DNA of 64,000 nt. Source: an uncultured bacterium (GTDB lineage: Bacteria > Verrucomicrobiota > Kiritimatiellia > RFP12 > UBA1067). How positions within the stretch are numbered: the first letter of the stretch is position 1; the number at the start of each line of letters is the position of its first letter. A program made the position numbers and the translations under genes. The notes under the pieces are model-generated. The model was not told where the DNA came from. It made no database searches and worked only from the letters and a program-made list of their open reading frames with translations. Positions 1 through 64,000 of the stretch are shown here, one piece after another. Location: assembly GCA_902799385.1 (NCBI GenBank), contig CADCAK010000004.1, forward strand, positions 7,448-71,447. Reading direction: 5' to 3'.

Positions 1-3000
1 GACATCCCGACGCTCGGCAGCTTCGTCGTCAACGGCGTGGAGCTCGGCCAGGACACGAACGACTACGTCGAGGTCAGCATAAGGAACGGCAGGGACACCG
101 CCTCCGTCACGGCGCGCGAGCTCGACGGCACGCCCTATTCGCGCTACAGGATCCATGCCGAGGTCACGACCCCGCAGAGGACCGAGAACGACCTTGACTT
201 CCTGCCCGGCACGTTCGACTTCTCCGTGTTCAACATCGACCCGAGGCTCAAGAGGCTCAAGGCCAGCGTCGGCATGGGCTACAACTCTGCGATCGACGAG
301 GCGAGGACGAACACGGTCCAGGTCTCGCAGAACCAGGAGATTACGATCGAGTGGGAGGTCCAGGACTACATCCGCATGGACGAGACGAACAAGCTCGAAG
401 TGACGTGGAGCTCGTCCGAGCCGGGGACCACCGTCACGACGAACACGACGTCGGGCACCTACGTCACCAGGTTCTCGCAGCCCGGCCAGAAGACGATAAT
501 CCTCACGATCCAGGACAAGGACGGCGGCACCAAGACGTACGAGTGGTACTTCTTCGTCGAGGCGTCGAAGAGGCTGTTCCTCTACCCGCACAGGCCGAAC
601 AACAGCGCGCTGACGACAGGAATCGCCGACACCTACCTTCTCGCCGACGGCCTTGGCGTGGGTGCGGTTGAGGCGTCCGGCAAGGGCCTCAGCGAGATAA
701 GGAACTTCCGCCAGAGGTGGGACTACAGCGTGCAGACGCCTTCCGCGACCATCTACGCGCGCGGCCTCAAGGCGGGCGAGCGCGACAACAGGGTGATCGC
801 CAACGACCCGCGCGTTGGCTACCCGACGCAGAGCGGCGGGCTCACCAAGACCGCCTCGCAGGCGTACAGGACGACGGGCGTCTACACCAACTTCGACAGC
901 TTCGTATACGCCTTCATCAACAACGTGCAGGACGAGCAGGGCGGGTCGTTCACGGCCTCGATGATGAAGATCCAGCCGCAGCTCGGCGACAACTACGTCG
1001 AGCAGTCGGTGACACTGCCGCAGTACCAGGACAAGGCCGTGTCGTACCCCGACAGGTACATCGAGATCATCTACTCCCGCGAATGGCTCGTCGAGGACAA
1101 CCTCGGCGACATCAACGCCGACGGCGTGCCGGACTACTTCGCGAGGAAGAAGTGGAAGGGCGGCAAGCTGCTTGAGCTCGTGGGTGCCGACGACACGGCG
1201 ACGGCGCTGACCGGCGGCGAGACCTTCGGCACCGACCTCGTGAACCTCGCCTCGTCCAACCCCGACGAGGACTACCTGCCGGGCATCTACAACGGCGCGG
1301 CCAACAGCTACGCGCCGAGCGAGAAGAACCCGTTCACGACACGCACCGAGATTCGTGGCTTCGACCTCGGGCTCAACGCTCTGGAGATGTCGCCGCCGTC
1401 CGACCCGAGCTTCAGCGACGACGAGACGTTCGCCTGGAACCAGCATGTGGCGGAGAACAACCAGGCGCTCACCGACGCCGGCAAGGACGACACCGACCCC
1501 AACTGGCTCAATGCCGACGTCCTCAACCTCGTCACCTGGAGCCCCGAGCCGAGCGGCAAGTTCAATCGCATGGACCCGACGCTCGGAGACACCGACGGCG
1601 ACGGCTTCCCGGACGGATGGGAATACTACTTCTGGTACATGGCAAGGGTCTGGGTGCCGTCCTACACGTGGAGGCGCGCGCACCCCGACGACCTCGACAG
1701 CAACGGGAACAGGCTTTACGATCCCAACAAGACCTATTCCGGCCAGCCGCGCAACGGGCAGTTCAACGTGTTCGAGAGGTTCAACCTCGACGACATCATC
1801 AGGGGAACCGAGATAACGGTTGACGAGGTGCTGGCGCGCTTCAACCCGTGCGAACCCTACAACCCCGAGAGGTTCAACGGCGACAGGCTGCTCAGGAACG
1901 ACTTCGACGGCGACGGCCTCTCCGACCTCGAGGAGCTGCTCATCGGCACGAACCCGTGCCACTGGGACACCGACGGCGACCGCCTCTGCGACAGCTGGGA
2001 GGTCATGATGTGCCTCGACCCGCTCGTGAGCGCGAACGACACGATCTTCGGCAAGGTCGGCAACTCCGACGGCGACTTCATGGCGTACCACGCCGTCAGG
2101 TTCGACGTGTGCTGGATCGACCCCGCGACGGCTCCGGCGGAGGCGCTTAACGGTGCCGGCGAGGTGAAGAACTGCTACGCGCAGGGCCTCAGGTTGTACG
2201 GCGGTCTCCAGGGGCTCGCGGCCGGCGAAGACTACACGACGACGGTCGACGACGAGACCGGCATGACGAAGTACATCATGTTGCAGGACAAGGATGCCGT
2301 CCCCTGCTATAGCTTTACGCCGAAGTACAAGGGCGATGCGAACCTCGTGTACGGCCTCAGGGAGGACATCCCGGCGAATCCCCCGGCGGACTGGGTCTGG
2401 GGCTGGTACATGGTCGATCTCGTCCAGCAGGACAGCGTCGACCTCAAGGCGGGCATGGTGCTGTTCCCCGACCTCCAGTACGTCCTCGTCCACGACCAGG
2501 TGCACGACGCCTTCGGCTTCGACCCGAGGACGGGCTGGATGAACATATCCGGCTACGTCGCCGACCGCTGGAACCCCGCGCGCAACGGCAACGTGAGCCT
2601 CGGCGACGAGACGGGCGTCGCGGTCAACACGCGTCCGTACGCGAACTACGACGAGTACCTCGTCATGAGGTACCGCCTCGACTACGGCATCGACTACGCG
2701 CCCAACACGTCGGCCACCCCGCCGAACGGCGCGTCCGACGACGCCTTCGCGCCGAACAACGAGGGCATCTGGGACTTCGTGATGCGCAAGACGACGAACC
2801 CGAGCAAGCCCGCCTCGTCCGAAGGCGATGAAAACTCCACGACAAACGAGACCACCTCGATCTCGCAGCGCATCGCCGAAGTGTTGCGCGAGGCCGGCAA
2901 GCCGCCGGTGACCGCGCACGGCGCCGACACCGACGGCGACGGAGTGCCAGACGGCTGGGAACTCTACATGTACCGCAGCCCGAACGGCGCGCCCACGGCG

Positions 3001-6000
3001 GCTGACGAAGACGGCCTTGGCAACGGCGGCGCGCGCGACTTCGACGGCGACGCGCTCTCGTGGCAGGACGAGTACTCGGGCGTCGATTCGTGCTCGGTCT
3101 ACGGCGACTGCAAGTCGATAGCCGACAATAACCCCGGCACGAGGCAGGGGTGGTTCAACAAGTTCTTCCCGACCAACCCCGGCACTATGAAGCGCGTGGA
3201 CAACCTCCGCGTGAACAACTTCGCCGGCAGCGGCAACGCCGATGGCGCCGACACCGACCTCGACGGCGTCTCCGACGGCCTCGAGGGCGGCGCGTGGGGC
3301 GTGGTGTTCGCGAACGGCAGCGACCAGACCGGCGCCCGGCTCGGCTTCGTGTACGGCACGCTCGAGGACGACGGCCTCACGGTGTGCTTCAGGGGCGGCG
3401 GCATGAACCCCTGCTCGATTGACACCGACCTCGACGGACTGCCCGACGGCTGGGAGATGCAGCACGCGGGCGTGCCGGTCCAGATGCCCGACAGGACCGT
3501 AGTCGCCCCGCGCGGCGGCAACGTCGGCGACATCTCGCTCGACGACGCCACCTTCATCGCGGACCGTGTGTTCTCCGGGAGCAGCGCATCGAACAGCTGC
3601 GTGTACATCGCGGGCGGCATGGACGCCACCTGGAAGGGTGACGCGTCGTTCGACGACGCCGCAAGCAACAGCCTCTCGATGGACGACAGGCTCGGGACCA
3701 GGCGCGACGTCGACTTCGACCACGACGGACTCCAGAACTACCAGGAGTACCTGACGCAGGCGGTGAGGCACTTCCGCTACGACGACATCACAACGCCGCT
3801 CATGGGCCGCCAGATGCAGGAAGGCACCTACGACGAGACGGGCGCGGTGCAGGATCCGCACACCCAGAGCTTCGGCGACAACGCGGGCGACCACGACGGC
3901 ACGGGCACGGGCTACCCGGTCTTCGACCCGTCCGATCCGGGCACTTCCGCCGCCAACGCGGCCGAGGCGTGGAACGGCAGGAGCTTCGTCTACTACGTGA
4001 CGGTGACCACCGGCGTAAGGGAGATCGTGAAGGTCATCGACGCGGCGACCGGCGCGACCGACACGAACCGCATCTACTACACGGCCCGCAAGAAGATGTT
4101 CCTGCCCGGCGCGACGCTCGTACAGTCCCACGTGGACGCGGGCGGGACGATGCTGCAGTACGCATGGAACGAGGACGGCTGGAGGCAGGCTGGCTACTTC
4201 GCGCCGCCGCGCTGCCACTGGGACCGCGCGCTCGTCAGCGGCAAGCTCGCGAGCCCGCTGTACATGTTCCCGATAACGAGCGGCCAGATGGTCGGCGCGG
4301 GCTTCTCGGTCGCTGGCTACGCGACGACCGACCCGCGCATCGCCGACACCGACGGCGACGGCATGGACGACTTCTACGAAATGTACCACGGCCTCGACCC
4401 GATCCTCGGCACCACGCCCGAGACCGCGCCCCGCACGTCCTGGATTGACTCCAAGTCGGGCGACATCATCTCGGCGCAGTTCTACATGGTCGGCTATCCC
4501 CTCACCGACTCCAGGCCCACTTTCAACGCCTGGTACAACGAATGGATATACCCGACCTACTCCGGCGTCCTCGGGCGCTCGGGCTCCGCCCCCGGCGACC
4601 AGGTCGGCCACCAGATCATTGCCCCGCAGGCGTACGACCCGTTCCTCTATCCGTGGGCGATGGGCACTCCGCTCGCCGACGCCGACGGCGACGGCATGAG
4701 GAACGACGACGAGCGCCTGCTCGCCAACGTCGCCGACCCGGTCGCTCGCCACACCGACCCGACGCCGCTGTGGATGACCGAGCGCACGACGCCCGCCAGC
4801 TACGTGGCGCAGTACTACGTCGCGCCCACCGCGTTCGCTTCGATGCCGTGGGGAGTCACCGGCTCGTCCACGCCCATGGAGGGCCCCGCGCGCGAGAACC
4901 AGACCGACGCCACGAGGACCGTGTACTTCTCCGGGCAAGACATCAGCTACAACTTCAGCTTCGAGGAGAATGAGGGCTACGACACGGACGGCGACATGAC
5001 GTCCGACGCGAACGAGGTCATCACGACGGTTAGGCCGGCCTCCGACCCGCTCAAGTTCGGCGACCCCGCCCGCAACCAGGCGTTCTACCTGCCCGGCGAG
5101 GACGCCTACGCCATCTCCCGCGACCTCCAGTACAGGCCGACGGCGTCCGTCGACTTCCTCAAGCAGTTCACCGTCGAGTGCTGGGTGCTGCCCGAGAAGA
5201 CCGGCGCCGCGCAGACGATCGTCGACCGCGCCGTCGTCTACGAGGGCGACTCGATCAACACCGGCGCGTCCGCAATCCGCTCGAACTTCCGCATCGGCCT
5301 CGATGCGCAGGGCAAGGTGTACGGCATGTTCGACAACAACGACACGATCGAGTCGGGCCTCGACGCGCCGAGGAGCTGCCAGTACGTGAACGGCGGCCTC
5401 TTGGCCGTTGGCGAGTGGACGCATATCGCGCTTACGTTCGACGGCTCGAAGCTTACGATCTACGTGAACGGTCTCGTCAAGGACAGCGCGACGACCGACC
5501 TCGTGCCTGCCAACGGCATCGTGCAGGTTGCGCAGAACGTAGCTTCCGCAGACTCGTTCCCAGAGGGGGGCTACGGGCTCACGCCGAGCGCGCTTATCGT
5601 CGGCGCGAGGCCGAAGAAGCTTAGGAAGGAGGACGACTACCTGCCATACGCGCTCTTCCCGTACTACATCCGCGACGGGGAGCACAAGGAGTCGTTCGAC
5701 AACCTCCAGGAATACTTCCAGGGCTACGTGGACGAGCTGCGTGTCTGGGACGGCGCGAGGACGGGCGACCAGATAAGCGAGGCCCTCGGCAGGTCCATCG
5801 GCTTCGACGAGGCCTCCGAGAACCGCAACGCCGTGTTCGACTCGTGGAGCCGCGGCGGCACGCGCAACTCCAACGACGGCCAGCCCAACCTGCCTGCCGA
5901 GCTCGTGCTCAACTTCGACTTCGGCACGCTCCCGGGCGCGGTCGACCCCGCCGACGTCGCCAAGACGCCAGCCGGCTTCACGAAGAACGTCCTGACCGCC

Positions 6001-9000
6001 GCGATGAGCGATTACTCCACCAACCCCGACATCGACACGACGGGGCTCTACCCGAACATCCTCGAGCTCAAGGGCTCCGCAGGCGACGGCTCGGTCGAAG
6101 GCGACCTGCTCGTCGGCTGGTGGAGCGAGTGCCAGGTGAAATCCGAAGTTTACGACGACTACCACGTCGTGCCGTGGATTAAGAACACGGTGAGCCACCT
6201 GCCGCTGATGGACGGCGGCGCGGTCGACAGCTTCATCTACGCCGACCACGTCGGCGCGGTCTACACGCCGGCGACCGACCTCGGCGTCGACAAGCTCCTC
6301 TTCCCGAACTCGGCGATGCCGTATCCCGCGACGGTCTTCAACAACGACAGATACTATCGCGTTGCGCATGCAGCCATTCTCGCCGAGCAGCGTGGCGCCG
6401 CGTACGAGCCGCTTCTGAGGATGAGCCAGTTCCAGGTCAGGAACAACTTCGCGGGTACAGCCGACCTCGTGCCGATGGGCCGTGCCTACGCGAAGACCTG
6501 CCCGAAGCTGTGGGACGGCAGAGTGTCCGACCCGTGGGAGCAGACTGGCGACGACACGTCCGGCGACGGCATCCCCGACTGGTGGGAGGAATACGCCCGC
6601 AACAACTACGCGACGACCCTGCCGCCGGGCGAGCCGCTCAGCTGGGACACGCTCGTCGACTACCACGGCGCGATGATCCCCGCCGGCAAGGCGTACACGA
6701 TCGACATCAATAGCGGCATGCAGCCCGACGGCACCATCGACCCGGCCTATGCCGTCACCACCGACCTCGACGGCGACAACATCCCCGACTGGTGGGAGAA
6801 CCTGTTCGGCGTCGCCAAGTACGGTGCCGACGACGACACCGACGAGGACGGACTTTCGAACTACGCCGAGTACCTCGTCAGCTTCGGGCCTGCGCCGTAC
6901 GGCATGGCGAGGGGCTTCCCGTACCTCGACCCGTCGAAGCCGCGCACGTTCGTCGGCCAGCAAGTGACTGACTACTTCCTGCCTGGCCCGACCGAGGACA
7001 TCGTATCCGCCGACGGTTCGGTGACAAACGTCTTCGCCAACCAGTACCTCGGCGAGATCACGACCGACCACGACTTGATGGAGAACTGGTGGGAGAAGCT
7101 GTTCTCGAACGGCTACGCGAGCCCGCGCCAGTACGACCTCGACCGCGACGGCGATAGCGACGGCTGGTCCAACTGGGCCGAGGCGCGTACGTACATGTGG
7201 CGCGGCGGGTACCTTTCGGATCTCATCGACTCCTACTACTTCGCAGACGGCGAGGGCGGCACAGACAACCACATGAACGACTACCCGCGTCCCGCAATCG
7301 GGCTTAAGCTCGTGTATGCGGACGGGCAGCAGGACGCCTCCGGCGCGGGCTTCGTCGTCCGTACTGCGACTGCACGCGGCTCGCGCGTCGATGCGACGTT
7401 CAACGTGCGCAGCTCCGGCACAAGGGAGACGATGATCGGCAGCTACTACGGCGACGTGTCGATACGCGGCTTCCTGCATCCGGGATCCATCGTGCCCACG
7501 GGGGTGAACTTCCAGATGGCGCCGCTCGGCGGCAGCCGCAAGTACAGCTGGACTGTGGAGCTTTCGGACGACCAGAAGCTTGAGCATTCCGGCACGTTCG
7601 AGGAATACAGCGCGGACGTCCGCCTGTACGGTCAGCAGATAGTCGTCCTCGACGACACGAACCTAGCGTTCCGCAATTTTGCGAGGACCACCGGCGGCTC
7701 GACAGGGGCGAAGGGCGAAATCGTGCTGAACGTCGCCAACCTCACTGCGGCCGACAACACGGTGATCGGCTCCATCGACTATCGTACCGGCGCGTACGAG
7801 ATCGACCTCGCCAAGGCGACTGCGGCCGGCGTCGATCTCGACGACATGGTCTTCAAGGCCAGGTACTCGTACCAGTTTGGCGAGAAGTGGCCCAAGACGG
7901 TCTGGATAAGCGAGCCTTCCGACGGCTGGGTCCGCGAGGGCATCAACACGGTTGAGGCGTTCATCGACCTCGACGGCAATGGCGACTACACGGCGGGCGA
8001 GCCCTACGGCGTGGCCCGCAACGTGAACGTCGGCTGGCACAAGACCGGCCTCGCGGTCATCGAGCTGACCGAGACCTCGCCGGTCATCCCGCGCTACAAC
8101 GTGACGAACGGCTCTAGCGACCGCAACGTCGTGAACGGCGTGTCCGGCGGCGTCACCGCCGTCGGCGGTGGCGAGGGCGGTGGCGTGAGCGGCCTCACGG
8201 CAAAGATTGTCGTACGCCGCGTAGGCATCAACTCGCAGCGCAAGTTCGGCGTCAAGACGGTGCCGATGCGCACGCTCGTGTCGAAGCAGTGTGTCCTCGG
8301 CGACAGGGCGTACATAACCGAGGCCGACGTGCTCTCGGAGGACAAGTTCGACCTCGACTGGAAGTGGCTCCTCGGCGACGCCGCGAAGCTCGGCGTGGAG
8401 CAGTCCGACCTGACGTCGGCGGAGTACGAGATCGTCAACTCCATATCGCTTGCCGGCGGCGGTGTCTCGAACGTCACGCTCGCGACCTTCATCAACACGT
8501 TCGGTCGCCAGCGCACGAAGCCCGTGACGCGCGCGCCGCTCGCGGACGCTCCGGTCTACAGCGCCGCGCCGACGTTCTCGTGGTCGTCGGGCGACGACAC
8601 GATGACGGCGTTCAGGCTGCAGATGGCGTCTGTCGAAGGGAACGTGACGAACGTCGTCTACGACTCCGGTGTCAGGCCGATTCCCGCTCGCGGCAGCCTG
8701 AGCTCCGGAATCACCGCCCGCTCGTTCGAGGCCCCGATATACGCGGGCGCCCCGGTCTTCACGAACGGTGCGCCGGTCATCGCCACGGGCAGCAACTACC
8801 TCTGGCGCGTCACCGAGTACAACGCCAAGTTCAGCACCGACTCCGAGGACGCATGGAGCGCGTGGACGCAGTTCCAGTTTGACGTAGAGAACGAGAACGT
8901 CGTCCCGGGCATCCCGACCGGCTTCGGCAGGTGCGGCGCGGTGGTAAGGTACTTCGGCGTGAACACCAACGACATGACGGGAGTCGTCGTCGTCGAGGCG

Positions 9001-12000
9001 CACTCGTCCGCCGACTTCGCCGGTAAGCCGCTCGCCCAGGTCAGGGCGGACGTCTCGCAGCTCCGCGACGCCAACGACATCGCTACCGTCAACGCGGCGT
9101 TCGCCGGCATCGAGCCCGGCAGAGTCTACCTGATGGCGTACATCGACCGCAACAACAACGGTCGCCGCGACGCCAACGAGTCGTGGGGCTACGCCAACTA
9201 CGTCGGCACCAACAGCAAGGCGATATACTCGCCGTGCGGCGTCGAGGTGACCGACGAGTTCGAGAAGTGCCCGCAGATCGCGATCTTCATCGAGGACACC
9301 GACGTCAACCGCAACGAGATACCCGACATCCTCGAAGAGGACGCCACCAACGCCGGCGGATCGTCGGGCGATATCGACGGCGACGGCATCGCTGACGAGG
9401 ACGAGGATCTCTACGCAACCGATCCTGTCGTCTGGGACACCGACGGCGACTACATGCCCGACGGCTGGGAGGCGATCTTCGCGGAACTCGACCCGCTGTT
9501 CTTCGACGCCGAGGAAACAGTGGACGGCGACGTGATGGCGTTCGCGACGAACATCGCCACCATAGTCACAGTCCAGAACACGGCGAAAGGCTCCGAACCC
9601 GTCCAGTACATCCTCAAGGAAGGCGAGAAGGCTCCCGCAGTCGGCGACGACGCGAAGGGCCTGCCGCTCTACGCGTCGTACAAGTACCCGGTCGTGACCG
9701 ACGGCAAGGTTGAAATGTTCCTTGGGCGCGGTGCCGAGGCCGTCCTCGCGGCGGCCGACGGCACGACTAACCGCGTCGTCAAGGTCGCATTCGGCAAGGT
9801 TGCGCTCGTCCACGCCCAGGTCTACGCCGAGTACGGCTTCGACTCGAAGACGGCTGTTGCCGACTTGGATGCTGTCAATACCAAGCCGTTCACGGCGCTT
9901 GACAAGTACCTCGTCGCGCGCTATTTCGAGAATGTCTACGGCCTCGCGGACGAGGCGGTGATGAACTTCAACAAGACGCCTGGCTCGCAGTGGCAGGACT
10001 TCACCTTGAAGCCGCTTGACGCCGACAACGACAAGGACGGCATAGCCGACGGCTGGGAACTCTACGTGATGTTCGGCACTGAAGCCTTGCCGACGTCGAT
10101 TTCCGGCGCGAAGATCAGCCCGTGGAACTTCGACGACGCGAGGGCCGTTTCGCACTCTGGCGGCATAAGGAACATCGACGAGTACGACGGCGGCATCTCC
10201 CCGACCGATCCGTGGGTGGCCGATACCGACGAGGACGGCATATCCGACGCCGACGCCTTCAGGTTCCACATCAAGACCGCCGAGCTGCAGCTCGCCGACG
10301 AGGACAACGACGGCCTCAGCAACTGGGCCGAGTACCTCGCCTACAGGCTCACCGGCAAGGACTTCAGGGTCGATGACCCCGACTCGGTGGTCACCAACCG
10401 CCTCGACTACTTCTATCAGGTTACGCAGGATGGTGTGACGAAGTACGTCGGCGAGTGCATCGACGTTGACGGCAAGGGCCTCATCGCCGACCACGACTTC
10501 ATGGAAGACGACGTCGAGGACGCTGCGGGCTACAACCGCTATGTCTATGACGCAAACCTCGACGCGAACGGCAACGGCTGGGACAACTGGTCCGAGGTCC
10601 GCGCCAGCTATAACGAGGCGACGTGGGTTGTCACTGGCGAGGAAACCAATACGTACACGAGAACGTTCAACTCGTTCACTCCAGAGGCCGCTGCTCAGTG
10701 GCAGATGTGGGTTGACACATACTGGTCGCCAAGAATGGCATACCATACTGCATGGCTCGTTTCTGCCCGCTATTATGACGCAAGCGGTGTAGGCAAGGAT
10801 TTGCCGAACGTTGTTTACGAGCCTGGTGACATAAGTGAATCTGTTTCCTGCGAGATTACCTGGTACGAACTCGAGGAGTCGAAGGCTTACGGCGGCAAGC
10901 CGTTGCCGAACGTCAGCGTACGCATCGGCGGCGTTGCCGACGATACGACAAATGTGACGATCAGAGCGTACACAGACAAGAACCTCCGCAGGCCCGACGC
11001 CGTGTTCTCGGTGTCCGGCAGGACCGTGGACGGCGTGTTCACCGCGAAGTTCCGCGGCAACGGCCTGAAGCAGGGAGCGAATGCGTTCGTCGCGTCGGCC
11101 GACGGCAGGACGGGCTTCGTCCGCGGCGTCGCCGTTGGCTTCGACGGCGTGGACTTCGAGATCGCGCTCCGCGACAACGCCATTGCGTTCGACGTCCCAG
11201 AGCAATCCGACGCTTCCACGCGAGTCCGCGTCGTGCGTACCGAGATCAACGACACGGCGGTCGAGCCGCGCGTGGTCTATGCGAAGTCGCTTGACCTTCG
11301 CGCCGGAAAGTCGTTCAGCGAGGCCGACCTTATCGCCGAGGGCGAGTGGGACTTCGACTGGACGAGGCTTGTCGCAGAGGCCGAGGAGCTCGCCGGCGTC
11401 GTGGCCGACGACCTCCGCTCGGCGACCTACGCCGTATACCTCGGCTGGGGCGACGCCGAGCCGATATACACGTTCAAGCGCGAGTTCTCGGCGTCCTTCC
11501 TCGCGCCCGCCGCGAGCGGCGAGTGCGCCGACAACGGCTACGTGGTCGCCTCGGCGCGTCCCGCGCTCACATGGCAGCCGTCCGCCGGATACGGCGCGTT
11601 CGCGCTCCAGATCGCGACCGACGCGGACTTCGCCGACGTCGTGTATGCGACGACCAACTTCATGCCCGTCGTCGGCAGGGACGGATGCACGTTCAGGCCC
11701 GCCGTCTACGTGGGCGAGACCCTTGCCGACGCCACTACGTACTTCTGGCGCGTCGCGCAACTGAACGCGAAGTTCACGACCAACGCGTGGAGCGAGACGG
11801 CGACGTTTGAGACGAGGGTTGACGCGGGCAACGCCGACACCGGCTACGGCAGGCTCGCCGCAGACGTCAGGTACTTCGGCCCGGCGACGGCGGCGCTCTC
11901 CGACGTGGTCGTCGGGGCTTACGCCTCCGCCGACTTCGCGTCCGAGCCCGTCGCGCGCATCCGCCTCGCCGGCGATGGCGACGTCTCGTCGCTCACTAAC

Positions 12001-15000
12001 GACCTCTCCGAGGCGTTTGAAGTCGTTTCCACTAACGCCATGCTCGACGGCATCGCGCCCGGCAAGTACTACCTGATGGCGTTCGTCGACTCCAACACGA
12101 ACGGAGTGCGCGACGCGTACGAGACCTGGGGCTACGCCTGCAAGGTCGCGTCGGAAGAGTACGAGGACGCGAAGGACCGCTGGACGCCCGTCGCGCTCGA
12201 GGTGACGTCCGCCAAGACGTATGTCCCGTGCGCAATCGTGGTGATGGAAGACACCGACGTCAACCAGAACTGGAAGCCCGACTGCACCGAGGACATGTCC
12301 GGCTGGATTCCCGCCTTCGATGTCAGGCCTGACGAGCCTTCGGACGGCATCGACACCGACGGCGACGGCCTCACCGACGCCGAAGAGGACGACTACGGCA
12401 CCGATCCGAGGAATCCCGACACCGACGACGACGGAATGCCCGACGGCTGGGAAGTCAGGCAGGGCCTCGACCCGCTCCGCAACGACGCTTCGTTTGCCAG
12501 CATCGACGATGTGATGGCGTACAGGCTCGACACCGTGAAGATTATGGTGACGACGAACGCGGACGGTGCGGTCACGAACAGGTTCGCGGTGAACTCGCGC
12601 TTCGAGGAGGGTTACGAGCAGCTCAGCAACACGGTGTACACTGTGTTCGAGGTCGAGGGGCAGCTGTTTGTGGGTGCGCCGACGAACCTCGCGGCGGCTA
12701 CGGTCGGCTACGCATACGGGTTCGAGACAAACGTCGTGGTGATGCACTCCGCAGTGTACGACTTCTACGGGTACGATCCGACTACGGCGAAGCCAGGCAC
12801 GGCGTCCGTGGACGAGGAGGGTAATGCGACCACCGTCCAGGGCGCGAACACGATTCCGTTCAGCGCCTACCTCAAGTACGTGACGCAGGAGTTCTACCTC
12901 AGGGAGTTCGACGGCGGCGCGGCGACGAACGACTTCGCGCTCTCCGTCAGTAAGCTTGACTCGAACGCGAACTACCTGCCCGACGGGTACGAGCTGTACG
13001 TGAGGTACGCGGCGTGGAAGATGGACGGCGTCGCGTTCGACCTCGCCTCTGCGGCGCAGGCGGCGTTCGACCCGTACGACGGGCTGTACTTCTGGAGGAA
13101 GGCGATGCTTGACGAGACGCTGCCGGCGCTGGTGGAGGCGTACTCGAACGACTTCGCGGTGGCGAACGGGCTCGCGAACGCGACGGCGGAGGAGCAGGCC
13201 GCGTTCTGGTCGTGGGCCGCAGACGGCGACGTGATGGCGTACAGGCTCGACACCGTGAAGATCATGGCGTCGACGAACGCGGACGGCACGGTGACGAACA
13301 GGTTCGCGGTGAACTCGCGCTTCGAGGAGGGTTACGAGCAGATCAGCAACACGGTGTACACTGTGTTCGAGGTCGAGGGGCAGCTTTTCGTGGGTGCGCC
13401 GACGAACCTCGCGGCGGCTACGGTCGGCTACGCGTACGCGTTCGAGACGAACGTGGTGGTGATGCACTCTGCGGTGTACGACTTCTACGGGTACGACCCG
13501 ACTACGGCGAAGCCAGGCACGGCAGGCGTGGACGAGGAGGGCAACGCTACGACGGTGCAGGGCGCGGACACGGTTCCGTTCACGCGACTCATGAAGAGGA
13601 TCGCGTCTAGGTACCTCGCGGAGGTCGACCCCTCGAACGCGGCGGAGTTCGACTTCACCGTGGACAAGCTTGACTCGAACGCGAACTACCTGCCCGACGG
13701 GTACGAGCTGTACGTGAGGTACGCGGCGTGGAAGATGGACGGCGTCGCGTTCGACCTCGCCTCTGAGGATCCCGCGACGGGCGGCGCTCTCGCTCCGTTC
13801 TCCAACATGGAGGCGCTGACCAACGGCTGGCTTGACGCAGGCTGGGACTGGAACAGGGCCATGCCCGGCGACTACATGGCATACGCCGAGGTACTAGCGC
13901 AGGTCGCGGTGTCGAACGACACGGTCTACGCGTTGAAGACATTCACGAACGAGTTTGGCAGGGTGGTCGCGACGAACCTCTACGAGACGTTCACGCTCAC
14001 GAACGGCACGATTGTCGTCGGCAGGCCGAACACCAACGCCGCAGTCGTCGTCGACGAGTTCTACGCAACGCTTACGAACGTGGTGCTGATCCACTCCGCC
14101 GTCTACGACTGGTTCGGCTTCGATCCGACCACCGCGCTGCCCCCGACGGAGCAGGCGACCGTCCAGACGGACGAGAATGGCCAGGCAACCGAGGGCACGA
14201 CCCTTGTCAACGGCGCGAACACCGTTCCGTTCACGGCTGCTTGGAAGGAAGTGACGGAGAAGCTCTATCTCAAGGAGCTCTTCGGAATCGACTGGGCGAT
14301 GAACGCCTGCGCCGTGGACTCGAACGCCAACGGCCTGCCCGACGGCTGGGAGCTCTACGTCGCGTTCGCGACGAGGACGGTTGACGGCAACCTCAACGAT
14401 CCGTTCGCCTTCCCGATGGCGGGCGCCGCGCTCGCGACGGCGGTCGCCGAGTTCGACGAGGGCCTCTACCCCGCCGACCCGTGGAACAGCCACTTCTTCT
14501 ACGAGCACCTCGCCGACACCAACGACGTCGTGCGCTACACGAACGTCGAGGCGCGCAAGTACGGCATCGTTGACGGCGACTTCGTGAAGGACGAGGACTT
14601 CGACGGGCTCTCCAACTACATGGAGTTCCTCGCCTCGAAGCTGACCCCGGCCGTGGACGTTGACTTCAAGAACCCCGTCACCGACGGTGAGACGCCCGAC
14701 TACTTCCGCGTCGGCGGCGACTCCTACCTCGGCCTCGCCCTCAACGGCGGCGAGTTCATCGAGTCCGCCGCGCGCGAGGCGTTCGGCGTGACCGCCTACG
14801 ACATGGCCGGCACGCGCGTCATGGACGACAGCGGCTGGGACCTCTGGAGCGAAATCCGCGCCTATCTCGCCGACTCCGGCAACTCCCTCTACGGGCAGAC
14901 GGTCTCCGAGGACGGCGTGACGAACGCGACGTCCGCGCTTGCGTCGCTTGAGTTCGTCAAGCCCGTGCCGGCGATCGAGCTCACGCTCAGGTACTTCGGC

Positions 15001-18000
15001 AACGACGCGAAGTCCGTTGTCGTCGAGGCGTACCAGGGTCGCGAATCCGTCGCGACCGCCCGCTGGACGGTGAATGCCGAATTCGACGGCGGCGTCGCCA
15101 AGGTTAACCTCGCCGAGGCCAACGAGGGCTCGCTCAGGCAGGGACCCGCCCGCTTCGTCGCCTACTTCGACGAGACGTCCAACGGCTTCACGCCCGACGA
15201 CGCGTTCGGCATGGCCACGGTCCAGGTCGGCTGGAGCGGAACGCCCGTCGACATCACGATAGGCGACGCCTCCGCGCTGCCCGTCATCGAGCTCGAGGGT
15301 GAGGGCGGCGTGCCGCTCTCGGCGGCGGCCATCGTCCGCACTGCCGTCAACGGCAAGCGCGTCACGCCTCGCGGTGTCTGGCGCAGGATCTACGCCAACA
15401 ATGTCTCGCGCGCGGTGCTCTACCCCGGCGACTTCGTCTCCGACGAGTTCATCGGCGTGGACTCCTCGCTCGCTGAGATTGTCGAACTTGACGGCATCGA
15501 GGACTTCGCCCTGGTCGAGAGCGTCACCTACGAGGTGCTCAAGGGCAGCCGCCCGTACAGCATAACCAACCTCAACTCCTACGTCGTCTCCAACCAGGTG
15601 GTCGAGACGGGCAACGATAACCAGACGTTCACGCTCAACTACTCACTCCTGCGCGACGTAGCGTACGGCCTCGCCTACGCCGACCAGATCGACGGCTCCG
15701 CCACGCTCTCCTTCGCGATGCCGACGAACGGCATCTACACGAAGTTCTGGATCAAGGTGGGTACCAACGACGACAGCATGGCCGAATACGGCGGCGAGCG
15801 CGGCTTCCTGCTGCCGAACGCGACTCATGGCCGCGTCACGCTCCGCTTCGAGGACCTTGCCGCGAAATTCGGCATTCCCGCCTTGACCGAGGGCGACTGG
15901 CAGTTCACCGTCGCGATCGGTAACGACAAGTTCGGCAGGCCCGACGAGTCAGAGTACGCGGACGCCGCCAGGTTCCACGTCAACCAGGCCGCCGCCTTCG
16001 ACGGCCTGATTGAAGTGGACGTGCGCCATCCGCTGTTCGTGCCCGGCGCCGCCAACCTCGTCGTCGCGGCCTACGAATCGCCCGACCTCGCCGAGCCTGC
16101 CGCCGTCGTGACGAACTCGACGACGATAGCGGGCCTGCGCAGGAACGCCGAATACTACGTGGCCGCCTGGTACGTCTCCGACAACGACGTCCGCCTCGGC
16201 ACGCCGGCCTCGATGGTGCGCAGGCCGTGGGACACCTGGGGCTACGCCACCGAGCTTGGCAATGTCGAGCGCTGCTTCGCGCCGAGGGCGTTCAAGGCCG
16301 ACGGCCGCACGGTGACCGTCTGGCTCCAGGACACCGACTGGAACGACAACGCCGCAGTCGACCGCGAGGAGACGTTCTTCGCCGAGGACGGCGACATGGG
16401 CGATGACCTCGCGGGGGTCTTCTTCACCGACTTCAACCTCGACGGCATCTACGACGGCTGGGAGATTGACGACGGCGACGACCCGACGTTCACCGACGGC
16501 GACGTGCCCGTCGAGGACGTGATGGCCTACGCCGAGGTCCCCGCCTGCCTCGTCACGGTCGTCAACGCCGCCGACCCGGAGGACCTGGGCACGGTCTACG
16601 CGATACTCGACATCCCGTCGGTCGCGCCCGTCGTGGGCGACAACGTCGCGGCGCAGACGCTCTACCAGCTCTACGCCACCTACGAGTACGGCGACAAGGT
16701 CGGCGTCGGCCGTAAGGCCTCGTTCGCGTCCGGCGACTGGCGCATCGTCGAGGTCGACGCCGCCGCGAAGGTCGTCCTGGTCCACGCGCAGGTCTACGAG
16801 AAGTTCGGGTTCGACGCCAAGACGTGCGTATTCGACGACGACGCCGTCAACACCAAGAAGATGACGAAGCTCGACAAGTACCTCGTCATTCGCTACCTCG
16901 AGGCAATCGGCGTCGTCGACCCGGAGATGGGCTCGGACGACACGCTCGAGGCGTGGGCCGTCACCAACAGGGCGTGGTACGCGTACACCCTCTCGGCCAG
17001 GAGCTGCGACCTCGACCTCGACGGCGTGAGGGACGGCTGGGAGCTCTACGTCATGTTCGGCCCGAACAGGCTCGGCAACGACGCGTTCTGGTTCGACTCC
17101 GCCAAGAGGGCGAGCCCGTGGGACTACGCCGACCGCACGAGCGACTTCGACGGCGACGGCCTGCCGCTCGTCTACGAGTACGATGACGGCAGCCTGCCGA
17201 CCGACCCGTGGGCGGCCGACACCGACGGCGACGGCGTCTTTGACCGCTATGCCTTCTACTACCACCTCAAGGGCGACAACGCCGGCAAGGACCCCGACGG
17301 CGACGGCCTCTCCAACTACGCCGAGTACCTCATAAGCGAGGTTTTCCAGCTCGCCAGGCTCGACCCCGACGACCCGATGACCGACGGCTCGACGTTCGAC
17401 TGCTACCGCAAGTTCGGGCAGCTCTACTTCGGCGAGGTGTTCACCGACCACGACCGCGTCGATGACGAATGGGAGGCGCAGTACGAGAAGGGCACCATCT
17501 ACGGAATCGACTACGCGGCGCGCGGCATATACGACCCCGACTCCGACCTCGACGGCGACGGCTGGAGCAACTACGACGAGTTCCGCGCAGGCACGAGCCC
17601 CGCGGTCCAGATGAGCACCGGCATCGACGACTACACGCTCATCGAGCACCCGGTGCCCGTCGTCGAGATGGAAGTCGCATACAACGGCACCGCCGACATA
17701 GAGGGGCGGACGCTTAGGATCACGGCGTGGAACGAGGCGATGGATCCCGACGCGCTGTCGGCACCCGCCGCGACATGGACCGTCAAGACGCTCAACGAGA
17801 GCCAGGCCGACGACGCCGGAAGCGGCGACGGCGAAGACGGCAAGAAGGAGAAGGAGAAGTACATTGGCCGCATGCCCAAGGGCAGGAGGACGTACTTCCT
17901 CAGCGGCGGCGCCGTCAAGGAAGGGTCGTTCAAGCTCTACCTCAAGGACAAGAACTGGGTCGAGGGCGAGCTCGTCGACATCGACGGCGAAAACCGCTTC

Positions 18001-20517
18001 CAGGCGACCAAGCTCGGCGACGCCGACGGCGCCCTCTGGTTCTACAACGTCATCGACCAGAACGGCAAGCTCGTGACGCGCGGCGGAATCTTCGCGGACG
18101 CGCACGAAGTCGGCACCATCGACTACGAGTCTGGGCGCGTGACGATCGACTTCGACGACGAGGAGTTCACCAACGAGCTGTTCGTCGGCGACTCGTCCGA
18201 GGCCGCAGGCGAGAACGGCGGCGGCGCCGCCTACCACGGGCTGCATCCCGCCGACAGTTACGTGATGTTCTCCTGGTCGCCCGTCGGCAGCGTGCCCGTC
18301 AAGGGCCGCCACTTCCTCAGCGACACCGCTGCCGGGTTCCTGCGCAAGGGCCTGACGACGTTCGTCGTCGAGGCCGTGGCCTCCGGCGACGGCGGCGACG
18401 GCGGGGACGGCGCCGGTAGCGGCGGCGGCGAAGGCGACTCCTCGATGTCCGTCGGCTCGTTCCTCAAGGGCAGGGGCGCTGGCGTCTCCACGACTCCGCA
18501 CCTGCAGGGCGTCGTCCGCCACGTCGACGTCGGCTGGTCTGGCGCGAAGTTCAGGGTCGAGCTGACCGACTTCAACCCTGTCTCGCCGCGCATCGACCTC
18601 ACGAGCGGCGAGTCGGGCGCCGACCGCGCCGAAGTCATCCCGTTCGACGACGACCGCATCAACGCCGAGTCCAACAAGGTCCAGGAAGTCACGGCGCGGG
18701 GCTCGCTCGTCCGCGTGCGCGTCGTCCGCGCGGCCATCAACGGCTACCCGGTCGCGGCGACATGGGGTGAGGCGCTTGCAGACGTCGTCTACGACAAGAC
18801 CATTTCCAGCGACGCCCTCGGCGCAAGGCTGTTCAGCGAGCTCGACTTCCTCGGCGAAGGCATGTTCGACGTCGACTGGACCGACTCGTTCACCAACAAG
18901 GTCGCGACCGCCGCAGGCGAGCCCTACGGAAGGACCGGCCCCGCCGGCAACATCAAGCAGGTCATCGGCTCGACGCGCGACGAGAGGGTGTACGAACCCA
19001 TCACCAACATGGCATACATGGTCGTGATCGGCGACGGCGACGCCACCTGGGAGCGCGACACTTCGACGGAAGTGGTCCAGGCGCACGGGGCGATGATAGT
19101 CCGCCGCTTCGACCGCAGCCGCGCCAAGCCGGTCGCCGTGGCGGTGGACGGCATACAGTACTCGTCGCGTCCCACCTTCACCTGGCGCATGGACGGCGAG
19201 GAGGAGATTGTCAGGCGCTACGGCTCCAGCTACACGGCCTTCAGGCTTCAGGTCAAGGACCAGTCCAGAAACGTCGTCTACGACTCTGGTCTGCAGCGCG
19301 CGCCCGCCGCCGACGTCGACGGCAACTTCTCCTGGACGGCGCCGGTCTGCGCCGACGGCATGCTGGCCGGCGGACTCGCCTACGAAGCCGTGGGCGCCTA
19401 CACGTGGCAGGTCTCGATGTACAACGCGATGTTCCGCACCGACTACTGGTCCGACCAGAACGGCGCATCGTCCTTCGCGACCGCCGTCAACGCGCAACAG
19501 GAGGTCAACGACCACGGCTACTCGTCCATCGCCGCCGCTGTCAAGTACGCGGGCCCGGAGATCGTCCTCTCCAGGAGCGCCAACGCGGCCACGACGAAGG
19601 GCAAGGTCGTCGTCCAGGCGTTTACCACGCCCGACTTCTCGGGCGAGCCGCTCGCGCAGGGCGTCGCGACCGACGGGGTCGACGCGCTCGCGGTCGCCAC
19701 GGCGAATGCATGGCTCAAGGGCCTGCCCGCCATCGGCACCTACTACGTGCGCGCGTTCATCGATATGGACGGTGACGGAACCCTCTCCGACTGGGAGCCC
19801 TGGGGCTACTCGTCCGAGGAAGTGAACCTCGTCAACGACGGTACGCTCGTCAGGGCGCCGCTCGTGTCGGTCTGGATCGACGACAGCGACTCCGACGGCG
19901 ACTGGGTGCCCGACGCCTACGAATACGCCGCCAGCGGCTGGGAAACCCCGTGGGAAGAGCTCATGGGCAACAAGAGGACTGCGGCGAGCAGGCCGACGAC
20001 GGTGATGCCCGACGGCGGAATCGTCATGCCGATTGCCACCAACCGCCTCACGAGCGCGGGCATCTCGATGGGCCTGCCGGGCGCGTCCTTCACGGCGATG
20101 CAGAGCGCTGAGTTCGCCGCAGCCCTCCTCGGCCTCGACCTCTCCGACAGGACCACGCTCGAGGCCATCGCCGCCGTGACCAAGGGCAGGCTCGTGCCGA
20201 GCAGCGTCAAGGTCGTCTCCATCGCCCTTGAGCCCGACGGCTCCGCGGTGAACCTCACCGTCGGCGCCGACGTCGCCAGCGGCATCGCAGGGACGGTCGT
20301 CTCGCAGCTCTACCAGTTCTCCGGCAGCGACACCGCCAAGGTCGTCGTCAAGGTCCTGAGGAAGAGCTCGCTCGCCGACGCGAAGTGGACCAAGGCGTGC
20401 TCGGTGAAGATGACGCTGACGCCGAGCACCTACGGCACCGTCGTCGTGCCGATCGACAAGTCCAAGGTCGATCTCGCCAACGGCTTCTTCAAGGTTGAAC
20501 TTGAGGAGGTTCAGTAG
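1..20517 (+). CDS. Giant acidic extracellular repeat protein, 5'-truncated by the window (>6800 aa). Many DxDGDG(L/I/M)PDGWE Ca-binding-like repeats, a LamG/concanavalin-like domain (~5160-5780) and four ~1000-aa super-repeats with Ig/FnIII-like segments
   Basis: Frame 1 is open from base 1 to TAG at 20515-20517, so the true start lies upstream. Dozens of D(T/A)DGDG motifs. LamG motifs FTVECWV, WTHIALTFDG..L.IYVNG and F.GYVDELRVWD.ART are present. Confidence 0.9.
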   Translation, partial: DIPTLGSFVVNGVELGQDTNDYVEVSIRNGRDTASVTARELDGTPYSRYRIHAEVTTPQRTENDLDFLPGTFDFSVFNIDPRLKRLKASVGMGYNSAIDEARTNTVQVSQNQEITIEWEVQDYIRMDETNKLEVTWSSSEPGTTVTTNTTSGTYVTRFSQPGQKTIILTIQDKDGGTKTYEWYFFVEASKRLFLYPHRPNNSALTTGIADTYLLADGLGVGAVEASGKGLSEIRNFRQRWDYSVQTPSATIYARGLKAGERDNRVIANDPRVGYPTQSGGLTKTASQAYRTTGVYTNFDSFVYAFINNVQDEQGGSFTASMMKIQPQLGDNYVEQSVTLPQYQDKAVSYPDRYIEIIYSREWLVEDNLGDINADGVPDYFARKKWKGGKLLELVGADDTATALTGGETFGTDLVNLASSNPDEDYLPGIYNGAANSYAPSEKNPFTTRTEIRGFDLGLNALEMSPPSDPSFSDDETFAWNQHVAENNQALTDAGKDDTDPNWLNADVLNLVTWSPEPSGKFNRMDPTLGDTDGDGFPDGWEYYFWYMARVWVPSYTWRRAHPDDLDSNGNRLYDPNKTYSGQPRNGQFNVFERFNLDDIIRGTEITVDEVLARFNPCEPYNPERFNGDRLLRNDFDGDGLSDLEELLIGTNPCHWDTDGDRLCDSWEVMMCLDPLVSANDTIFGKVGNSDGDFMAYHAVRFDVCWIDPATAPAEALNGAGEVKNCYAQGLRLYGGLQGLAAGEDYTTTVDDETGMTKYIMLQDKDAVPCYSFTPKYKGDANLVYGLREDIPANPPADWVWGWYMVDLVQQDSVDLKAGMVLFPDLQYVLVHDQVHDAFGFDPRTGWMNISGYVADRWNPARNGNVSLGDETGVAVNTRPYANYDEYLVMRYRLDYGIDYAPNTSATPPNGASDDAFAPNNEGIWDFVMRKTTNPSKPASSEGDENSTTNETTSISQRIAEVLREAGKPPVTAHGADTDGDGVPDGWELYMYRSPNGAPTAADEDGLGNGGARDFDGDALSWQDEYSGVDSCSVYGDCKSIADNNPGTRQGWFNKFFPTNPGTMKRVDNLRVNNFAGSGNADGADTDLDGVSDGLEGGAWGVVFANGSDQTGARLGFVYGTLEDDGLTVCFRGGGMNPCSIDTDLDGLPDGWEMQHAGVPVQMPDRTVVAPRGGNVGDISLDDATFIADRVFSGSSASNSCVYIAGGMDATWKGDASFDDAASNSLSMDDRLGTRRDVDFDHDGLQNYQEYLTQAVRHFRYDDITTPLMGRQMQEGTYDETGAVQDPHTQSFGDNAGDHDGTGTGYPVFDPSDPGTSAANAAEAWNGRSFVYYVTVTTGVREIVKVIDAATGATDTNRIYYTARKKMFLPGATLVQSHVDAGGTMLQYAWNEDGWRQAGYFAPPRCHWDRALVSGKLASPLYMFPITSGQMVGAGFSVAGYATTDPRIADTDGDGMDDFYEMYHGLDPILGTTPETAPRTSWIDSKSGDIISAQFYMVGYPLTDSRPTFNAWYNEWIYPTYSGVLGRSGSAPGDQVGHQIIAPQAYDPFLYPWAMGTPLADADGDGMRNDDERLLANVADPVARHTDPTPLWMTERTTPASYVAQYYVAPTAFASMPWGVTGSSTPMEGPARENQTDATRTVYFSGQDISYNFSFEENEGYDTDGDMTSDANEVITTVRPASDPLKFGDPARNQAFYLPGEDAYAISRDLQYRPTASVDFLKQFTVECWVLPEKTGAAQTIVDRAVVYEGDSINTGASAIRSNFRIGLDAQGKVYGMFDNNDTIESGLDAPRSCQYVNGGLLAVGEWTHIALTFDGSKLTIYVNGLVKDSATTDLVPANGIVQVAQNVASADSFPEGGYGLTPSALIVGARPKKLRKEDDYLPYALFPYYIRDGEHKESFDNLQEYFQGYVDELRVWDGARTGDQISEALGRSIGFDEASENRNAVFDSWSRGGTRNSNDGQPNLPAELVLNFDFGTLPGAVDPADVAKTPAGFTKNVLTAAMSDYSTNPDIDTTGLYPNILELKGSAGDGSVEGDLLVGWWSECQVKSEVYDDYHVVPWIKNTVSHLPLMDGGAVDSFIYADHVGAVYTPATDLGVDKLLFPNSAMPYPATVFNNDRYYRVAHAAILAEQRGAAYEPLLRMSQFQVRNNFAGTADLVPMGRAYAKTCPKLWDGRVSDPWEQTGDDTSGDGIPDWWEEYARNNYATTLPPGEPLSWDTLVDYHGAMIPAGKAYTIDINSGMQPDGTIDPAYAVTTDLDGDNIPDWWENLFGVAKYGADDDTDEDGLSNYAEYLVSFGPAPYGMARGFPYLDPSKPRTFVGQQVTDYFLPGPTEDIVSADGSVTNVFANQYLGEITTDHDLMENWWEKLFSNGYASPRQYDLDRDGDSDGWSNWAEARTYMWRGGYLSDLIDSYYFADGEGGTDNHMNDYPRPAIGLKLVYADGQQDASGAGFVVRTATARGSRVDATFNVRSSGTRETMIGSYYGDVSIRGFLHPGSIVPTGVNFQMAPLGGSRKYSWTVELSDDQKLEHSGTFEEYSADVRLYGQQIVVLDDTNLAFRNFARTTGGSTGAKGEIVLNVANLTAADNTVIGSIDYRTGAYEIDLAKATAAGVDLDDMVFKARYSYQFGEKWPKTVWISEPSDGWVREGINTVEAFIDLDGNGDYTAGEPYGVARNVNVGWHKTGLAVIELTETSPVIPRYNVTNGSSDRNVVNGVSGGVTAVGGGEGGGVSGLTAKIVVRRVGINSQRKFGVKTVPMRTLVSKQCVLGDRAYITEADVLSEDKFDLDWKWLLGDAAKLGVEQSDLTSAEYEIVNSISLAGGGVSNVTLATFINTFGRQRTKPVTRAPLADAPVYSAAPTFSWSSGDDTMTAFRLQMASVEGNVTNVVYDSGVRPIPARGSLSSGITARSFEAPIYAGAPVFTNGAPVIATGSNYLWRVTEYNAKFSTDSEDAWSAWTQFQFDVENENVVPGIPTGFGRCGAVVRYFGVNTNDMTGVVVVEAHSSADFAGKPLAQVRADVSQLRDANDIATVNAAFAGIEPGRVYLMAYIDRNNNGRRDANESWGYANYVGTNSKAIYSPCGVEVTDEFEKCPQIAIFIEDTDVNRNEIPDILEEDATNAGGSSGDIDGDGIADEDEDLYATDPVVWDTDGDYMPDGWEAIFAELDPLFFDAEETVDGDVMAFATNIATIVTVQNTAKGSEPVQYILKEGEKAPAVGDDAKGLPLYASYKYPVVTDGKVEMFLGRGAEAVLAAADGTTNRVVKVAFGKVALVHAQVYAEYGFDSKTAVADLDAVNTKPFTALDKYLVARYFENVYGLADEAVMNFNKTPGSQWQDFTLKPLDADNDKDGIADGWELYVMFGTEALPTSISGAKISPWNFDDARAVSHSGGIRNIDEYDGGISPTDPWVADTDEDGISDADAFRFHIKTAELQLADEDNDGLSNWAEYLAYRLTGKDFRVDDPDSVVTNRLDYFYQVTQDGVTKYVGECIDVDGKGLIADHDFMEDDVEDAAGYNRYVYDANLDANGNGWDNWSEVRASYNEATWVVTGEETNTYTRTFNSFTPEAAAQWQMWVDTYWSPRMAYHTAWLVSARYYDASGVGKDLPNVVYEPGDISESVSCEITWYELEESKAYGGKPLPNVSVRIGGVADDTTNVTIRAYTDKNLRRPDAVFSVSGRTVDGVFTAKFRGNGLKQGANAFVASADGRTGFVRGVAVGFDGVDFEIALRDNAIAFDVPEQSDASTRVRVVRTEINDTAVEPRVVYAKSLDLRAGKSFSEADLIAEGEWDFDWTRLVAEAEELAGVVADDLRSATYAVYLGWGDAEPIYTFKREFSASFLAPAASGECADNGYVVASARPALTWQPSAGYGAFALQIATDADFADVVYATTNFMPVVGRDGCTFRPAVYVGETLADATTYFWRVAQLNAKFTTNAWSETATFETRVDAGNADTGYGRLAADVRYFGPATAALSDVVVGAYASADFASEPVARIRLAGDGDVSSLTNDLSEAFEVVSTNAMLDGIAPGKYYLMAFVDSNTNGVRDAYETWGYACKVASEEYEDAKDRWTPVALEVTSAKTYVPCAIVVMEDTDVNQNWKPDCTEDMSGWIPAFDVRPDEPSDGIDTDGDGLTDAEEDDYGTDPRNPDTDDDGMPDGWEVRQGLDPLRNDASFASIDDVMAYRLDTVKIMVTTNADGAVTNRFAVNSRFEEGYEQLSNTVYTVFEVEGQLFVGAPTNLAAATVGYAYGFETNVVVMHSAVYDFYGYDPTTAKPGTASVDEEGNATTVQGANTIPFSAYLKYVTQEFYLREFDGGAATNDFALSVSKLDSNANYLPDGYELYVRYAAWKMDGVAFDLASAAQAAFDPYDGLYFWRKAMLDETLPALVEAYSNDFAVANGLANATAEEQAAFWSWAADGDVMAYRLDTVKIMASTNADGTVTNRFAVNSRFEEGYEQISNTVYTVFEVEGQLFVGAPTNLAAATVGYAYAFETNVVVMHSAVYDFYGYDPTTAKPGTAGVDEEGNATTVQGADTVPFTRLMKRIASRYLAEVDPSNAAEFDFTVDKLDSNANYLPDGYELYVRYAAWKMDGVAFDLASEDPATGGALAPFSNMEALTNGWLDAGWDWNRAMPGDYMAYAEVLAQVAVSNDTVYALKTFTNEFGRVVATNLYETFTLTNGTIVVGRPNTNAAVVVDEFYATLTNVVLIHSAVYDWFGFDPTTALPPTEQATVQTDENGQATEGTTLVNGANTVPFTAAWKEVTEKLYLKELFGIDWAMNACAVDSNANGLPDGWELYVAFATRTVDGNLNDPFAFPMAGAALATAVAEFDEGLYPADPWNSHFFYEHLADTNDVVRYTNVEARKYGIVDGDFVKDEDFDGLSNYMEFLASKLTPAVDVDFKNPVTDGETPDYFRVGGDSYLGLALNGGEFIESAAREAFGVTAYDMAGTRVMDDSGWDLWSEIRAYLADSGNSLYGQTVSEDGVTNATSALASLEFVKPVPAIELTLRYFGNDAKSVVVEAYQGRESVATARWTVNAEFDGGVAKVNLAEANEGSLRQGPARFVAYFDETSNGFTPDDAFGMATVQVGWSGTPVDITIGDASALPVIELEGEGGVPLSAAAIVRTAVNGKRVTPRGVWRRIYANNVSRAVLYPGDFVSDEFIGVDSSLAEIVELDGIEDFALVESVTYEVLKGSRPYSITNLNSYVVSNQVVETGNDNQTFTLNYSLLRDVAYGLAYADQIDGSATLSFAMPTNGIYTKFWIKVGTNDDSMAEYGGERGFLLPNATHGRVTLRFEDLAAKFGIPALTEGDWQFTVAIGNDKFGRPDESEYADAARFHVNQAAAFDGLIEVDVRHPLFVPGAANLVVAAYESPDLAEPAAVVTNSTTIAGLRRNAEYYVAAWYVSDNDVRLGTPASMVRRPWDTWGYATELGNVERCFAPRAFKADGRTVTVWLQDTDWNDNAAVDREETFFAEDGDMGDDLAGVFFTDFNLDGIYDGWEIDDGDDPTFTDGDVPVEDVMAYAEVPACLVTVVNAADPEDLGTVYAILDIPSVAPVVGDNVAAQTLYQLYATYEYGDKVGVGRKASFASGDWRIVEVDAAAKVVLVHAQVYEKFGFDAKTCVFDDDAVNTKKMTKLDKYLVIRYLEAIGVVDPEMGSDDTLEAWAVTNRAWYAYTLSARSCDLDLDGVRDGWELYVMFGPNRLGNDAFWFDSAKRASPWDYADRTSDFDGDGLPLVYEYDDGSLPTDPWAADTDGDGVFDRYAFYYHLKGDNAGKDPDGDGLSNYAEYLISEVFQLARLDPDDPMTDGSTFDCYRKFGQLYFGEVFTDHDRVDDEWEAQYEKGTIYGIDYAARGIYDPDSDLDGDGWSNYDEFRAGTSPAVQMSTGIDDYTLIEHPVPVVEMEVAYNGTADIEGRTLRITAWNEAMDPDALSAPAATWTVKTLNESQADDAGSGDGEDGKKEKEKYIGRMPKGRRTYFLSGGAVKEGSFKLYLKDKNWVEGELVDIDGENRFQATKLGDADGALWFYNVIDQNGKLVTRGGIFADAHEVGTIDYESGRVTIDFDDEEFTNELFVGDSSEAAGENGGGAAYHGLHPADSYVMFSWSPVGSVPVKGRHFLSDTAAGFLRKGLTTFVVEAVASGDGGDGGDGAGSGGGEGDSSMSVGSFLKGRGAGVSTTPHLQGVVRHVDVGWSGAKFRVELTDFNPVSPRIDLTSGESGADRAEVIPFDDDRINAESNKVQEVTARGSLVRVRVVRAAINGYPVAATWGEALADVVYDKTISSDALGARLFSELDFLGEGMFDVDWTDSFTNKVATAAGEPYGRTGPAGNIKQVIGSTRDERVYEPITNMAYMVVIGDGDATWERDTSTEVVQAHGAMIVRRFDRSRAKPVAVAVDGIQYSSRPTFTWRMDGEEEIVRRYGSSYTAFRLQVKDQSRNVVYDSGLQRAPAADVDGNFSWTAPVCADGMLAGGLAYEAVGAYTWQVSMYNAMFRTDYWSDQNGASSFATAVNAQQEVNDHGYSSIAAAVKYAGPEIVLSRSANAATTKGKVVVQAFTTPDFSGEPLAQGVATDGVDALAVATANAWLKGLPAIGTYYVRAFIDMDGDGTLSDWEPWGYSSEEVNLVNDGTLVRAPLVSVWIDDSDSDGDWVPDAYEYAASGWETPWEELMGNKRTAASRPTTVMPDGGIVMPIATNRLTSAGISMGLPGASFTAMQSAEFAAALLGLDLSDRTTLEAIAAVTKGRLVPSSVKVVSIALEPDGSAVNLTVGADVASGIAGTVVSQLYQFSGSDTAKVVVKVLRKSSLADAKWTKACSVKMTLTPSTYGTVVVPIDKSKVDLANGFFKVELEEVQ
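12508..13765 (+). repeat. Recent intragenic tandem duplication (period ~714-720 nt) in the giant gene
   Basis: 12508-12861 is nearly identical to 13228-13581. 12952-13051 is identical to 13666-13765 (100 nt). Confidence 0.9.
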
Positions 20518-20536
20518 CGCGCATTTCATCGTAGCG

Positions 20537-20554
20537 GCGGGCCTCCGGGCCCGC
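20537..20554 (+). terminator. GC-rich hairpin after the giant gene (possible pause, terminator or RNA stability element)
   Basis: GCGGGCC-TCCG-GGCCCGC stem-loop with no U-tract. Confidence 0.3.
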
Positions 20555-20569
20555 ATCAAGGGAAAGCAA

Positions 20570-21703
20570 ATGAAAAAGGCAATCAGAAAAGTACTGGTGA
20601 TTAACTCGGGGAGCTCGTCGCTCAAGTACCAGCTCTTCGACATGAAGACCGAGACGCGCCTCGCGAAGGGGCTCGTCGAGCGCATCGGCTGCGGCGGCCC
20701 GAAGGACCACGCCGCCGCCCTCGCAAAGGTAGTCGCCGACCTCGGCGACGCCGCGAAGGGCATCGACGCGATAGGCCACCGCATCCTGCACGGCGGCGAG
20801 GTCTTCAAGGACTCCGCCCCCATGAACAAGGCGAACATGGCGAAGGCGAAGAAGCTCGTCAAGTTCGGGCCACTCCACATGCCGGCCAATCTCGGCGGCG
20901 TTGAGGCGTGCGAGAAGATATTCAAGGGAGTTCCGAACGTCGGCGTCTTCGACACGGCGTTCCACATCGCGACGATGCCCGACTGCGCGGGAATGTACGC
21001 AATCGACCCGAAGTACTACAAGAAGATGGGAATCCGCAAGTACGGCTTCCACGGCACCTCGCACAAGTTCATCACGCAGGCCGCGGCGAAGTTCCTTAAA
21101 GTCCCGCTTGCGAAGGTGAATCTCGTCACTTGCCATCTCGGCAACGGCTCGTCTCTCGCCGCGATCAAGAACGGCGGAGTCGTCGACACGTCGATGGGTC
21201 TCACGCCTCTCGCCGGCATGGTGATGGGGACGCGCTGCGGCGACATCGACGCCGCTGCGGTTCTCTCCATCATGGAGGCCGAGAAGCTGACGCCCGCCCA
21301 AGCCGACACGCTACTCAACAAGAAGTCGGGGCTTCTCGCGCTTACCGGCTCGAGCGACTGCCGCGACATCTGCACGATGGCCGACAAGGGCAACAAGCAG
21401 GCCGAGCTCGCGCTTGAGATGCTCGCCTACCGCGTCGCGCTCTACATCGGCGCGTACAACACCGTCGTCGGCGGGGCTGACGCCATCATCATGACGGGCG
21501 GCATCGGCGAGAACTCGAAGGAGGTGCGCGAGAGGATCATCCGCCGCCTCGGAGCGCTCGGCGTCAAGCTCGACCCGAAGGCCAACCAGGTCCGCGGCGA
21601 AGTCAAGATCATCAGCGCGAAGGGCTCGAAGATCCCTGTCGTCGTCATCCCCACCAACGAGGAGCTCATGATCGCCCGCGATACTGTGAAAGTCCTGAGC
21701 TAA
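20570..21703 (+). CDS. ackA: Acetate kinase
   Basis: Motifs VLVINSGSSSLKYQ, GHRILHGGE, PLHMP, FDTAFH, YGFHGTSH, CHLGNG, MGTRCGD, TGGIGENS and IPTNEE. Start taken at ATG 20570 after a purine-rich tract. Confidence 0.96.
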   Translation: MKKAIRKVLVINSGSSSLKYQLFDMKTETRLAKGLVERIGCGGPKDHAAALAKVVADLGDAAKGIDAIGHRILHGGEVFKDSAPMNKANMAKAKKLVKFGPLHMPANLGGVEACEKIFKGVPNVGVFDTAFHIATMPDCAGMYAIDPKYYKKMGIRKYGFHGTSHKFITQAAAKFLKVPLAKVNLVTCHLGNGSSLAAIKNGGVVDTSMGLTPLAGMVMGTRCGDIDAAAVLSIMEAEKLTPAQADTLLNKKSGLLALTGSSDCRDICTMADKGNKQAELALEMLAYRVALYIGAYNTVVGGADAIIMTGGIGENSKEVRERIIRRLGALGVKLDPKANQVRGEVKIISAKGSKIPVVVIPTNEELMIARDTVKVLS

Positions 21704-21722
21704 CCAATCGCTATGAATGATA

Positions 21723-21826
21723 TTAGCCACAAAGGATCACAAAGTTCACATAGAGGTGCGCCATGCGGCGCACGGGGTCTGGGGTATAACCCCAGCTCCA
21801 ACACCCTTTGTGTTCTTTGTGGCTAA
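21723..21826. repeat. MITE/REP-like element, copy A (104 nt), with terminal inverted repeats TTAGCCACAAAG/CTTTGTGGCTAA
   Basis: Self-inverted ends, an internal CTGGGG-TATAA-CCCCAG hairpin and a GTGCGCC..GGCGCAC hairpin. Near-identical to the reverse complement of 22901-23013. Confidence 0.85.
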
Positions 21827-21853
21827 AACCGTAACTAAAGCCAAATCTAATTT

Positions 21854-22891
21854 ATGAACGCAATCAAGAACATCATTGAAAAGGCCTCGAAGCTGAACGG
21901 AACGGTCGTCCTGCCCGAGGGCATGGACCCGCGCGTCATAACCGCCGCATGCGCTTGCGTAGACCGCAAGATCGCGACGCCCGTCGTCCTCGGCACTCCC
22001 GAGGAAATCGCCGCCGCAGAGCAGACGGCCAAGCTGAGCTTGGCCGAACGCGGCATCAAGACGATCGACTACACGCAAGGCGACGCGGAGCTCGAAGCTG
22101 CGTACCTCGAGGCGTGGAACGCCAAGGAGTCGAAGAAGCCCGCCGAGAAGCAGAAGATCATTGACCTCGCTGCGGCGCAGAAGACTCTTCGCACGAAGCG
22201 CATCTACTTCGGCGGCATGATGGTGAAGCTCGGCCGCGTCAACGGCCTTGTCGCCGGTTCCATCGCGTCGACTGGCGACATGCTTCGCGCGGCTTTCCAC
22301 ACGCTCGGCACCCAGAAGGGCGTCAAGACGGCGTCGAGCTGCTTTATCCTCGATCTCAAGACCCCGACGGCGTCGGGCGACGAAGTGCTCGCGTTCGGCG
22401 ACTGCGCGGTTATTCCCGATCCGACGGCCGAGCAGCTCGTCGACATTGGCCTCGCCACGGCGCAGACGTACCGCGACCTCACCGGCAAGGAGCCGCGTGT
22501 TGCGTACCTCTCGTTCTCCACGAAGGGCTCCGCTGCGGGTCCGCTCGTCGAGAAGGTCCAGAAGGCCGTCGAGCTCGCGAAGCCCCGCTTCGAGGAAGCC
22601 GGCATCAAGATGGACGGCGAGTTGCAGTTCGACGCGGCGATCGTCCCAGCGACCGGCAGGCAGAAGAACCCGAACGGCGCCGTGCAGGGCGACGCGAACG
22701 TCTTCATCTTCCCCGACCTCAACGCAGGCAATATCGGCTACAAGATCGCGCAGAGGATTGGCGGCGCCGACGCCATCGGGCCGAACCTCCAGGGGCTTGC
22801 CAAGGCGATGAACGACCTCTCGCGCGGCTGCTCCGCCGAGGACATCGTTGGAACCATCTGTGTAACATTGCTGCAGTCAACAACTAAGTGA
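21854..22891 (+). CDS. pta: Phosphate acetyltransferase (short PTA type)
   Basis: Motifs VVLPEG.D.R, GDCAV.PDP, LSFSTKGSA, DGELQFDAA, FPDLNAGNIGYK and NDLSRGC. Adjacent to ackA. Confidence 0.95.
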   Translation: MNAIKNIIEKASKLNGTVVLPEGMDPRVITAACACVDRKIATPVVLGTPEEIAAAEQTAKLSLAERGIKTIDYTQGDAELEAAYLEAWNAKESKKPAEKQKIIDLAAAQKTLRTKRIYFGGMMVKLGRVNGLVAGSIASTGDMLRAAFHTLGTQKGVKTASSCFILDLKTPTASGDEVLAFGDCAVIPDPTAEQLVDIGLATAQTYRDLTGKEPRVAYLSFSTKGSAAGPLVEKVQKAVELAKPRFEEAGIKMDGELQFDAAIVPATGRQKNPNGAVQGDANVFIFPDLNAGNIGYKIAQRIGGADAIGPNLQGLAKAMNDLSRGCSAEDIVGTICVTLLQSTTK

Positions 22892-22900
22892 ACATGTTTA

Positions 22901-23013
22901 TTAGCCACAAAGAACACAAAGAGCACAAAGGGTGTTGGAGCTGGGGTTGCACCCCAGACCCCGTGCGCCGTATGGCGCACCTCTATGTGAACTTTGTGAC
23001 CCTTTGTGGCTAA
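22901..23013. repeat. MITE/REP-like element, copy B (113 nt), inverted relative to copy A
   Basis: Same TIRs as copy A. The core is the reverse complement of copy A with a few substitutions and one extra 9-nt CACAAAGAG unit. Confidence 0.85.
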
Positions 23014-23051
23014 AACTAATGTGGCTAAAACCGTGTAAAACCTAAACGACC

Positions 23052-24203
23052 ATGACTGACAACAAGATGATCGAGCGCGCGAAGCAAGTCTTCGCGGTGG
23101 AGATCGAGGGCCTTGAGAAGACCCGCGACTCCCTCGGCGCGTCTTTTGTCAAGGCGGTCCGGCTCATTCTCGACACCGTCTCGGACGGCGGCATCGTCGT
23201 CGTCACCGGCGTCGGCAAGAACCTGCACATCGCCGAGAAGATGAGCGCCATCTTCTCGTCGACTGGCACGCGCTCGATCGTCCTCAACCCCGTGCAGGCG
23301 ATGCACGGCGACCTCGGCATGGTCTCCGCTAAGGACGTACTTGTCGCGCTCAGCTTCTCGGGCGAGTCGGCCGAGGTGAACAACCTGATACCCGCGATCC
23401 GCCGCCACGGGCTCAAGGTCATCTCGATGACCGGCCGCCCCGACTCGACGCTCGCGCAGATGAGCGACTTGCATCTCGAGATTCCGTGCGGCAAGGAGGC
23501 GTGTCCGTTCGGCATGGCGCCGACGAACTCGACGACGGCCACGATGGCGATGGGCGACGCGCTCGCGATGGTGATGATTGACGCGCAGAAGTTCCCGGTC
23601 GAGGACTATGCGATGAATCATCCGGCGGGAGCGATCGGCAGGGCGCTTGTCATGAAGGTGACGGACGTCATGCGCGCGGGCGAGCGGCTCGCGAAGGTCG
23701 GTCCGGAGGCGACGGTGCTTGATGCGCTGATGGCGATGACGAAGGCGCAGGGCGGCAGTGCCGTTGTCGCAGATGCGGACGGCAAGCTGCTTGGTATCTT
23801 CACCGACGGCGACTTCCGCCGGCTGATGAGTGAGAGGGTGCTTTCGCCTGCGGCGGGTGCTTCTGCGGCTTCGCACCCCTCTAGCGACTGCTTGCGCGGT
23901 TCGCTTCGCTCGGGGGATATGCTAGTGCCTTCGCGCGGCAAAGCCGCGCTAGTGCAAGGTGCTGACACCAAGCACCAAGCACCAAACACCAGCGAAGCGC
24001 AGGCACCAAGCACCATCTTAAAAGACCCTATCTCCCTCTACATGACAAAGACTCCGCTTTTCGTCCGCGACGACGTGTACGCGGCGGAGCTTCTCAAGAT
24101 CTTCGAAAGGAAGCGCATCGACGACCTGCCGGTGTGCGACGCGTCCGGTCGGGTGGTCGGGCTCGTGGACATTCAGGACCTTCCCAAGATGAAGGTCCTC
24201 TGA
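23052..24203 (+). CDS. kdsD: KpsF/GutQ family arabinose-5-phosphate isomerase (SIS + 2 CBS) carrying an in-frame repeat insertion
   Basis: Motifs TGVGK..HIA.K, A.HGDLG, S.SGES.E, EACP..MAPT.STT, HPAG.IG and GIFTDGD.RR, with CBS domains. About 60 extra residues lie between the CBS domains. Confidence 0.88.
   Translation: MTDNKMIERAKQVFAVEIEGLEKTRDSLGASFVKAVRLILDTVSDGGIVVVTGVGKNLHIAEKMSAIFSSTGTRSIVLNPVQAMHGDLGMVSAKDVLVALSFSGESAEVNNLIPAIRRHGLKVISMTGRPDSTLAQMSDLHLEIPCGKEACPFGMAPTNSTTATMAMGDALAMVMIDAQKFPVEDYAMNHPAGAIGRALVMKVTDVMRAGERLAKVGPEATVLDALMAMTKAQGGSAVVADADGKLLGIFTDGDFRRLMSERVLSPAAGASAASHPSSDCLRGSLRSGDMLVPSRGKAALVQGADTKHQAPNTSEAQAPSTILKDPISLYMTKTPLFVRDDVYAAELLKIFERKRIDDLPVCDASGRVVGLVDIQDLPKMKVL
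23837..24014 (+). mobile_element. Intragenic coding palindromic element, copy 1 (in kdsD)
   Basis: Shares a ~125-nt core with three other copies. Bounded by GGTGCTT...AAGCACC. Translates as [42 protein letters not shown]... Confidence 0.85.
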
Positions 24204-24235
24204 TACAGTAGGCACCTTAAGAAAGGAACGAGAAA

Positions 24236-24943
24236 ATGAACAGGAAAATCGTGATGATGACGGCGACGGCCCTCGCGGCCGCAGTGGCGTTCGCGGCCCC
24301 CAGGTCCTCCAGGAAGGCCCCGGCCGCCGCCGGAGGCGACGACGCGCCCACAACCGGTAAGGAGGCGAAGATACTCATCGACCAGTTCCCGAAGCTCGGT
24401 CGCCAGTCCACGCTCGCGGCGCCGTCGCTCCAGGGCAGCTCCATCGTCGGCAAGTGCTACGCGAAGCCGAGGAGCTGGATCGTCCTTGAGACGAAGTACA
24501 CGACTTTCGTGAAGTGGCAGGACCAGCTCACATTCACGTGGCACGTCCTCCTCGAGACGAAGAGCGCGCCGGAGAACAAGGGCAACAAGGAAGGCCTCGC
24601 GCCCTACTCCTATTTCACGACCGCTGTGACCTACCAGAACATCCCGCAGGGCTCGCACGCGGCTTCCGTGTGCCTGCACCCCAGCTACCTTGAGCGCTTC
24701 GGCGAGGCCAAGGCCGTCGGCCTCGTCATTACCAACGCGAAGGGCGAGGTGCTGCAGGGCGACAGCGACGGCACGGTAGGACCCATCAAACCACACACGA
24801 AGTGGTGGGACGACCAGAAGATCATGAACGACCAGCAGGCCGACGGCAAGCCGACCATCGAGCGCCGTCAGGGCCTGACGGACCGCTCCAAGACGATCTG
24901 GGCGCTTGTCAACCCGAACGACTACGAGCAGGTTGCGCAGTAA
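24236..24943 (+). CDS. Exported protein, Amuc_1102-like pilus-cluster protein
   Basis: Signal peptide (MNRKIV..ALAAAVAFA) and an AGAAAGGA RBS. First gene of a five-gene cluster ending in a secretin. The family call rests on synteny and recalled motif similarity. Confidence 0.55.
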   Translation: MNRKIVMMTATALAAAVAFAAPRSSRKAPAAAGGDDAPTTGKEAKILIDQFPKLGRQSTLAAPSLQGSSIVGKCYAKPRSWIVLETKYTTFVKWQDQLTFTWHVLLETKSAPENKGNKEGLAPYSYFTTAVTYQNIPQGSHAASVCLHPSYLERFGEAKAVGLVITNAKGEVLQGDSDGTVGPIKPHTKWWDDQKIMNDQQADGKPTIERRQGLTDRSKTIWALVNPNDYEQVAQ

Positions 24944-25036
24944 TTTAGTTAGGTAGTTGGGTAGTTAGGTAGTTCCAGCCACCAAACCACTTAACCACCA
25001 AACTACTAAACCACTAAACCACCAAACTACTAAACC
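24944..25036. repeat. Inverted pair of 8-nt tandem arrays (TRGGTAGT x3 facing AACYACYA x7) upstream of the pilM-like gene
   Basis: Left arm TAGGTAGT/TGGGTAGT/TAGGTAGT. Right arm AGCCACCA AACCACTT AACCACCA AACTACTA AACCACTA AACCACCA AACTACTA. Confidence 0.85.
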
Positions 25037-25040
25037 AGGA

Positions 25041-26666
25041 ATGGCTAAACGATACTTAACACTCGACATCGGCGCTTCCTCGGTGAAGCTGGCCGAGTAC
25101 GAAGGCGGCAAGGGCGGGCTTACGCTCGTCAACTACGGCGTCGCCGCGCTTGCTGCGCCGCTTGACGCAGGCAACGCCGGTGCGCTCCTTTCGCCGGCGC
25201 TTCTTGAGATCGTCCGCGAGAAGGGCATCAGGCCGGGACCCGTCGCCGTCTCGATTTCGGGGCAGATGGTGTTCCCGCGCTTCGCGTCCATCGCCGCCGC
25301 CGGCGGCGCGGAGAGGTTCGACCAGATGGTCCGCTTCGAGATCGAGCAGAACATACCGTTCCCGATCGACGAGATGATCTGCGACCGCCAGATCCTCGGC
25401 GACAACGAGAACGGCGAGAAGAACGTGATGATCGTCGCCGCGAAGACCGACCAGGTCGAGGATATCGCCGCCGCCATACGCGGCGCCGGGTTCACGCCGG
25501 ACATCGTCGACGTCGCCCCGATAGCCGTCACCAACGTGTTGCGCTACTCCGGCGCGGCCGACGTCGGGTGCTGCGTCGTCCTCGACATCGGCTCCAAGAC
25601 GACCTCCCTCGTGATCGCCGACGGCGACAAGTTGTACAACCGCTCGATCCCTGTCGCGGGCAACACCGTCACCAAGGAGATAGCCTCCGCGCTTGGCTGC
25701 ACTGCCGAGGAGGCCGAGGCGTACAAGCGCGAGAACGCGTACGTCGCGCTCGGCGGCGTGGTTGAAGACGAGGACGAGACGCGCGACCGCGTCTCAAAGG
25801 TGTGCCGCGCCGTGATGACGCGCCTGCACGCCGAGGTGTCGCGCTCAATTAACTTCTACCGCTCGCAGCAGGGCGGCAGCGTCCCCGTGAAGCTCTACAT
25901 CACGGGCGGTACGGCGATTCTCCCGCAGCTCGACCGCTTCTTCGCGGAGAGCCTGCAGCTCGAAGTCGAGTACGTAAACCCGTTCGACGTCGTGGGCGTG
26001 GGCCCCAAGGTCGACGCGGCGGCCCTCGAAGCCGACGTGGCCGTCCTTCCGGCGACGGCGGGTCTCGCGGTCCATGCGGCCGGCCTCGCCGCGTTCTCAA
26101 TCAACCTACTGCCGCCATCGCTCCTGAAGGAGCGCGCCGACGTCGCGAGGATTCCGTTCGTCGCCATCGGCTCCGCCGCGCTCGTCGCGGCCCTGGCGCT
26201 CGTGATGCTCTCGGCTCGCCGCGGCGCCGCCGAGGCCGAGGCCGAGAGCGCCGCCGTGTCGTCCGAGGTGTCGCGCCTCAGGTCTGCGGAGTCGAAGGTC
26301 AAGGAGGCCGCCGCCGTTGAGCGGCGCGAGACCGAGAGGGCCGATGCCTTCAGGCGGCTGTTCGACCGCCGCGCGTCCGCCGTCCGGAAGATCTCCGCCG
26401 TCCGCACCGCTCTCGGCAGCGAGATGTGGATAGAGAAGTGGGAGGGCGACCGCATAACGGTGCGCGGCTGGTCCGACGACCTGAAGACGCTCGTCTCCCG
26501 CACCAAGACCGGCGGCTCCACCGCCGCACAGATAATCGAGGCGCGGCTCAAGGGCTCGCCCGATGTGTCGTCCGTAAAGATCGAGTCGATGACTGACGTC
26601 GGCAAGGACGCCGCGCTCAAGCAGATCGTCATCGTCGTCAAGTTCGGGAAGGAAGAAGCGCGATGA
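25041..26666 (+). CDS. pilM: PilM-like actin-fold assembly protein fused to a PilN-like segment (Amuc_1101-like)
   Basis: Motifs LDIGASSVKL, E.EQ.IPFPIDE, LDIGSKTT.L, RSINFY and TGG, then INLLP, a TM helix and a coiled coil. Confidence 0.8.
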   Translation: MAKRYLTLDIGASSVKLAEYEGGKGGLTLVNYGVAALAAPLDAGNAGALLSPALLEIVREKGIRPGPVAVSISGQMVFPRFASIAAAGGAERFDQMVRFEIEQNIPFPIDEMICDRQILGDNENGEKNVMIVAAKTDQVEDIAAAIRGAGFTPDIVDVAPIAVTNVLRYSGAADVGCCVVLDIGSKTTSLVIADGDKLYNRSIPVAGNTVTKEIASALGCTAEEAEAYKRENAYVALGGVVEDEDETRDRVSKVCRAVMTRLHAEVSRSINFYRSQQGGSVPVKLYITGGTAILPQLDRFFAESLQLEVEYVNPFDVVGVGPKVDAAALEADVAVLPATAGLAVHAAGLAAFSINLLPPSLLKERADVARIPFVAIGSAALVAALALVMLSARRGAAEAEAESAAVSSEVSRLRSAESKVKEAAAVERRETERADAFRRLFDRRASAVRKISAVRTALGSEMWIEKWEGDRITVRGWSDDLKTLVSRTKTGGSTAAQIIEARLKGSPDVSSVKIESMTDVGKDAALKQIVIVVKFGKEEAR

Positions 26667-27712
26667 ACATGTCAAGGTACCAGATAACAATGCTCGCGAC
26701 GGGCGGCGCTGCGCTCGTCGTCTCGGCTGCGCTCGGGGTTCTGGCGTTCAGCGCCTACTCGGCGAAGTCCGAGGCGGCTGAGGCGGCTGAAGGCGATTCC
26801 GCCGCCGTGCGTTCGCTGCTCGGCTCGGCCATAAGCCCCGACGCCGCCAGCGTCGCGGCCATCAACAAGAACCGCGACGCGCTCGCCGGATGGACGGAGG
26901 CCGCGATCTCCACGGCCTCCGCCGGCGACCGGAAGATCGACGCCGACGTCAACGAGGCCGCGCTCAAGCAGAAGCTCGTGGACGAGGCCCGCACGATGGC
27001 GGCCCTCCCGGGCGGCGTGGACGGCAGGATCATGAAGGACGTCTCCGCGTTCGGCTTCCCCGAGTTCGTGACCGGCGACAAGCTGCCGGAGAAGGACCAG
27101 CTCCCGCGCCTGCAGCGCCTTTGGGGCGATGTCTGCACACTTGTCGAGACGCTTTCGGACTGCGGTGTAGTCGAGATCGTCCGCATCGCGCCCGCCGTAG
27201 CGAAGCAGCCCGATCCGGCGGCCGAGGCGAAGGAATCCAGGGGGTCGCGTAACCGCAGGAGGAAGGACGCCGCCGAGGAGAAGCCCGCGTATACCGAGGA
27301 GAAGTACTCTATCGAGTTCCGCGCGAAGCCGGCGGCGCTCGTCAAGGTCGTCAACGCGCTTGCGACGTCCCAGCGCTTCGTCGTCCTGGACTCGATCGAC
27401 TTCGCCCGCGAGGGGGACATGATTGGCAAGGCGCTCGGCGAGGGCGAGAAGAGGGGCGCGGACGAGAAGCAGTCCGCTAAGCCGAGGCGCAGGCGCCGCA
27501 GCGAGGCCGAGCAGGAGTTCGGCGAAGCGGCGGCGGCGGAAGATGCGGACAATGGCATCGTGAACGACCCCGCGAAGGAGGCACCGTTCCTCGTCAAGGC
27601 CACTGTCTCTACCTACGACTTCGGCTTCGCCGCGCAGGCGTCCGCCGGCGGGAACCAGGAAGCCATGCCCGACGAGGGCGAGGGCGCCAAGGCAAAGGAG
27701 GGTGAGGAATGA
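26663..27712 (+). CDS. PilO-like membrane-anchored protein (Amuc_1100-like)
   Basis: N-terminal TM helix and coiled coil, FGF.EF..G..LP motif, PilO-like C-terminal F.A.P..L..VVN.L. ATGA overlap with pilM and syntenic position of Amuc_1100. Confidence 0.6.
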   Translation: MNMSRYQITMLATGGAALVVSAALGVLAFSAYSAKSEAAEAAEGDSAAVRSLLGSAISPDAASVAAINKNRDALAGWTEAAISTASAGDRKIDADVNEAALKQKLVDEARTMAALPGGVDGRIMKDVSAFGFPEFVTGDKLPEKDQLPRLQRLWGDVCTLVETLSDCGVVEIVRIAPAVAKQPDPAAEAKESRGSRNRRRKDAAEEKPAYTEEKYSIEFRAKPAALVKVVNALATSQRFVVLDSIDFAREGDMIGKALGEGEKRGADEKQSAKPRRRRRSEAEQEFGEAAAAEDADNGIVNDPAKEAPFLVKATVSTYDFGFAAQASAGGNQEAMPDEGEGAKAKEGEE

Positions 27713-28794
27713 TTTCCAGGAATTCCGGAGGCGGCTTCTTTGCCGCGCATTGGGACTGGGCCGTAGCTGCGGCCGGAGTTGTGGCGCTTGTCGCCGGCGC
27801 GGCGCTATTCGCGCTGTCGGGCGGTGGCGACCCCGAGGAGAACGCCGCCGACGTCGTGAACCGCCTTAAGTCGGCGAAGAGGTCCGACACGGGCGTGAAG
27901 CCCGTGGAGATGGCGCCTTACGAGCGCGCGCTCCAGTTCGCGGCCAAGCCGCTGCAGGTCGCCGGGGTGGACGACGTAGCTGGGAACTTCCTCGTCTCGG
28001 GGCCGCGCGTGTTCTGCAAGTTCTGCAAGAAGCCGATCAAGGCTGGCGAGAAGGACTGCAAGTTCTGCGGCAAGGCACAGCCGGAGCCGGAGAAGGTCGT
28101 CGCCGACGCGGACGGAGACGGGCTTCCCGACGACTGGGAGAAGAAGCACGGCCTCGACGTCGCGAAGAACGACGCGGACGCGGACCCGGACGGCGACGGC
28201 TTCACCAACGCCGAGGAGTACGCGGCCGGCACCGACCCGTCCGACCGCAACTCCCATCCCGACTACCTGGATTCGCTCAGGATCGTCTTGCCGGCGAAGG
28301 AGACGGTGCTCCCGTTCTACCTGCGCTCGTACATGAAGACTCCGAACGGCATGAAGCTCGAGTTCTTCGACCCGAAGCGCCGCAACGACTACGGGCAGAA
28401 GGGCTACCGCTACTACGTCCTCGTCGGCGAGGCTATCGGCGACACGGGTTTCGTCGCCAAGTCGTTCGAGCAGAAGGAGAAGAAGGCCAAGATCAAGGGC
28501 TCGAACGTGGAGCGCTCGGTCGACGTTTCCGCCGCGACGATCGTGCGCAAGTCGGACGGCAAGGAGCTCGCGCTCGCGCTTGACGAAAAGCGCAAGCCCG
28601 TGGACGTCCAGGCGACGCTCGAATTCAGCCGAGGCGAGACGAAGACCTTCGACGTGGTGCCCGGCAAAATGATCGATCTATGTGGAAGCAAGTACAAGGT
28701 CGTGGGGGTGGAAAGCATCGGGAAGGGGGCGAAAGTCTCCCTCGAAGATCCGCTTCTCGGGAAAATTCGTGTAATCGAAGCCCTTGAACAGTGA
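27709..28794 (+). CDS. Amuc_1099-like protein: TM anchor, CxxC..CxxC zinc ribbon, DADGDG repeats
   Basis: Contains CKFC...CKFC and DADGDGLPDDWE...DPDGDGFTNAEEY..GTDP. Directly upstream of the secretin. Confidence 0.6.
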   Translation: MISRNSGGGFFAAHWDWAVAAAGVVALVAGAALFALSGGGDPEENAADVVNRLKSAKRSDTGVKPVEMAPYERALQFAAKPLQVAGVDDVAGNFLVSGPRVFCKFCKKPIKAGEKDCKFCGKAQPEPEKVVADADGDGLPDDWEKKHGLDVAKNDADADPDGDGFTNAEEYAAGTDPSDRNSHPDYLDSLRIVLPAKETVLPFYLRSYMKTPNGMKLEFFDPKRRNDYGQKGYRYYVLVGEAIGDTGFVAKSFEQKEKKAKIKGSNVERSVDVSAATIVRKSDGKELALALDEKRKPVDVQATLEFSRGETKTFDVVPGKMIDLCGSKYKVVGVESIGKGAKVSLEDPLLGKIRVIEALEQ

Positions 28795-28812
28795 AACGAA
28801 TTAGGATATAAT
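28784..28812 (+). promoter_or_regulatory. Putative sigma70 promoter for the secretin gene
   Basis: TTGAAC (28784-89), 17 nt spacer, TATAAT (28807-12). AGGAG RBS upstream of ATG 28845. Confidence 0.55.
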
Positions 28813-28844
28813 ACGCAATACAACTCATTAGGAGCAAGTTCGAT

Positions 28845-31800
28845 ATGAGGAACCTACGGAAATATGTCGCGTCAACGGCGGCCATCGCTTTCATTGTGCT
28901 CGGCCAGAGCATGAACGCCCAGGATGACCTTGATGACTTGTTGGCAGGTCTTGAGGGCGAAACCCCTCCGGCTGCCCCTGCCGCGCCTGCGCCCGCACCT
29001 GCGGTCGTTGAGCCTGCGCCTGCAGTCGAGGAGCCCGCGCCTGCGCCTGCAGTCGAAGAGCCCGCGCCTGCGGCCGAGGAGCCCGCGCCCGCAGTCGAGG
29101 AGCCCGCGCCTGTGCCTGCGGCCGAGGAGCCCGCGCCTGCGGCAGAGGAGCCCGCGCCCGCGCCCGCCGAGCCTGCACCCGCTGCGGCCGACGAGAAGGA
29201 TCTCAACGACACGCTCAACCTTCTCGACGAGCTTTCCGCCGAGGAGCCTGTCTCCAACGACAAGAGCGACGAGGCACCTGTCGCGCCTGCGCCCGCGCCT
29301 GCGGCCGAACAGCCCGCGCCAGCAGTCGAAGAGCCCGCGCCCGCCGCCGAGCCCGCGCCCGCGCCCGCCGCAAGGTCTGGGGCGCTGCAGCAGCACAAGG
29401 ACGGCCCGCTCATCGACGAGATACTGACGGTCGAGAAGCTGCGCCGCGAGGCGATGGACGTCCAGGCGATGCGCGAGATCCGCGAGGCTAAGGCGTCCAT
29501 GGCGAGCGGCGAGTATGTCGAGGCGGTCCGCCACTACGGCATTGCGATCAAGCTCCTCAACGACAGCCCCAAGGCAATGGAGTACAAGTCCATGTGCACC
29601 GCCGGCATCGCCGAGGGCCTCTACATGGCCGCCCTCGAAGAGGAGCGCACGGGCCGTCGCGAACGCGCGGTGAAGTACATGCAGAAGGCCGTTGACCTGC
29701 GCCACCCGAAGGCCCGCCGCCAGCTCGAGGCGTGGAACAGCACCGAGGATCCCGACGCCCACAAGACGGATGTCTCCGAGATTTCGCACCGCCGCAACGA
29801 TGCCGAGTACAAGACGATCCGCGAAGCGGAGCGCCGCCACCTCAAGCGCGCCCGCCACTTCCTCGCGCAGCGCGAGCTCGACCGCGCCCTCGACGAATGC
29901 GAGCTCGTCCTGCTCAAGGATCCGTACAACCAGGAGGCGCTGCGCCTTAGGGATTCCATCATGCGCAAGCGTGAGGTGATTCTCGCGCAGGAGCGCGAGA
30001 CGGCGCGCAAGGGATGGATAACCGACGTTGACAAGTCGTGGCGGCCGCCCTACGCGGTCAACGCCTCCGCCCGCGAGGAGAAGAAGGGCGAGACGGTTCC
30101 GCGTGAAACCGGCCCCGGCGCGGAGACCACCATCGAGCAGCAGATCGTCCAGCGCATGAAGGCCATGCGCCTCCCGGCGATCTCGTTCAAGCCGCCGGCG
30201 ACGATCATCGACGCCGTCGAGTACTTCCGCGGCGCATCCAAGGACTTCGACGACCCTGCGCGTCCCATCGAGCAGCGCGGCTTCAACTTCGTCCTCAAGA
30301 CGCCCGAGGCCGTCCGCATGCAGCCCGTCGCGGCGGCCGGCGACGACGCCGACGACTTCTCCGACACCGGCTCCGCCGACGCGGCGGCCGGCGGGCCGCT
30401 CGGCGTGCCCGTGATCCCGATGATCACCGCGAGCGACATCACGTTCTACGACGCGCTGAAGCTCGTCTGCGAGTCCGTCGAGTACAAGTTCTCGGTGCAG
30501 GGCCCGATCGTCATGGTCATGCACAAGGACATGTCCACCGAAGAGCTAGTCACCCGCTCGTTCCCCGTGCTGTCGTCCTTCACCGAGAAGATGGGCAGCG
30601 CCAAGGAGGACATCACGACGATGCGCGCCAGCGGCGGCAGCGGGTTCGGCGGCGGTTCGCGCAAGAACGACGAAGGCGAGGAGAACGAGGAGAGGGACTG
30701 GAAGGAGTTCTTCTCGCTCCTGGGCGTCAAGTGGCCCGAGGGTAGCTCGATCTTCTACGTCAAGACGGTCGGCCGCCTCTTCGTCAAGAACACCCAGGAC
30801 AACCTCGCCGAGTTCGAGAACGTCCTCGCCCAGCTCAACCAGCAGGTCACGCTCGTCGAGATTGAGACGAGGTTCATTGAGGTCTGCCAGGACGACCTGA
30901 GCTCGCTCGGCTTCGAGTGGATACTCAACAGCGACTACTCCATTGGCCTCAATAAGCACATTGCCAAGGCGCTCGGCGTGCGCGGCGGCGGTTGGGGCCT
31001 TAGGGGCGGCAACGCCGACAACGCCCACACCTACAGGACCTCGTCCACGTACGATTCGTCCGACACCCTAGGCACGTCCTCGTCCCGCGAGTACAGCACC
31101 GACACTCTTATCCAGAATGGCGGCACGCCCAGCACGGTGTCCTCGGACAGGAGGGTGTCGTCGCTCAGTTCGCTGTTCTCTGAGCAGGGTGGCAGCACCG
31201 TGTCGCGCTCCGACACGTACAGCCGCACGATGTACGACCGCTCCACCGGGGCGGACTGGATCAGCACCGGCGGTCGCCGCACCATCGGTGCCAACGCGAT
31301 CCAGGGCGTAAGCGACTTCGGCGACGCCTCCAACATCAGCGGGGTTTATTCGACGGGGCAGCGCTACCTCTCGACGCTCAACAACCACATTTCCGGCCAG
31401 GGTAGCGCCTACAACGATCAGTTCGTGAAGCTCAACGCGTTCCTCGGCTCGGCGGACCTCTCGATGATCCTGCACATGCTCGCGCAGCGTAGCGACACCG
31501 ACCTCCTCTCCGCGCCGAAGGTGCTTACGCGTCCCGGCGAGGAGGCAGTCATGAAGGTCGTCACGGAGTACATCTACCCGACCGACTACGACGTGCAGCT
31601 CCAGTCGAGCTCTTCGAGCGGCAGCAGCTACGGCGGTAGCCAGTCGGCGATTCTCGCCGTCGTCGAGCCCCAGAGCTTCACGATGCGCGAAGTGGGTGTC
31701 ATCCTCCAAGTCACGCCGACGCTGACCGACGACGGCAACGTGGTGGACCTCGAGCTCAACACGCAGGTAGTGGACGAGCCGACGTGGAAGAACTACGGCA

Positions 31801-32327
31801 TGAGGATTCCGTTCACCGGCAATGCGGCCAACACGTCCGACCTGTTCAGCAACATGGGCAGCCTGCTTGACTTCCTCGAGCGCCTGATGGCCAGCCCGTG
31901 GGCGTGGATCAAGGAGCCAGGCATCGAAGGCGACGTCGCGAGGCGCGCGATCGACTCCACCTTCAGCGCGATCGACAAGTCGTCGTCCACGATCACCTAC
32001 TACGACGCGCCGATGGAGCAGCCGTTCTTCCACGTCCGCTCCGTTGACTCGAAGATCAGCGTGTATCCGGGCGCTACGATCGTCATGGGCGGTCTCATCA
32101 CCGAGGCACGCAAGGCCATGGATGACAAGATCCCGTTCCTCGGCGACATACCGTTCATAGGGCGGCTCTTCCGCAGCCATTCCGAGCAGACGTCCAAGCG
32201 CAACCTCCTCATATTCGTCACTACGAGGATCGTCGACGGCCGCGGACGCGAGATGCACAACGACGCAATCGACAGCATCGCCGACCAGGATTCCGCGACG
32301 GCCGCGCCCGAACTGCCGGCGGACTGA
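28845..32327 (+). CDS. Type II/IV-pilus secretin (Amuc_1098-like) with a Pro/Ala/Glu linker and TPR-like region
   Basis: Signal peptide. Secretin core motifs VEIETRFIEV, LSAPKV, REVGV.L.VTP and G.TIVMGGLI...KIPFLGDIPFIGRLFRS......RNLLIFVT. Confidence 0.88.
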   Translation: MRNLRKYVASTAAIAFIVLGQSMNAQDDLDDLLAGLEGETPPAAPAAPAPAPAVVEPAPAVEEPAPAPAVEEPAPAAEEPAPAVEEPAPVPAAEEPAPAAEEPAPAPAEPAPAAADEKDLNDTLNLLDELSAEEPVSNDKSDEAPVAPAPAPAAEQPAPAVEEPAPAAEPAPAPAARSGALQQHKDGPLIDEILTVEKLRREAMDVQAMREIREAKASMASGEYVEAVRHYGIAIKLLNDSPKAMEYKSMCTAGIAEGLYMAALEEERTGRRERAVKYMQKAVDLRHPKARRQLEAWNSTEDPDAHKTDVSEISHRRNDAEYKTIREAERRHLKRARHFLAQRELDRALDECELVLLKDPYNQEALRLRDSIMRKREVILAQERETARKGWITDVDKSWRPPYAVNASAREEKKGETVPRETGPGAETTIEQQIVQRMKAMRLPAISFKPPATIIDAVEYFRGASKDFDDPARPIEQRGFNFVLKTPEAVRMQPVAAAGDDADDFSDTGSADAAAGGPLGVPVIPMITASDITFYDALKLVCESVEYKFSVQGPIVMVMHKDMSTEELVTRSFPVLSSFTEKMGSAKEDITTMRASGGSGFGGGSRKNDEGEENEERDWKEFFSLLGVKWPEGSSIFYVKTVGRLFVKNTQDNLAEFENVLAQLNQQVTLVEIETRFIEVCQDDLSSLGFEWILNSDYSIGLNKHIAKALGVRGGGWGLRGGNADNAHTYRTSSTYDSSDTLGTSSSREYSTDTLIQNGGTPSTVSSDRRVSSLSSLFSEQGGSTVSRSDTYSRTMYDRSTGADWISTGGRRTIGANAIQGVSDFGDASNISGVYSTGQRYLSTLNNHISGQGSAYNDQFVKLNAFLGSADLSMILHMLAQRSDTDLLSAPKVLTRPGEEAVMKVVTEYIYPTDYDVQLQSSSSSGSSYGGSQSAILAVVEPQSFTMREVGVILQVTPTLTDDGNVVDLELNTQVVDEPTWKNYGMRIPFTGNAANTSDLFSNMGSLLDFLERLMASPWAWIKEPGIEGDVARRAIDSTFSAIDKSSSTITYYDAPMEQPFFHVRSVDSKISVYPGATIVMGGLITEARKAMDDKIPFLGDIPFIGRLFRSHSEQTSKRNLLIFVTTRIVDGRGREMHNDAIDSIADQDSATAAPELPAD
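28966..29370 (+). repeat. Coding tandem repeats (V/A)EEPAPA in the secretin N-terminus
   Basis: Repeated GAGGAGCCCGCGCCTGC units of ~21-27 nt. Confidence 0.85.
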
Positions 32328-32349
32328 GGCCGGTTTGCAACGACAGAGC

Positions 32350-33120
32350 ATGAAACTCGCGTTGACAGGGGGGATTGCCTGCGGCAAGTCCCTCCTTTCC
32401 GTTTTCCTGAACGAACTCGGCGTCGAGACGCTCGACGCCGACGACGTCGTGCACGAGATACTTCCCGACCCCGAGGAACGTCGGCGCATCGCGGCAGAGG
32501 TCTTCGCCGATCCCGAAAAGCGCCGCGCCCTTGAAGCGAAGATTCACCCGTTGGTAAAAGAGAGGATTGACCAGTGGCTGGGAGAGGTGCTTTCGCCTGC
32601 GGCTAGTGCTTTCGCGGCTTCGCACCCCTCTAGCGACCGTTTGCGCGGCGCGCTTAGCTCGGGGGATATGCTAGTGCTTTCGCGCGGCAAAGCCGCGCTG
32701 GTGCAGGGTGTGGGTAAGCACCAGGCACCAGGCACCAGGTCGGCGCAGCCGACCGCAGGCACCAGCGCCGCAGGCGCGCAGGCACCAGCCGCAGGCGAAA
32801 GCACCTGCGCCGCAGGCGCGCAAGCACCAACTATCCGCATAGCGATAATCCCTCTTCTCTTCGAAGCCCACTGGGAGAAAAATTTTGATATAATATGTTG
32901 CGTCGCCTCTTCACGCGAGAGGCAAATCGAACGGATGACGGCGACGCGGGGGATGACACGTGCGGAGGCCGAGGCCAGGCTTGCGGCGCAGCTGTCGGTC
33001 GAGGAAAAGGCAAGGCGTTCGCACTACGTCATCCGGAACGACGGAACGGCCGACGAACTTCGCGCAGAGGCGCAAAAGCTTGTCGACTGGCTGAAGACTC
33101 ATAACCACAAAACCACTTAA
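32350..33120 (+). CDS. coaE: Dephospho-CoA kinase with an in-frame repeat insertion
   Basis: P-loop ALTGGIACGKS, DAD..VH, LEA.IHP, IPLLFE, R..AQ and VI.NDG. About 80 inserted residues. Confidence 0.9.
   Translation: MKLALTGGIACGKSLLSVFLNELGVETLDADDVVHEILPDPEERRRIAAEVFADPEKRRALEAKIHPLVKERIDQWLGEVLSPAASAFAASHPSSDRLRGALSSGDMLVLSRGKAALVQGVGKHQAPGTRSAQPTAGTSAAGAQAPAAGESTCAAGAQAPTIRIAIIPLLFEAHWEKNFDIICCVASSRERQIERMTATRGMTRAEAEARLAAQLSVEEKARRSHYVIRNDGTADELRAEAQKLVDWLKTHNHKTT
32585..32828 (+). mobile_element. Intragenic coding palindromic element, copy 2 (in coaE)
   Basis: Shared core. A perfect 20-bp inverted repeat AGGTGCTTTCGCCTGCGGCT (32585-32604) / AGCCGCAGGCGAAAGCACCT (32787-32806) encloses 222 nt, followed by one extra tail module. 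Confidence 0.88.
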
Positions 33121-33140
33121 CCACCAAACCACATAACCAT
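33103..33140 (+). repeat. 8-nt tandem array (AACCACNN x4-5) immediately upstream of rho
   Basis: AACCACAA AACCACTT AACCACCA AACCACAT AACCAT, the same family as 24977-25036. Confidence 0.8.
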
Positions 33141-33142
33141 TT

Positions 33143-34705
33143 ATGGCAGAAGAACTAGACGTGTTCGCGGGCGCAGTCACCAATGGCGCCGCGCAGAAAC
33201 CCCAGCAACCCCAGCCTCAGCAGCAGGGGGGCAGCATCGGCAACGGCCAGAAGAAGCGGTTCCACAGCCGCGGAGGGAAGGGCTTCGCCCGCAGCGCCAA
33301 GCAGAACAACTCCCCGATTCGCGGCGCGAACGGCGCGGAAAGCGTAAACCCGCTTCTCAACGCGCCGCTTCCCACCGAGCAGCGCCCGCTCGAACCCGAG
33401 ACGCCCGCGAACCCGAACCGCAACCCCGATCTCCCCGAGTACCGCCTCGCCGACATCCAGACCTGGGCCGCGCCCGTCATAGTCGAGCGCATGATGCCCG
33501 GCGCCGACCCCGAGGAGCTCGGCACCTACCGCAAGCACGAGCTCATCTTCGCGGCGATACGCAGGTACCTCGCGAACGGCGGCGCCGTGCTCGCCTCGGG
33601 CTGCCTTGAAATCGTCCGCGAGGGGCACGGCTTCCTCCGCTCGGCGAAGAACAACTTCCTCGCCTGCCCGGAGGACGTCTTCGTAACGCAGCAGCAGATA
33701 CGCCGCCACGCGCTCAGGACGGGCGACATCGTGGAGGGCCCGATCCGCGACCCGCGCGACCGCGACCGCTTCTTCTGCCTCGGCAACGTCGCGATCGTCA
33801 ACGGCAAGGAGCCGTCCGTCGCCGCGCGCGTGATCCACTTCGAGAACCTCACCGCCACGTTCCCGACGAGGCGCATCATCCTCGAGACCGACCCCAAGGA
33901 GTTCTCGACTCGCGTCGTAGACCTCTTCACGCCGATCGGCTTTGGCCAGCGCGGGCTCATCATCGCGCCGCCGCGCGTCGGCAAGACGGTCCTACTTCAG
34001 AAGATGGCCAACGCCATATCGAAGAACTACCCGGAGGCGATGCTCATAATCCTCCTCATCGACGAGCGTCCCGAGGAAGTGACGGACATGCAGCGCAACA
34101 CGAAGGCGATGGTGCTTTCGTCGACGTTCGACGAGGAGCCGCAGCACCACGTGAACGTCACCGAGATGGTGCTCGAGATGTCGAAGCGCCAGGTCGAGAA
34201 CGGCCGCGACGTCATAATACTCATGGACTCCCTCACGCGCATGGCGCGCGCCTACAACACCGTCCAGCCGCACTCCGGCAAGATACTGACGGGCGGCGTG
34301 GACGCGCTTGCGATGCACAGGCCGAAGCGCTTCTTCGGCGCGGCGCGCAACATCGAGGGCGGCGGCTCGCTCACCATCATCGCCACCGGCCTCGTCGACA
34401 CCGGCTCCAGGATGGACGAGGTGATCTTCGAGGAGTTTAAGGGCACGGGCAACATGGAGATCGTCCTCGACCGCAGCCTTGCCGACAAGCGCATCTATCC
34501 CGCGATCGACATCGACAAGTCGGGGACGCGCAAGGAGGACCTGCTGCTCGACCCGATGGAGCTCGAGAAGACGTGGGGCATGCGCCGCATCCTCTCCGAC
34601 GCGGGCCCCGAGAGCGCGATGAAGTCGGTGCTAAATTCGCTGAAGAAGACCCAGTCCAACCCGGAGTTCCTTCTCGCCCTCGACTTGAAGAACCTGGAGC
34701 GCTGA
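33143..34705 (+). CDS. rho: Transcription termination factor Rho with an N-terminal low-complexity extension
   Basis: Motifs [42 protein letters not shown] and [11 protein letters not shown]. Confidence 0.97.
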
Positions 34706-34731
34706 AATCCCCAACGGAAAGGCGGTTCACC

Positions 34732-37700
34732 ATGAAGAAGGCCATAGCTCCCGTCGTTATGCTGCTTGCGACGTTGCCGGCGCTTGCGTCGGCCCGGCGC
34801 GTAGACTACGCCGGCTACCGGATCGGCGATTCCGGCGTGCTTGACGACCAGACCCGCATTTCCGGCCTGCCCGCGCTGGTCGAGGAATCGGGCCGCCCCG
34901 AGCAGACTGCGGTTGAGCTTGCGGCCGAGGTTGTAGTTGGCCAGAGGCCCGTCCGGTGGTGGGCGTACAGCAGCGCGAGCAACGTCCCGGCGTCGCAGAC
35001 CGACCCCAATCCCCATACGCAGTACAACGACGTCGTGGAGCTCGCCGCCGGTGTCTATTCGCTGACGTGGACCTACGGCACGGCCGGCTATTCGCCTGCG
35101 TTTGCCGTCGTCGACTACGACTACATAACGTACAGCCTCTCCTACAACGCGAACGGCGGCAGCGGGCCCCTTCCCCCGACCGAGACGCGCATCGTCTACA
35201 CGAACTCGGTTGAAATAGCGGCCGGCGGGCTGTCGCGCACTGGCTACGCCTGGAGCGGCTGGACGAACAGCCTGTCGACAACCGTTTGGACGGGCGGCGA
35301 GACCGTTTCGGGCGGCGAGCTGGGGCTCAACTCGGTTGTCGACGGCTCCAACGTCGTCCTCCGCGCCAAGTGGACGCCGAACGTCTACACTGTGAGATTC
35401 CTGAAGAACACGTGGGACGACGTGGTCGGCGACACGCCCTCCATGTCGCTGACGTACGACGTGCCCGCCAACTTGACTTCCAATGCGTTTGTCCGCACGG
35501 GATACAGGTTCTCGGGATGGGCGACGGAAGAGGGCGGGGACCGGGTCTACAGGGACGGCGCCCAGGTCGTCAACCTGTCCGCGGTCAACATGGACACGGT
35601 CAGCCTCTACGCAGTATGGGCGGCGAAGACGTTCTCGGTGAAGTACCATAGGAACGACGGCTCCGGCCAGACGAGGACTCAGGGGAACCAGTCATTCGAC
35701 ACCCCCGTGGAGATCGTCTCGGAATCCCCCCGCGTCGATTCCGGCTATGAATTCGCCGGATGGGCGACGTCTCCCGACGGCGTGGTGGAATACGAGGCGG
35801 GCAGCAAGTACCAGATCGACCCCGGCGACGCGGACGTCGTCCATCTATACGCCGTATGGTCGCCCGTCGAGTACACCGTGAGGTTTGACGCGAACGGCGG
35901 CGAGGGGACGATGGCCGACGCGGTCGTGAGGTACGACGAAGTCTACACGGTCCCCGGCTGCGGCTTCTCTAAGGCCGGAGTCGATTTCCTCGGCTGGGCG
36001 ACGAACGTCGCCGCAGGCGTGGCGTTCGTCGGCGGGGAGGCCGTCTCCAACCTCGCGGCAAAGGCGGGCGCCGTCGTCACATTCTACGCCGTGTGGACGG
36101 AGACGCGGTACGTCGCGTTCTACGGCAACGGCGCGGACAACCCGGATGCAATGCTGGGCGATGCGATGACATTCGAGGGCCTCGAGACAAAGACGCTCGT
36201 GCCGAACAGGTTCGAGAGGACGGGCTACTCCTTCTCCGGTTGGGCGGTCGGCGAGGCGGCGGCTGCCGCGCGGGAAGTCGCCTACACCAACTGTGAGGAC
36301 GTCGTCAGCGCGGACCTGTGGGGGGCGACGGGCGAGACGAACGTCTTCTGGGCGGTCTGGCTGGCGAACGGGTATGCCGTGGCCTTTGACCCCGGCGGCG
36401 GCGCCGTCTCGCCGGCTTCAAAGGATGTCGTCTACGACGAGGCGTATGGCGACCTTCCGCAGCCGGTGCGGACGGGGTACGGGTTCGGCGGCTGGTACGA
36501 CGATGCGTCCGGTGGGTCGAGGGTGACTTCGGCAAGCGTCGTGAAGACGGCGGGCGACCACACGCTCTACGCGCGCTGGACCGCCAACAGCTACGTGGTT
36601 TCGTTCGATCCGCATGGCGGGACGGTCTCGCCAGCGTCCAACGTGGTGGCCTATGCCTCGGCCTACGGCGACCTGCCGACGCCCGAGAGGTGGGGCTTCA
36701 AGTTCGTCGGCTGGTACGATGCCGCGTCCGACGGCTCGCCGGTGACGGCGGACACCGCTGTCGCGACGCCTGCCGACCACACGCTCCACGCCAGGTGGGC
36801 CGCGTTGAGATATGTGGCGTTTGAAGGCAACGGGGCCGAGAGCGCCGACGCGATGGCCGGGGACACGATGACTTTCGAGGGCGTCGAGACGAAGGCCCTC
36901 GTCGCCAGCAAGTTCGTGAAGACGGGCTTCACTTTCGCGGGGTGGGCGACGAACGAGGCCGCCGCCGCCGCGCTGGACGTCGCCTACGCCGACCGCGCGA
37001 ACGTCGTCAGCACCAACCTGTGGGAGTCGCCCGGCGGAACGAACTTCCTCTACGCGGCCTGGCGGACGAACGCGTACACCGTGGTGTTCAAGAGGAACGG
37101 CGGCACGCTCACGCGCGACGACATGGAAGACCAGGTCTTCCTCTATGGCCAGGAGCAGGAGCTGTCGGAGCTCAATTTCGTCTCGGACCTGGAGTTCAGA
37201 GGATGGGCGACCAGCGAGACAGGCGACGTCGTGTTTGGCGACATGGCGACGGTGTCCAACCTGACCGCCGAAGCCGACGGCGTGGTGGTTCTCTACGCGG
37301 TATGGGACAACGGCGGCCTTTCCAAGGCGATGCACTGCGGCAACCTTGCCTGGAAGACGCTCGAGAACGGCACCGACTGGCAAGTCGCCTACGGCGAGGG
37401 CGAGGGATGCGATCCCAGCGGGTCAGCCGTCTCCAACATGGTGTTCTGGACCTCCAACGAGGCATACCTAAAGTCTAAGGACCTTTCGTTTAAGCCGGCG
37501 ACGTCGGGAGGCATGCTGTCGTTCTGGTACAAGACGTCTTCCAACGACAGGTGGAACTACCTCACTTTCAATGGCGAGGGAATCGCCTCGAGCACGACGT
37601 GGAGGCAGTACGGCCCCGTCTACGTGGACGGCGTTGTCGGCGCCAGGATATCCTACAGGGCCGACCAAAGCTACGGCGAAGACGCCTATACCGTCTGGAT

Positions 37701-40491
37701 CGACCAGGTGAAGTGGGAGCCGGACGGCGTGGAGTCGCCCGAGGACTTCGAGGCGATAGAGCTGCTGCCGCGCAATGCCATCGTCAACGGGGAGGAGGCT
37801 GGCAATGCGTTCTTTGCCGCCACGGGAACGCGCGTGGACCGGGGTCATGCAGCCCCGCGCGTCTGCTGCACGGCCGAGGCCATGCCGCTCGAGGGGATCG
37901 TGTTCGACGGCTGGCGGCTGACGGCGGGCGGGGAGTCCTGTGCCACGAACGGCAACCCGCTTTTCATCGACGGCAGGTACGCATGCTTCACGAACGAGAG
38001 CGTTTCGACCTGCGATGTCCGCGCCGTGTTCAAGTGGATCGAGTACCGCATCCGCTACGATGCAAACGGCGGCCACGGAACGGTTGCGCCCGATTCGTCT
38101 AGCTACTTCTACACCAACGAAGTCGCGCTTGCGTACGCGAGCCCGTCGCCCGGCTACAGCCTCGCCGGCTGGAGCACGAACGCGACCGGAAGGGCCGCGT
38201 TCATGCCGGGGCAGGTCGTGACGGGGGCCGACCTCGGCGCGACGGCGGACGGGGTCGTGACGCTCTACGCGGAATGGACGCAGAACGTGTACACCGTCAC
38301 GTTCCGCTACAGGGACGGCAGCGGCGCACTCGTCGGCGCGGCCCAGTCCGTCCTCGGCACGGAGAGCGCGCTGCCGCCCGATCCGTCCGAGTACGATTCG
38401 TGGGCTGACCACGGGTTCATCGGCTGGGACGTGGACTATTCAAGCGTCGTCGGCGACATGATGGTGACCGCGCAGTACGAGCAATGCGAGGCCTGCACGG
38501 TCAGGTTTGAGCCGGGCGACGGCGCAGTCGGCTCGATGGGGGACATGGACTGCCTCGTCGGCGTCGAGCAGTGCCTTGCGTCCAACGCCTTCACGAAGGT
38601 CGGCTACGTCTTTGACGGCTGGGCGGTCGAGCCCAGCGGCGACGTGGCGTATGCCGACGGCGCGTCCGCTAGGTTCAATGCGGACGCCACGCTCTACGCC
38701 GTATGGTCGCCGATCCGGTATTCAATCGCCTTCGACGCGAATGGCGGCGAATGGCAGACCGACCCGTTTGAAGCGGAGTGCGTCTACGACGAACCGGTTT
38801 CGTTGCCGACTGGCATATTTGCCCGCGCCGGCCACGTGATGGCCGGATGGGTCTGCGGCGGGATGAACTACGCCTGCGGCGCGGTCGTGTCAAACCTGGC
38901 GGCGACGGTCGGCGCCGTCGTCGTGATGGCGGCCAGGTGGAGCTCCGTCGCGGATCTGCCCGTTGCGGTGTCCGGCCTTGTCTACGACGGCTCTGCGAAG
39001 ACCGGCGTCGTTGCGAGTGCGGGTTGCCTGCTTGCCGGCCACGTGGCGACGGGCGCCGGTTCGTACACCGCGACGGCGACTCTGGAGGAAGGGCGCGTCT
39101 GGCCCGACGGCACGGCCGGCGCGCGAACGGTAGCGTGGTCGATTGCCAAGGCGACGTACGACATGGGCGGGGTGGCGTTTGCGGACAGGACCTTCGAGGC
39201 CGACGGCACGCCGAAGTCGCTCGCCGTCTCGGGAACGCTTCCTGCCGGAGTGACGGTGTCCTATTCCGGCAACGGCATGACCGAGCCTGGGACATACAGG
39301 GTGACGGCGAGATTCTCGGGCGACGCGGCAAACTACGAGCCGATTCCCGACAAGGAGGCGACGTTGACAATAACCAGGAAGTCCGAGCCCGCTCCGCCCG
39401 ACCCGGGCCCCGATCCCGTCGATCCCGAGCCGGATCCGGAAGGTGTGCCCGAGCTTCATCCGAGCGGCATCGCCGCGCTGGGCGCCTTCACGGCCGAGAA
39501 GGCGGCGACCTACAACGGCTGGCTGAAGGACGGCGACGGGAGGATTGTCGCGCTGTTGATCGTCAAGACCACGGCGGCGAAGGCGGGAAGGGCGACGAAG
39601 TCCACGATTTCCGTGACGCCCGTGGACGGAAAGAAGTACACGAGGAAGACGACGTTCTTTCCCGGTGGGAACCCGACCGACGAATACGGCCTTGTCTACG
39701 GCGCGCGCGGGCTTCTCGGCACGTTCGGCGGCTATTTTGCCGAGGCCGCAGTCGATGTCTACAAGTCCAAGGTCGCCGAGGTGAAGTCGCTTGCCGCGGA
39801 CATTCCCGCTGCGACGCATACCTTCGCCGTGGACACTGGGAACGGGACTGCGGTATTCTCGGCCGTCGTCGCGAACACCGGGAAGACGAAGGTGCAGGGA
39901 TTCCTCGAGGACGGCGCAAGGATATCGGTCTCCGCCACAGGCGCGCTCGGGGAAGGCCACTTTGCCGTTCCGATAGTCTCGCCGAAGGCGGCGGCGAGGT
40001 GCGGCTTTGTCCTCTGGCTGCCGCTTGACGGCGGTTCGCCGACGCTCGCGAACTTCTACGACGCGACCTGGACGGCGTCGTCGTCGGGCGGGTCCTACGC
40101 CATGTCCGACGGCGAGCACATCTTCGACTTCGATGAGCCGGACTTCCGCGACTATCTCGCTTCGGTGGACGGCTTTGACGTAGCGCCGGTCGGCGCGGTT
40201 TTCGCCGTCAGGCTCGGCAAGTGGGACGCCGGCAGGACGGTCGGCCGGCTCAAGGCGGTCGACGGCGTGCCGACGGTCACGGGGACGGCGACCCCTTTGA
40301 ACCTGGGCGCGCTCAAGCTGTCGTACACGGCGAAGTCCGGGCTCGTGAAGGGTTCGTTCAAGCTGTACTACATGGACGGCAGGCGGCTCAAGTACGACAC
40401 CGTGACGGTCACGGGCGTCGTGGTGGACGGCAGGCTCTTCGGAAGCGGTACGATAAAGAAGCTCGGCTCCTTTGCCGTGTCTGCGCAATGA
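34732..40491 (+). CDS. Large secreted protein with many InlB B-repeat (Listeria-Bacteroides repeat) domains, a Pro-rich linker and a basic C-terminal domain
   Basis: Start ATG 34732 ([21 protein letters not shown] signal peptide). Repeated Y.V.FD.NGG...RTGY.F.GW...LYA.W units. MBG-like segment near 39150-39375. Confidence 0.85.
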
Positions 40492-43400
40492 GCGACATCG
40501 TAATAAGGAACGCAAGGGTCCACAACCTGCGCGGGATCGACGTGACGATTCCACGCGATTCGCTGACGGTCGTGACTGGGCTATCGGGCTCCGGCAAGTC
40601 GTCGCTTGCGTTCGACACGCTGTACGCCGAGGGGCAGCGCCGCTACGTCGAGTCGCTTTCGGCCTATGCGCGGCAGTTCCTCGACAGGATGCAGAAGCCC
40701 GATGTCGAGAAGATCGAGGGGCTTTCGCCCGCGATATCAATAGAGCAGCGCACCACGAGCGGCAACCCGCGCTCTATTGTGGCGACCGTCACCGAGATAC
40801 ACGACTACCTTCGAATCCTCTACGGGGCCATTGCGGTTCCACACTGCCCGAAGTGCGGCAGGCCGGTCACGCGCCAGTCGGCCGAGCAGATCGTGGAGGC
40901 GATTCTTGCCGCAGCTTCGCCTGTGGCGGGTGCTTTCGCGGCTTCGCACCCCTCTAGCGACCGCTTGCGCGGCTCGCTTCGCTCGGGGGATACGCTAGTG
41001 CCTTCGCGCGGCAAAGCCGCGCTGGTGCAGAGTGCGGGTAAGCATCAGGCTCCAAGCACCAGGTCGGCGGAGCCGACCGCAGGCACCAGCGCCATAGGCG
41101 CGCAGGCCCTAGTCGAAGGCGCAAGCACCCGCATCATCATCTACGCGCCTTTGGTGAAAGGCAAGAAGGGCCGCCACGAAGAGCCGCTTGCGCTGGCGAA
41201 GCGCAACGGCTTCGCCCGCGTGCGCATCGACGGAACGGTCTATCCCGTGGACGAGCTTCCCGAACTTGACAGGAAGAAGGCCCACGACATCGACGTCGTG
41301 ATCGACCGCCTCGTCGTCCCCGCCGAGCCCGACACCGCGTTCAGGACGCGCCTCACCGACTCGGTTGAGCTCGCGCTCAGGACCGGCGGGGGGATAATGG
41401 AAGTGGAGTCGCCGGGCGAGAGCCGCGCGACGTGCGGCGCGACGACATATTCCGAGCTCAACGCCTGCGTCGGATGCGGCATTTCCTTCGAAGAGCTTAA
41501 GCCCCGCTCGTTTTCGTTCAACTCGCCGTTCGGCGCATGTCCCAGGTGCGCGGGGCTCGGGCAGCTCTACTACTTCGACGAAGACCTCGTCGTGCCAGAC
41601 AAGTCGCTTCCGCTCGAGGAGGCGATACATCCTTGGCGGCGCATGGGGCAGATGAACATCCTCTACCACAGGGAGCTACTTGCGCACATCGCGAAGCAGT
41701 ACAAGGTGAAGCTCTCTACGCCCTACGAGAAGCTACCGGCGAAGTTCCGCCACGGGCTCATGCACGGCTTCAAGGACGACCTCGTCCTTCCGTGGCGGCG
41801 CGTGGACCGTCCGTTCGAGGGAGTCCTTGCGTCGCTTCAGCGCCGCTTGGACGAGGCGGAGGACGACGAGATGCGCGCGAAGTTCGAGGCGTACCAGAGT
41901 TTCCGTACCTGTCCCGACTGCGACGGTTCGCGCCTGAGGCCCGAGTCGCGCGCGGCGACCGTCGCGGGGAAGTCTATCGTCGAGGTCATGGCGATGCCCG
42001 TCACCGAGGCATTGGAGTTTTTCAAGGAGTTTGCGGTAGGGGCGTCGCGGCCATCCGCAAAGCTTGCCGGGCTCAAGGACGTAATAGCCGAGATCGTGCG
42101 GCGGCTCCAGTTCCTTCTTGACGTCGGGCTCGACTACTTGACGCTCGACCGCGCAGCGTCCACTCTTTCCGGCGGCGAGATGCAGCGAATCCGCCTCGCT
42201 ACGCAGATCGGCTCTGGGCTCACTGGCGTCCTCTACGTCCTCGACGAGCCGACGATCGGCCTGCACCCGCGCGACAACGAACGGCTCATCTCCACGCTGA
42301 AGGGGCTTCGCGACAGGGGCAACACCGTCGTCGTCGTCGAGCATGACGAAGAGATGATGAGAAACGCCGACTACATCGTCGACCTCGGCCCCGGCGCGGG
42401 ACGCGAGGGCGGCAAGGTAATGTACCAGGGCGACTTCGGGGGGCTGCTCAAGTCGAAGTCGCTGACGGCAGATTATCTGACGGGGAGAAAGAGGATGGTG
42501 CCTTCGCCTTCGGCGGGTGCTTCCGCGGCTTCGCATCCCTCTAGCGACCGCTTGCGCGGCTCGCTTCGCTCGGGGGATATGCTAGTGCCTTCGCGCGAAA
42601 AAGCCGCGCTGGTGCAGGGTGCGGATAAGCACCAGGCACCAAGCACCAAGCACCAGCGAAGCGCAAGCACCAGGTTGGCGGAGCCGACCGCAGGCACCCA
42701 TTACCTAACCATCTCCGGCTGTACCGAGCACAACCTCAAGAATGTCACGGTGCGCTTCCCCGTCGGCGCGTTCACGGTCGTGACAGGCGTGTCGGGTTCG
42801 GGCAAGTCCACGCTCGTCGACGAGACGCTCAAGCGGGCACTTTTCCAGAAGTTCTACCGCACGAAGGACGCCCCCGGCAAGTTCAGGAAGCTCGCCGGCT
42901 GGGAGAACTTCGACAAGATCGTCGAGATCGACCAGTCGCCCATCGGCCGCACGCCGCGCTCTAACCCGGCGACGTACGTCGGCTTCTTTTCCGAGATACG
43001 CGAGCTTTTCGCGAAGACCGAGTCGGCGCGCGCGCGCGGCTACACGGCGGGGCGCTTCTCCTTCAACGTGAAGGGCGGGCGCTGCGAGACGTGCGGTGGC
43101 GACGGATTGCAGAAACTCGAGATGAGCTTTCTTCCCGACGTCTATGTCACGTGTGAGCAGTGCGGCGGCAAGCGCTTCAACGCCGAGACTCTCGAAGTCA
43201 CCTACGGCGGCAGGAACATCGCCGATGTCCTCGAGATGACCGTTGCCGAGGCGTGCGAGTTCTTCGCGAAGGTGCCGTCGCTCGCCCGCAGGCTCAAGAC
43301 GCTTGCCGATGTCGGGCTCGGCTACATCGCGCTCGGCCAGTCGGCGACGACACTCTCCGGCGGCGAGGCGCAGCGCATCAAGCTCGCCACCGAGCTTTCC

Positions 43401-43676
43401 CGCCGCTCGACGGGGCGCACACTCTATCTCCTCGACGAGCCGACGACGGGGCTGCACTTCGACGACGTCTCGAAGCTAATGAAGATACTCCTGGGGCTGC
43501 GCGATCAGGGGAACACGATCATCGTCATCGAGCACAACGTGGACGTGATCCGCAGCGCCGACTGGGTGGTGGACCTGGGTCCGGGCGGCGGCGACGCCGG
43601 CGGCACGCTCGTCTGCGAGGGGCCGGTCGACGCCGTCAGGGCGTGCAAGGCGTCTTTTACCGGTCGCTTCCTCTGA
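40488..43676 (+). CDS. uvrA: Excinuclease ABC subunit A with two in-frame repeat insertions
   Basis: Motifs [19 protein letters not shown], zinc fingers, [19 protein letters not shown] and LDEPTTGLH. Start taken at ATG 40488. Confidence 0.97.
40914..41129 (+). mobile_element. Intragenic coding palindromic element, copy 3 (in uvrA)
   Basis: Shared core translating [40 protein letters not shown]. The tail ends in AAGCACC. Confidence 0.85.
42497..42698 (+). mobile_element. Intragenic coding palindromic element, copy 4 (in the uvrA inter-NBD linker)
   Basis: Bounded by GGTGCCT...AGGCACC. Core translates [42 protein letters not shown]. Confidence 0.85.
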
Positions 43677-43695
43677 CATTTGCATGCAATAGTCT

Positions 43696-43724
43696 TTGAT
43701 TCCCGCGTTGAAAAATGGTATTAT
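43696..43724 (+). promoter_or_regulatory. Putative sigma70 promoter for the protease gene (and possibly recA)
   Basis: TTGATT (43696-701), 17 nt spacer, TATTAT (43719-24) with an extended TG. Confidence 0.55.
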
Positions 43725-43751
43725 ATCTCTCCACGATACAGGGAAGGGCTC

Positions 43752-46700
43752 ATGAAGGCAAATAAAATACTTTTGCTCTCATCGTTGGCGTTCGCGGTCA
43801 ATGCGTTCGCCGCGCCGGTTTCTGTCGACACGGCGCGGCTTGCCGCAGGCTCGTGGGCTCTCTCCGACGCCGCGCTCGGCGTACCGCACGGCTCGTCTGC
43901 CGGCGAAGCGGTCGCGTACGGCGTGGACGGCACGAACGGCTTTTACGCCGTGTCCCTCGAAGGCGGCGGCACGCTGTTCCTCGCGGCGGACGACGAGATA
44001 GACCCGATCCTCGCCTTCACCGCATCCTCGTCGCCGAACCTTTCGGCCGGCAGCCCGCTCCTGAACCTTCTCGTCCGCGACGTCCGCGCGCGGCGCGGCA
44101 GGCTCGCGGCGGAGGCTGAAGACGAGGCCCAGCAGGCGTCGTCCGCGACGCCGTCCGGGCGGCGGCTCTCCGCGACGGCAGGTCCCGCGTCCGCCGCCCC
44201 AGCCGACGTACTGACGGCTTCCGCCGCGAGGGCGCGGAAGCTCTGGTCGGCGTTCGCCCCGTCGCAGGCGTCCGACGGCCGCGTCAGGCTTGGCGCGACG
44301 GCGACCCCGCGTTCCACGCTTGCAAGCTACGAAATCCGCGTTGCGCCAATCCTCACGACGCAGTGGAGTCAGACGGACGCTGGCGGCAAGATATGCTACA
44401 ACTACTACACGCCCTACAACTATCCGTGCGGGTGCGTCGCCACCGCCGCAGGGCAGATCCTCAACAGGTGGAAGTACCCGACCGGGGATCTTGAGCAGTT
44501 CTCCAACGCCTGCACGGTCAACGGCGGGACCATGACCCTCACCTCCACCGGTTCGCCGCGCGTCTACGACTGGGACGCCATGGTTGACACTCCGTCTGGG
44601 GCGACGAGCGAGGCGAGCCGCGCGGCGATAGGCGCGCTCCTTTCCGACCTCGGCATCTCGTTTGGCGCGGGCTATACGTACGAGGGCACGAGCGCCTACG
44701 AGTTCAACGTGCCCGAGCCGCTTCACTCCAAGTTCAACTACGCGAGCGCATACACCTACACGGTCAACGGCACCGGCAGCAAGAAGTCGGCTCTCCATAC
44801 CGCCCCCGTTCGCCAGAGGGCCATCCTCGCCAACCTCGACGCCAAGCGTCCCGTCGAGCTCTACATCCTGTCCGATGCCGTCGGCGGGCACGCCGTCGTG
44901 GCGGACGGCTACGGGTTCGTGACGATCGGCGGCGAAGACGTCGAGTTCACCCACATCAACATGGGCTGGGCGGGGACGGACGACATGTGGTACAACCTTC
45001 CCGTCATAGTCACGCAGGAATCCGGCTCGACTGCCGGCCAGACCGGCGGCTATTCGTTCGACTACCTCATGGGCGTGACGTTCAACATCCATCCGACGGA
45101 GACGGGTGACATCCTGTCGGGGCGCGTCACCGACGACGGCGACCCCGTTGAGGGCGCGACGGTCACGGTGTACGCGTCCGGCGGGTTTGTGGAGCCGCTG
45201 GCGACGACGACGACGGACGAGTACGGCATCTACAGCTTCACGCTTGAGGGCGGCGTCACGTACAACGTCATGGCGGTATCGGCGGACGGCAAGAAGAGCG
45301 GCACGCTGGAGGACGCATTGCTCCTGAAGACTACCGTTTCCGACACCACGACCTACACGACGCACAGCGACTCCGACATCGGCAACTCGTGGGGCAACGA
45401 CATTGACATCGTCGTGCCCCACGTAAGGATCGTCGGCGGTAACGTCTACCCGAACCTGAACTCGGCCCTTGCGGACGCGGCGACAATGGACGATCCCATC
45501 GTCGAGATATTCGGCCCCACCCGCCTCAAGCAGCCCGTCACGATAACGACGAACATCACCATCCGGACCGTTCCCGACTTCAGCGCGGACTTCGAGGACG
45601 TCCTTCCCACGCTTGACGAATGCGAGGTGTTCGTTCCCGATACGGCGGTCACGTCCGACGGCTGGGCGCTGCAGATCGCCGACGCCTCCCGCGTGGCGTT
45701 CTCCAACATCGTGGTCCGCGTCGCGTCGGGGCGCAGGCCGCATCTCGACGTCATTGCCGCCGGCAAGGCCGCGTTTTCCGGCCGCATCGACATCGGCAGG
45801 GTCGTGACGCGCACCGGCGATGCCATCGTGCTGGCCGGCACGCTGGAGTCCACTGGCGCCGGCCTGCTCGTCGCCTGCGACTGCGGCGGCGGAATTGGCA
45901 GCCCGTTCGGCATCTACGAGTGCGCGGACGATGTCGCCGGCGCGTATGCCGGGCTCATAGGCAATGCGCTCGACGGCACCCTTTCAGGGCAGGTCGGCCC
46001 CGACGGTCTCCTCGTGTGGGACGACATTCCAATCGACCCTTCCGTCGCCGTGGCCAAGGCGACCGACCCCCTCGGCGCGACGAGGTACTACCGCTCGATG
46101 GATCTTCTCTTCGCGGACTGCGCTAGCGGCGCGGACGTCGTGGTGCTGCGGGACTGCCCGTTTGAGATGTTCACCAACACGGTCACGATCGCTAGGGACG
46201 TGTCCATCGCGGGCGAGGGCACGGTTGCCCCGGTCGTGTCGATGTCCATGGGCGCGTCGTTCTCCGTAAAGGACGGGGCGCGGCTCGCCCTCGAGAACGT
46301 CGCGCTCACGCGCGACACCGACGGGAGCGTCAGGTCTTCCAAGAAAAGCCTGATTGCCGTTGTGGGCGGCGGGAGCCTCGAGCTCGGCCCGGGCGCGACG
46401 ATATACGGTCTCCAGCTTTCCGGAACCGCTAGCGCGGTCGCCGTCTCGTCCGGCACCGTCGCGATGCGCGAGGGCTCCTCCATCTCGAACTGCGTCGCGA
46501 CGAGCAGCGCTACGCAGTGCGGCGCCGCGATTTCGCTCCAGTCCGCCGAAAGCTCGCTCGAAATGACAGGCGGCCTTGTGAGCGGCTGCATCGCCGGGAA
46601 GGAGGCCGGCGGGATATCAGCCGGCTCGAAGGCGTCGATATGCTTGTCCGGCACGGCGTCGGTCTGCGGCAACAAGCTTTATACAGACAGGAACAAGGAA

Positions 46701-48206
46701 GGCGCCTATCGGGATGTCTACTGCAACAACAACAACCAGCTGTCGGTGACGGGCCGCCTCGAGGGCAAGGTCGGCGTGTACTGCTATGCCGGGCACAAGG
46801 TCGGCAATCCGTTCGCCGTTGCGGGCGAATCGCTTTCCAACGCGGACGCCGAGTCTTCTGTCGCGGCTTTCTTCAACAATGCAGGCACGGCGACGTCCCC
46901 GGCGCTCTCCGGCGACAGGAGGTCGTTCATGTGGGTCGCGACACCGGTGGGGCAGGTCCCCGAAACGGACGCGGACGTCAGCGTCGAGGTTGACGGCGTC
47001 ATTGGCCACTACGCGAAGATAGAGGACGCGTTCGCGGTCGCCACGAACGGTACGGCGACGATTACGCTGCATAGGGACATCTCGCTCACCAACAGCCTCG
47101 CGGCCAAGACCGACATCGTATTCGACGGCTGCGGGCACACCGTGCTGCGCGAGGGCGACTTCACGATAGCCGTGACGAACGTCTCACTCTCGCTTGCGAA
47201 CGTAGTGCTAGACGGCGGCACGGGAACCGTCAGGTTCGTCGACGTCGCCTCGACGGACGCTAGCAGGACGGCGTCCCTGACGCTCGATTCCGGAGCCGTC
47301 GTGAGGGACGTCTATGGCGAAGACCAGTCGATGGTGGCGGCGATAGTCGTGTGGCACGGAACCTTCACGATCCTTCCCGGCGCGGAGATTGTGCGCTGCG
47401 GGAATCTCTACGACCGCTATGACGGCGGCCCCCTCGCGGCAGGTGCGGTCGTGGTTGACGGCGAAAGGGGCGTCGCGCGGCTCTACGGCGGCACCATTCA
47501 CCAATGCGCCGGCTCCGGCGCAGGCGGCGTGTACGTTGGCAACGGGGCGTCTGCATTCGTCATGGATGGCGTGTCGGTACGCGACAACGAGTCACTTTTC
47601 GGCGAGCCATGCAACCTTGTCGTGCAGGACCTGAGCAGCCTCGTGCTTGAGGGCGAGTTCACGGGGGCCATCGGCTATACCGAGGGCGTCGCTGGCGACA
47701 CGAGCGTCTTCGGGACGGTCGATGCCGACGTCTTCGCGTCCACCTCGGCGAGCAACCTCGCCGCAAGCGCGCGCCGCTTCCGCCATGACGTGACGGAGGC
47801 GAAGGGCCTGGTCGCCACCAACGCGACGGAGGCGCTGCTCGTCTGGAGTTCCGCCGTCGGCGCCTCTACCGCGTTCACCAACGTCGTGGAAGGCGTGACG
47901 AACGTTTACGGCGTGGTGAGGATCGCCGGCGACGAGCCCGAGACCGTGGTGTGCGAGCCGTTTGCGTTTGCCTCGATAGAGGAGGTCTCGCCGGGCAGGT
48001 GGAGGCTCGTGCTCAAGCCTGGCACGAGGCATTGCACATATACGCTCAAGCGCTCCGATGACCTCGAACACTGGTCGAACGTCGGCAAGCCGAAGACGCT
48101 TGGGGCCGGGGACATCTCAGGCGCGGAACTCGAGTTCTTCTTCGAGGTGGACGACGCGGCCGCCGGGAGGTTCTGGAAGGTGGAAGGCTTCGACGGGACA
48201 AAATGA
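43752..48206 (+). CDS. Secreted C10 family (streptopain/SpeB-like) cysteine protease with a long C-terminal beta-rich passenger
   Basis: Signal peptide and propeptide. Catalytic motifs TQWSQ, GCVATAAGQI, GGHAVVADGY and HINMGW. Followed by a carboxypeptidase-regulatory-like domain and beta-helix-like repeats. Confidence 0.88.
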   Translation: MKANKILLLSSLAFAVNAFAAPVSVDTARLAAGSWALSDAALGVPHGSSAGEAVAYGVDGTNGFYAVSLEGGGTLFLAADDEIDPILAFTASSSPNLSAGSPLLNLLVRDVRARRGRLAAEAEDEAQQASSATPSGRRLSATAGPASAAPADVLTASAARARKLWSAFAPSQASDGRVRLGATATPRSTLASYEIRVAPILTTQWSQTDAGGKICYNYYTPYNYPCGCVATAAGQILNRWKYPTGDLEQFSNACTVNGGTMTLTSTGSPRVYDWDAMVDTPSGATSEASRAAIGALLSDLGISFGAGYTYEGTSAYEFNVPEPLHSKFNYASAYTYTVNGTGSKKSALHTAPVRQRAILANLDAKRPVELYILSDAVGGHAVVADGYGFVTIGGEDVEFTHINMGWAGTDDMWYNLPVIVTQESGSTAGQTGGYSFDYLMGVTFNIHPTETGDILSGRVTDDGDPVEGATVTVYASGGFVEPLATTTTDEYGIYSFTLEGGVTYNVMAVSADGKKSGTLEDALLLKTTVSDTTTYTTHSDSDIGNSWGNDIDIVVPHVRIVGGNVYPNLNSALADAATMDDPIVEIFGPTRLKQPVTITTNITIRTVPDFSADFEDVLPTLDECEVFVPDTAVTSDGWALQIADASRVAFSNIVVRVASGRRPHLDVIAAGKAAFSGRIDIGRVVTRTGDAIVLAGTLESTGAGLLVACDCGGGIGSPFGIYECADDVAGAYAGLIGNALDGTLSGQVGPDGLLVWDDIPIDPSVAVAKATDPLGATRYYRSMDLLFADCASGADVVVLRDCPFEMFTNTVTIARDVSIAGEGTVAPVVSMSMGASFSVKDGARLALENVALTRDTDGSVRSSKKSLIAVVGGGSLELGPGATIYGLQLSGTASAVAVSSGTVAMREGSSISNCVATSSATQCGAAISLQSAESSLEMTGGLVSGCIAGKEAGGISAGSKASICLSGTASVCGNKLYTDRNKEGAYRDVYCNNNNQLSVTGRLEGKVGVYCYAGHKVGNPFAVAGESLSNADAESSVAAFFNNAGTATSPALSGDRRSFMWVATPVGQVPETDADVSVEVDGVIGHYAKIEDAFAVATNGTATITLHRDISLTNSLAAKTDIVFDGCGHTVLREGDFTIAVTNVSLSLANVVLDGGTGTVRFVDVASTDASRTASLTLDSGAVVRDVYGEDQSMVAAIVVWHGTFTILPGAEIVRCGNLYDRYDGGPLAAGAVVVDGERGVARLYGGTIHQCAGSGAGGVYVGNGASAFVMDGVSVRDNESLFGEPCNLVVQDLSSLVLEGEFTGAIGYTEGVAGDTSVFGTVDADVFASTSASNLAASARRFRHDVTEAKGLVATNATEALLVWSSAVGASTAFTNVVEGVTNVYGVVRIAGDEPETVVCEPFAFASIEEVSPGRWRLVLKPGTRHCTYTLKRSDDLEHWSNVGKPKTLGAGDISGAELEFFFEVDDAAAGRFWKVEGFDGTK

Positions 48207-48242
48207 CTGCACCCGCGCCGCGGGGCGAAGGAACTTCAGACT

Positions 48243-49274
48243 ATGGCAACTAAAGATACAACAAAGAAGGCCATCGGCAATACCGCGCTCGACGCGGTGA
48301 TGAGCCAGATACGCAAGGAGTTCGGCGAGATGTCGATCATGCGCCTCGGCGACCAGGAGGTAGCCGACATACCGGTGATCTCCACCGGCGCGCTTTCGCT
48401 CGACATGGCGCTCGGTGTAGGCGGGCTTCCGCGCGGCAGGATAGTCGAATGCTACGGCCAGGAGTCGTCCGGCAAGACGACGCTCGCGCTGCATGTCGTC
48501 GCGAACGCCCAGAAGGCGGGCGGAGTCGCGGCGTTCATCGACGCCGAGCACGCTCTCGACCCCGGCTACGCGAAGAAGATAGGCGTCGATCTCGACAACC
48601 TCGTGGTCTCCCAGCCGAACAGCGGCGAGGAGGCACTGACAATCTGCGAGCAGCTTGCGAAGTCGGGTGCGCTCGACGTCATCGTGGTCGACTCCGTCGC
48701 AGCGCTCGTGCCGCAGGCCGAGATCGACGGCAACATGGGCGACAGCCACATGGGCCTGCAGGCGCGCCTCATGTCGCAGGCGATGCGCAAGCTCACGGCG
48801 GTCGTCGCGCAGACGAAGACGCTCATCATCTTCACGAACCAGGTGCGCGAGAAGATCGGCGTCATGTTCGGCAACCCCGAGACGACGCCGGGCGGCAAGG
48901 CGCTCAAGTTCTACGCGAGTTGCCGGCTTCAGGTCCAGAGGATAGGCGCGATAAAGAACCCCGCCGGACAGGTCGTCGGTAACAGGACGCGCGTGAAGGT
49001 CGTCAAGAACAAGGTCGCCCCGCCTTTCACGGAGGCCGAGTTCGACATCCTCTACACGTGCGGGATTTCCTACGAGGGGTCGGTCCTCGACGCGGCGCTT
49101 GCGCGCGGCGTCGTCGAGAAGCGCGGCAGCTGGCTTAGCTTCGGCGACGCGCAACTCGCGCAGGGGGCGCTTGCGACGATCGAGTACCTTAAGGCCAATC
49201 CAGACGTGACGGCGAAGATTGTCGAGCTCGTCAAGTCCACGCCGGTCAACCCGGCGCTGGGTAAAAGAAAGTAG
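48243..49274 (+). CDS. recA: Recombinase A
   Basis: Motifs [39 protein letters not shown] and ETTPGG.ALKFY. Confidence 0.98.
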
Positions 49275-49338
49275 ATTTTTGCGAGTCCCGGAGCGAGTGA
49301 GCGAAGCGGAACGAACGAAGGGACGAGCCTCGACTAAA

Positions 49339-49432
<94 letters not shown>

Positions 49433-49532
49433 GACGAGTCCCGGTGGCATATGAATCCCCCGTCGCGCTCCGGGCGCCGTGCATGCCCGTTGCATGTAGC
49501 GTGCGCAGGGTATGTGCAGTTTTCGCGGGGAA

Positions 49533-49626
49533 TGGCGGAGAGAGAGGGATTCGAACCCTCGGTACGGAAATTAACCCGTACGACGATTTAGCAAACCGTT
49601 GCCTTCAGCCACTCGGCCATCTCTCC
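49533..49626 (-). tRNA. tRNA-Ser(GCT)
   Basis: Reverse complement reads GGAGAGATGGCCGAGTGG...ACGGT-TTGCTAA-ATCGT, long variable arm, GGTTCGAATCCCTCTCTCTCCGCCA. Confidence 0.95.
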
Positions 49627-49653
49627 AAATCGAATCGTATGTTGCGTATTGTA

Positions 49654-50817
49654 TCAAATGCGCTGCTCGCCGTCAATGAAGACGGCAGACGGTTTCCAGC
49701 TGCGCGGATTGATCACGACGAGGTCGGCGGTGTAGCCCTTTTCGACCTTGCCGAGCGACTTGCCCCAGCCGAGCTCAATCGCCTGGTTCCACGATGTCGT
49801 GCGCACGAGGTCCTTGAGGGGGATGCCCGTGACGTCGTGGACGTTCTTGAGGCCCATGCCCATCCAGAGCGTAGACCCGGCGAGGTTGCCGCCCTCGACG
49901 AGACGCGCCTCGCCGCCCTTGAGGAGAACCTTGAGCCCGCCCATCTCGAAAGCGTACCCGTCCTTGCAGTGCGAGCAGCGGAGCGAGTCGGTGATCATCT
50001 GGATGTGCTCGAGGCTGCGGCGCGTGAAGATGAGGTTCAGCATGTCGGGGCAGAGGTGGATCTTGTCGCAGATGACCTCGGTGTTGAGGTCCTCGACGAG
50101 GAAGCCCGCGCCGACCATGCCGATCTCGCGGTGGTGGAGCGGCGTCATCTGGTTGCAGAAGTGCGTCATGTGCCTGAGCCCGTTCCTGTAGGCGGGGACG
50201 AGGTCCCTGAACTTCGCGCCCGTGTGGCCGCAGCTCGGCACGACGCCAATCTTGAAGCACTCCTTCGCGAACTTCGCGCCGCCCTCGGTCTCGACCGCGT
50301 AGGAGATGAGCTTCACGGGATAGACCTTCGCAATCTCCTTCACTTCCCTGATTGCGGGCTTGCGGACGAACTTCGGGTTCTGCGCGCCGCAGCACTTGAC
50401 GTTGATGAACGGGCCCTCGAGGTGGATGCCGGGGACCTTCGCGTATGGCATGCCCGCGTCGGCGTAGGCCCTGGCGTTCTTCGCGGCGGCGATCAGCTCG
50501 TCGTGCGAGACGGTGAGCGTCGTCGGCAGCACGGTCGTCACGCCCTCCGCGAGCTTCGCCTTCGCGAACTCGAAGATCGCCTTGGGGTCGGCGTCGCAGA
50601 AGTCGTAGCCGAGCGCGCCGTGCGTGTGGACGTCGATGAAGCCGGGCATCACGTATTGGCCGCGCACGTCGACGACGATCGTGTTCGCGTCGGCCTTGAC
50701 GGACTTGGAGCCCTTGACGACCTGCTTGATCTTCTTGCCCTCGACGACTATCGTGGCTTTCTCGATGTCGATGCCGGGGGAAACGACGTGTGCGTTCGTG
50801 ATGACGGTCTTCTTCAT
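49654..50817 (-). CDS. nagA: N-acetylglucosamine-6-phosphate deacetylase
   Basis: Motifs PGFIDVHTHG, GVTT.LPT, GIHLEGPFI, GHT, THFCNQM, D.IH, TDS and LAGS. AGGAG RBS. Confidence 0.92.
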   Translation of the reverse strand: MKKTVITNAHVVSPGIDIEKATIVVEGKKIKQVVKGSKSVKADANTIVVDVRGQYVMPGFIDVHTHGALGYDFCDADPKAIFEFAKAKLAEGVTTVLPTTLTVSHDELIAAAKNARAYADAGMPYAKVPGIHLEGPFINVKCCGAQNPKFVRKPAIREVKEIAKVYPVKLISYAVETEGGAKFAKECFKIGVVPSCGHTGAKFRDLVPAYRNGLRHMTHFCNQMTPLHHREIGMVGAGFLVEDLNTEVICDKIHLCPDMLNLIFTRRSLEHIQMITDSLRCSHCKDGYAFEMGGLKVLLKGGEARLVEGGNLAGSTLWMGMGLKNVHDVTGIPLKDLVRTTSWNQAIELGWGKSLGKVEKGYTADLVVINPRSWKPSAVFIDGEQRI

Positions 50818-50840
50818 TGCCTAATCTCCTTGTTGGCAAG

Positions 50841-50869
50841 ATTATCCTAAAAATCGTCGGCGAAGTCAA
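50841..50869 (-). promoter_or_regulatory. Putative sigma70 promoter for nagA
   Basis: On the minus strand: TTGACT, 17 nt spacer, GATAAT. Confidence 0.5.
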
Positions 50870-50890
50870 GTGGGAAATGTCTCCTGGTTT

Positions 50891-50899
50891 TGGTATAAT
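50891..50899 (+). promoter_or_regulatory. Extended -10 element (TGGTATAAT) 7 nt before the GTG start of the KS-like gene
   Basis: TATAAT at 50894-99, GTG at 50907, no Shine-Dalgarno sequence. Confidence 0.55.
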
Positions 50900-50906
50900 A
50901 CGAAGC

Positions 50907-52310
50907 GTGGAATCTTCAGTAGCCATAGTCGGCATGTCGTGCCGATTCGCCGGGTGCCCTACGCCGTCGGCTTTCTGGAACGCCGTGATGGCGCGCCGCT
51001 GCTGCCTTGCGCCGCTCGGCCCGGACGCCGAGATCCCGTTCGGGCAGCGCAACGTCTTCGCGAGGCCCTATCCCGTGAGGATGGGCCAGCTCGGCCCTCT
51101 CTTCGCCTGCGTGCCGTCGATGCAGAACTTCCCGCGCCAGGTGAACGCGGGCGAGAATCAGGACCTGTACTTCGCGACGCAGCTCGCGTTCGACGCCCTC
51201 GCCGACGCGGGGATGCGCCCCCATTCGCCGGTCCCCGTGAAGGGTAGCGTGCGCGTCGGCTACGCGCCGCCGTTCAACGCGTCCACGGTCAACTGGCTCC
51301 AACATACGGCGTTCCTCGACCAGACGATGGACATCATACGGCGGTTCTTCCCGCATGCCCCCGAGGAGTCGCTCGAAAGCGTTACGGAGAAGCTCGTGGA
51401 GTCCCTTCCCTCGCCGAACGCCTCGTCGTTCCTGCTCGGCACCGGCTACCGCTTCGCGTCGTGGATCGCTCGCGAATGCTCGTTCGCGGGCGTGGCGACT
51501 ACGATGGACGCGGGGCTCCTCACCGGCGCCGCGACGTTGCAGGACGCAGTCGCCGACCTCGCCTCTGGGCAGGCCGACGTCGCGCTTGTCGGCTCGCTTA
51601 CGCCGCCGATCCCGCGCGCCTATCTCGAAGGCCTCTCCGGCGAGGTGCCGTTTTCGGTGCGCACGGAGCTGCATCCCTTTGCACAGGACCAGGACGGCAC
51701 GATACCCGGCGAGGGCGGCGCGTTCTTTGTCCTCAAGCGCCGCGCCGACGCGCTTCGCGACCACGACCGCGTCTACGCGCTCGTGCGCTCCATTGCGATA
51801 GGCCACAACCCGGAGGACGACCCGTCCGCCATCCTGGCGCAGGCGACCGAGGGCAGCGGCATTCCCGTCAAGACGATTGGCCTCGTCGAGGCCGACGGCT
51901 CCGGCATAGCGGTCGCCGAGCGCCGCGAGATCGATGCCGTCCACCGGCTCTGGGGCGAGCACCGCCCCGGCGGGCCGCTCGTCGCGATCGGCTCGGTAAA
52001 GGGCAACATAGGCCACACTCTCCGCGCGGCGATGGCGGCGGGCGTCGTTAAGGCAGCGCTCGCGCTCTTCCGCCGCGTCCTTCCGCCGCAGGTGCCGCAG
52101 GAGCATCCGCACGATTCGCTCGCCAACCTCGCGTCGAGCGCATATCTCCTAGACGAGGCGCGTCCGTGGATAACGGGCGATAGCTCCAGTCCGCGCCGCG
52201 CGGCGGTGCTTGGCGCTAACTTCGACGCGATCGACCCGGTGGGCGGTGCGGCGAAGGGCGGCCGCGCGGCGGCGGTGGTGCTCGAGGAGGAACCGGAGGA
52301 CAGGCCGTGA
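50907..52310 (+). CDS. Type I PKS-like ketosynthase domain protein, catalytically degenerate
   Basis: Motifs VAIVGMSCRF.G, DALADAG, DGT.PGEG, LKR..DA.RD.DRVYA and GSVKGNIGH. The DxAC Cys site reads DAGL and HGTG reads DGSG. Confidence 0.8.
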   Translation: MESSVAIVGMSCRFAGCPTPSAFWNAVMARRCCLAPLGPDAEIPFGQRNVFARPYPVRMGQLGPLFACVPSMQNFPRQVNAGENQDLYFATQLAFDALADAGMRPHSPVPVKGSVRVGYAPPFNASTVNWLQHTAFLDQTMDIIRRFFPHAPEESLESVTEKLVESLPSPNASSFLLGTGYRFASWIARECSFAGVATTMDAGLLTGAATLQDAVADLASGQADVALVGSLTPPIPRAYLEGLSGEVPFSVRTELHPFAQDQDGTIPGEGGAFFVLKRRADALRDHDRVYALVRSIAIGHNPEDDPSAILAQATEGSGIPVKTIGLVEADGSGIAVAERREIDAVHRLWGEHRPGGPLVAIGSVKGNIGHTLRAAMAAGVVKAALALFRRVLPPQVPQEHPHDSLANLASSAYLLDEARPWITGDSSSPRRAAVLGANFDAIDPVGGAAKGGRAAAVVLEEEPEDRP

Positions 52311-55300
52311 CAGCGGACTTCGGCGAGACAGGGAGAAGCGAGCTCGTCCTCGTGTCGGCGGCGGACGACGCCTCGCTCATCGGCGAGATATCGCGTATCG
52401 TGGCGTTTCTCGACCGCACCCCCGACGCGCCCCTTGCCGACGTCGCCTACACGTGTTCGCTTGCCGGCGGCCCTGCCGTCCTCGCGCTCGTGGTCTCAAG
52501 CGTCGGCGAGCTGAGGACCCGCCTCTTCTCGGCGCGTTCGCGCATTGCGGCGGGCGCGGCGCGGATACGCGACAAGAGCGGCACGTACTACTTCAGGGAG
52601 CATCTCGTCGGCGCCGGCGCCGGCAAGCTCGCGTTCGTCTACCCCGGCGTGATGGGCTACTACCCCGACATGCTGCGCGACATAGCGATACTCCACCCCG
52701 AATGCCGCTCGGCGTTCGACGAGCTCGAGGAGGCGCTTTCCGACGACCCCGACTTCACGCCGTCGAGCTTTATCTTCCCCCCGGCACCGTACTACCGCCA
52801 CGACGCCGACATCTTCAGCTCCGGCGCGTACGCGCAGGCGTTCGTCGCGTCGTTCGCCGGCTGCGTCGCGATGACGCGGCTTATGGGAGCCCTCGGCGTC
52901 AGCCCCGACGGCGTCGTCGGCTGCGTCGGAGGCGACCTTGCGGCGGTGATGCGTTCTGGCGCGGCCGGCGTCGACAACCCGAGGCCGGTCAGGGTCCGCG
53001 CCATACGCGAGATATACAGGATAGTGGACAAGGCGGTGGACCACGCGGGGTTGCCGAAGACGGCGATGATCTCGGTACTGCTCAAGCACGAGGGCGAGGC
53101 GGACGAGGTCGTGAAGGGCTTCCCGCCCGACAAGGTGGCGCTCGCGCTCGACTTCTCGCCGCGCCAGCGCACGTACGCCGTCGCGTCCGACTACGAGGAG
53201 GCTGCGCTTAAGGCGTTCGCCGACGCCGGCGTTAGGACGATGAAGCTCGCGTTGGAACGGCCTTTCAACACGTCGAAGTGCAAGCCGATAGTTGCAGGCG
53301 TCAAGAAGTTTGCGGGCGACTGGATGAAGCACGAGGCGGTTTGCGACGTCTATTCGTGCGCACAGGCCGACAGGCTCCCGCGAAAGGCGCGCCCCTCGCG
53401 CAACGACACCGCCGAGCGCTGGGCGCAGCCCGTCAGGTTCCGGGAGACGATACTGAAGATGCACGCCGACGGCTACCGCATCTTCCTCGAAGTTGGCCCG
53501 CGGGGGCTGATGACGGCGGCGGTCGCCGAGACGCTGAAGGATTCCGACTTCGCCGCGATAGCGCTCAACTCGATACACCGTCGCGGCGTTTTGCAGGCAT
53601 GCCACGCGATAGGCCAGCTTGCCGCGCACGGCGCGAAGCTCGACTTCTCCAAGGCGTTCGCGCGCCGCCGCGTCAGGCGTCTCGACTTCGACGCGGCCCT
53701 GCCGCTTGAGGTCCGCCGCGACGCGGAGATGCGCCTTTCGAGCGCCTTCCCCCGGCTTACGCTGCTCGGCGACGAGACGTTTCTCCATGGCGCGGACTTC
53801 CTTTCCGAGCCGGCGGGGCGCGGCGCCAAGGCCGCAAGGCGCGCCGCCGCAGTCGCCGCCAAGGCCCGTCGCCAGCGCCAGTTCGACTTCGGCGCGTCGA
53901 ACCCGCTTGTCTCCGACGCCGACATCCTTGCGCAGAGCCCCGGCGTGTCCGTCGAGGTCTTGAAGACGTTCCGCACCGCCGATGCGCCGTTCCTCGCCGA
54001 CTTCGCCCTCGGCGCGAGCCAGCTTTCTTATTCCGACCCGAACCTCAAGGGGCTCGTCACGCTGTCCATCCCGGTTGCCGCCGAGATAATGGCCGAAGTC
54101 GCGCGGATGATCGTCCCGAACAGGACGCTCGTATCCATAGAGAACATGGCATGCAGGCGCATGGTCGCCTTTGCCGGCGGCGAGTTGAAGCTCTTCGTCA
54201 AGGCCGAGCGGGTGGCGTCGGGCGACGCGAAGCTCGCGGCGGTCAGGGTGCAGATACGTGACGACTCGCCGAACTCCGCGTACACGTGGCCGGTTATGGA
54301 CGGCGTGTTCGTCATGGCCGACGGACACGCGCCGACGGTCCCCGTGTCGCCGCCGACGATGTTCAAGCCGCGTAGCGTCCACTGGTCTGGCCGCGACATA
54401 TATCCATCGCGCCTGTGCTTCGGGCGGCGGCTGAGGGGCGTGAGGTTCGTCGAGGCGTGGAGCGAGTCGGGGCTCGACTACGAGGTCGAGGTCCCGTCGC
54501 TCTCCGACGCCGTAGTGTTCACGCGCTTTCCGCTGTGGATCGTCAACCCGCTGCTTCTCGGCGCGGTGACGAGCGGCTTTGCGCTCTGGCGCAGCCACGA
54601 GAAGTTCACCGGCGCGTTCTCGTTCCCGTTCCGCCTGAGGAAGCTCGAGCTGCTCGGCTCGCAGCCGCACGAGGGCTCGCGGCTGAAGTGCTACCTGCGG
54701 CTCACGGGCGTTACGCCGAAGTCGCATGTCTGCGATATAACGGTGACGGACGGCAACGGGGCGGCGGCCATGTCGATCTCCGGCTGGGAGGAGCTGACCG
54801 AGCGCGTCCCCGCCGAATACCGCGAGCTCGTCCTCCAGCCCGCCAACGCCTTCCTGACGCGCCGCGTCTCGGCCGACATGCTCGGCGACCCGGCGACCGA
54901 CGCCGCCAGCGCGTTCATCACCGACATCCCGTACCACATCTTCGAGCGCAACGAGGAGCTGTGGCTCAAGACGCTTTCGCACGTCGTCCTCGGCGCGCAG
55001 GAGCGCGACGAGTTCCGCAGCATGCCCGGCTCGGCTTCGCGCCGCACGGAGTGGCTGTTCGGCAGGGTGGCCGCGAAGGAGGCCGTCAGGCGCTATCTCA
55101 AGGACTTCCACCAGGCGAGGTGGAGCGACGCGGACATACAGATATGGCGCGACGACTCCGGCAAGCCCCACGCGCTGGGCCAGTGGGGCGACTACCTCTC
55201 GGAGAGGATCGACATAGCTATCGCGCACACGGCGCAGTTCGTAGTCGCGCTCGCGGCGGCAAACGCGCGCGTCGGCGTCGACGTCGAGTCAGCGACGCGC

Positions 55301-55633
55301 GACCTTTCCGAGGAGTTTACCGCAGGCGTGTTCGTCCCCGAGGAGCTTGAGCTTGCGGCGAACGCGGCGAACGCCTCGCAGGCCATCATCAGGTTCTGGT
55401 GCGCGAAGGAGGCCGTCTCCAAGGCCCTCGGCACGGGGATACGCTACAGTCCGCGCGAGATGCGCGTCGCCGACTACCAGCCGGACGCAGGCAGGATCGT
55501 CGTCCGGCTCGAAGGCGCGTGGCTCGACGCGTTCAAGAAATTCCGCGGCCGCGACATCGAGGTCGTCTCGCGCGTGATGAGGGAGCACGCGCTTGCATTC
55601 TGCTTCATTCCCATGATGTTGTTCGATGAATAG
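52307..55633 (+). CDS. Fusion of a degenerate acyltransferase, a degenerate PKS dehydratase and a C-terminal Sfp-type 4'-phosphopantetheinyl transferase
   Basis: AT motifs KLAFVYPG and PVRF..T...M..DG..IFLEVGP, with GHSxG replaced by GCVGG. DH-like hot-dog region lacking its His and Asp. PPTase motifs GR.AAKEA, GKP, AHT, VGVDVE and FWCAKEAVSKALGTG. Confidence 0.8.
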   Translation: MTADFGETGRSELVLVSAADDASLIGEISRIVAFLDRTPDAPLADVAYTCSLAGGPAVLALVVSSVGELRTRLFSARSRIAAGAARIRDKSGTYYFREHLVGAGAGKLAFVYPGVMGYYPDMLRDIAILHPECRSAFDELEEALSDDPDFTPSSFIFPPAPYYRHDADIFSSGAYAQAFVASFAGCVAMTRLMGALGVSPDGVVGCVGGDLAAVMRSGAAGVDNPRPVRVRAIREIYRIVDKAVDHAGLPKTAMISVLLKHEGEADEVVKGFPPDKVALALDFSPRQRTYAVASDYEEAALKAFADAGVRTMKLALERPFNTSKCKPIVAGVKKFAGDWMKHEAVCDVYSCAQADRLPRKARPSRNDTAERWAQPVRFRETILKMHADGYRIFLEVGPRGLMTAAVAETLKDSDFAAIALNSIHRRGVLQACHAIGQLAAHGAKLDFSKAFARRRVRRLDFDAALPLEVRRDAEMRLSSAFPRLTLLGDETFLHGADFLSEPAGRGAKAARRAAAVAAKARRQRQFDFGASNPLVSDADILAQSPGVSVEVLKTFRTADAPFLADFALGASQLSYSDPNLKGLVTLSIPVAAEIMAEVARMIVPNRTLVSIENMACRRMVAFAGGELKLFVKAERVASGDAKLAAVRVQIRDDSPNSAYTWPVMDGVFVMADGHAPTVPVSPPTMFKPRSVHWSGRDIYPSRLCFGRRLRGVRFVEAWSESGLDYEVEVPSLSDAVVFTRFPLWIVNPLLLGAVTSGFALWRSHEKFTGAFSFPFRLRKLELLGSQPHEGSRLKCYLRLTGVTPKSHVCDITVTDGNGAAAMSISGWEELTERVPAEYRELVLQPANAFLTRRVSADMLGDPATDAASAFITDIPYHIFERNEELWLKTLSHVVLGAQERDEFRSMPGSASRRTEWLFGRVAAKEAVRRYLKDFHQARWSDADIQIWRDDSGKPHALGQWGDYLSERIDIAIAHTAQFVVALAAANARVGVDVESATRDLSEEFTAGVFVPEELELAANAANASQAIIRFWCAKEAVSKALGTGIRYSPREMRVADYQPDAGRIVVRLEGAWLDAFKKFRGRDIEVVSRVMREHALAFCFIPMMLFDE

Positions 55634-56396
55634 CATGGATCCATTTGGTGAGCTCAGCCCGGGCCGCTCGCTGCCGCCGGGGCTGAAGCAGAGGTTCCCA
55701 GACCGCGTGCTCGTGATGACGACAGACCGCTGCTTCGGCGTCTGCCCGCACTGCACGCGCAAGTTCATCCTCGGCAGGTCTCCCGTAGTCGATTCGCCGG
55801 AGAGGCTTTCCGCCTGCGTCGGATACGTGAAGCGCCATCCGAAGGTGAGGGATGTGCTCCTTTCCGGCGGCGACGTCCTTGCGCTTCCCGACCCGGCGGT
55901 CGCGCGGTTCGTCGAGGCGTTTGCGGAGCTCGGCCAGATAGAGGTCGTCAGGATATGCACGCGTGCGCCCGTTTCCAATCCGTCCCGTATAACGGCGCGG
56001 CTTGCGCGGCTCCTGGCCCGCGTCGGGCGCGGCAAGGTCTGGGCGAACGTCCACGTCAACACGGCGGGCGAGGCGAGGATTGCGCGCGAGGCTGCGGCGC
56101 GGCTTGTCGGCTGCGGCATCCCCGTCTCGTCGCAGACGGTGCTACTCAGGGGCGTGAACGACACGCCGCGCAAGATGCTTGCGCTTCTCCGCGCGCTTTC
56201 CGCCGCGAGGATAAGGCCCTACTACGTCTTCCAGTGCGATCCCGTGGAGGGGCTTCAGGAGCGCTTTGGCGTTCCGCTCGCCCGCGCCAGGGAGATCGAG
56301 GCCTACTGCGCCGAGCGAATAGGCGGTCTCGCGCTTCCGCGCTTCGTAGCCGACCTTCCCGGCGCAAGGCGCAAGACGCCGCTTGACCTTCTCTGA
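55626..56396 (+). CDS. Minimal KamA/EpmB-family radical SAM protein (lysine 2,3-aminomutase-like)
   Basis: DRVL...DRCFGVCPHCTRK (CxxxCxxC), VLLSGGD, QTVLLRGVND, PYYVFQCD and LP.FV.D.PG...K. Confidence 0.8.
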   Translation: MNSMDPFGELSPGRSLPPGLKQRFPDRVLVMTTDRCFGVCPHCTRKFILGRSPVVDSPERLSACVGYVKRHPKVRDVLLSGGDVLALPDPAVARFVEAFAELGQIEVVRICTRAPVSNPSRITARLARLLARVGRGKVWANVHVNTAGEARIAREAAARLVGCGIPVSSQTVLLRGVNDTPRKMLALLRALSAARIRPYYVFQCDPVEGLQERFGVPLARAREIEAYCAERIGGLALPRFVADLPGARRKTPLDLL

Positions 56397-56470
56397 GGCG
56401 CCCACCGGGCCCCTGCGGCCATGCCGAAGCCGGCATCGCCGGGCGCCTTGGCATCGCTACGCGTTCGACA

Positions 56471-56500
56471 TTGCCTTTTGCCTGCGAAATAGTGTATAAT
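56471..56500 (+). promoter_or_regulatory. Putative sigma70 promoter for ettA
   Basis: TTGCCT (56471-76), 18 nt spacer, TATAAT (56495-500). Confidence 0.5.
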
Positions 56501-56540
56501 GTCTGCCACTTTAACGTCAACTTTACCAATCAACTTTGCT

Positions 56541-58145
56541 ATGGCAGGCGAATACCAGTTCAGTTTGATCGACGTCACGAAGCAGGTCGGCACCAAGACG
56601 ATCCTGAAGGACGTCAACCTCTCGTTCTTCTACGGCGCGCACATCGGCGTCATTGGCGCAAATGGCGCGGGCAAGTCGTCGCTCCTCAAGATCCTCGCAG
56701 GTCTCGACACAGACCTCATGGGAACAGTGCAGGTCGCGAAGGGCACCAAGGTCGGGTATCTCCCGCAGGAGCCGGAGCTCGACGACTCCAAGACCGTCCT
56801 CGAAACGGTGATGGAAGGTGTCGCGGACGCGCAAGCGATGGTGACGCGCTACGAGGACCTTTGCTGCGAGCTCGACGACCCGAAGGCCGCCGCAGAGATG
56901 GAGCGGCTTCAGGCGATTATCGACGCGAACGACTACTGGAACCTCGAGAACCTCGTCGAACGGCGCATGGCGGATCTTGGTTGCCCAGACGGGTCGAAGC
57001 AAGTCGGCATCCTTTCTGGCGGCGAGCGCCGTCGCGTCGCGATTACGCGGCTTCTTCTCTCGAACCCCGACGTCCTTCTCCTCGACGAACCTACGAACCA
57101 CCTCGACGCCGAGACTACCTTCCGCCTCGAGGCGTACTTGAAGGAGTTCAAGGGAACGCTTATCGTCGTCACTCACGACCGCTATTTCCTCTCCGACGTC
57201 ACCGAGTGGATTCTCGAGCTTGACCACGGCATATGCTATCCCTACAAGGGCAACTACGAAGAGTGGCTAAAGCAGAAGGAGGCGATGCTCGCGCGCGAGG
57301 CGAAGGTTGAGAAGTCGAGGCAGAAGCTTCTTGAGAACGAGCTCAAGTGGATCCAGACGAATCCCTCTGGCCGCCACGCGAAGGCAAAGGCCCGCGTCGA
57401 GCGCTACGAGGAACTGCAGAAGCAGGAGGTCTCGACGCGCGAAGACGATCTCGTCATCCGCATACCGCCTGGGCCCCGGCTCGGCGACCTCGTCGTCCGC
57501 GCGGAGCATGTCAAGATGGCGTTTGGCGACCAGGTGCTTTACACGGACCTCAACTTCGACTTGCCGCGCGGCGGCATAGTAGGCGTCATCGGCGCGAACG
57601 GTGCGGGCAAGACGACGCTCTTCAAGCTCATCACGGGGCAGCTCAAGCCGGTGGAGGGCTCTTTCAAGGTCGGCGACACGGTGAAGCTCTCGTATGTAGA
57701 CCAGGCGAGAAGCGAGCTCAAACCCGACGAGACGGTCTACGAGGCGATAACGGGCGGTGGCGAGTTCGTTAAGCTCGCTGGCACTACGATGATGAACGGC
57801 CGCGCCTACTGTAGCCGCTTCAACTTCCGCGGCCCCGAGCAGCAGAAGAAAGTCGGCGTCCTCTCGGGCGGCGAGCGCAACCGCGTCCATCTTGCAAAGC
57901 TCCTCACCTCTGGCGGCAACCTCCTTCTTCTCGACGAACCGACGAACGACCTCGATGTCGCGACGCTTCGCTCCTTGGAAGAGGGCCTTCAGGACTTCGG
58001 CGGCTGCGTGATGGTTGTCTCGCACGACCGCTGGTTCCTTGACCGAATTGCGACGCACATCCTCGCGTTTGAAGGAAAGGGCAAGACGACCTGGTTCGAG
58101 GGAAGCTACTCGGAGTACCACGAAGCGCTCGCAAAGCGCAAGTAG
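56541..58145 (+). CDS. ettA: ABC-F energy-dependent translational throttle protein (EttA/ChvD)
   Basis: Motifs LSFF.GA.IGV.G.NGAGKS, LSGGERRRV, LDEPTNHLDAE, IPPGPRLG and LSGGERNR. Two ABC domains and no TM segments. Confidence 0.92.
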   Translation: MAGEYQFSLIDVTKQVGTKTILKDVNLSFFYGAHIGVIGANGAGKSSLLKILAGLDTDLMGTVQVAKGTKVGYLPQEPELDDSKTVLETVMEGVADAQAMVTRYEDLCCELDDPKAAAEMERLQAIIDANDYWNLENLVERRMADLGCPDGSKQVGILSGGERRRVAITRLLLSNPDVLLLDEPTNHLDAETTFRLEAYLKEFKGTLIVVTHDRYFLSDVTEWILELDHGICYPYKGNYEEWLKQKEAMLAREAKVEKSRQKLLENELKWIQTNPSGRHAKAKARVERYEELQKQEVSTREDDLVIRIPPGPRLGDLVVRAEHVKMAFGDQVLYTDLNFDLPRGGIVGVIGANGAGKTTLFKLITGQLKPVEGSFKVGDTVKLSYVDQARSELKPDETVYEAITGGGEFVKLAGTTMMNGRAYCSRFNFRGPEQQKKVGVLSGGERNRVHLAKLLTSGGNLLLLDEPTNDLDVATLRSLEEGLQDFGGCVMVVSHDRWFLDRIATHILAFEGKGKTTWFEGSYSEYHEALAKRK

Positions 58146-58170
58146 GCGGAATCGGCGGCGCAATGCATTA

Positions 58171-58179
58171 TGGTATAAT
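58171..58179 (+). promoter_or_regulatory. Extended -10 element (TGGTATAAT) 7 nt before a TTG start
   Basis: TATAAT at 58174-79, TTG at 58187, no Shine-Dalgarno sequence. Confidence 0.5.
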
Positions 58180-58186
58180 ATAGACC

Positions 58187-59098
58187 TTGGCTATTCTCTC
58201 GACAATCCTGCTCGTGGCGCTTACGCGCGCCGAAATCATCGACCGGTTCAAGGCCGCGCCGGTGACGCAGCTTGACGGCCTCGTCCAGGTCTACGGCGAC
58301 TGTCCTGCCGACATGCGCCGCGAATACCAGCTTCCGGTCGCGTCGTTCACTTCCGACATCTGCCGCAAGCTATATGCCGCCGAGCGCAAGAGGCAGGTGA
58401 AGTTCGCCGACCCCGGCATAATAATCCGCATCGGTGACGTTCGCACAAACATCACCGACGTGATCGCCCGTCCCGCGACGCGCGACGGCGGCGCAAAGTT
58501 CACGCGCATATACCTGCCGTCGCCGTCCGGCGCGGACCTCGGGAAGCTGCGCCACGAGGTCGTTCGCGCGTTCTACCGCGCCGTCGACGGCGTAAATCTC
58601 GACGACACAGGCGTCACGAGGAAGCTGCGCGAGTCCGACCCCGTGACGCGCGTCGAGGACATCCAGGCCGAGGTCGCCGCATGGCGCGAGCGCGGCGAAT
58701 ACGCCGAGGGCAAGACGGACGATGACTACCTGAAGATGCTGCGAGGCGTACACCTGCCGGGGGTGGCGACGAAGGCCGATGTATCCACTTTCGCCTCTCG
58801 GCTCTTCCTATATCCCGAGCTTTATGCCATGCCGTTCTGCGGCAAGTACGCCGCGTGCTCTTTCCGGGAGGCGGTTCCGCTTGCAAAGGAAGACCCGCTT
58901 GTCCGCCTTGCGGCGTACCAGAAGATACAGTCGCTGATGCTGTTCGGCTCGGGTCACGGTGACAAGATGAACGAAGCCGTTGAGGCGTACGCGAAGTTCC
59001 TTCTCGAGCTTGCGAGGTTCAAGCTCTCCGGCGAGGAACTGTTGAATCTTTTGGACTCTGCGGACACGAAACTGAAAGGAGTGCTCGAAGAAGAATGA
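58187..59098 (+). CDS. Hypothetical protein with a short hydrophobic N-terminus
   Basis: 303-aa ORF with host-like codon usage and an ATGA overlap with argH. Confidence 0.7.
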   Translation: MAILSTILLVALTRAEIIDRFKAAPVTQLDGLVQVYGDCPADMRREYQLPVASFTSDICRKLYAAERKRQVKFADPGIIIRIGDVRTNITDVIARPATRDGGAKFTRIYLPSPSGADLGKLRHEVVRAFYRAVDGVNLDDTGVTRKLRESDPVTRVEDIQAEVAAWRERGEYAEGKTDDDYLKMLRGVHLPGVATKADVSTFASRLFLYPELYAMPFCGKYAACSFREAVPLAKEDPLVRLAAYQKIQSLMLFGSGHGDKMNEAVEAYAKFLLELARFKLSGEELLNLLDSADTKLKGVLEEE

Positions 59099-60459
59099 AG
59101 ACGAAGAAGACGATCACCGACTCCACCGTCGATCCCGACATCCTCGCCTACACGGTGGGCGACGATCCCGTTCTCGACCTTGCGCTCGCGAAGTGGGACT
59201 GCATGGGCACCGCCGCGCACGTGACGATGCTCTCGGAGATGAAGGGCCTCAAGCGCCCCGTTGTCACGAAGCAGGAGGCCGCGAAGGTGAGGAAGGCGCT
59301 TGGCCGCGTCGTCGCGCTTGCGGAGAAGGGGAAGTTCGCGATCCGGGAAGACGACCAGGACGTACACATGGCCGTCGAGCGCCTTCTTACCGAGGAACTC
59401 GACGACCTCGGCAAGAAGATACACACGGGCCGCAGCCGCAACGACCAGGTCGCGGTGGACGTGCGGCTGCACATGAAGGATGAGATACTCGCTGCGGAAG
59501 GCGAGCTTGGCGCCCTCGCCGCCGAGCTCTGCTACTTCGGATGGTGCGCCGGCGCAATCCCGCTCGTCGGGCGCACGCACCTTCAGCCGGCCATGCCGTC
59601 CACCGTCGAGATGTGGGCGACAGGCCACGCCGAGATGGCGCTCGACCAGCTTGCGAACCTCGAGGCGGCCTACGCGCTCGCCGACGCGAACCCGCTCGGG
59701 AGCGCCGCAGGCTACGGCGTTCCGCTGCCGCTCGACCGCGCTCGCACGACGAAGCTCCTCGGCTTCTCGCGCACGATCCACAACTGCTTCGGCGCTTCTA
59801 TGGCGCGCGGCGAATGCGAGGCGGCGCTTCTTTCGGCGCTCGCGCAGCTGATGGCCGTCCTCTCGCGCCTCGCCGAGGACATGATTCTCTTCTCGATGCC
59901 CGAGTTCGCATACTTCCGCCTGCCGCGCGAGTACTGCACCGGCTCGTCGATAATGCCGCAGAAGTTCAATCCCGACGTCCTCGAGCTCGTCCGCTCGAAG
60001 GCGGCGCAGGTACTCGGGCTCCAGACGGCTTCGTTATCGCTTCTCCACGCGATGCCGGGCGGGTACAACCGCGACCTCCAGGACTGCAAGTGGCTCTACA
60101 TGAAGGGGCTCGACATCACGCGCACGACGCTGAGGATTCTCGCGAAGGTTGTCAAGGGCATGAAGGTCGATCCCGCCGCGTGCCGCGCCGCGTTCACGCC
60201 GGGCGTCTTCGCGACCGACGTCGCGCTCCGCAAGGTGGCGAAGGGCACGCCGTGGCGCGACGCATACCACGACGTCCGCGACCATCTTGGACAGCTCGAC
60301 GCCGAGGACCCCGACATGGCCGTCGCCCTGAAGAAGCACGAGGGCACGTGCCTCGGGCTCGACCATGATCTCTACCGCTCGCGCATCGCCGCCGCCTGCG
60401 AATCGGCGGATAGGCGTCGCCGCGAACTTGATGCAAACTGCCGGAGGCTGCTGAAATGA
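59095..60459 (+). CDS. argH: Argininosuccinate lyase
   Basis: Motifs DVH..VE..L, KIHTGRSRNDQV, THLQ.A.P, PLGSAA, TGSSIMPQK.NPD and GYNRDLQ. Confidence 0.95.
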   Translation: MKTKKTITDSTVDPDILAYTVGDDPVLDLALAKWDCMGTAAHVTMLSEMKGLKRPVVTKQEAAKVRKALGRVVALAEKGKFAIREDDQDVHMAVERLLTEELDDLGKKIHTGRSRNDQVAVDVRLHMKDEILAAEGELGALAAELCYFGWCAGAIPLVGRTHLQPAMPSTVEMWATGHAEMALDQLANLEAAYALADANPLGSAAGYGVPLPLDRARTTKLLGFSRTIHNCFGASMARGECEAALLSALAQLMAVLSRLAEDMILFSMPEFAYFRLPREYCTGSSIMPQKFNPDVLELVRSKAAQVLGLQTASLSLLHAMPGGYNRDLQDCKWLYMKGLDITRTTLRILAKVVKGMKVDPAACRAAFTPGVFATDVALRKVAKGTPWRDAYHDVRDHLGQLDAEDPDMAVALKKHEGTCLGLDHDLYRSRIAAACESADRRRRELDANCRRLLK

Positions 60460-61190
60460 ACAAGTTGCTTGAAGTCGAAGACCTGCACGTGAAGTACGGC
60501 TCGTTCGAGGCCGTAAAGGGAGTTTCGTTTTCGCTTGGCGAGGGCGAGATGCTTGGCATAGTCGGCGAGTCCGGCTCCGGGAAGTCCACGATCGCGAAGA
60601 CGCTCGTGGGGCTTGAACGGCCCTCGTCTGGAAGGATATCGCTCGCGCCGGGCATCGGCCTGCAGATGATATTCCAGGACGCGGTCGGCTCGCTGAACCC
60701 GCGCATGACCGTCCGCCAGATGCTCGACGAGACGCTGCGGCACGCGGCGCGGAAGTCGGGGCAGGCATCCCTCGACGTCAAGGGTGCCGCAGACGCCGGA
60801 GGGCTCGTCTCCCTCGTGGGCCTGTCAAGGGCGGTGCTTGACCAGTATCCCCGCGAGCTCTCGGGCGGGCAGTGCCAGCGCATTTCGGTCGCGCGCGCAC
60901 TCGCGTGCCGTCCGAAGGTGCTCATTGCAGACGAGCCGGTCTCGGCGCTCGACGTGTCCGTGCAGGCCCGCGTACTGAACCTCCTGCGTGACTTGAGGCG
61001 CGACCTCGGGCTTTCCATCGTTCTCGTGGCGCATGACCTCGCCGTCGTGAAGAATGTCTGTGACAACGTGTGCGTCATGGAAAAAGGCCTTTTCGTCGAT
61101 GCGGGGACCTCCGAAGAGGTATTTGCGAACCCCAAGAGCGAATATACGAAACATTTGCTTGCGGTCGTTCCCAAAATCCCCGTTTTTTGA
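60456..61190 (+). CDS. Oligopeptide/dipeptide-type ABC transporter ATP-binding protein
   Basis: Motifs GIVGESGSGKST, QMIFQD..SLNPR, YP.ELSGGQ.QR and ADEPVSALDVSVQA. Confidence 0.9.
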   Translation: MNKLLEVEDLHVKYGSFEAVKGVSFSLGEGEMLGIVGESGSGKSTIAKTLVGLERPSSGRISLAPGIGLQMIFQDAVGSLNPRMTVRQMLDETLRHAARKSGQASLDVKGAADAGGLVSLVGLSRAVLDQYPRELSGGQCQRISVARALACRPKVLIADEPVSALDVSVQARVLNLLRDLRRDLGLSIVLVAHDLAVVKNVCDNVCVMEKGLFVDAGTSEEVFANPKSEYTKHLLAVVPKIPVF

Positions 61191-61196
61191 TATAAT
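61188..61196 (+). promoter_or_regulatory. Extended -10 element (TGATATAAT) 8 nt before ATG 61205
   Basis: TATAAT at 61191-96, no Shine-Dalgarno sequence. Confidence 0.5.
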
Positions 61197-61204
61197 CCAC
61201 TCAA

Positions 61205-62440
61205 ATGGCCGAAAGTATACAGATCGTCGCCTACGAAGGCGGCGTGTTGCGTCCGCTTGGCGTGGAAATTGTTCCTGGCGAGGCGGTGCTGGCTCTGCCG
61301 TTGTCGAAGCTTGTCGTCAAGATGGTGCGGGTGGCAGAGGGCGAGGACGCCGTCGAAGTGGCGTCGAAGGCGCTTGCGGCCGTTTCGCCGTTTCCCGACG
61401 AGCCGCTGACGGTGTCGTGCGAGGTCGTGCGCGAGACCGAACAGGGGCGCATAGTCCTCGCGGCGGCTCTTCCGGAGGGCGCGGCGGACGACATCGCGGA
61501 TGCGCTCGACGCCGCGAAGTTGAACGTGACGCGGGTGGACGTACTCGCGCTCGGCGAGTTGCGCGGGCTGTGGCCGCAGCTTTCCAGCGGGCGCACCGGC
61601 GCCCGGCAGCTCGTTCTTCTGAAGGGCGCCGACTGCCTGTCGCTGTTTGTCCTCGACGGTGGCCAGCCGTCCGCAGTCCGCGCGATAACTTCGGAGGGGG
61701 ACCTTCGCCGCGAAGTCATGCTGTCGCTTCTCGAGGCGGAGGATTTCGGCGGCGCGAAGCCTCTTGACGAGATCGCCGTCGTAGGCGATGTGGACACTTC
61801 GGAAATCGGGCAGTTTGCGCCCGTGCGCCGCCTTGAGGCGGAGGGCGACCGCGTCGCGCTCGCCCTCAGGGGTGTCGAGGAGCGCGCCGGCGAGCAGTCT
61901 TCGATGGACGTCTTGCCTGCGAGCTGGCGCGAAGTGCTTGAGGAGACCCGCTTCAAGGCCAAGCTCAAGAGGTTCCTTGCCGTTTCCTGCGGAATATGGG
62001 CGCTCGTAATGGCGGTACTCTTCGGCGTGCCGTTCGTGTTTGGGCTTCTCACCGACCGCCAGAAGAGCCTGTGCAAAGACCATTCGCGCCAGTACAAGTC
62101 CGTCCTCGCGATGAAGGAGAAGGTGGACCTCGTGCGCAAGTATTCCGACCATGCGCGCGGCGCCCTTGAGACGATGAAGATGGTTTCCGACCTTCTGCCG
62201 CTGCCGGAGGGTAGCGACACTTCCTGCATCGAGCTCAATTCATGGAACTTCAAGCGCGAAGACGGCGTCAGGATCACCGGCGAGGCGGACTCCGCCGAGC
62301 TTGTCTACCAGTTCAAGGACGCGCTCACGGAGTGCGGGCTGTTCGCGCAGGTCAACCTGCAGGGCGGGGTGTCGGCCGTCAAGGGCGGCCGCCAGCGCTT
62401 TGACATCGACTGCCGGTTCGAAGGGGAGGAGGCCGAATGA
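61205..62440 (+). CDS. GspL/PilN-like inner-membrane platform protein
   Basis: Degenerate actin-like cytoplasmic part, DVLP.SW, a TM helix, then a ferredoxin-like V.ITGEA...VY.F...L..F..V segment. Upstream of GspM-like and GspD-like genes. Confidence 0.65.
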   Translation: MAESIQIVAYEGGVLRPLGVEIVPGEAVLALPLSKLVVKMVRVAEGEDAVEVASKALAAVSPFPDEPLTVSCEVVRETEQGRIVLAAALPEGAADDIADALDAAKLNVTRVDVLALGELRGLWPQLSSGRTGARQLVLLKGADCLSLFVLDGGQPSAVRAITSEGDLRREVMLSLLEAEDFGGAKPLDEIAVVGDVDTSEIGQFAPVRRLEAEGDRVALALRGVEERAGEQSSMDVLPASWREVLEETRFKAKLKRFLAVSCGIWALVMAVLFGVPFVFGLLTDRQKSLCKDHSRQYKSVLAMKEKVDLVRKYSDHARGALETMKMVSDLLPLPEGSDTSCIELNSWNFKREDGVRITGEADSAELVYQFKDALTECGLFAQVNLQGGVSAVKGGRQRFDIDCRFEGEEAE

Positions 62441-62973
62441 ACAACAAGTCGCTTCGTGAAAAGGCGGTGCTTGCCGGCGTGGGCGTTGTCGCGCTCTACG
62501 CCCTTGCCGCAGTCCTGTGGTTCATAAGCCAGGAGGACGCGTGGAAGAAGTCGGCGAAGGCGTATGACAAGGCCAAGAAGACGTACGAGGCGGAGCGCAA
62601 GCTCATAGGGGAGCGCCAGAAGTGGAACGATGCCTACGAGGAGGAAAAGGCGCAGATGCCGACGTTCGCGTTCGGCAAGGTGACGGACACGACGTGGCAG
62701 CGCAAGATGGACGAGCTCGCCGAGAGGCACCACATCACGATCTCCCAGCGGCAGCCCGGCAAGGAGGTCGAAAAAGGCGACGTCCTTGAGCTTCCCATCG
62801 AGGTCAAGAATTGGGAGGGTGCACTTGAGTCGCTCGTCAAGTTCATGCATGAGCTCGAAAACACTTCCGACGGGATGTTCGACGTGGGGTACTTGAATTT
62901 CAAGCCCAGTTCGAAGAAGGGCTATCTGAAAGGGTCGTTCACGCTGACCTGCGCATACATGAGGGAGGAATAG
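62437..62973 (+). CDS. GspM/PilO-like protein
   Basis: SLREK followed by a TM helix and coiled coil, plus a G.LE.LV.F...LE motif. Confidence 0.65.
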   Translation: MNNKSLREKAVLAGVGVVALYALAAVLWFISQEDAWKKSAKAYDKAKKTYEAERKLIGERQKWNDAYEEEKAQMPTFAFGKVTDTTWQRKMDELAERHHITISQRQPGKEVEKGDVLELPIEVKNWEGALESLVKFMHELENTSDGMFDVGYLNFKPSSKKGYLKGSFTLTCAYMREE

Positions 62974-62977
62974 TCTT

Positions 62978-64000
62978 ATGAAGAAAACGCTTGTCTGCAG
63001 CATCGCGCTGCTTGCCTTTGCCATGGCGTACGCGCAGGAGGCGGGACCGGCCCGTTCTCTGCGGGCGCTCCGCCAGAACAGGTTGCGTTCTGCGTCTGGC
63101 GCTGCGTCTGGCGCTACGTCGCCTGCTGCCGCGCCTGCCGCCGCGCCCGCCGCCGCGCCGTCCACCGGTTCCGCCGCCGATCCGGCCGCCGCTTCCGCGT
63201 CGGCGTCCGATGCCGACGCCGAGTCTAGGGGGGCGCCGGCCCTCAACTGGGACGCCACGCCGGTCGACATCGTGTTCCAGACTTATGGCGAGCAGGTCGG
63301 GAAGACGATCCTGAAGGATCCGTCCGTTCCGAACGCCACGATCACGCTGAAGTCGCGCGAGGGGCAGAAGCTCACCAAGGAAAAATACCTCGAGGCGATA
63401 GAGGTCGTGCTCGAGATGAACGGCATCCACATCGAGCCATACGGGGACGGGGAGGATTTCCTGCGCGCCGTTCCGCGCGGCAAGGCCCGCAAGGAAGGCA
63501 TCCCGCTCTACATGGATATGCTCGACGTCCCCAAGGAGGCGATGGACGGCAAGGTCATCTCCGTGTGGTTCTCGTTCAAGAACATCGCGACCGACGAGGC
63601 GCAGAAGGCCCTCGAGGGCTTCAAGTCCGACACGGGCGTCCTTAACGTCTTCGAGCGCACGAACTCGATCGTCGTCACCGACACGTGGCAGAACATCAAG
63701 CGCATGGACGAGATCGCGAAGTCGATCGACATCTCGTCGCCCGTCTTCGAGCAGGTGTTCATCTACCAGGTCGAGAACGCCTCGGCGAACGACATCAAGA
63801 CGGCCCTCGAGCAGATAGTCCAAGAGTCGCAGAAGGAGCAGGAGAAGAACGGCAAGGCCGTGCAGAACGGCGCACAGCCCAACATCGTCCGTCCGACCTC
63901 GCTTGGCGGTGGCAGGCTTCTCCGCCCGGGCCAGCCCGAGCCGCCGAAACCCGTCGAGTCGACCGTGACGGCCATGTCGGACGCCGACCGCGGGATGATA
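62978..64000 (+). CDS. gspD: GspD-like secretin, N-terminal part (runs off the window)
   Basis: Not in the ORF track because it has no stop here. Reads MKKTLVCSIALLAFAMAYAQ (signal peptide), an Ala/Pro linker, N0-like LNWDATPVDIVFQTYGEQVGKTILKDPSV, and Secretin_N-like ERTNSIVVTD...NIKRMDEIAKSID and YQVENASANDI. Confidence 0.8.
   Translation, partial: MKKTLVCSIALLAFAMAYAQEAGPARSLRALRQNRLRSASGAASGATSPAAAPAAAPAAAPSTGSAADPAAASASASDADAESRGAPALNWDATPVDIVFQTYGEQVGKTILKDPSVPNATITLKSREGQKLTKEKYLEAIEVVLEMNGIHIEPYGDGEDFLRAVPRGKARKEGIPLYMDMLDVPKEAMDGKVISVWFSFKNIATDEAQKALEGFKSDTGVLNVFERTNSIVVTDTWQNIKRMDEIAKSIDISSPVFEQVFIYQVENASANDIKTALEQIVQESQKEQEKNGKAVQNGAQPNIVRPTSLGGGRLLRPGQPEPPKPVESTVTAMSDADRGMI

Follow-up and report, generated by a model that had tools for sequence, protein, structure and literature searches.

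A composite REP/RPE-like repeat lying in frame in kdsD, coaE and uvrA of an uncultured gut bacterium

Four hairpin-rich segments interrupt conserved genes in the 64,000 nucleotides of bacterial DNA analysed here (the window). With a probability of roughly 60%, we regard them as recent lineage-specific insertions of one subfamily within a genus-wide family of selfish, non-autonomous repeats of REP/RPE-like type, translated as disordered loops. An earlier note on this DNA had called the element RPE-analogous and non-autonomous, a reading that fits all of the findings.

Insertions in kdsD, coaE and uvrA

Each full unit is a composite, in which a three-helix core is nested in a carrier made of heptamers and mini-hairpins. 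Cores were searched for with a covariance model (R1), which was adopted because a simple regular expression was unspecific: the pattern CACCNC...GNGGATA gave 45 matches compared with 35-44 in shuffles, and a looser version did worse. The units, their cores and the host genes are as follows.

23052-24203, + strand: host gene kdsD (SIS and two CBS domains; ORF and Pfam)
23837-24014, + strand: composite repeat copy 1, in frame in kdsD in the CBS1-CBS2 gap, ~59 aa
23871-23922, + strand: three-helix core of copy 1, R1 match (C4:31318-31369, 70.8 bits)
32335-33120, + strand: host gene coaE (dephospho-CoA kinase; ORF and Pfam)
32585-32828, + strand: composite repeat copy 2, in frame in coaE, ~81 aa
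32620-32671, + strand: three-helix core of copy 2, R1 match (C4:40067-40118, 69.6 bits)
40221-43676, + strand: host gene uvrA (as listed; ORF and Pfam)
40914-41129, + strand: composite repeat copy 3, in frame in uvrA, directly upstream of the UvrB-interaction domain
40944-40995, + strand: three-helix core of copy 3, R1 match (C4:48391-48442, 77.3 bits, the top score)
42497-42698, + strand: composite repeat copy 4, in frame in uvrA, in the linker ahead of the second ATPase domain
42531-42582, + strand: three-helix core of copy 4, R1 match (C4:49978-50029, 72.6 bits)

The four units, 178-244 nt in length, were confirmed in the positions, strand and frame that the earlier note had given them. Pfam agrees with its insertion sites: the kdsD copy lies between both CBS stretches, the coaE copy falls between profile positions ~84 and ~105, and the uvrA copies lie just ahead of UvrA_inter (copy 3, whose left end is diverged or truncated) and ahead of the second P-loop (copy 4). 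Alignment with relatives suggests that the true start of uvrA is near 40488 (MSDIVIRN...). A 32-nt stretch of the core, with up to three mismatches allowed, matched four times in the window and not at all in 100 shuffles, and R1 gave four matches on contig C4, precisely the four copies; the window thus holds no intergenic copy, as had been claimed. Identity among the copies is 83-92.5%, and because they differ from one another by 7.5-17% this four-copy subfamily carries no sign of current activity.

The orthologues examined lack the segments. None of 29 UvrA orthologues has the inserts, and 21 of them have no insert of 12 residues or more. The KdsD insert is absent from all 29 aligned orthologues and from all 39 genomes matched; for CoaE, 38 of 39 genomes matched give split matches flanking the insertion site, and none of these 38 carries the insert. 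On the syntenic contig of a close relative (G020) the inserts of the window are missing at all four sites, and the first uvrA site is occupied by an insert of its own. A segment with two cores in the LeuRS gene of the same MAG is likewise absent from the four genomes that cover the site (G017, G012, G052 and G020), a piece from G010 that begins downstream of the segment not being counted.

An assembly or binning artefact is practically out of the question. Repeats do break assemblies, and contigs of runs X1 and X2 terminate inside copies. Against this, Logan contigs of run X1 cross all four uvrA junctions with no differing letter, and contigs of X2, which come from a second study and have no cover over 42476-42697, enter copy 3 from either side, by 21 and 18 nt. 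Independent contigs thus span the uvrA junctions. The frame is kept in every copy, and related proteins of other assemblies bear similar inserts.

The lengths of the copies keep the host frame in 4/4 cases, adding peptides of 59-81 residues. As proposed, one frame per strand is open: each copy has a single stop-free + frame, which is that of the gene, and two or three CTAG sites per copy were counted. In the kdsD product, AlphaFold gives a pLDDT below 50 at residues 265-316, with confident domains on either side. Survival of a copy in an essential gene would call for a length that is a multiple of three, an absence of stops in the gene's frame and a length-tolerant linker, and the copies that survive are predicted to form disordered loops of this size, which are presumably translated and probably neutral for the host protein.

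Were the segments instead lost on the way to the protein, through RNA excision, translational bypass or an intein-like step, the folding of each whole unit into a closed hairpin, its 5' end paired with its 3' end, would make sense. A frame-keeping length and a stop-free frame would then be needless, yet both are present in 4/4 copies, and with two of the three frames per strand closed the open one is always the gene's. A search of 23700-24150 against Rfam 15 with E values up to 10 returned two weak unrelated matches and no ribozyme or intron family. We consider removal very improbable.

Architecture and folding of the repeat

The earlier note treated the unit as one element, which must be revised: the core sits in a separate carrier, and this carrier is also found core-less. 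Five core-less carriers in the MAG align around the core gap, and in a closely similar UvrA of a different assembly (P0004) both sites are occupied by carriers that lack the core. The carrier consists of GGTGCYT heptamers, their inverse AAGCACC and mini-hairpins of 4-7 bp; a 7-nt pair, GGTGCYT...RGCACC, at the ends of three of the four copies (copy 3 is without the left one) represents these carrier heptamers. In the first mini-hairpin of the carrier, a core of 45-48 nt has taken the place of the 3' half. The core is closed by a 4-bp helix, P1 (CCNC/GN'GG), and contains two hairpins, P2 and P3, with loops of 3-4 nt that are mostly UUC (GAA on the opposite strand). Its junction carries NTAG 5' of P2, mostly as CTAG and as GTAG in two of 26 cores of the MAG (C19 and C3:14670), and its 3' end carries an invariant GAUA, the unpaired CA...GAUA being invariant as a whole.

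It is the centre of the unit that is conserved and not its ends, unlike a classical MITE, and the arms differ among subfamilies. Cores of the GTTCCCC subfamily have direct arrays of one and the same heptamer on either side, in variable copy number. Such arrays mostly occur without a core nearby (25 of the 27 (GGGGAAC)n arrays and 12 of the 14 (AAGCACC)n arrays in the MAG), and (GGGGAAC)n arrays fall within open frames of at least 300 aa in 26 of 27 cases. No direct repeat indicative of a target-site duplication was seen at the four junctions, where the host linkers are too variable for base-exact ends.

Folding is far more favourable for the copies than for shuffles (z = -4.2 and -6.7 as RNA and -4.8 as DNA), and the helices of the core are supported by covariation. 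Among 26 cores of this MAG, two-sided changes occur in six of 13 pairs; neither the covariation score nor the percentage paired was reached by any of 500 shuffles, six two-sided pairs were reached by 40 of the 500, and slid controls collapsed. In other genomes, 41 loci gave 48 cores, in which nine of the 13 pairs change on both sides; none of 500 shuffles reached every measure. Rfam 15, applied to the whole window at gathering thresholds, yielded two tRNAs and no family for the repeat.

Variable columns among the four copies number 7, 8 and 10 at codon positions 1, 2 and 3, and because the codon positions vary evenly it is the nucleic-acid structure that is taken to be conserved, not the peptide. 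The differing codons (21 synonymous and 45 non-synonymous, i.e. 45 of 66) uphold the same view in the earlier note. A selected protein module, acting as a functional loop or domain, would account for the open gene frame in all copies and for the peptide start that is alike in 4/4. Both the even codon-position spread and the majority of non-synonymous differences run against it, however, and the core is read in at least five different frames and orientations across other genes, while the segment itself is modelled as disordered; the chance that the peptide is the selected entity seems to us very slight.

Distribution and means of spread

The expectation of many copies genome-wide failed for the full unit and held for the inner core. 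Searches of the 2.7-Mb MAG with the copies (blastn and nhmmer) gave no full unit beyond the four, whereas R1 gave 36 cores with varied arms and in both orientations; these counts are lower bounds because the MAG is 77.5% complete and in 102 contigs. Half of the cores (18 of 36) lie within Pfam-supported genes, nine in the gene's orientation and nine opposite, and the core-bearing genes include those of four aminoacyl-tRNA synthetases, GltB and Lnt. Inverted pairs of cores are found at C3:11257/11348, in LeuRS, and at C20:60031/60215. With respect to local GC skew, + cores divide into nine in positive and nine in negative skew and - cores into four and 14, a pattern too unclear for use.

The core is present in 75 of 100 other genomes of the genus, which are kin and not independent samples, with 1-57 copies in each and up to 96 in G020 under deeper scoring. 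One genome (G063) contains ten loci with an identical 55-nt core and an eleventh that is one base off, all in unrelated flanks, which judging by the sequences is recent dispersal. In G017, a host gene was sought and not found for a cluster of three cores (L002). A peptide search of 5.8 billion protein clusters returned only three further proteins (a CoaE, a UvrA and a TatD-family protein), and viral contigs, scanned twice with the two main core types, gave no match.

Strong covariation and invariant unpaired bases throughout the genus could also be expected of a structured RNA or DNA motif that the host retains, for instance for protein binding or regulation, and several intergenic cores are followed ~50-90 nt downstream by a TGnTATAAT-like sequence, as judged by eye. 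Such a role is hard to reconcile with a copy number of 0 to 96 among species of one genus, with core positions in the MAG that are not common to close relatives, with equal numbers of intragenic cores in the two orientations and with the lack of an Rfam family match. We think a host-kept motif improbable.

Under the preferred reading of a selfish repeat, the structure would be kept because it is needed at the nucleic-acid level, most likely as a folded single strand that is recognised by an enzyme acting in trans and mobilising the repeat. HUH/Y1 transposases of the RAYT/TIRYT type would be the obvious candidates, and the MAG has four Y1_Tnp-like (RAYT/TIRYT-like) genes. In none of ten Y1 loci (these four and six in relatives) is the gene bracketed by cores; a core lies within one of the genes, and at another locus two cores lie ~550 nt downstream. 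The RAYT-fusion type, found in 25 of 100 genomes, occurs in the core-less genomes G010, G075, G082 and G087 and is missing from the core-rich G012, G016, G018 and G043. A Y1 transposase is thus not linked to the core by adjacency or, for the RAYT-fusion type, by co-occurrence. A longer parent element with the same ends was not found in the MAG, at its 77.5% completeness, by blastn or nhmmer.

Spread without any transposase could proceed by homology-driven copying, through gene conversion or template switching in replication from one heptamer array to another, with the heptamer arms providing the homology and the core being handed from array to array. The position of the GTTCCCC-subfamily cores within direct arrays of variable copy number, the predominance of core-less arrays and the clustering of all four full units within 19 kb in a single orientation would be explained in this way; for that cluster, local copying or gene conversion fits as well as transposition. 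The two UvrA sites that bear cores here and none in P0004 would need concerted conversion or precise loss. Homology-driven copying leaves the first arrival at unrelated sites unexplained, the 11 loci in G063 being an example, and has no use for covarying helices and an invariant unpaired CA...GAUA, which resemble a recognition structure. On balance we judge it rather unlikely.

Tentatively, the 45-55-nt core could itself be the unit of mobility, a structured mini-element far smaller than a MITE that enters, or precisely leaves, the apical mini-hairpin of carriers and plain heptamer arrays in a frame-keeping manner. Recognition would then be of folded single-stranded DNA, to which the GAA-triloop strand with its tandem G.A mismatches may point. 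If this were true, the short G-rich heptamer arrays scattered through the coding regions of this genome would be landing pads or footprints of the core.

Relation to known repeats and significance

The repeat has more precedent than the earlier note assumed, as intragenic REPs are already in print. The closest published case is that of the intragenic GTAG REPs of Opitutus terrae, in which both uvrA genes have two REP inserts (Di Nocera et al., 2013; PMC3733652). REPs of this kind encode tens of residues in presumed flexible linkers, tRNA synthetase genes are also hit in other species, and tyrosine (Y1) transposases are the suspected mobilisers (PMC3733652). Like the present repeat, GTAG REPs are small palindromes with many dispersed copies, both intragenic and intergenic. 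They are, however, single tagged stem-loops of 20-40 bp (PMC3733652), in contrast to a three-helix junction of 46-55 nt in full units of 178-244 nt, and their end tag is an unpaired GTAG/CGTC, whereas the tag here is mostly CTAG, outside the degenerate forms given in PMC3733652. The present cores also differ in being nested in heptamer-array carriers, in the absence of a Y1 gene with cores on both sides and in the longer inserts (59-81 aa).

RPEs are palindromic units of ~150 bp inserted in frame in unrelated housekeeping genes in a manner apparently compatible with the protein fold (Ogata et al., 2000, as described in PMC10969869). They share with the present repeat the in-frame palindromic unit, the unrelated conserved genes and a fold that is left intact, here by prediction. 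RPEs encode a conserved peptide (PMC10969869), whereas the peptide here is unconserved and read in several frames and both orientations; they belong to an unrelated lineage, and the likeness is one of behaviour. REPINs are inverted REP doublets, mostly extragenic and clustered by their RAYT (Bertels & Rainey, 2011; PMC3116915). They are similarly short, hairpin-forming and non-autonomous, and the RAYT-like genes of this genome and the inverted core doublet in LeuRS recall them; the copies in the window, in contrast, are singlets with one core each, intragenic and not beside a RAYT. QMITE1 of Coxiella burnetii is an intragenic MITE, a small non-autonomous repeat of a kind that can form in-frame fusions with host ORFs (PMC5896051, PMC10969869). 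Hallmarks of MITEs are conserved inverted repeats at the termini, duplication of the target site and a parent IS; in the present unit it is the centre that is conserved, and neither a target duplication nor a parent element was seen. PARCELs, which are tandem 25-residue protein motifs (PMC2996958), were considered and are not the repeat found here.

The heptamer arrays resemble other bacterial heptamer tandem repeats in being short, typically of about four units, and scattered over the genome. The STRR of heterocystous cyanobacteria are reportedly heptamer arrays too, and the small dispersed repeats of cyanobacteria that Elhai et al. are said to have treated in 2008 nest in other repeats and hairpins. 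G-rich GGGNATC heptamer repeats are also found in bacteria (PMC4692102).

Selfish repeats of a comparable kind have thus been described before, in Rickettsia and in a soil verrucomicrobium. A practical use of the core covariance model is to flag such inserts in gene calls and alignments from these MAGs. By comparing genomes, one could trace how REP-like DNA arises and spreads, and two features make this a natural system for doing so: the modular build of core, mini-hairpins and heptamer arrays, and the near-identical UvrA genes whose shared carrier has the core in one case and lacks it in the other. For the bacteria themselves, the finding means that in a large uncultured cattle-gut genus essential enzymes can absorb structured repeats in frame time and again (UvrA, KdsD, CoaE, four aminoacyl-tRNA synthetases, GltB and Lnt are among those hit), an invasion that inflates and diversifies proteins among close species.

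The four window copies and the core within them

The ORFs that contain the four repeat segments encode KdsD (a SIS domain and two CBS stretches), CoaE and UvrA, the last of which carries two copies.

Features of the window (window positions)
23837-24014, + strand: copy 1, in kdsD
32585-32828, + strand: copy 2, in coaE
34573-40491, + strand: ORF of 1972 aa between coaE and uvrA
40914-41129, + strand: copy 3, in uvrA
42497-42698, + strand: copy 4, in uvrA
49339-49426, + strand: tRNA gene
49536-49626, - strand: tRNA gene (with the preceding one, the sole Rfam matches in the window)

Each copy has a single open frame on the + strand, which is that of the gene, and two or three CTAG sites. A 32-nt piece of the common part gave four matches in the window compared with none in 100 shuffles, and the copies share 83-92.5% pairwise identity. 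They fold as closed hairpins (z of -4.2 to -6.7 against shuffled controls); the differences between them are distributed 7/8/10 over codon positions 1/2/3, and of 66 codons that differ, 45 encode another residue. The description in the earlier note of hairpin-rich, in-frame segments in these genes that often differ non-synonymously is therefore correct wherever it could be tested. In a structural model of KdsD the SIS and CBS domains are confident, whereas the insert (residues 265-316) falls below pLDDT 50 and lacks secondary structure, part of this low confidence being expected from alignment rows that do not contain the insert.

The earlier note expected many copies genome-wide. This holds for an inner stretch of ~50 nt, here called the core, and not for the full unit, of which the 2.7-Mb MAG (102 contigs, 77.5% complete) contains none beyond the four in the window. 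A search of the MAG with a covariance model of the core (R1; E up to 0.01) gave 36 cores on many contigs, in quite different flanks, with the window's four being the only ones on its contig; such copy counts are lower bounds, because part of the genome is missing from the MAG and assemblies break at repeats. No Rfam family matched the core in searches of the window and of the copy 1 region.

An alignment of 26 cores from this MAG gave a structure of three helices: P1, which closes the structure through 4 bp (CCNC paired with GN'GG); P2, a hairpin of 4-5 bp; and P3, whose 5-bp stem is capped by a UUC triloop. NTAG lies in the junction, and the CA and GAUA on the flanks do not vary. Six of the 13 pairs change on both sides, the third pair of P1 varying between C-G, G-C and A-U; none of 500 shuffles reached the covariation score or the percentage paired, 40 reached the six-pair count, and slid controls collapsed. 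Other genomes contributed 48 cores at 41 loci, aligned by a fit to R1 that biases them toward the structure; in these, both partners change in nine of the 13 pairs, and none of the measures was reached in any of 500 shuffles. Two positions of P3 are C/U mismatches in most copies, and the opposite strand would there hold tandem G.A pairs adjoining a GAA triloop. Tandem G.A pairs beside such a triloop are a stable motif.

The flanks of the window copies recur in five other elements of the MAG, which have no core. In this carrier GGTGCYTGC is followed by a mini-hairpin with a 4-5-bp stem and a TTCG loop (the stem varies among copies with pairing kept), then by TGGTGCTTGC, a second hairpin (GCNCGGC-AAA-GCCGNGC) and TGGTGC. 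In the window copies, the core stands in place of the 3' half of the first mini-hairpin. A 68-aa insert query against 5.8 billion protein clusters found six proteins, three of them the window's own; the others were a CoaE whose insert and its position are those of the window's CoaE, a TatD-family protein in which the insert is shorter, and a 1156-aa UvrA from another assembly (P0004). Outside the inserts P0004 is very similar to the window's UvrA. Both insert sites of the window's UvrA are occupied by carriers in P0004 too, with a single proline against the window's 16 core-encoded residues, and two additional core-less carriers stand elsewhere in the protein. The core is thus a module that an existing carrier gains or loses, at a net difference of 45 nt, which preserves the frame. 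Insertion, precise loss or gene conversion may each have caused its presence or absence.

Distribution and host genes of the core

With strict filters, 75 of the 100 other genus genomes searched have the core (1-57 copies each); deeper scoring gave up to 96 copies in the close relative G020 and 47, 41, 34 and 32 in G115, G099, G063 and G110, respectively. An order-wide draw found it in 13 of 20 genus genomes, three of 22 from other genera of the family and two of 98 from other families (single hits each); the genomes compared are relatives, so these tallies are not independent tests. The clearest sign of recent dispersal is in G063, where the same 55-nt core stands at ten loci and, with one base changed, at an eleventh. 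Direct CCCCRTT heptamers lie on both sides of all 11, in varying number, and the surroundings are unrelated.

Intragenic cores, defined as lying in an ORF with a Pfam match (E up to 1e-5), account for 18 of the 36 in the MAG, nine in gene orientation and nine opposite. Nine others are not spanned by an open frame of 170 aa; of the remaining nine, the five that were scanned gave no Pfam match. Depending on the gene, the core would be read as five or more different peptides.

Genes that contain cores in the MAG
KdsD, CoaE, UvrA (twice)
Class II Asp/Lys/Asn-type synthetase, ProRS, LeuRS (twice, inverted pair)
DFP domain of CoaBC, U32 peptidase, MFS transporter, GltB
Lnt, GT4 glycosyltransferase, amidohydrolase
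Phage capsid ORF, DDE transposase (weak, partial core), Y1 transposase

The LeuRS (locus L193, G000:C3:10027-12924, where G000 is the window's MAG and C denotes a contig) is ~80 aa longer than those of relatives, with extra segments at query residues ~241-275, 408-461 and 829-854, the middle one containing the two inverted cores. This double-core segment is absent from four close relatives (G017, G012, G052 and G020); a fifth, G010, has only a LeuRS piece that starts downstream of the site. The single reverse transcriptase gene of the MAG (RVT_1, E = 1.2e-42, 524-aa frame; G000:C2:115052-115675, minus strand) lies ~10 kb from the core-bearing phage capsid ORF. By eye, intergenic cores at the following positions have TGGTATAAT- or TGCTATAAT-like sequence within ~50-90 nt downstream, which suggests that several may lie just upstream of promoters.

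Intergenic cores with such sequence downstream (G000)
C21:55864
C17:19155
C17:17307
C3:14670
C6:56482

Insertion sites in metagenome contigs and relatives

All four uvrA junctions are crossed without mismatch by independently built contigs from metagenome run X1 (possibly the sample from which the window's MAG came), and contigs from another study's run extend 21 nt into copy 3 on one side and 18 nt on the other; the runs with matching contigs are labelled bovine gut metagenomes. Contig ends in X1 at window position 42673 join a right end of the carrier to a flank outside the four known sites, suggesting at least one more copy in the sample, in the organism's unassembled part or in a relative.

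UvrA was found in all 60 same-genus genomes searched; the window inserts are missing from all 29 loci aligned, and in 21 of these no insert anywhere reaches 12 aa. Of 40 genomes, 39 gave a KdsD match, which in every case halts at the insertion point, and the window insert is absent from all 29 aligned proteins. CoaE was likewise found in 39 of 40, 38 giving two matches that flank the insert and one (G053) a continuous match. Alignment with orthologues agrees with the view in the earlier note that these are insertions: insertion-free KdsD, UvrA and CoaE occur in relatives, and the segments are not clade-wide. The syntenic contig of G020 is without the window inserts at all four places, and its first uvrA site has its own 44-aa insert with a core in the opposite orientation (R1, E = 1.6e-5). 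Judged from the metagenome contigs and these comparisons, the inserts are neither artefacts nor ancestral.

In other species the same UvrA and KdsD linkers hold unrelated palindromic or heptamer inserts, none of which matched R1; example tracts are Ser/Asp/Arg-rich mirrored by Pro/Ser-rich, up to 122 aa. The linkers are thus tolerant of insertion and have received inserts repeatedly.

Linker inserts in other species (locus, genome)
UvrA: L127 (G069), L128 (G057), L154 (G060)
KdsD: L213 (G018), L219 (G043), L237 (G055)

Known elements and mode of spread

The analogy to Rickettsia palindromic elements drawn in the earlier note is apt (PMC10969869). A closer precedent is the survey of Di Nocera et al. 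(PMC3733652), which reports REPs inside known genes of several species, most often Opitutus terrae and Rickettsia conorii, with double REP inserts in both uvrA genes of O. terrae and REPs in tRNA synthetase genes of other species. By the definitions of that survey (PMC3733652) the core is neither a GTAG nor a CGTC REP: it is larger, has three helices and mostly CTAG, and flanks no RAYT (REP-associated transposase) gene. It also appears unlike a MITE, in that conservation lies in its centre and not at its ends, and no target duplication was seen at the four junctions, where variable host linkers blur the exact ends. We therefore do not place the core in a named family, and we found no description of it in the literature on palindromic in-frame inserts and heptamer repeats, the search being directed at these rather than at the genus.

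An enzyme that spreads the core would probably recognise a folded single strand, and Y1 (HUH) transposases are obvious candidates for this. Four Y1-like genes occur in the MAG, two of them paralogues at 87% identity, each in a unit of ~1.09 kb with ~24-nt inverted repeats at its ends; the repeats contain GGGGACAG, fitting the GGGGWSAS motif reported for 'TIRtrons' in PMC3733652, which also describes many RAYT-like genes bounded by unrelated inverted repeats. An 86-nt repeat adjoining a Y1 unit recurs on five other contigs. Another Y1 gene encodes a RAYT-like fusion protein with a core just past the HUH motif, and its G020 orthologue is without the core. The fusion has a conserved C-terminal domain of ~150-200 aa with motifs such as STF(T/I)SP, and several orthologues are split by inserts in the same two loops.

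Three of the four Y1 loci in the MAG
L041 (G000:C20:69870-73037), 827-1914: Y1 paralogue unit
L042 (G000:C25:21494-24655), 809-1913: Y1 paralogue unit
L043 (G000:C58), 228-1469, minus strand: RAYT-like fusion (relatives, L183-L187)

The earlier note suggested looking for nuclease genes flanked by the repeat. At none of 10 Y1 loci do cores stand on both sides of the Y1 gene, and presence of the RAYT-like fusion (25 of 100 genus genomes) shows no relation to core counts. No link between a Y1 gene and the core emerged from these comparisons, and the mechanism of spread is one that we infer.

No transposase would be required if copies arose by conversion or template switching from one heptamer array to another. 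Heptamers flank cores as direct repeats, arrays without cores are numerous, and the four full units crowd into 19 kb in one orientation, all of which favour such copying, although we consider it rather unlikely. The MAG has 27 (GGGGAAC)n arrays, 26 in open frames of at least 300 aa and 25 without a nearby core, and 14 (AAGCACC)n arrays, all in open frames of at least 300 aa. A typical array has ~4 units, which for the G-rich unit is the G-quadruplex number.

Examples of heptamer arrays in G000, outside the window
C39:23431-23467
C3:96452-96482
C13:30297-30329

The core family is most likely selfish, non-autonomous DNA, because its copy number is patchy and varies widely between species, its positions are not shared with relatives, both orientations occur within genes, and structure is conserved and peptide is not. 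A copy in an essential gene would survive only if it keeps the frame, contains no stop and sits in a tolerant linker.

Follow-up and report, generated by a model that had tools for sequence, protein, structure and literature searches.

The gene pair described here is probably a fossil Pfa-like synthase that now serves as a chassis for the housekeeping holo-ACP synthase of the cell, a role in which its catalytically dead domains would still be required. The dead synthase has apparently been retained because its PPTase is the only enzyme in the genome that could activate the fatty-acid ACP. The pair lies in the window, ie the whole stretch of 64,000 nucleotides that was analysed, from a rumen-type Kiritimatiellae bacterium. 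The genome of the window, G000, is 77.5% complete and, like every genome compared with it, is a MAG.

The two open reading frames are on the + strand, at 50907-52310 (the KS protein) and 52307-55633 (the second protein, 1108 aa). They are joined by a GTGA overlap: the second ORF starts with GTG at 52307, and the TGA at 52308-52310 is the stop of the KS gene. The preliminary description had given both as intact frames, and they are: neither frameshifts nor stops were found in the pair. The GTG start at 50907 is backed by relatives which start M-x-N/S at the aligned position. A 543-aa ORF just upstream (49219-50850, + strand) was rejected as a gene, its translation being of low complexity with no family match; what this stretch really carries is a pair of tRNA-Ser genes plus nagA on the minus strand. 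Downstream, a KamA-family radical SAM ORF of 256 aa (55626-56396, + strand) overlaps the stop of the PPTase gene by 8 nt. The same overlap is seen in eight genus-level loci, and the gene is also present in L015 and L016, but it was not found downstream in 18 order- and class-level loci, of which only about 1.4 kb downstream was covered. Considered as a component of the system, it was judged to be a neighbour, and it is probably outside the functional unit because it is linked only in the genus and the nearest relatives.

Two alignments served to locate the catalytic positions, one by phmmer to PKS KS domains of solved structure and one by MAFFT that took in 137 representatives, each 1000 aa or longer. 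The earlier claim that KS, AT and DH have all lost their catalytic residues was borne out by alignment in each domain. The KS protein has a ketosynthase fold by Pfam and alignment (ketoacyl-synt 76.7 bits, Ketoacyl-synt_C 68.7 bits, cut-off 20.8), it matches KS domains of PKS and PfaC in the PDB, and it ends in LEEEPE, the motif which closes type I KS domains. The DTACSS motif reads DAGLLT, placing L234 (numbered from 50817; codon 51516-51518) at the catalytic Cys, and EAHGTG reads EADGSG, with D360 (codon 51894-51896) in place of the first His. Of the Cys-His-His triad only the second His, H400, is left, together with KGNIGH and K395. Across the lineages of the clade the Cys position holds L, M, A, V, F, S, D or E.

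The second protein was modelled with AlphaFold2 at a pLDDT of 89, and about 850-990 columns of the model align in Foldseek to AT-DH-containing PKS and FAS chains. It begins with a KS-AT linker domain (residues 1-100, 52307-52606), which matches Pfam RhiE-like_linker and CurL-like_PKS_C and has a pLDDT above 90. The AT domain follows (residues 101-460, 52607-53686), with 37.1 bits to Acyl_transf_1 (PF00698, cut-off 32.7) and a Foldseek target-normalised TM of about 0.8 to PKS AT domains. Its GHSxG motif has become GCVGG (Ser to V207, His to C206) and YHT has become FNT (His to N321). The AT Ser is absent in 10 of the 137 aligned representatives, all 10 belonging to the dead clade described below. 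In the DH domain (residues 546-875, 53942-54931), probably of dehydratase fold, FLxDHxLG reads FLADFALG (His to F566) and LLDAAGQ reads LLGAVTS (Asp to G752). Its match to PS-DH (PF14765) is 23.0 bits, just below the cut-off of 23.7, and relatives score 23-66 bits.

Between AT and DH is a variable linker (residues 461-545, 53687-53941), predicted to be disordered over residues 465-511 and then to form a single helix, 506-528, where ACP-bearing relatives carry their ACP. The preliminary description had noted the missing ACP along with the dead domains. The observation stands, as Pfam finds no PP-binding (PF00550) match in the second protein and the position is modelled as a helix; the absence of an ACP is no part of the decay, however, the nearest live relatives being likewise ACP-less. 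The helix, basic and rich in Ala and Arg, is conserved only among the window's own family-level relatives. It was rejected as a substitute for the ACP, as the region varies in length and charge across the clade.

The C-terminal domain (residues 876-1108 and the stop codon, 54932-55633) is an Sfp-type PPTase composed of two AcpS-like halves. Pfam ACPS (PF01648) matches residues 988-1097 with 64 bits, AcpS structures match residues 887-983, and TIGR00516 matches both half-domains. As first described, its motifs are intact: GKP (952-954), GVDVE (D992, E994) and WCAKEAVSKALG (E1035, K1039). We take GKP, (V/I)G(V/I)D-x-E and W-x-x-KEA-x-x-K to be the Mg2+/CoA and catalytic motifs of Sfp-type PPTases. 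All 18 clade sequences compared have G952, K953, P954, D992, E994, W1031, K1034, E1035 and K1039 unchanged; H974 too is invariant in the clade.

A search of G000 for another acpS or sfp gave none by PF01648 or TIGR00516, the single PF01648 match in the genome lying within the second ORF. TIGR00516 matched only the two halves of this domain in all five genomes searched, four of which are 96-99% complete. Among 120 genomes at least 90% complete, the 13 of the same family or order each have a single PF01648 match, in a frame of 1092-1568 aa, whereas in 25 of the 26 genomes that belong to other orders of the class every PPTase frame is shorter, at 137-668 aa; such counts rest on matches to PF01648 or TIGR00516, which a very divergent PPTase outside PF01648 would escape. 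The PF01648 search was positive in 10 of 10 bacterial control genomes. KS fusions were considered as the explanation for the open frames of 1484-1568 aa in some genomes, and rejected; these are stop-free overlaps in GC-rich DNA.

Of the genomes from the genus and order, 31 in number, three (G021, G024 and G027) carry no PPTase but a standalone one in a short frame, and none of the three has the second protein. The KS protein is missing from them too: their FabF-like matches reach only 25-42 bits, compared to 215-245 bits in carriers. The ghost and the standalone PPTases are distributed complementarily. The exclusivity is not absolute, since G030 has a second, weak PF01648 match (35.6 bits) alongside the ghost. 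If the PPTase alone mattered, deletion of the approximately 1350 dead codons would be expected in some lineages; no clear case of a standalone PPTase shed from the ghost clade was seen among the best 120 of 175 short matches, nearly all of which are on contigs of about 1-6 kb, with variable lengths resembling contig ends. A candidate client is encoded elsewhere in the genome, where FabD, FabF and an 88-aa AcpP with a DSL motif are found. The earlier idea that the protein exists to serve its PPTase emerges stronger than it was proposed, the domain being the sole PPTase both in this genome and in related ones.

The pair descends from live Pfa-like synthases of the form KS-AT-(ACP)-DH-PPTase, a large and uncharacterised family with 759 representative clusters at E <=1e-30. 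The dead forms are one old, monophyletic and well-supported clade inside it (30 rows, SH-aLRT 100), lying among live split forms that have no ACP. Orthologues with 66-91% identity and a length of about 1100 aa are abundant. The KS-AT part has PfaA (TIGR02813) as its best NCBIfam match, and a genome of another order, G125, has a fully live version along with a standalone PPTase, with a 1783-aa PfaA-like KS-AT-ACP-KR gene directly upstream of the live version. The preliminary description had compared the pair with both enediyne PKSE and Pfa synthases. The PfaA match and the neighbour in G125 uphold the Pfa comparison; PKSE is less apt, as Pfam finds a KR domain in none of the 27 relatives scanned, and no chain bearing the name of an enediyne synthase occurs in the listed best 60 matches of the live relative P0153 to solved structures. 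An active pfa-like cluster, also raised as a possibility, was not found in G000, in which the KS matches are FabF and the dead KS only and no PfaA-like subunit was found. No large KS-containing or PKS frame was found in any of four near-complete dead-clade genomes (G023, G026, G028 and G101).

A working scheme can be drawn from these observations. The KS protein and the second protein would be what remains, as PfaB/C-like subunits, of a Pfa-type (PUFA-synthase-like) synthase of secondary lipids that carried an Sfp-type PPTase of its own. This synthase would have ceased making its product in the ancestor of the present Kiritimatiellia clade and lost its PfaA-like KS-AT-ACP-KR partner. The DH His would have gone on the stem branch, and those of the KS and AT residues that are now missing would have followed piecemeal. 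The cell's standalone PPTase would have been lost too, leaving that of the synthase as the sole means of converting apo-AcpP, and one to three other small carrier proteins, to the holo form. In the present-day complex, presumably heteromeric, the KS protein (probably a dimer) would bind the linker/AT part of the second protein, the dead AT and DH forming a rigid body which bears the C-terminal PPTase. This domain would move 4'-phosphopantetheine from CoA, with Mg2+, onto AcpP, at the Ser of its DSL motif. Purifying selection would hold the dead domains as a structural chassis and possibly also as an ACP-docking platform, because KS, AT and DH are all folds which natively bind ACP in PKS and FAS.

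Co-folding of the two proteins, put forward in the preliminary description, agrees with such a complex. The KS protein with residues 1-470 of the second protein scored 0.82, and the best of three controls 0.37; runs share at least 86% of their contacts, with a partner pLDDT of at least 85. The predicted interface lies between residues 413-426 of the KS protein, here numbered from 50907, and residues 124-163 of its partner. Of 157 solved complexes, 116 attained that mark, and so did 2 of 215 mismatched pairs; this comparison is a rough one, because the alignments were made specially for the analysis. Since KS-AT didomains have been solved, the high score may stem from resemblance to structures already known and not from binding between these particular proteins.

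The dead domains are under purifying selection and are not decaying. Against seven genus-level loci the dN/dS of the KS gene is 0.06-0.12, and in genus relatives it is 0.07-0.11 for AT and 0.08-0.14 for DH, compared to 0.08-0.09 for the PPTase domain and 0.12-0.19 for the neighbouring KamA-like gene. The retention rather than decay envisaged at the outset is therefore upheld by dN/dS of 0.06-0.14, by the abundant orthologues and by the old monophyletic clade. As for the check, proposed with it, of whether orthologues share the same substitutions, the replacements differ between lineages. Within the dead clade the strongest conservation has shifted from the AT to the PPTase domain, the ratio of mean pairwise identity, PPTase to AT, being 1.36 in 29 dead-clade sequences compared to 0.76-0.79 in live ones. 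At depth the dead domains retain chiefly structural residues of the Gly, Pro and Trp type.

The equally low dN/dS suggests for the dead domains some task beyond keeping up a fold, one which a mere scaffold does not specify. One tentative reading is that throughout a whole clade of gut and rumen Kiritimatiellia the dead KS, AT and DH are pseudoenzymes which capture apo-ACP and present it to the fused, essential PPTase, or gate that enzyme, forming an obligatory substrate-delivery chassis and not inert baggage. Less likely than the chassis reading is that they have acquired a non-catalytic job of their own, for instance as a sensor or sink for acyl-ACP, malonyl-CoA or CoA, or as an organiser of the type II FAS enzymes, with the PPTase as one of two selected functions. 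A dN/dS as low as that of the PPTase domain would fit such a job, as would the native affinity of all three folds for ACP and the presence of the KS protein even where it is unlinked (in G023 the two genes are about 440 kb apart). Yet invariant residues, mainly structural, make up only 2-8% of the dead domains against 18% of the PPTase domain, their catalytic-pocket residues drift freely, and both genes are missing from all three order genomes with a standalone PPTase, which a role tied to the PPTase fits better.

It is improbable that the assembly is still an enzyme, whether one that condenses, transfers or dehydrates AcpP-bound substrates by means of non-canonical residues or one that subjects them to a new reaction. 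Single active sites are indeed kept in some clade members, namely the AT Ser/His (GHSGG/YHT) in G020, G022, G029 and G030 and the KS Cys-His-His in L019 and G025, so that remnants of activity may survive in some branches of the clade; K395 and H400 of the KS protein could be read in the same direction. In the window's lineage, however, all three nucleophile/base positions are hydrophobic or Gly, the replacement residues at the catalytic sites are not conserved from one lineage to another, and the DH His is missing in 30 of 30 clade rows. Nor was an ACP, KR or PfaA-like partner found in the four near-complete clade genomes or in G000. An incipient pseudogene pair drifting neutrally, for which loss of all the catalytic residues would be a natural beginning, or an artefact of MAG assembly, is refuted by the unbroken frames, by dN/dS of about 0.1 at dS of about 0.6 and by full-length orthologues, which reach down to roughly 30% identity and are spread over many genomes and contigs.

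The preferred reading, a fossil synthase kept for its PPTase, has partial precedents. Clusters with a PPTase domain on a pfaC or pfaBC homologue are described for Pseudoalteromonas sp. DS-12 (PMC3098273) and for the Aquimarina/Flavobacterium/Renibacterium type (PMC13291983), and the former account gives type B pfaB as a KS without its Cys. Pfa-type synthases share with the ghost the KS and AT-DH subunits and the C-terminal PfaE/Sfp-type PPTase, besides the TIGR02813 match and the PfaA-like gene beside the live relative. The ghost differs in that its KS, AT and DH are all dead, no PfaA-like ACP/KR subunit accompanies it, and its PPTase would serve primary metabolism as the cell's only one. The enediyne PKSE (KS-AT-ACP-KR-DH-PPTase) is also iterative and of type I, with a PPTase integrated at its C-terminus, but the ghost genes are split and have no ACP or KR, and the Pfa affinity is stronger. 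In the alpha subunit of fungal type I FAS a PPTase is likewise fused C-terminally to a megasynthase polypeptide which holds a KS; that synthase is active, its PPT activates its own ACP, and homology is limited to the PPTase fold (PDB 4v58 weakly matches residues 975-1082). A single Sfp-type PPTase replaces AcpS in Pseudomonas aeruginosa (PcpS) and in cyanobacteria (Sppt), where, with no AcpS encoded, the fatty-acid ACP depends on it. Those enzymes are free-standing and of about 240 aa, whereas the ghost PPTase makes up the last fifth, at the C-terminus, of a pseudo-synthase of 1108 aa that is accompanied by another dead subunit. A limited literature search found no published account of a dead PKS carrying a cell's only PPTase.

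The pair would be a natural case of entrenchment, in which a secondary-metabolite synthase has lost its chemistry, yet strong purifying selection still acts on some 1,350 dead codons since a domain embedded among them has become indispensable. For genome mining, such 'type I PKS' calls in Kiritimatiellae are not biosynthetic clusters, and in metabolic reconstruction a missing acpS here is no gap. The system is a tractable one for determining what pseudoenzyme domains add to a fused active enzyme, and it draws attention to the large family of live KS-AT-(ACP)-DH-PPTase synthases from which it arose.

The ghost pair consists of two overlapping plus-strand genes, both ORFs with a GTG start. The first (50907-52310) encodes KS*, a ketosynthase fold lacking its catalytic residues, and the second (52307-55633) a linker, a comparable acyltransferase fold (AT*), a comparable probable dehydratase fold (DH*) and a PPTase. 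The longest version of the KS* frame begins at 50817, and the starts of its relatives align with the GTG at 50907. The KS* stop and the second GTG form a GTGA overlap, with a GGAGG-like sequence just upstream. Pfam matched both KS halves in the first protein, and the KS-AT linker, Acyl_transf_1, PS-DH (23.0 bits, against a cut-off of 23.7) and ACPS in the second. Aligned to solved PKS KS domains with phmmer, KS* has Leu in place of the nucleophile Cys and Asp in place of the first His, so that only the KGNIGH His is left. The live consensus was unambiguous in a MAFFT alignment with 137 representatives of at least 1000 aa, and all four motifs compared differ from it: in AT*, GHSxG is GCVGG and YHTP is FNTS; in DH*, FLxDHxLG is FLADFALG and LLDAAGQ is LLGAVTS. 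The PPTase motifs GKP, GVDVE and WCAKEAVSKALGTG are intact, and its two AcpS-like halves make the domain Sfp-type. No PP-binding domain was matched by Pfam in the second protein; in its AlphaFold2 model (pLDDT 89, 90-row alignment) residues 465-511 are disordered and there is one helix at 506-528. Foldseek aligned that model to PKS and FAS chains containing AT and DH, and isolated AT domains gave a target-normalised TM of about 0.8. Taken together, the Pfam, alignment and model results confirm every element observed in the preliminary description, ie dead KS, AT and DH, no ACP and an intact C-terminal PPTase.

The pair is preceded by recA, two tRNA-Ser genes and nagA (minus strand) and followed by a KamA-family radical SAM ORF and EttA, surroundings that hold no biosynthetic cluster. 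The KamA-family ORF (55626-56396, 256 aa) overlaps the stop of the PPTase gene by 8 nt; it matches only positions of about 70-330 in lysine 2,3-aminomutase/EpmB-type models, so the usual N-terminal part is missing. A perfect TATAAT (50894-50899) stands 8 nt upstream of the homology-backed KS* GTG; if translation does not begin at the ATG at 50877 instead, the transcript would have a very short leader or none. Four related loci (L010, L011, L013 and L016) have the order recA, tRNA-Ser(tga), nagA(+), tRNA-Ser(gct)(+), KS*; compared with them, the window carries the segment 49531-50834, with nagA and tRNA-Ser(gct), in inverted orientation, which alters the sequence upstream of the KS* start. The sole inverted repeat found there (31 nt, 94%) is formed by the two tRNA genes, whose 3' ends face each other, and the inversion could be real or an assembly artefact. 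Elsewhere in the window, an open frame of at least 6838 aa (1-20517) runs off the 5' end. With bacterial TSP3 repeats and Laminin_G_3 as its only recognised domains, it probably encodes a very large surface protein, of which the last 1826 aa match no family. Three consecutive large genes at 34573-48206 encode proteins of 1972 aa (nine Listeria-Bacteroides repeats), 1151 aa (UvrA-like) and 1508 aa (a streptopain-like Peptidase_C10 domain with an Inhibitor_I69-like N-terminus). Judging by public records of close loci, the source MAG is from Kiritimatiellae of rumen or gut type.

All the genomes compared were MAGs. The window's own genome, G000 (2.7 Mb, 77.5% complete), has one PF01648 match, inside the second ghost gene, and TIGR00516 (acpS) matches only the two halves of the ghost PPTase domain there and in the related genomes G023, G026, G028 and G101. 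PF01648 was found in 10/10 bacterial control genomes. FabD, FabF and AcpP with a DSL motif are encoded elsewhere in the genome, plus one to three further small carrier proteins, so the cells need a PPTase; on gene content, the ghost PPTase is apparently the only one. Within the genus and order, 31 genomes were compared: G030 has two PF01648 matches and the other 30 a single one each; 26 of the matches are in frames of at least 855 aa. The gene is cut by contig ends in two genomes (G009 and G019, in the latter split across two contigs). Three others (G021, G024 and G027) have PF01648 in short frames only; the second ghost protein is absent from them (0/3), as is KS*, FabF-like matches reaching 25-42 bits compared with 215-245 bits in carriers. 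Hardly any genome thus combines the ghost pair with a standalone PPTase, and both ghost genes are present or absent together. In a phylum-wide survey of 120 genomes at least 90% complete, all 13 from the same family or order had a single match, in a frame of 1092-1568 aa. In other orders of the class, 25 of 26 had only frames of 137-668 aa, and G125 had two, of 309 and 1527 aa. The other 81 had mostly AcpS-size frames, with a few longer (eg 928 aa in G034, 908 aa in G072).

An exhaustive phmmer search found 7653 representatives at E<=0.001 and 759 at E<=1e-30, with sources bearing generic names (Poribacteria, Deltaproteobacteria, Acidobacteria, Dehalococcoidia, Phycisphaerales and others). Of 27 relatives scanned with Pfam, all have AT, all but one ACPS and none KR; those of about 1550-1990 aa also have a high-scoring KS, often with ACP. 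The live KS-AT-(ACP)-DH-PPTase family (around representatives P0150-P0273) is very large and spans many uncultured phyla under generic names only. Of the NCBIfam models, PfaA (TIGR02813) fits the KS-AT part best, live members scoring 774-787 bits, below the cut-off of 1010. In a quick maximum likelihood tree (155 rows, midpoint rooting) all sequences without the DH His form one clade (30 rows, SH-aLRT 100, stem 0.4), which includes 18/18 sequences from genomes of the window's order. The clade sits nested among split forms of about 1040-1165 aa that lack an ACP and are catalytically intact, the basis for this nesting being the supported split rather than a rooted analysis. The live form in G125 has every catalytic residue and, directly upstream, a 1783-aa KS-AT-ACP-KR gene, the two being a compact Pfa-like synthase; Pfa-like clusters with a PPTase domain on a pfaC or pfaBC homologue have been described (PMC3098273, PMC13291983). 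Another acpS/sfp gene or an active pfa-like cluster was also sought in G000. Neither was found: its sole KS matches are FabF and KS*, with no PfaA-like partner; nor was such a partner found in G023, G026, G028 or G101, where KS matches are confined to frames of 424-684 aa.

Co-folding KS* with partner residues 1-470 scored 0.82, the best of three controls 0.37; contacts agreed by at least 86% between runs, with partner pLDDT at least 85. The co-fold mark was reached by 116/157 solved complexes and 2/215 mismatched pairs, counts that are rough because own alignments were used. As KS-AT didomains have already been solved, the score shows that the pair resembles a known interface, rather than that this copy binds. 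Invariant residues of both proteins contribute to the predicted interface: Y413, R419, P420 and W421 of KS*, and R134, F137, D138 and F157 of the partner. The KS* gene of G023, about 440 kb from its partner gene, is still intact (Cys to Ala).

A word-index search with the second protein gave 614 proteins, the best 120 of which are 66-91% identical and almost all 1098-1118 aa; a KS-like gene is directly upstream in 13 public loci. Pairwise dN/dS (Nei-Gojobori, custom script) between the window and seven genus-level loci, at dS of about 0.55-0.7, was 0.06-0.12 for KS*, 0.07-0.11 for AT*, 0.08-0.14 for DH*, 0.08-0.09 for the PPTase domain and 0.12-0.19 for the KamA-like neighbour. Constraint on the dead domains equals that on the live PPTase domain, and the proposal of repurposing rather than decay holds on these values and on the near-uniform lengths. 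Over the whole dead clade, constraint has moved toward the PPTase domain. Among 18 clade sequences 18% of its residues are invariant, compared with 2-6% in the linker, AT*, mid region and DH* and 8% in KS*. Pairwise identity averages 0.50 for PPTase and 0.37 for AT* in the dead clade (ratio 1.36), against 0.34-0.37 and 0.42-0.48 in live sequences (ratio 0.76-0.79). The DH His is missing throughout the clade, AT Ser/His persist in G020, G022, G029 and G030, and KS Cys/His in G025 and the public locus L019; elsewhere the KS Cys position is L, M, A, V, F, S, D or E by lineage. Such mosaic loss is the pattern that would be expected if catalysis had been freed from selection and the fold had not.

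On the most economical reading, a Pfa-like synthase with an integral PPTase would have ceased to make its product and, because the cell's standalone PPTase was lost too, the integral one would have taken over as housekeeping holo-ACP synthase. Its chassis would be the surviving dead domains, whose role may lie in stability and dimerisation or in active docking of ACP. The very low dN/dS of these domains speaks against a purely passive role; lineages that shed them were not clearly found, short matches being mostly contig-end fragments. Of three other explanations, an independent non-catalytic function of the dead domains is the most likely, followed by residual or new catalysis by the ghost pair. 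Decay is the least likely, the dead domains being as constrained as the live PPTase domain.

Paired small KS genes lie near two small carrier-protein genes in G101 and G028 (G101:C16:41153-43984 and G028:C84:13249-23214), an arrangement reminiscent of a type II aryl-polyene-like cluster, whose carrier proteins would likewise rely on the ghost PPTase.
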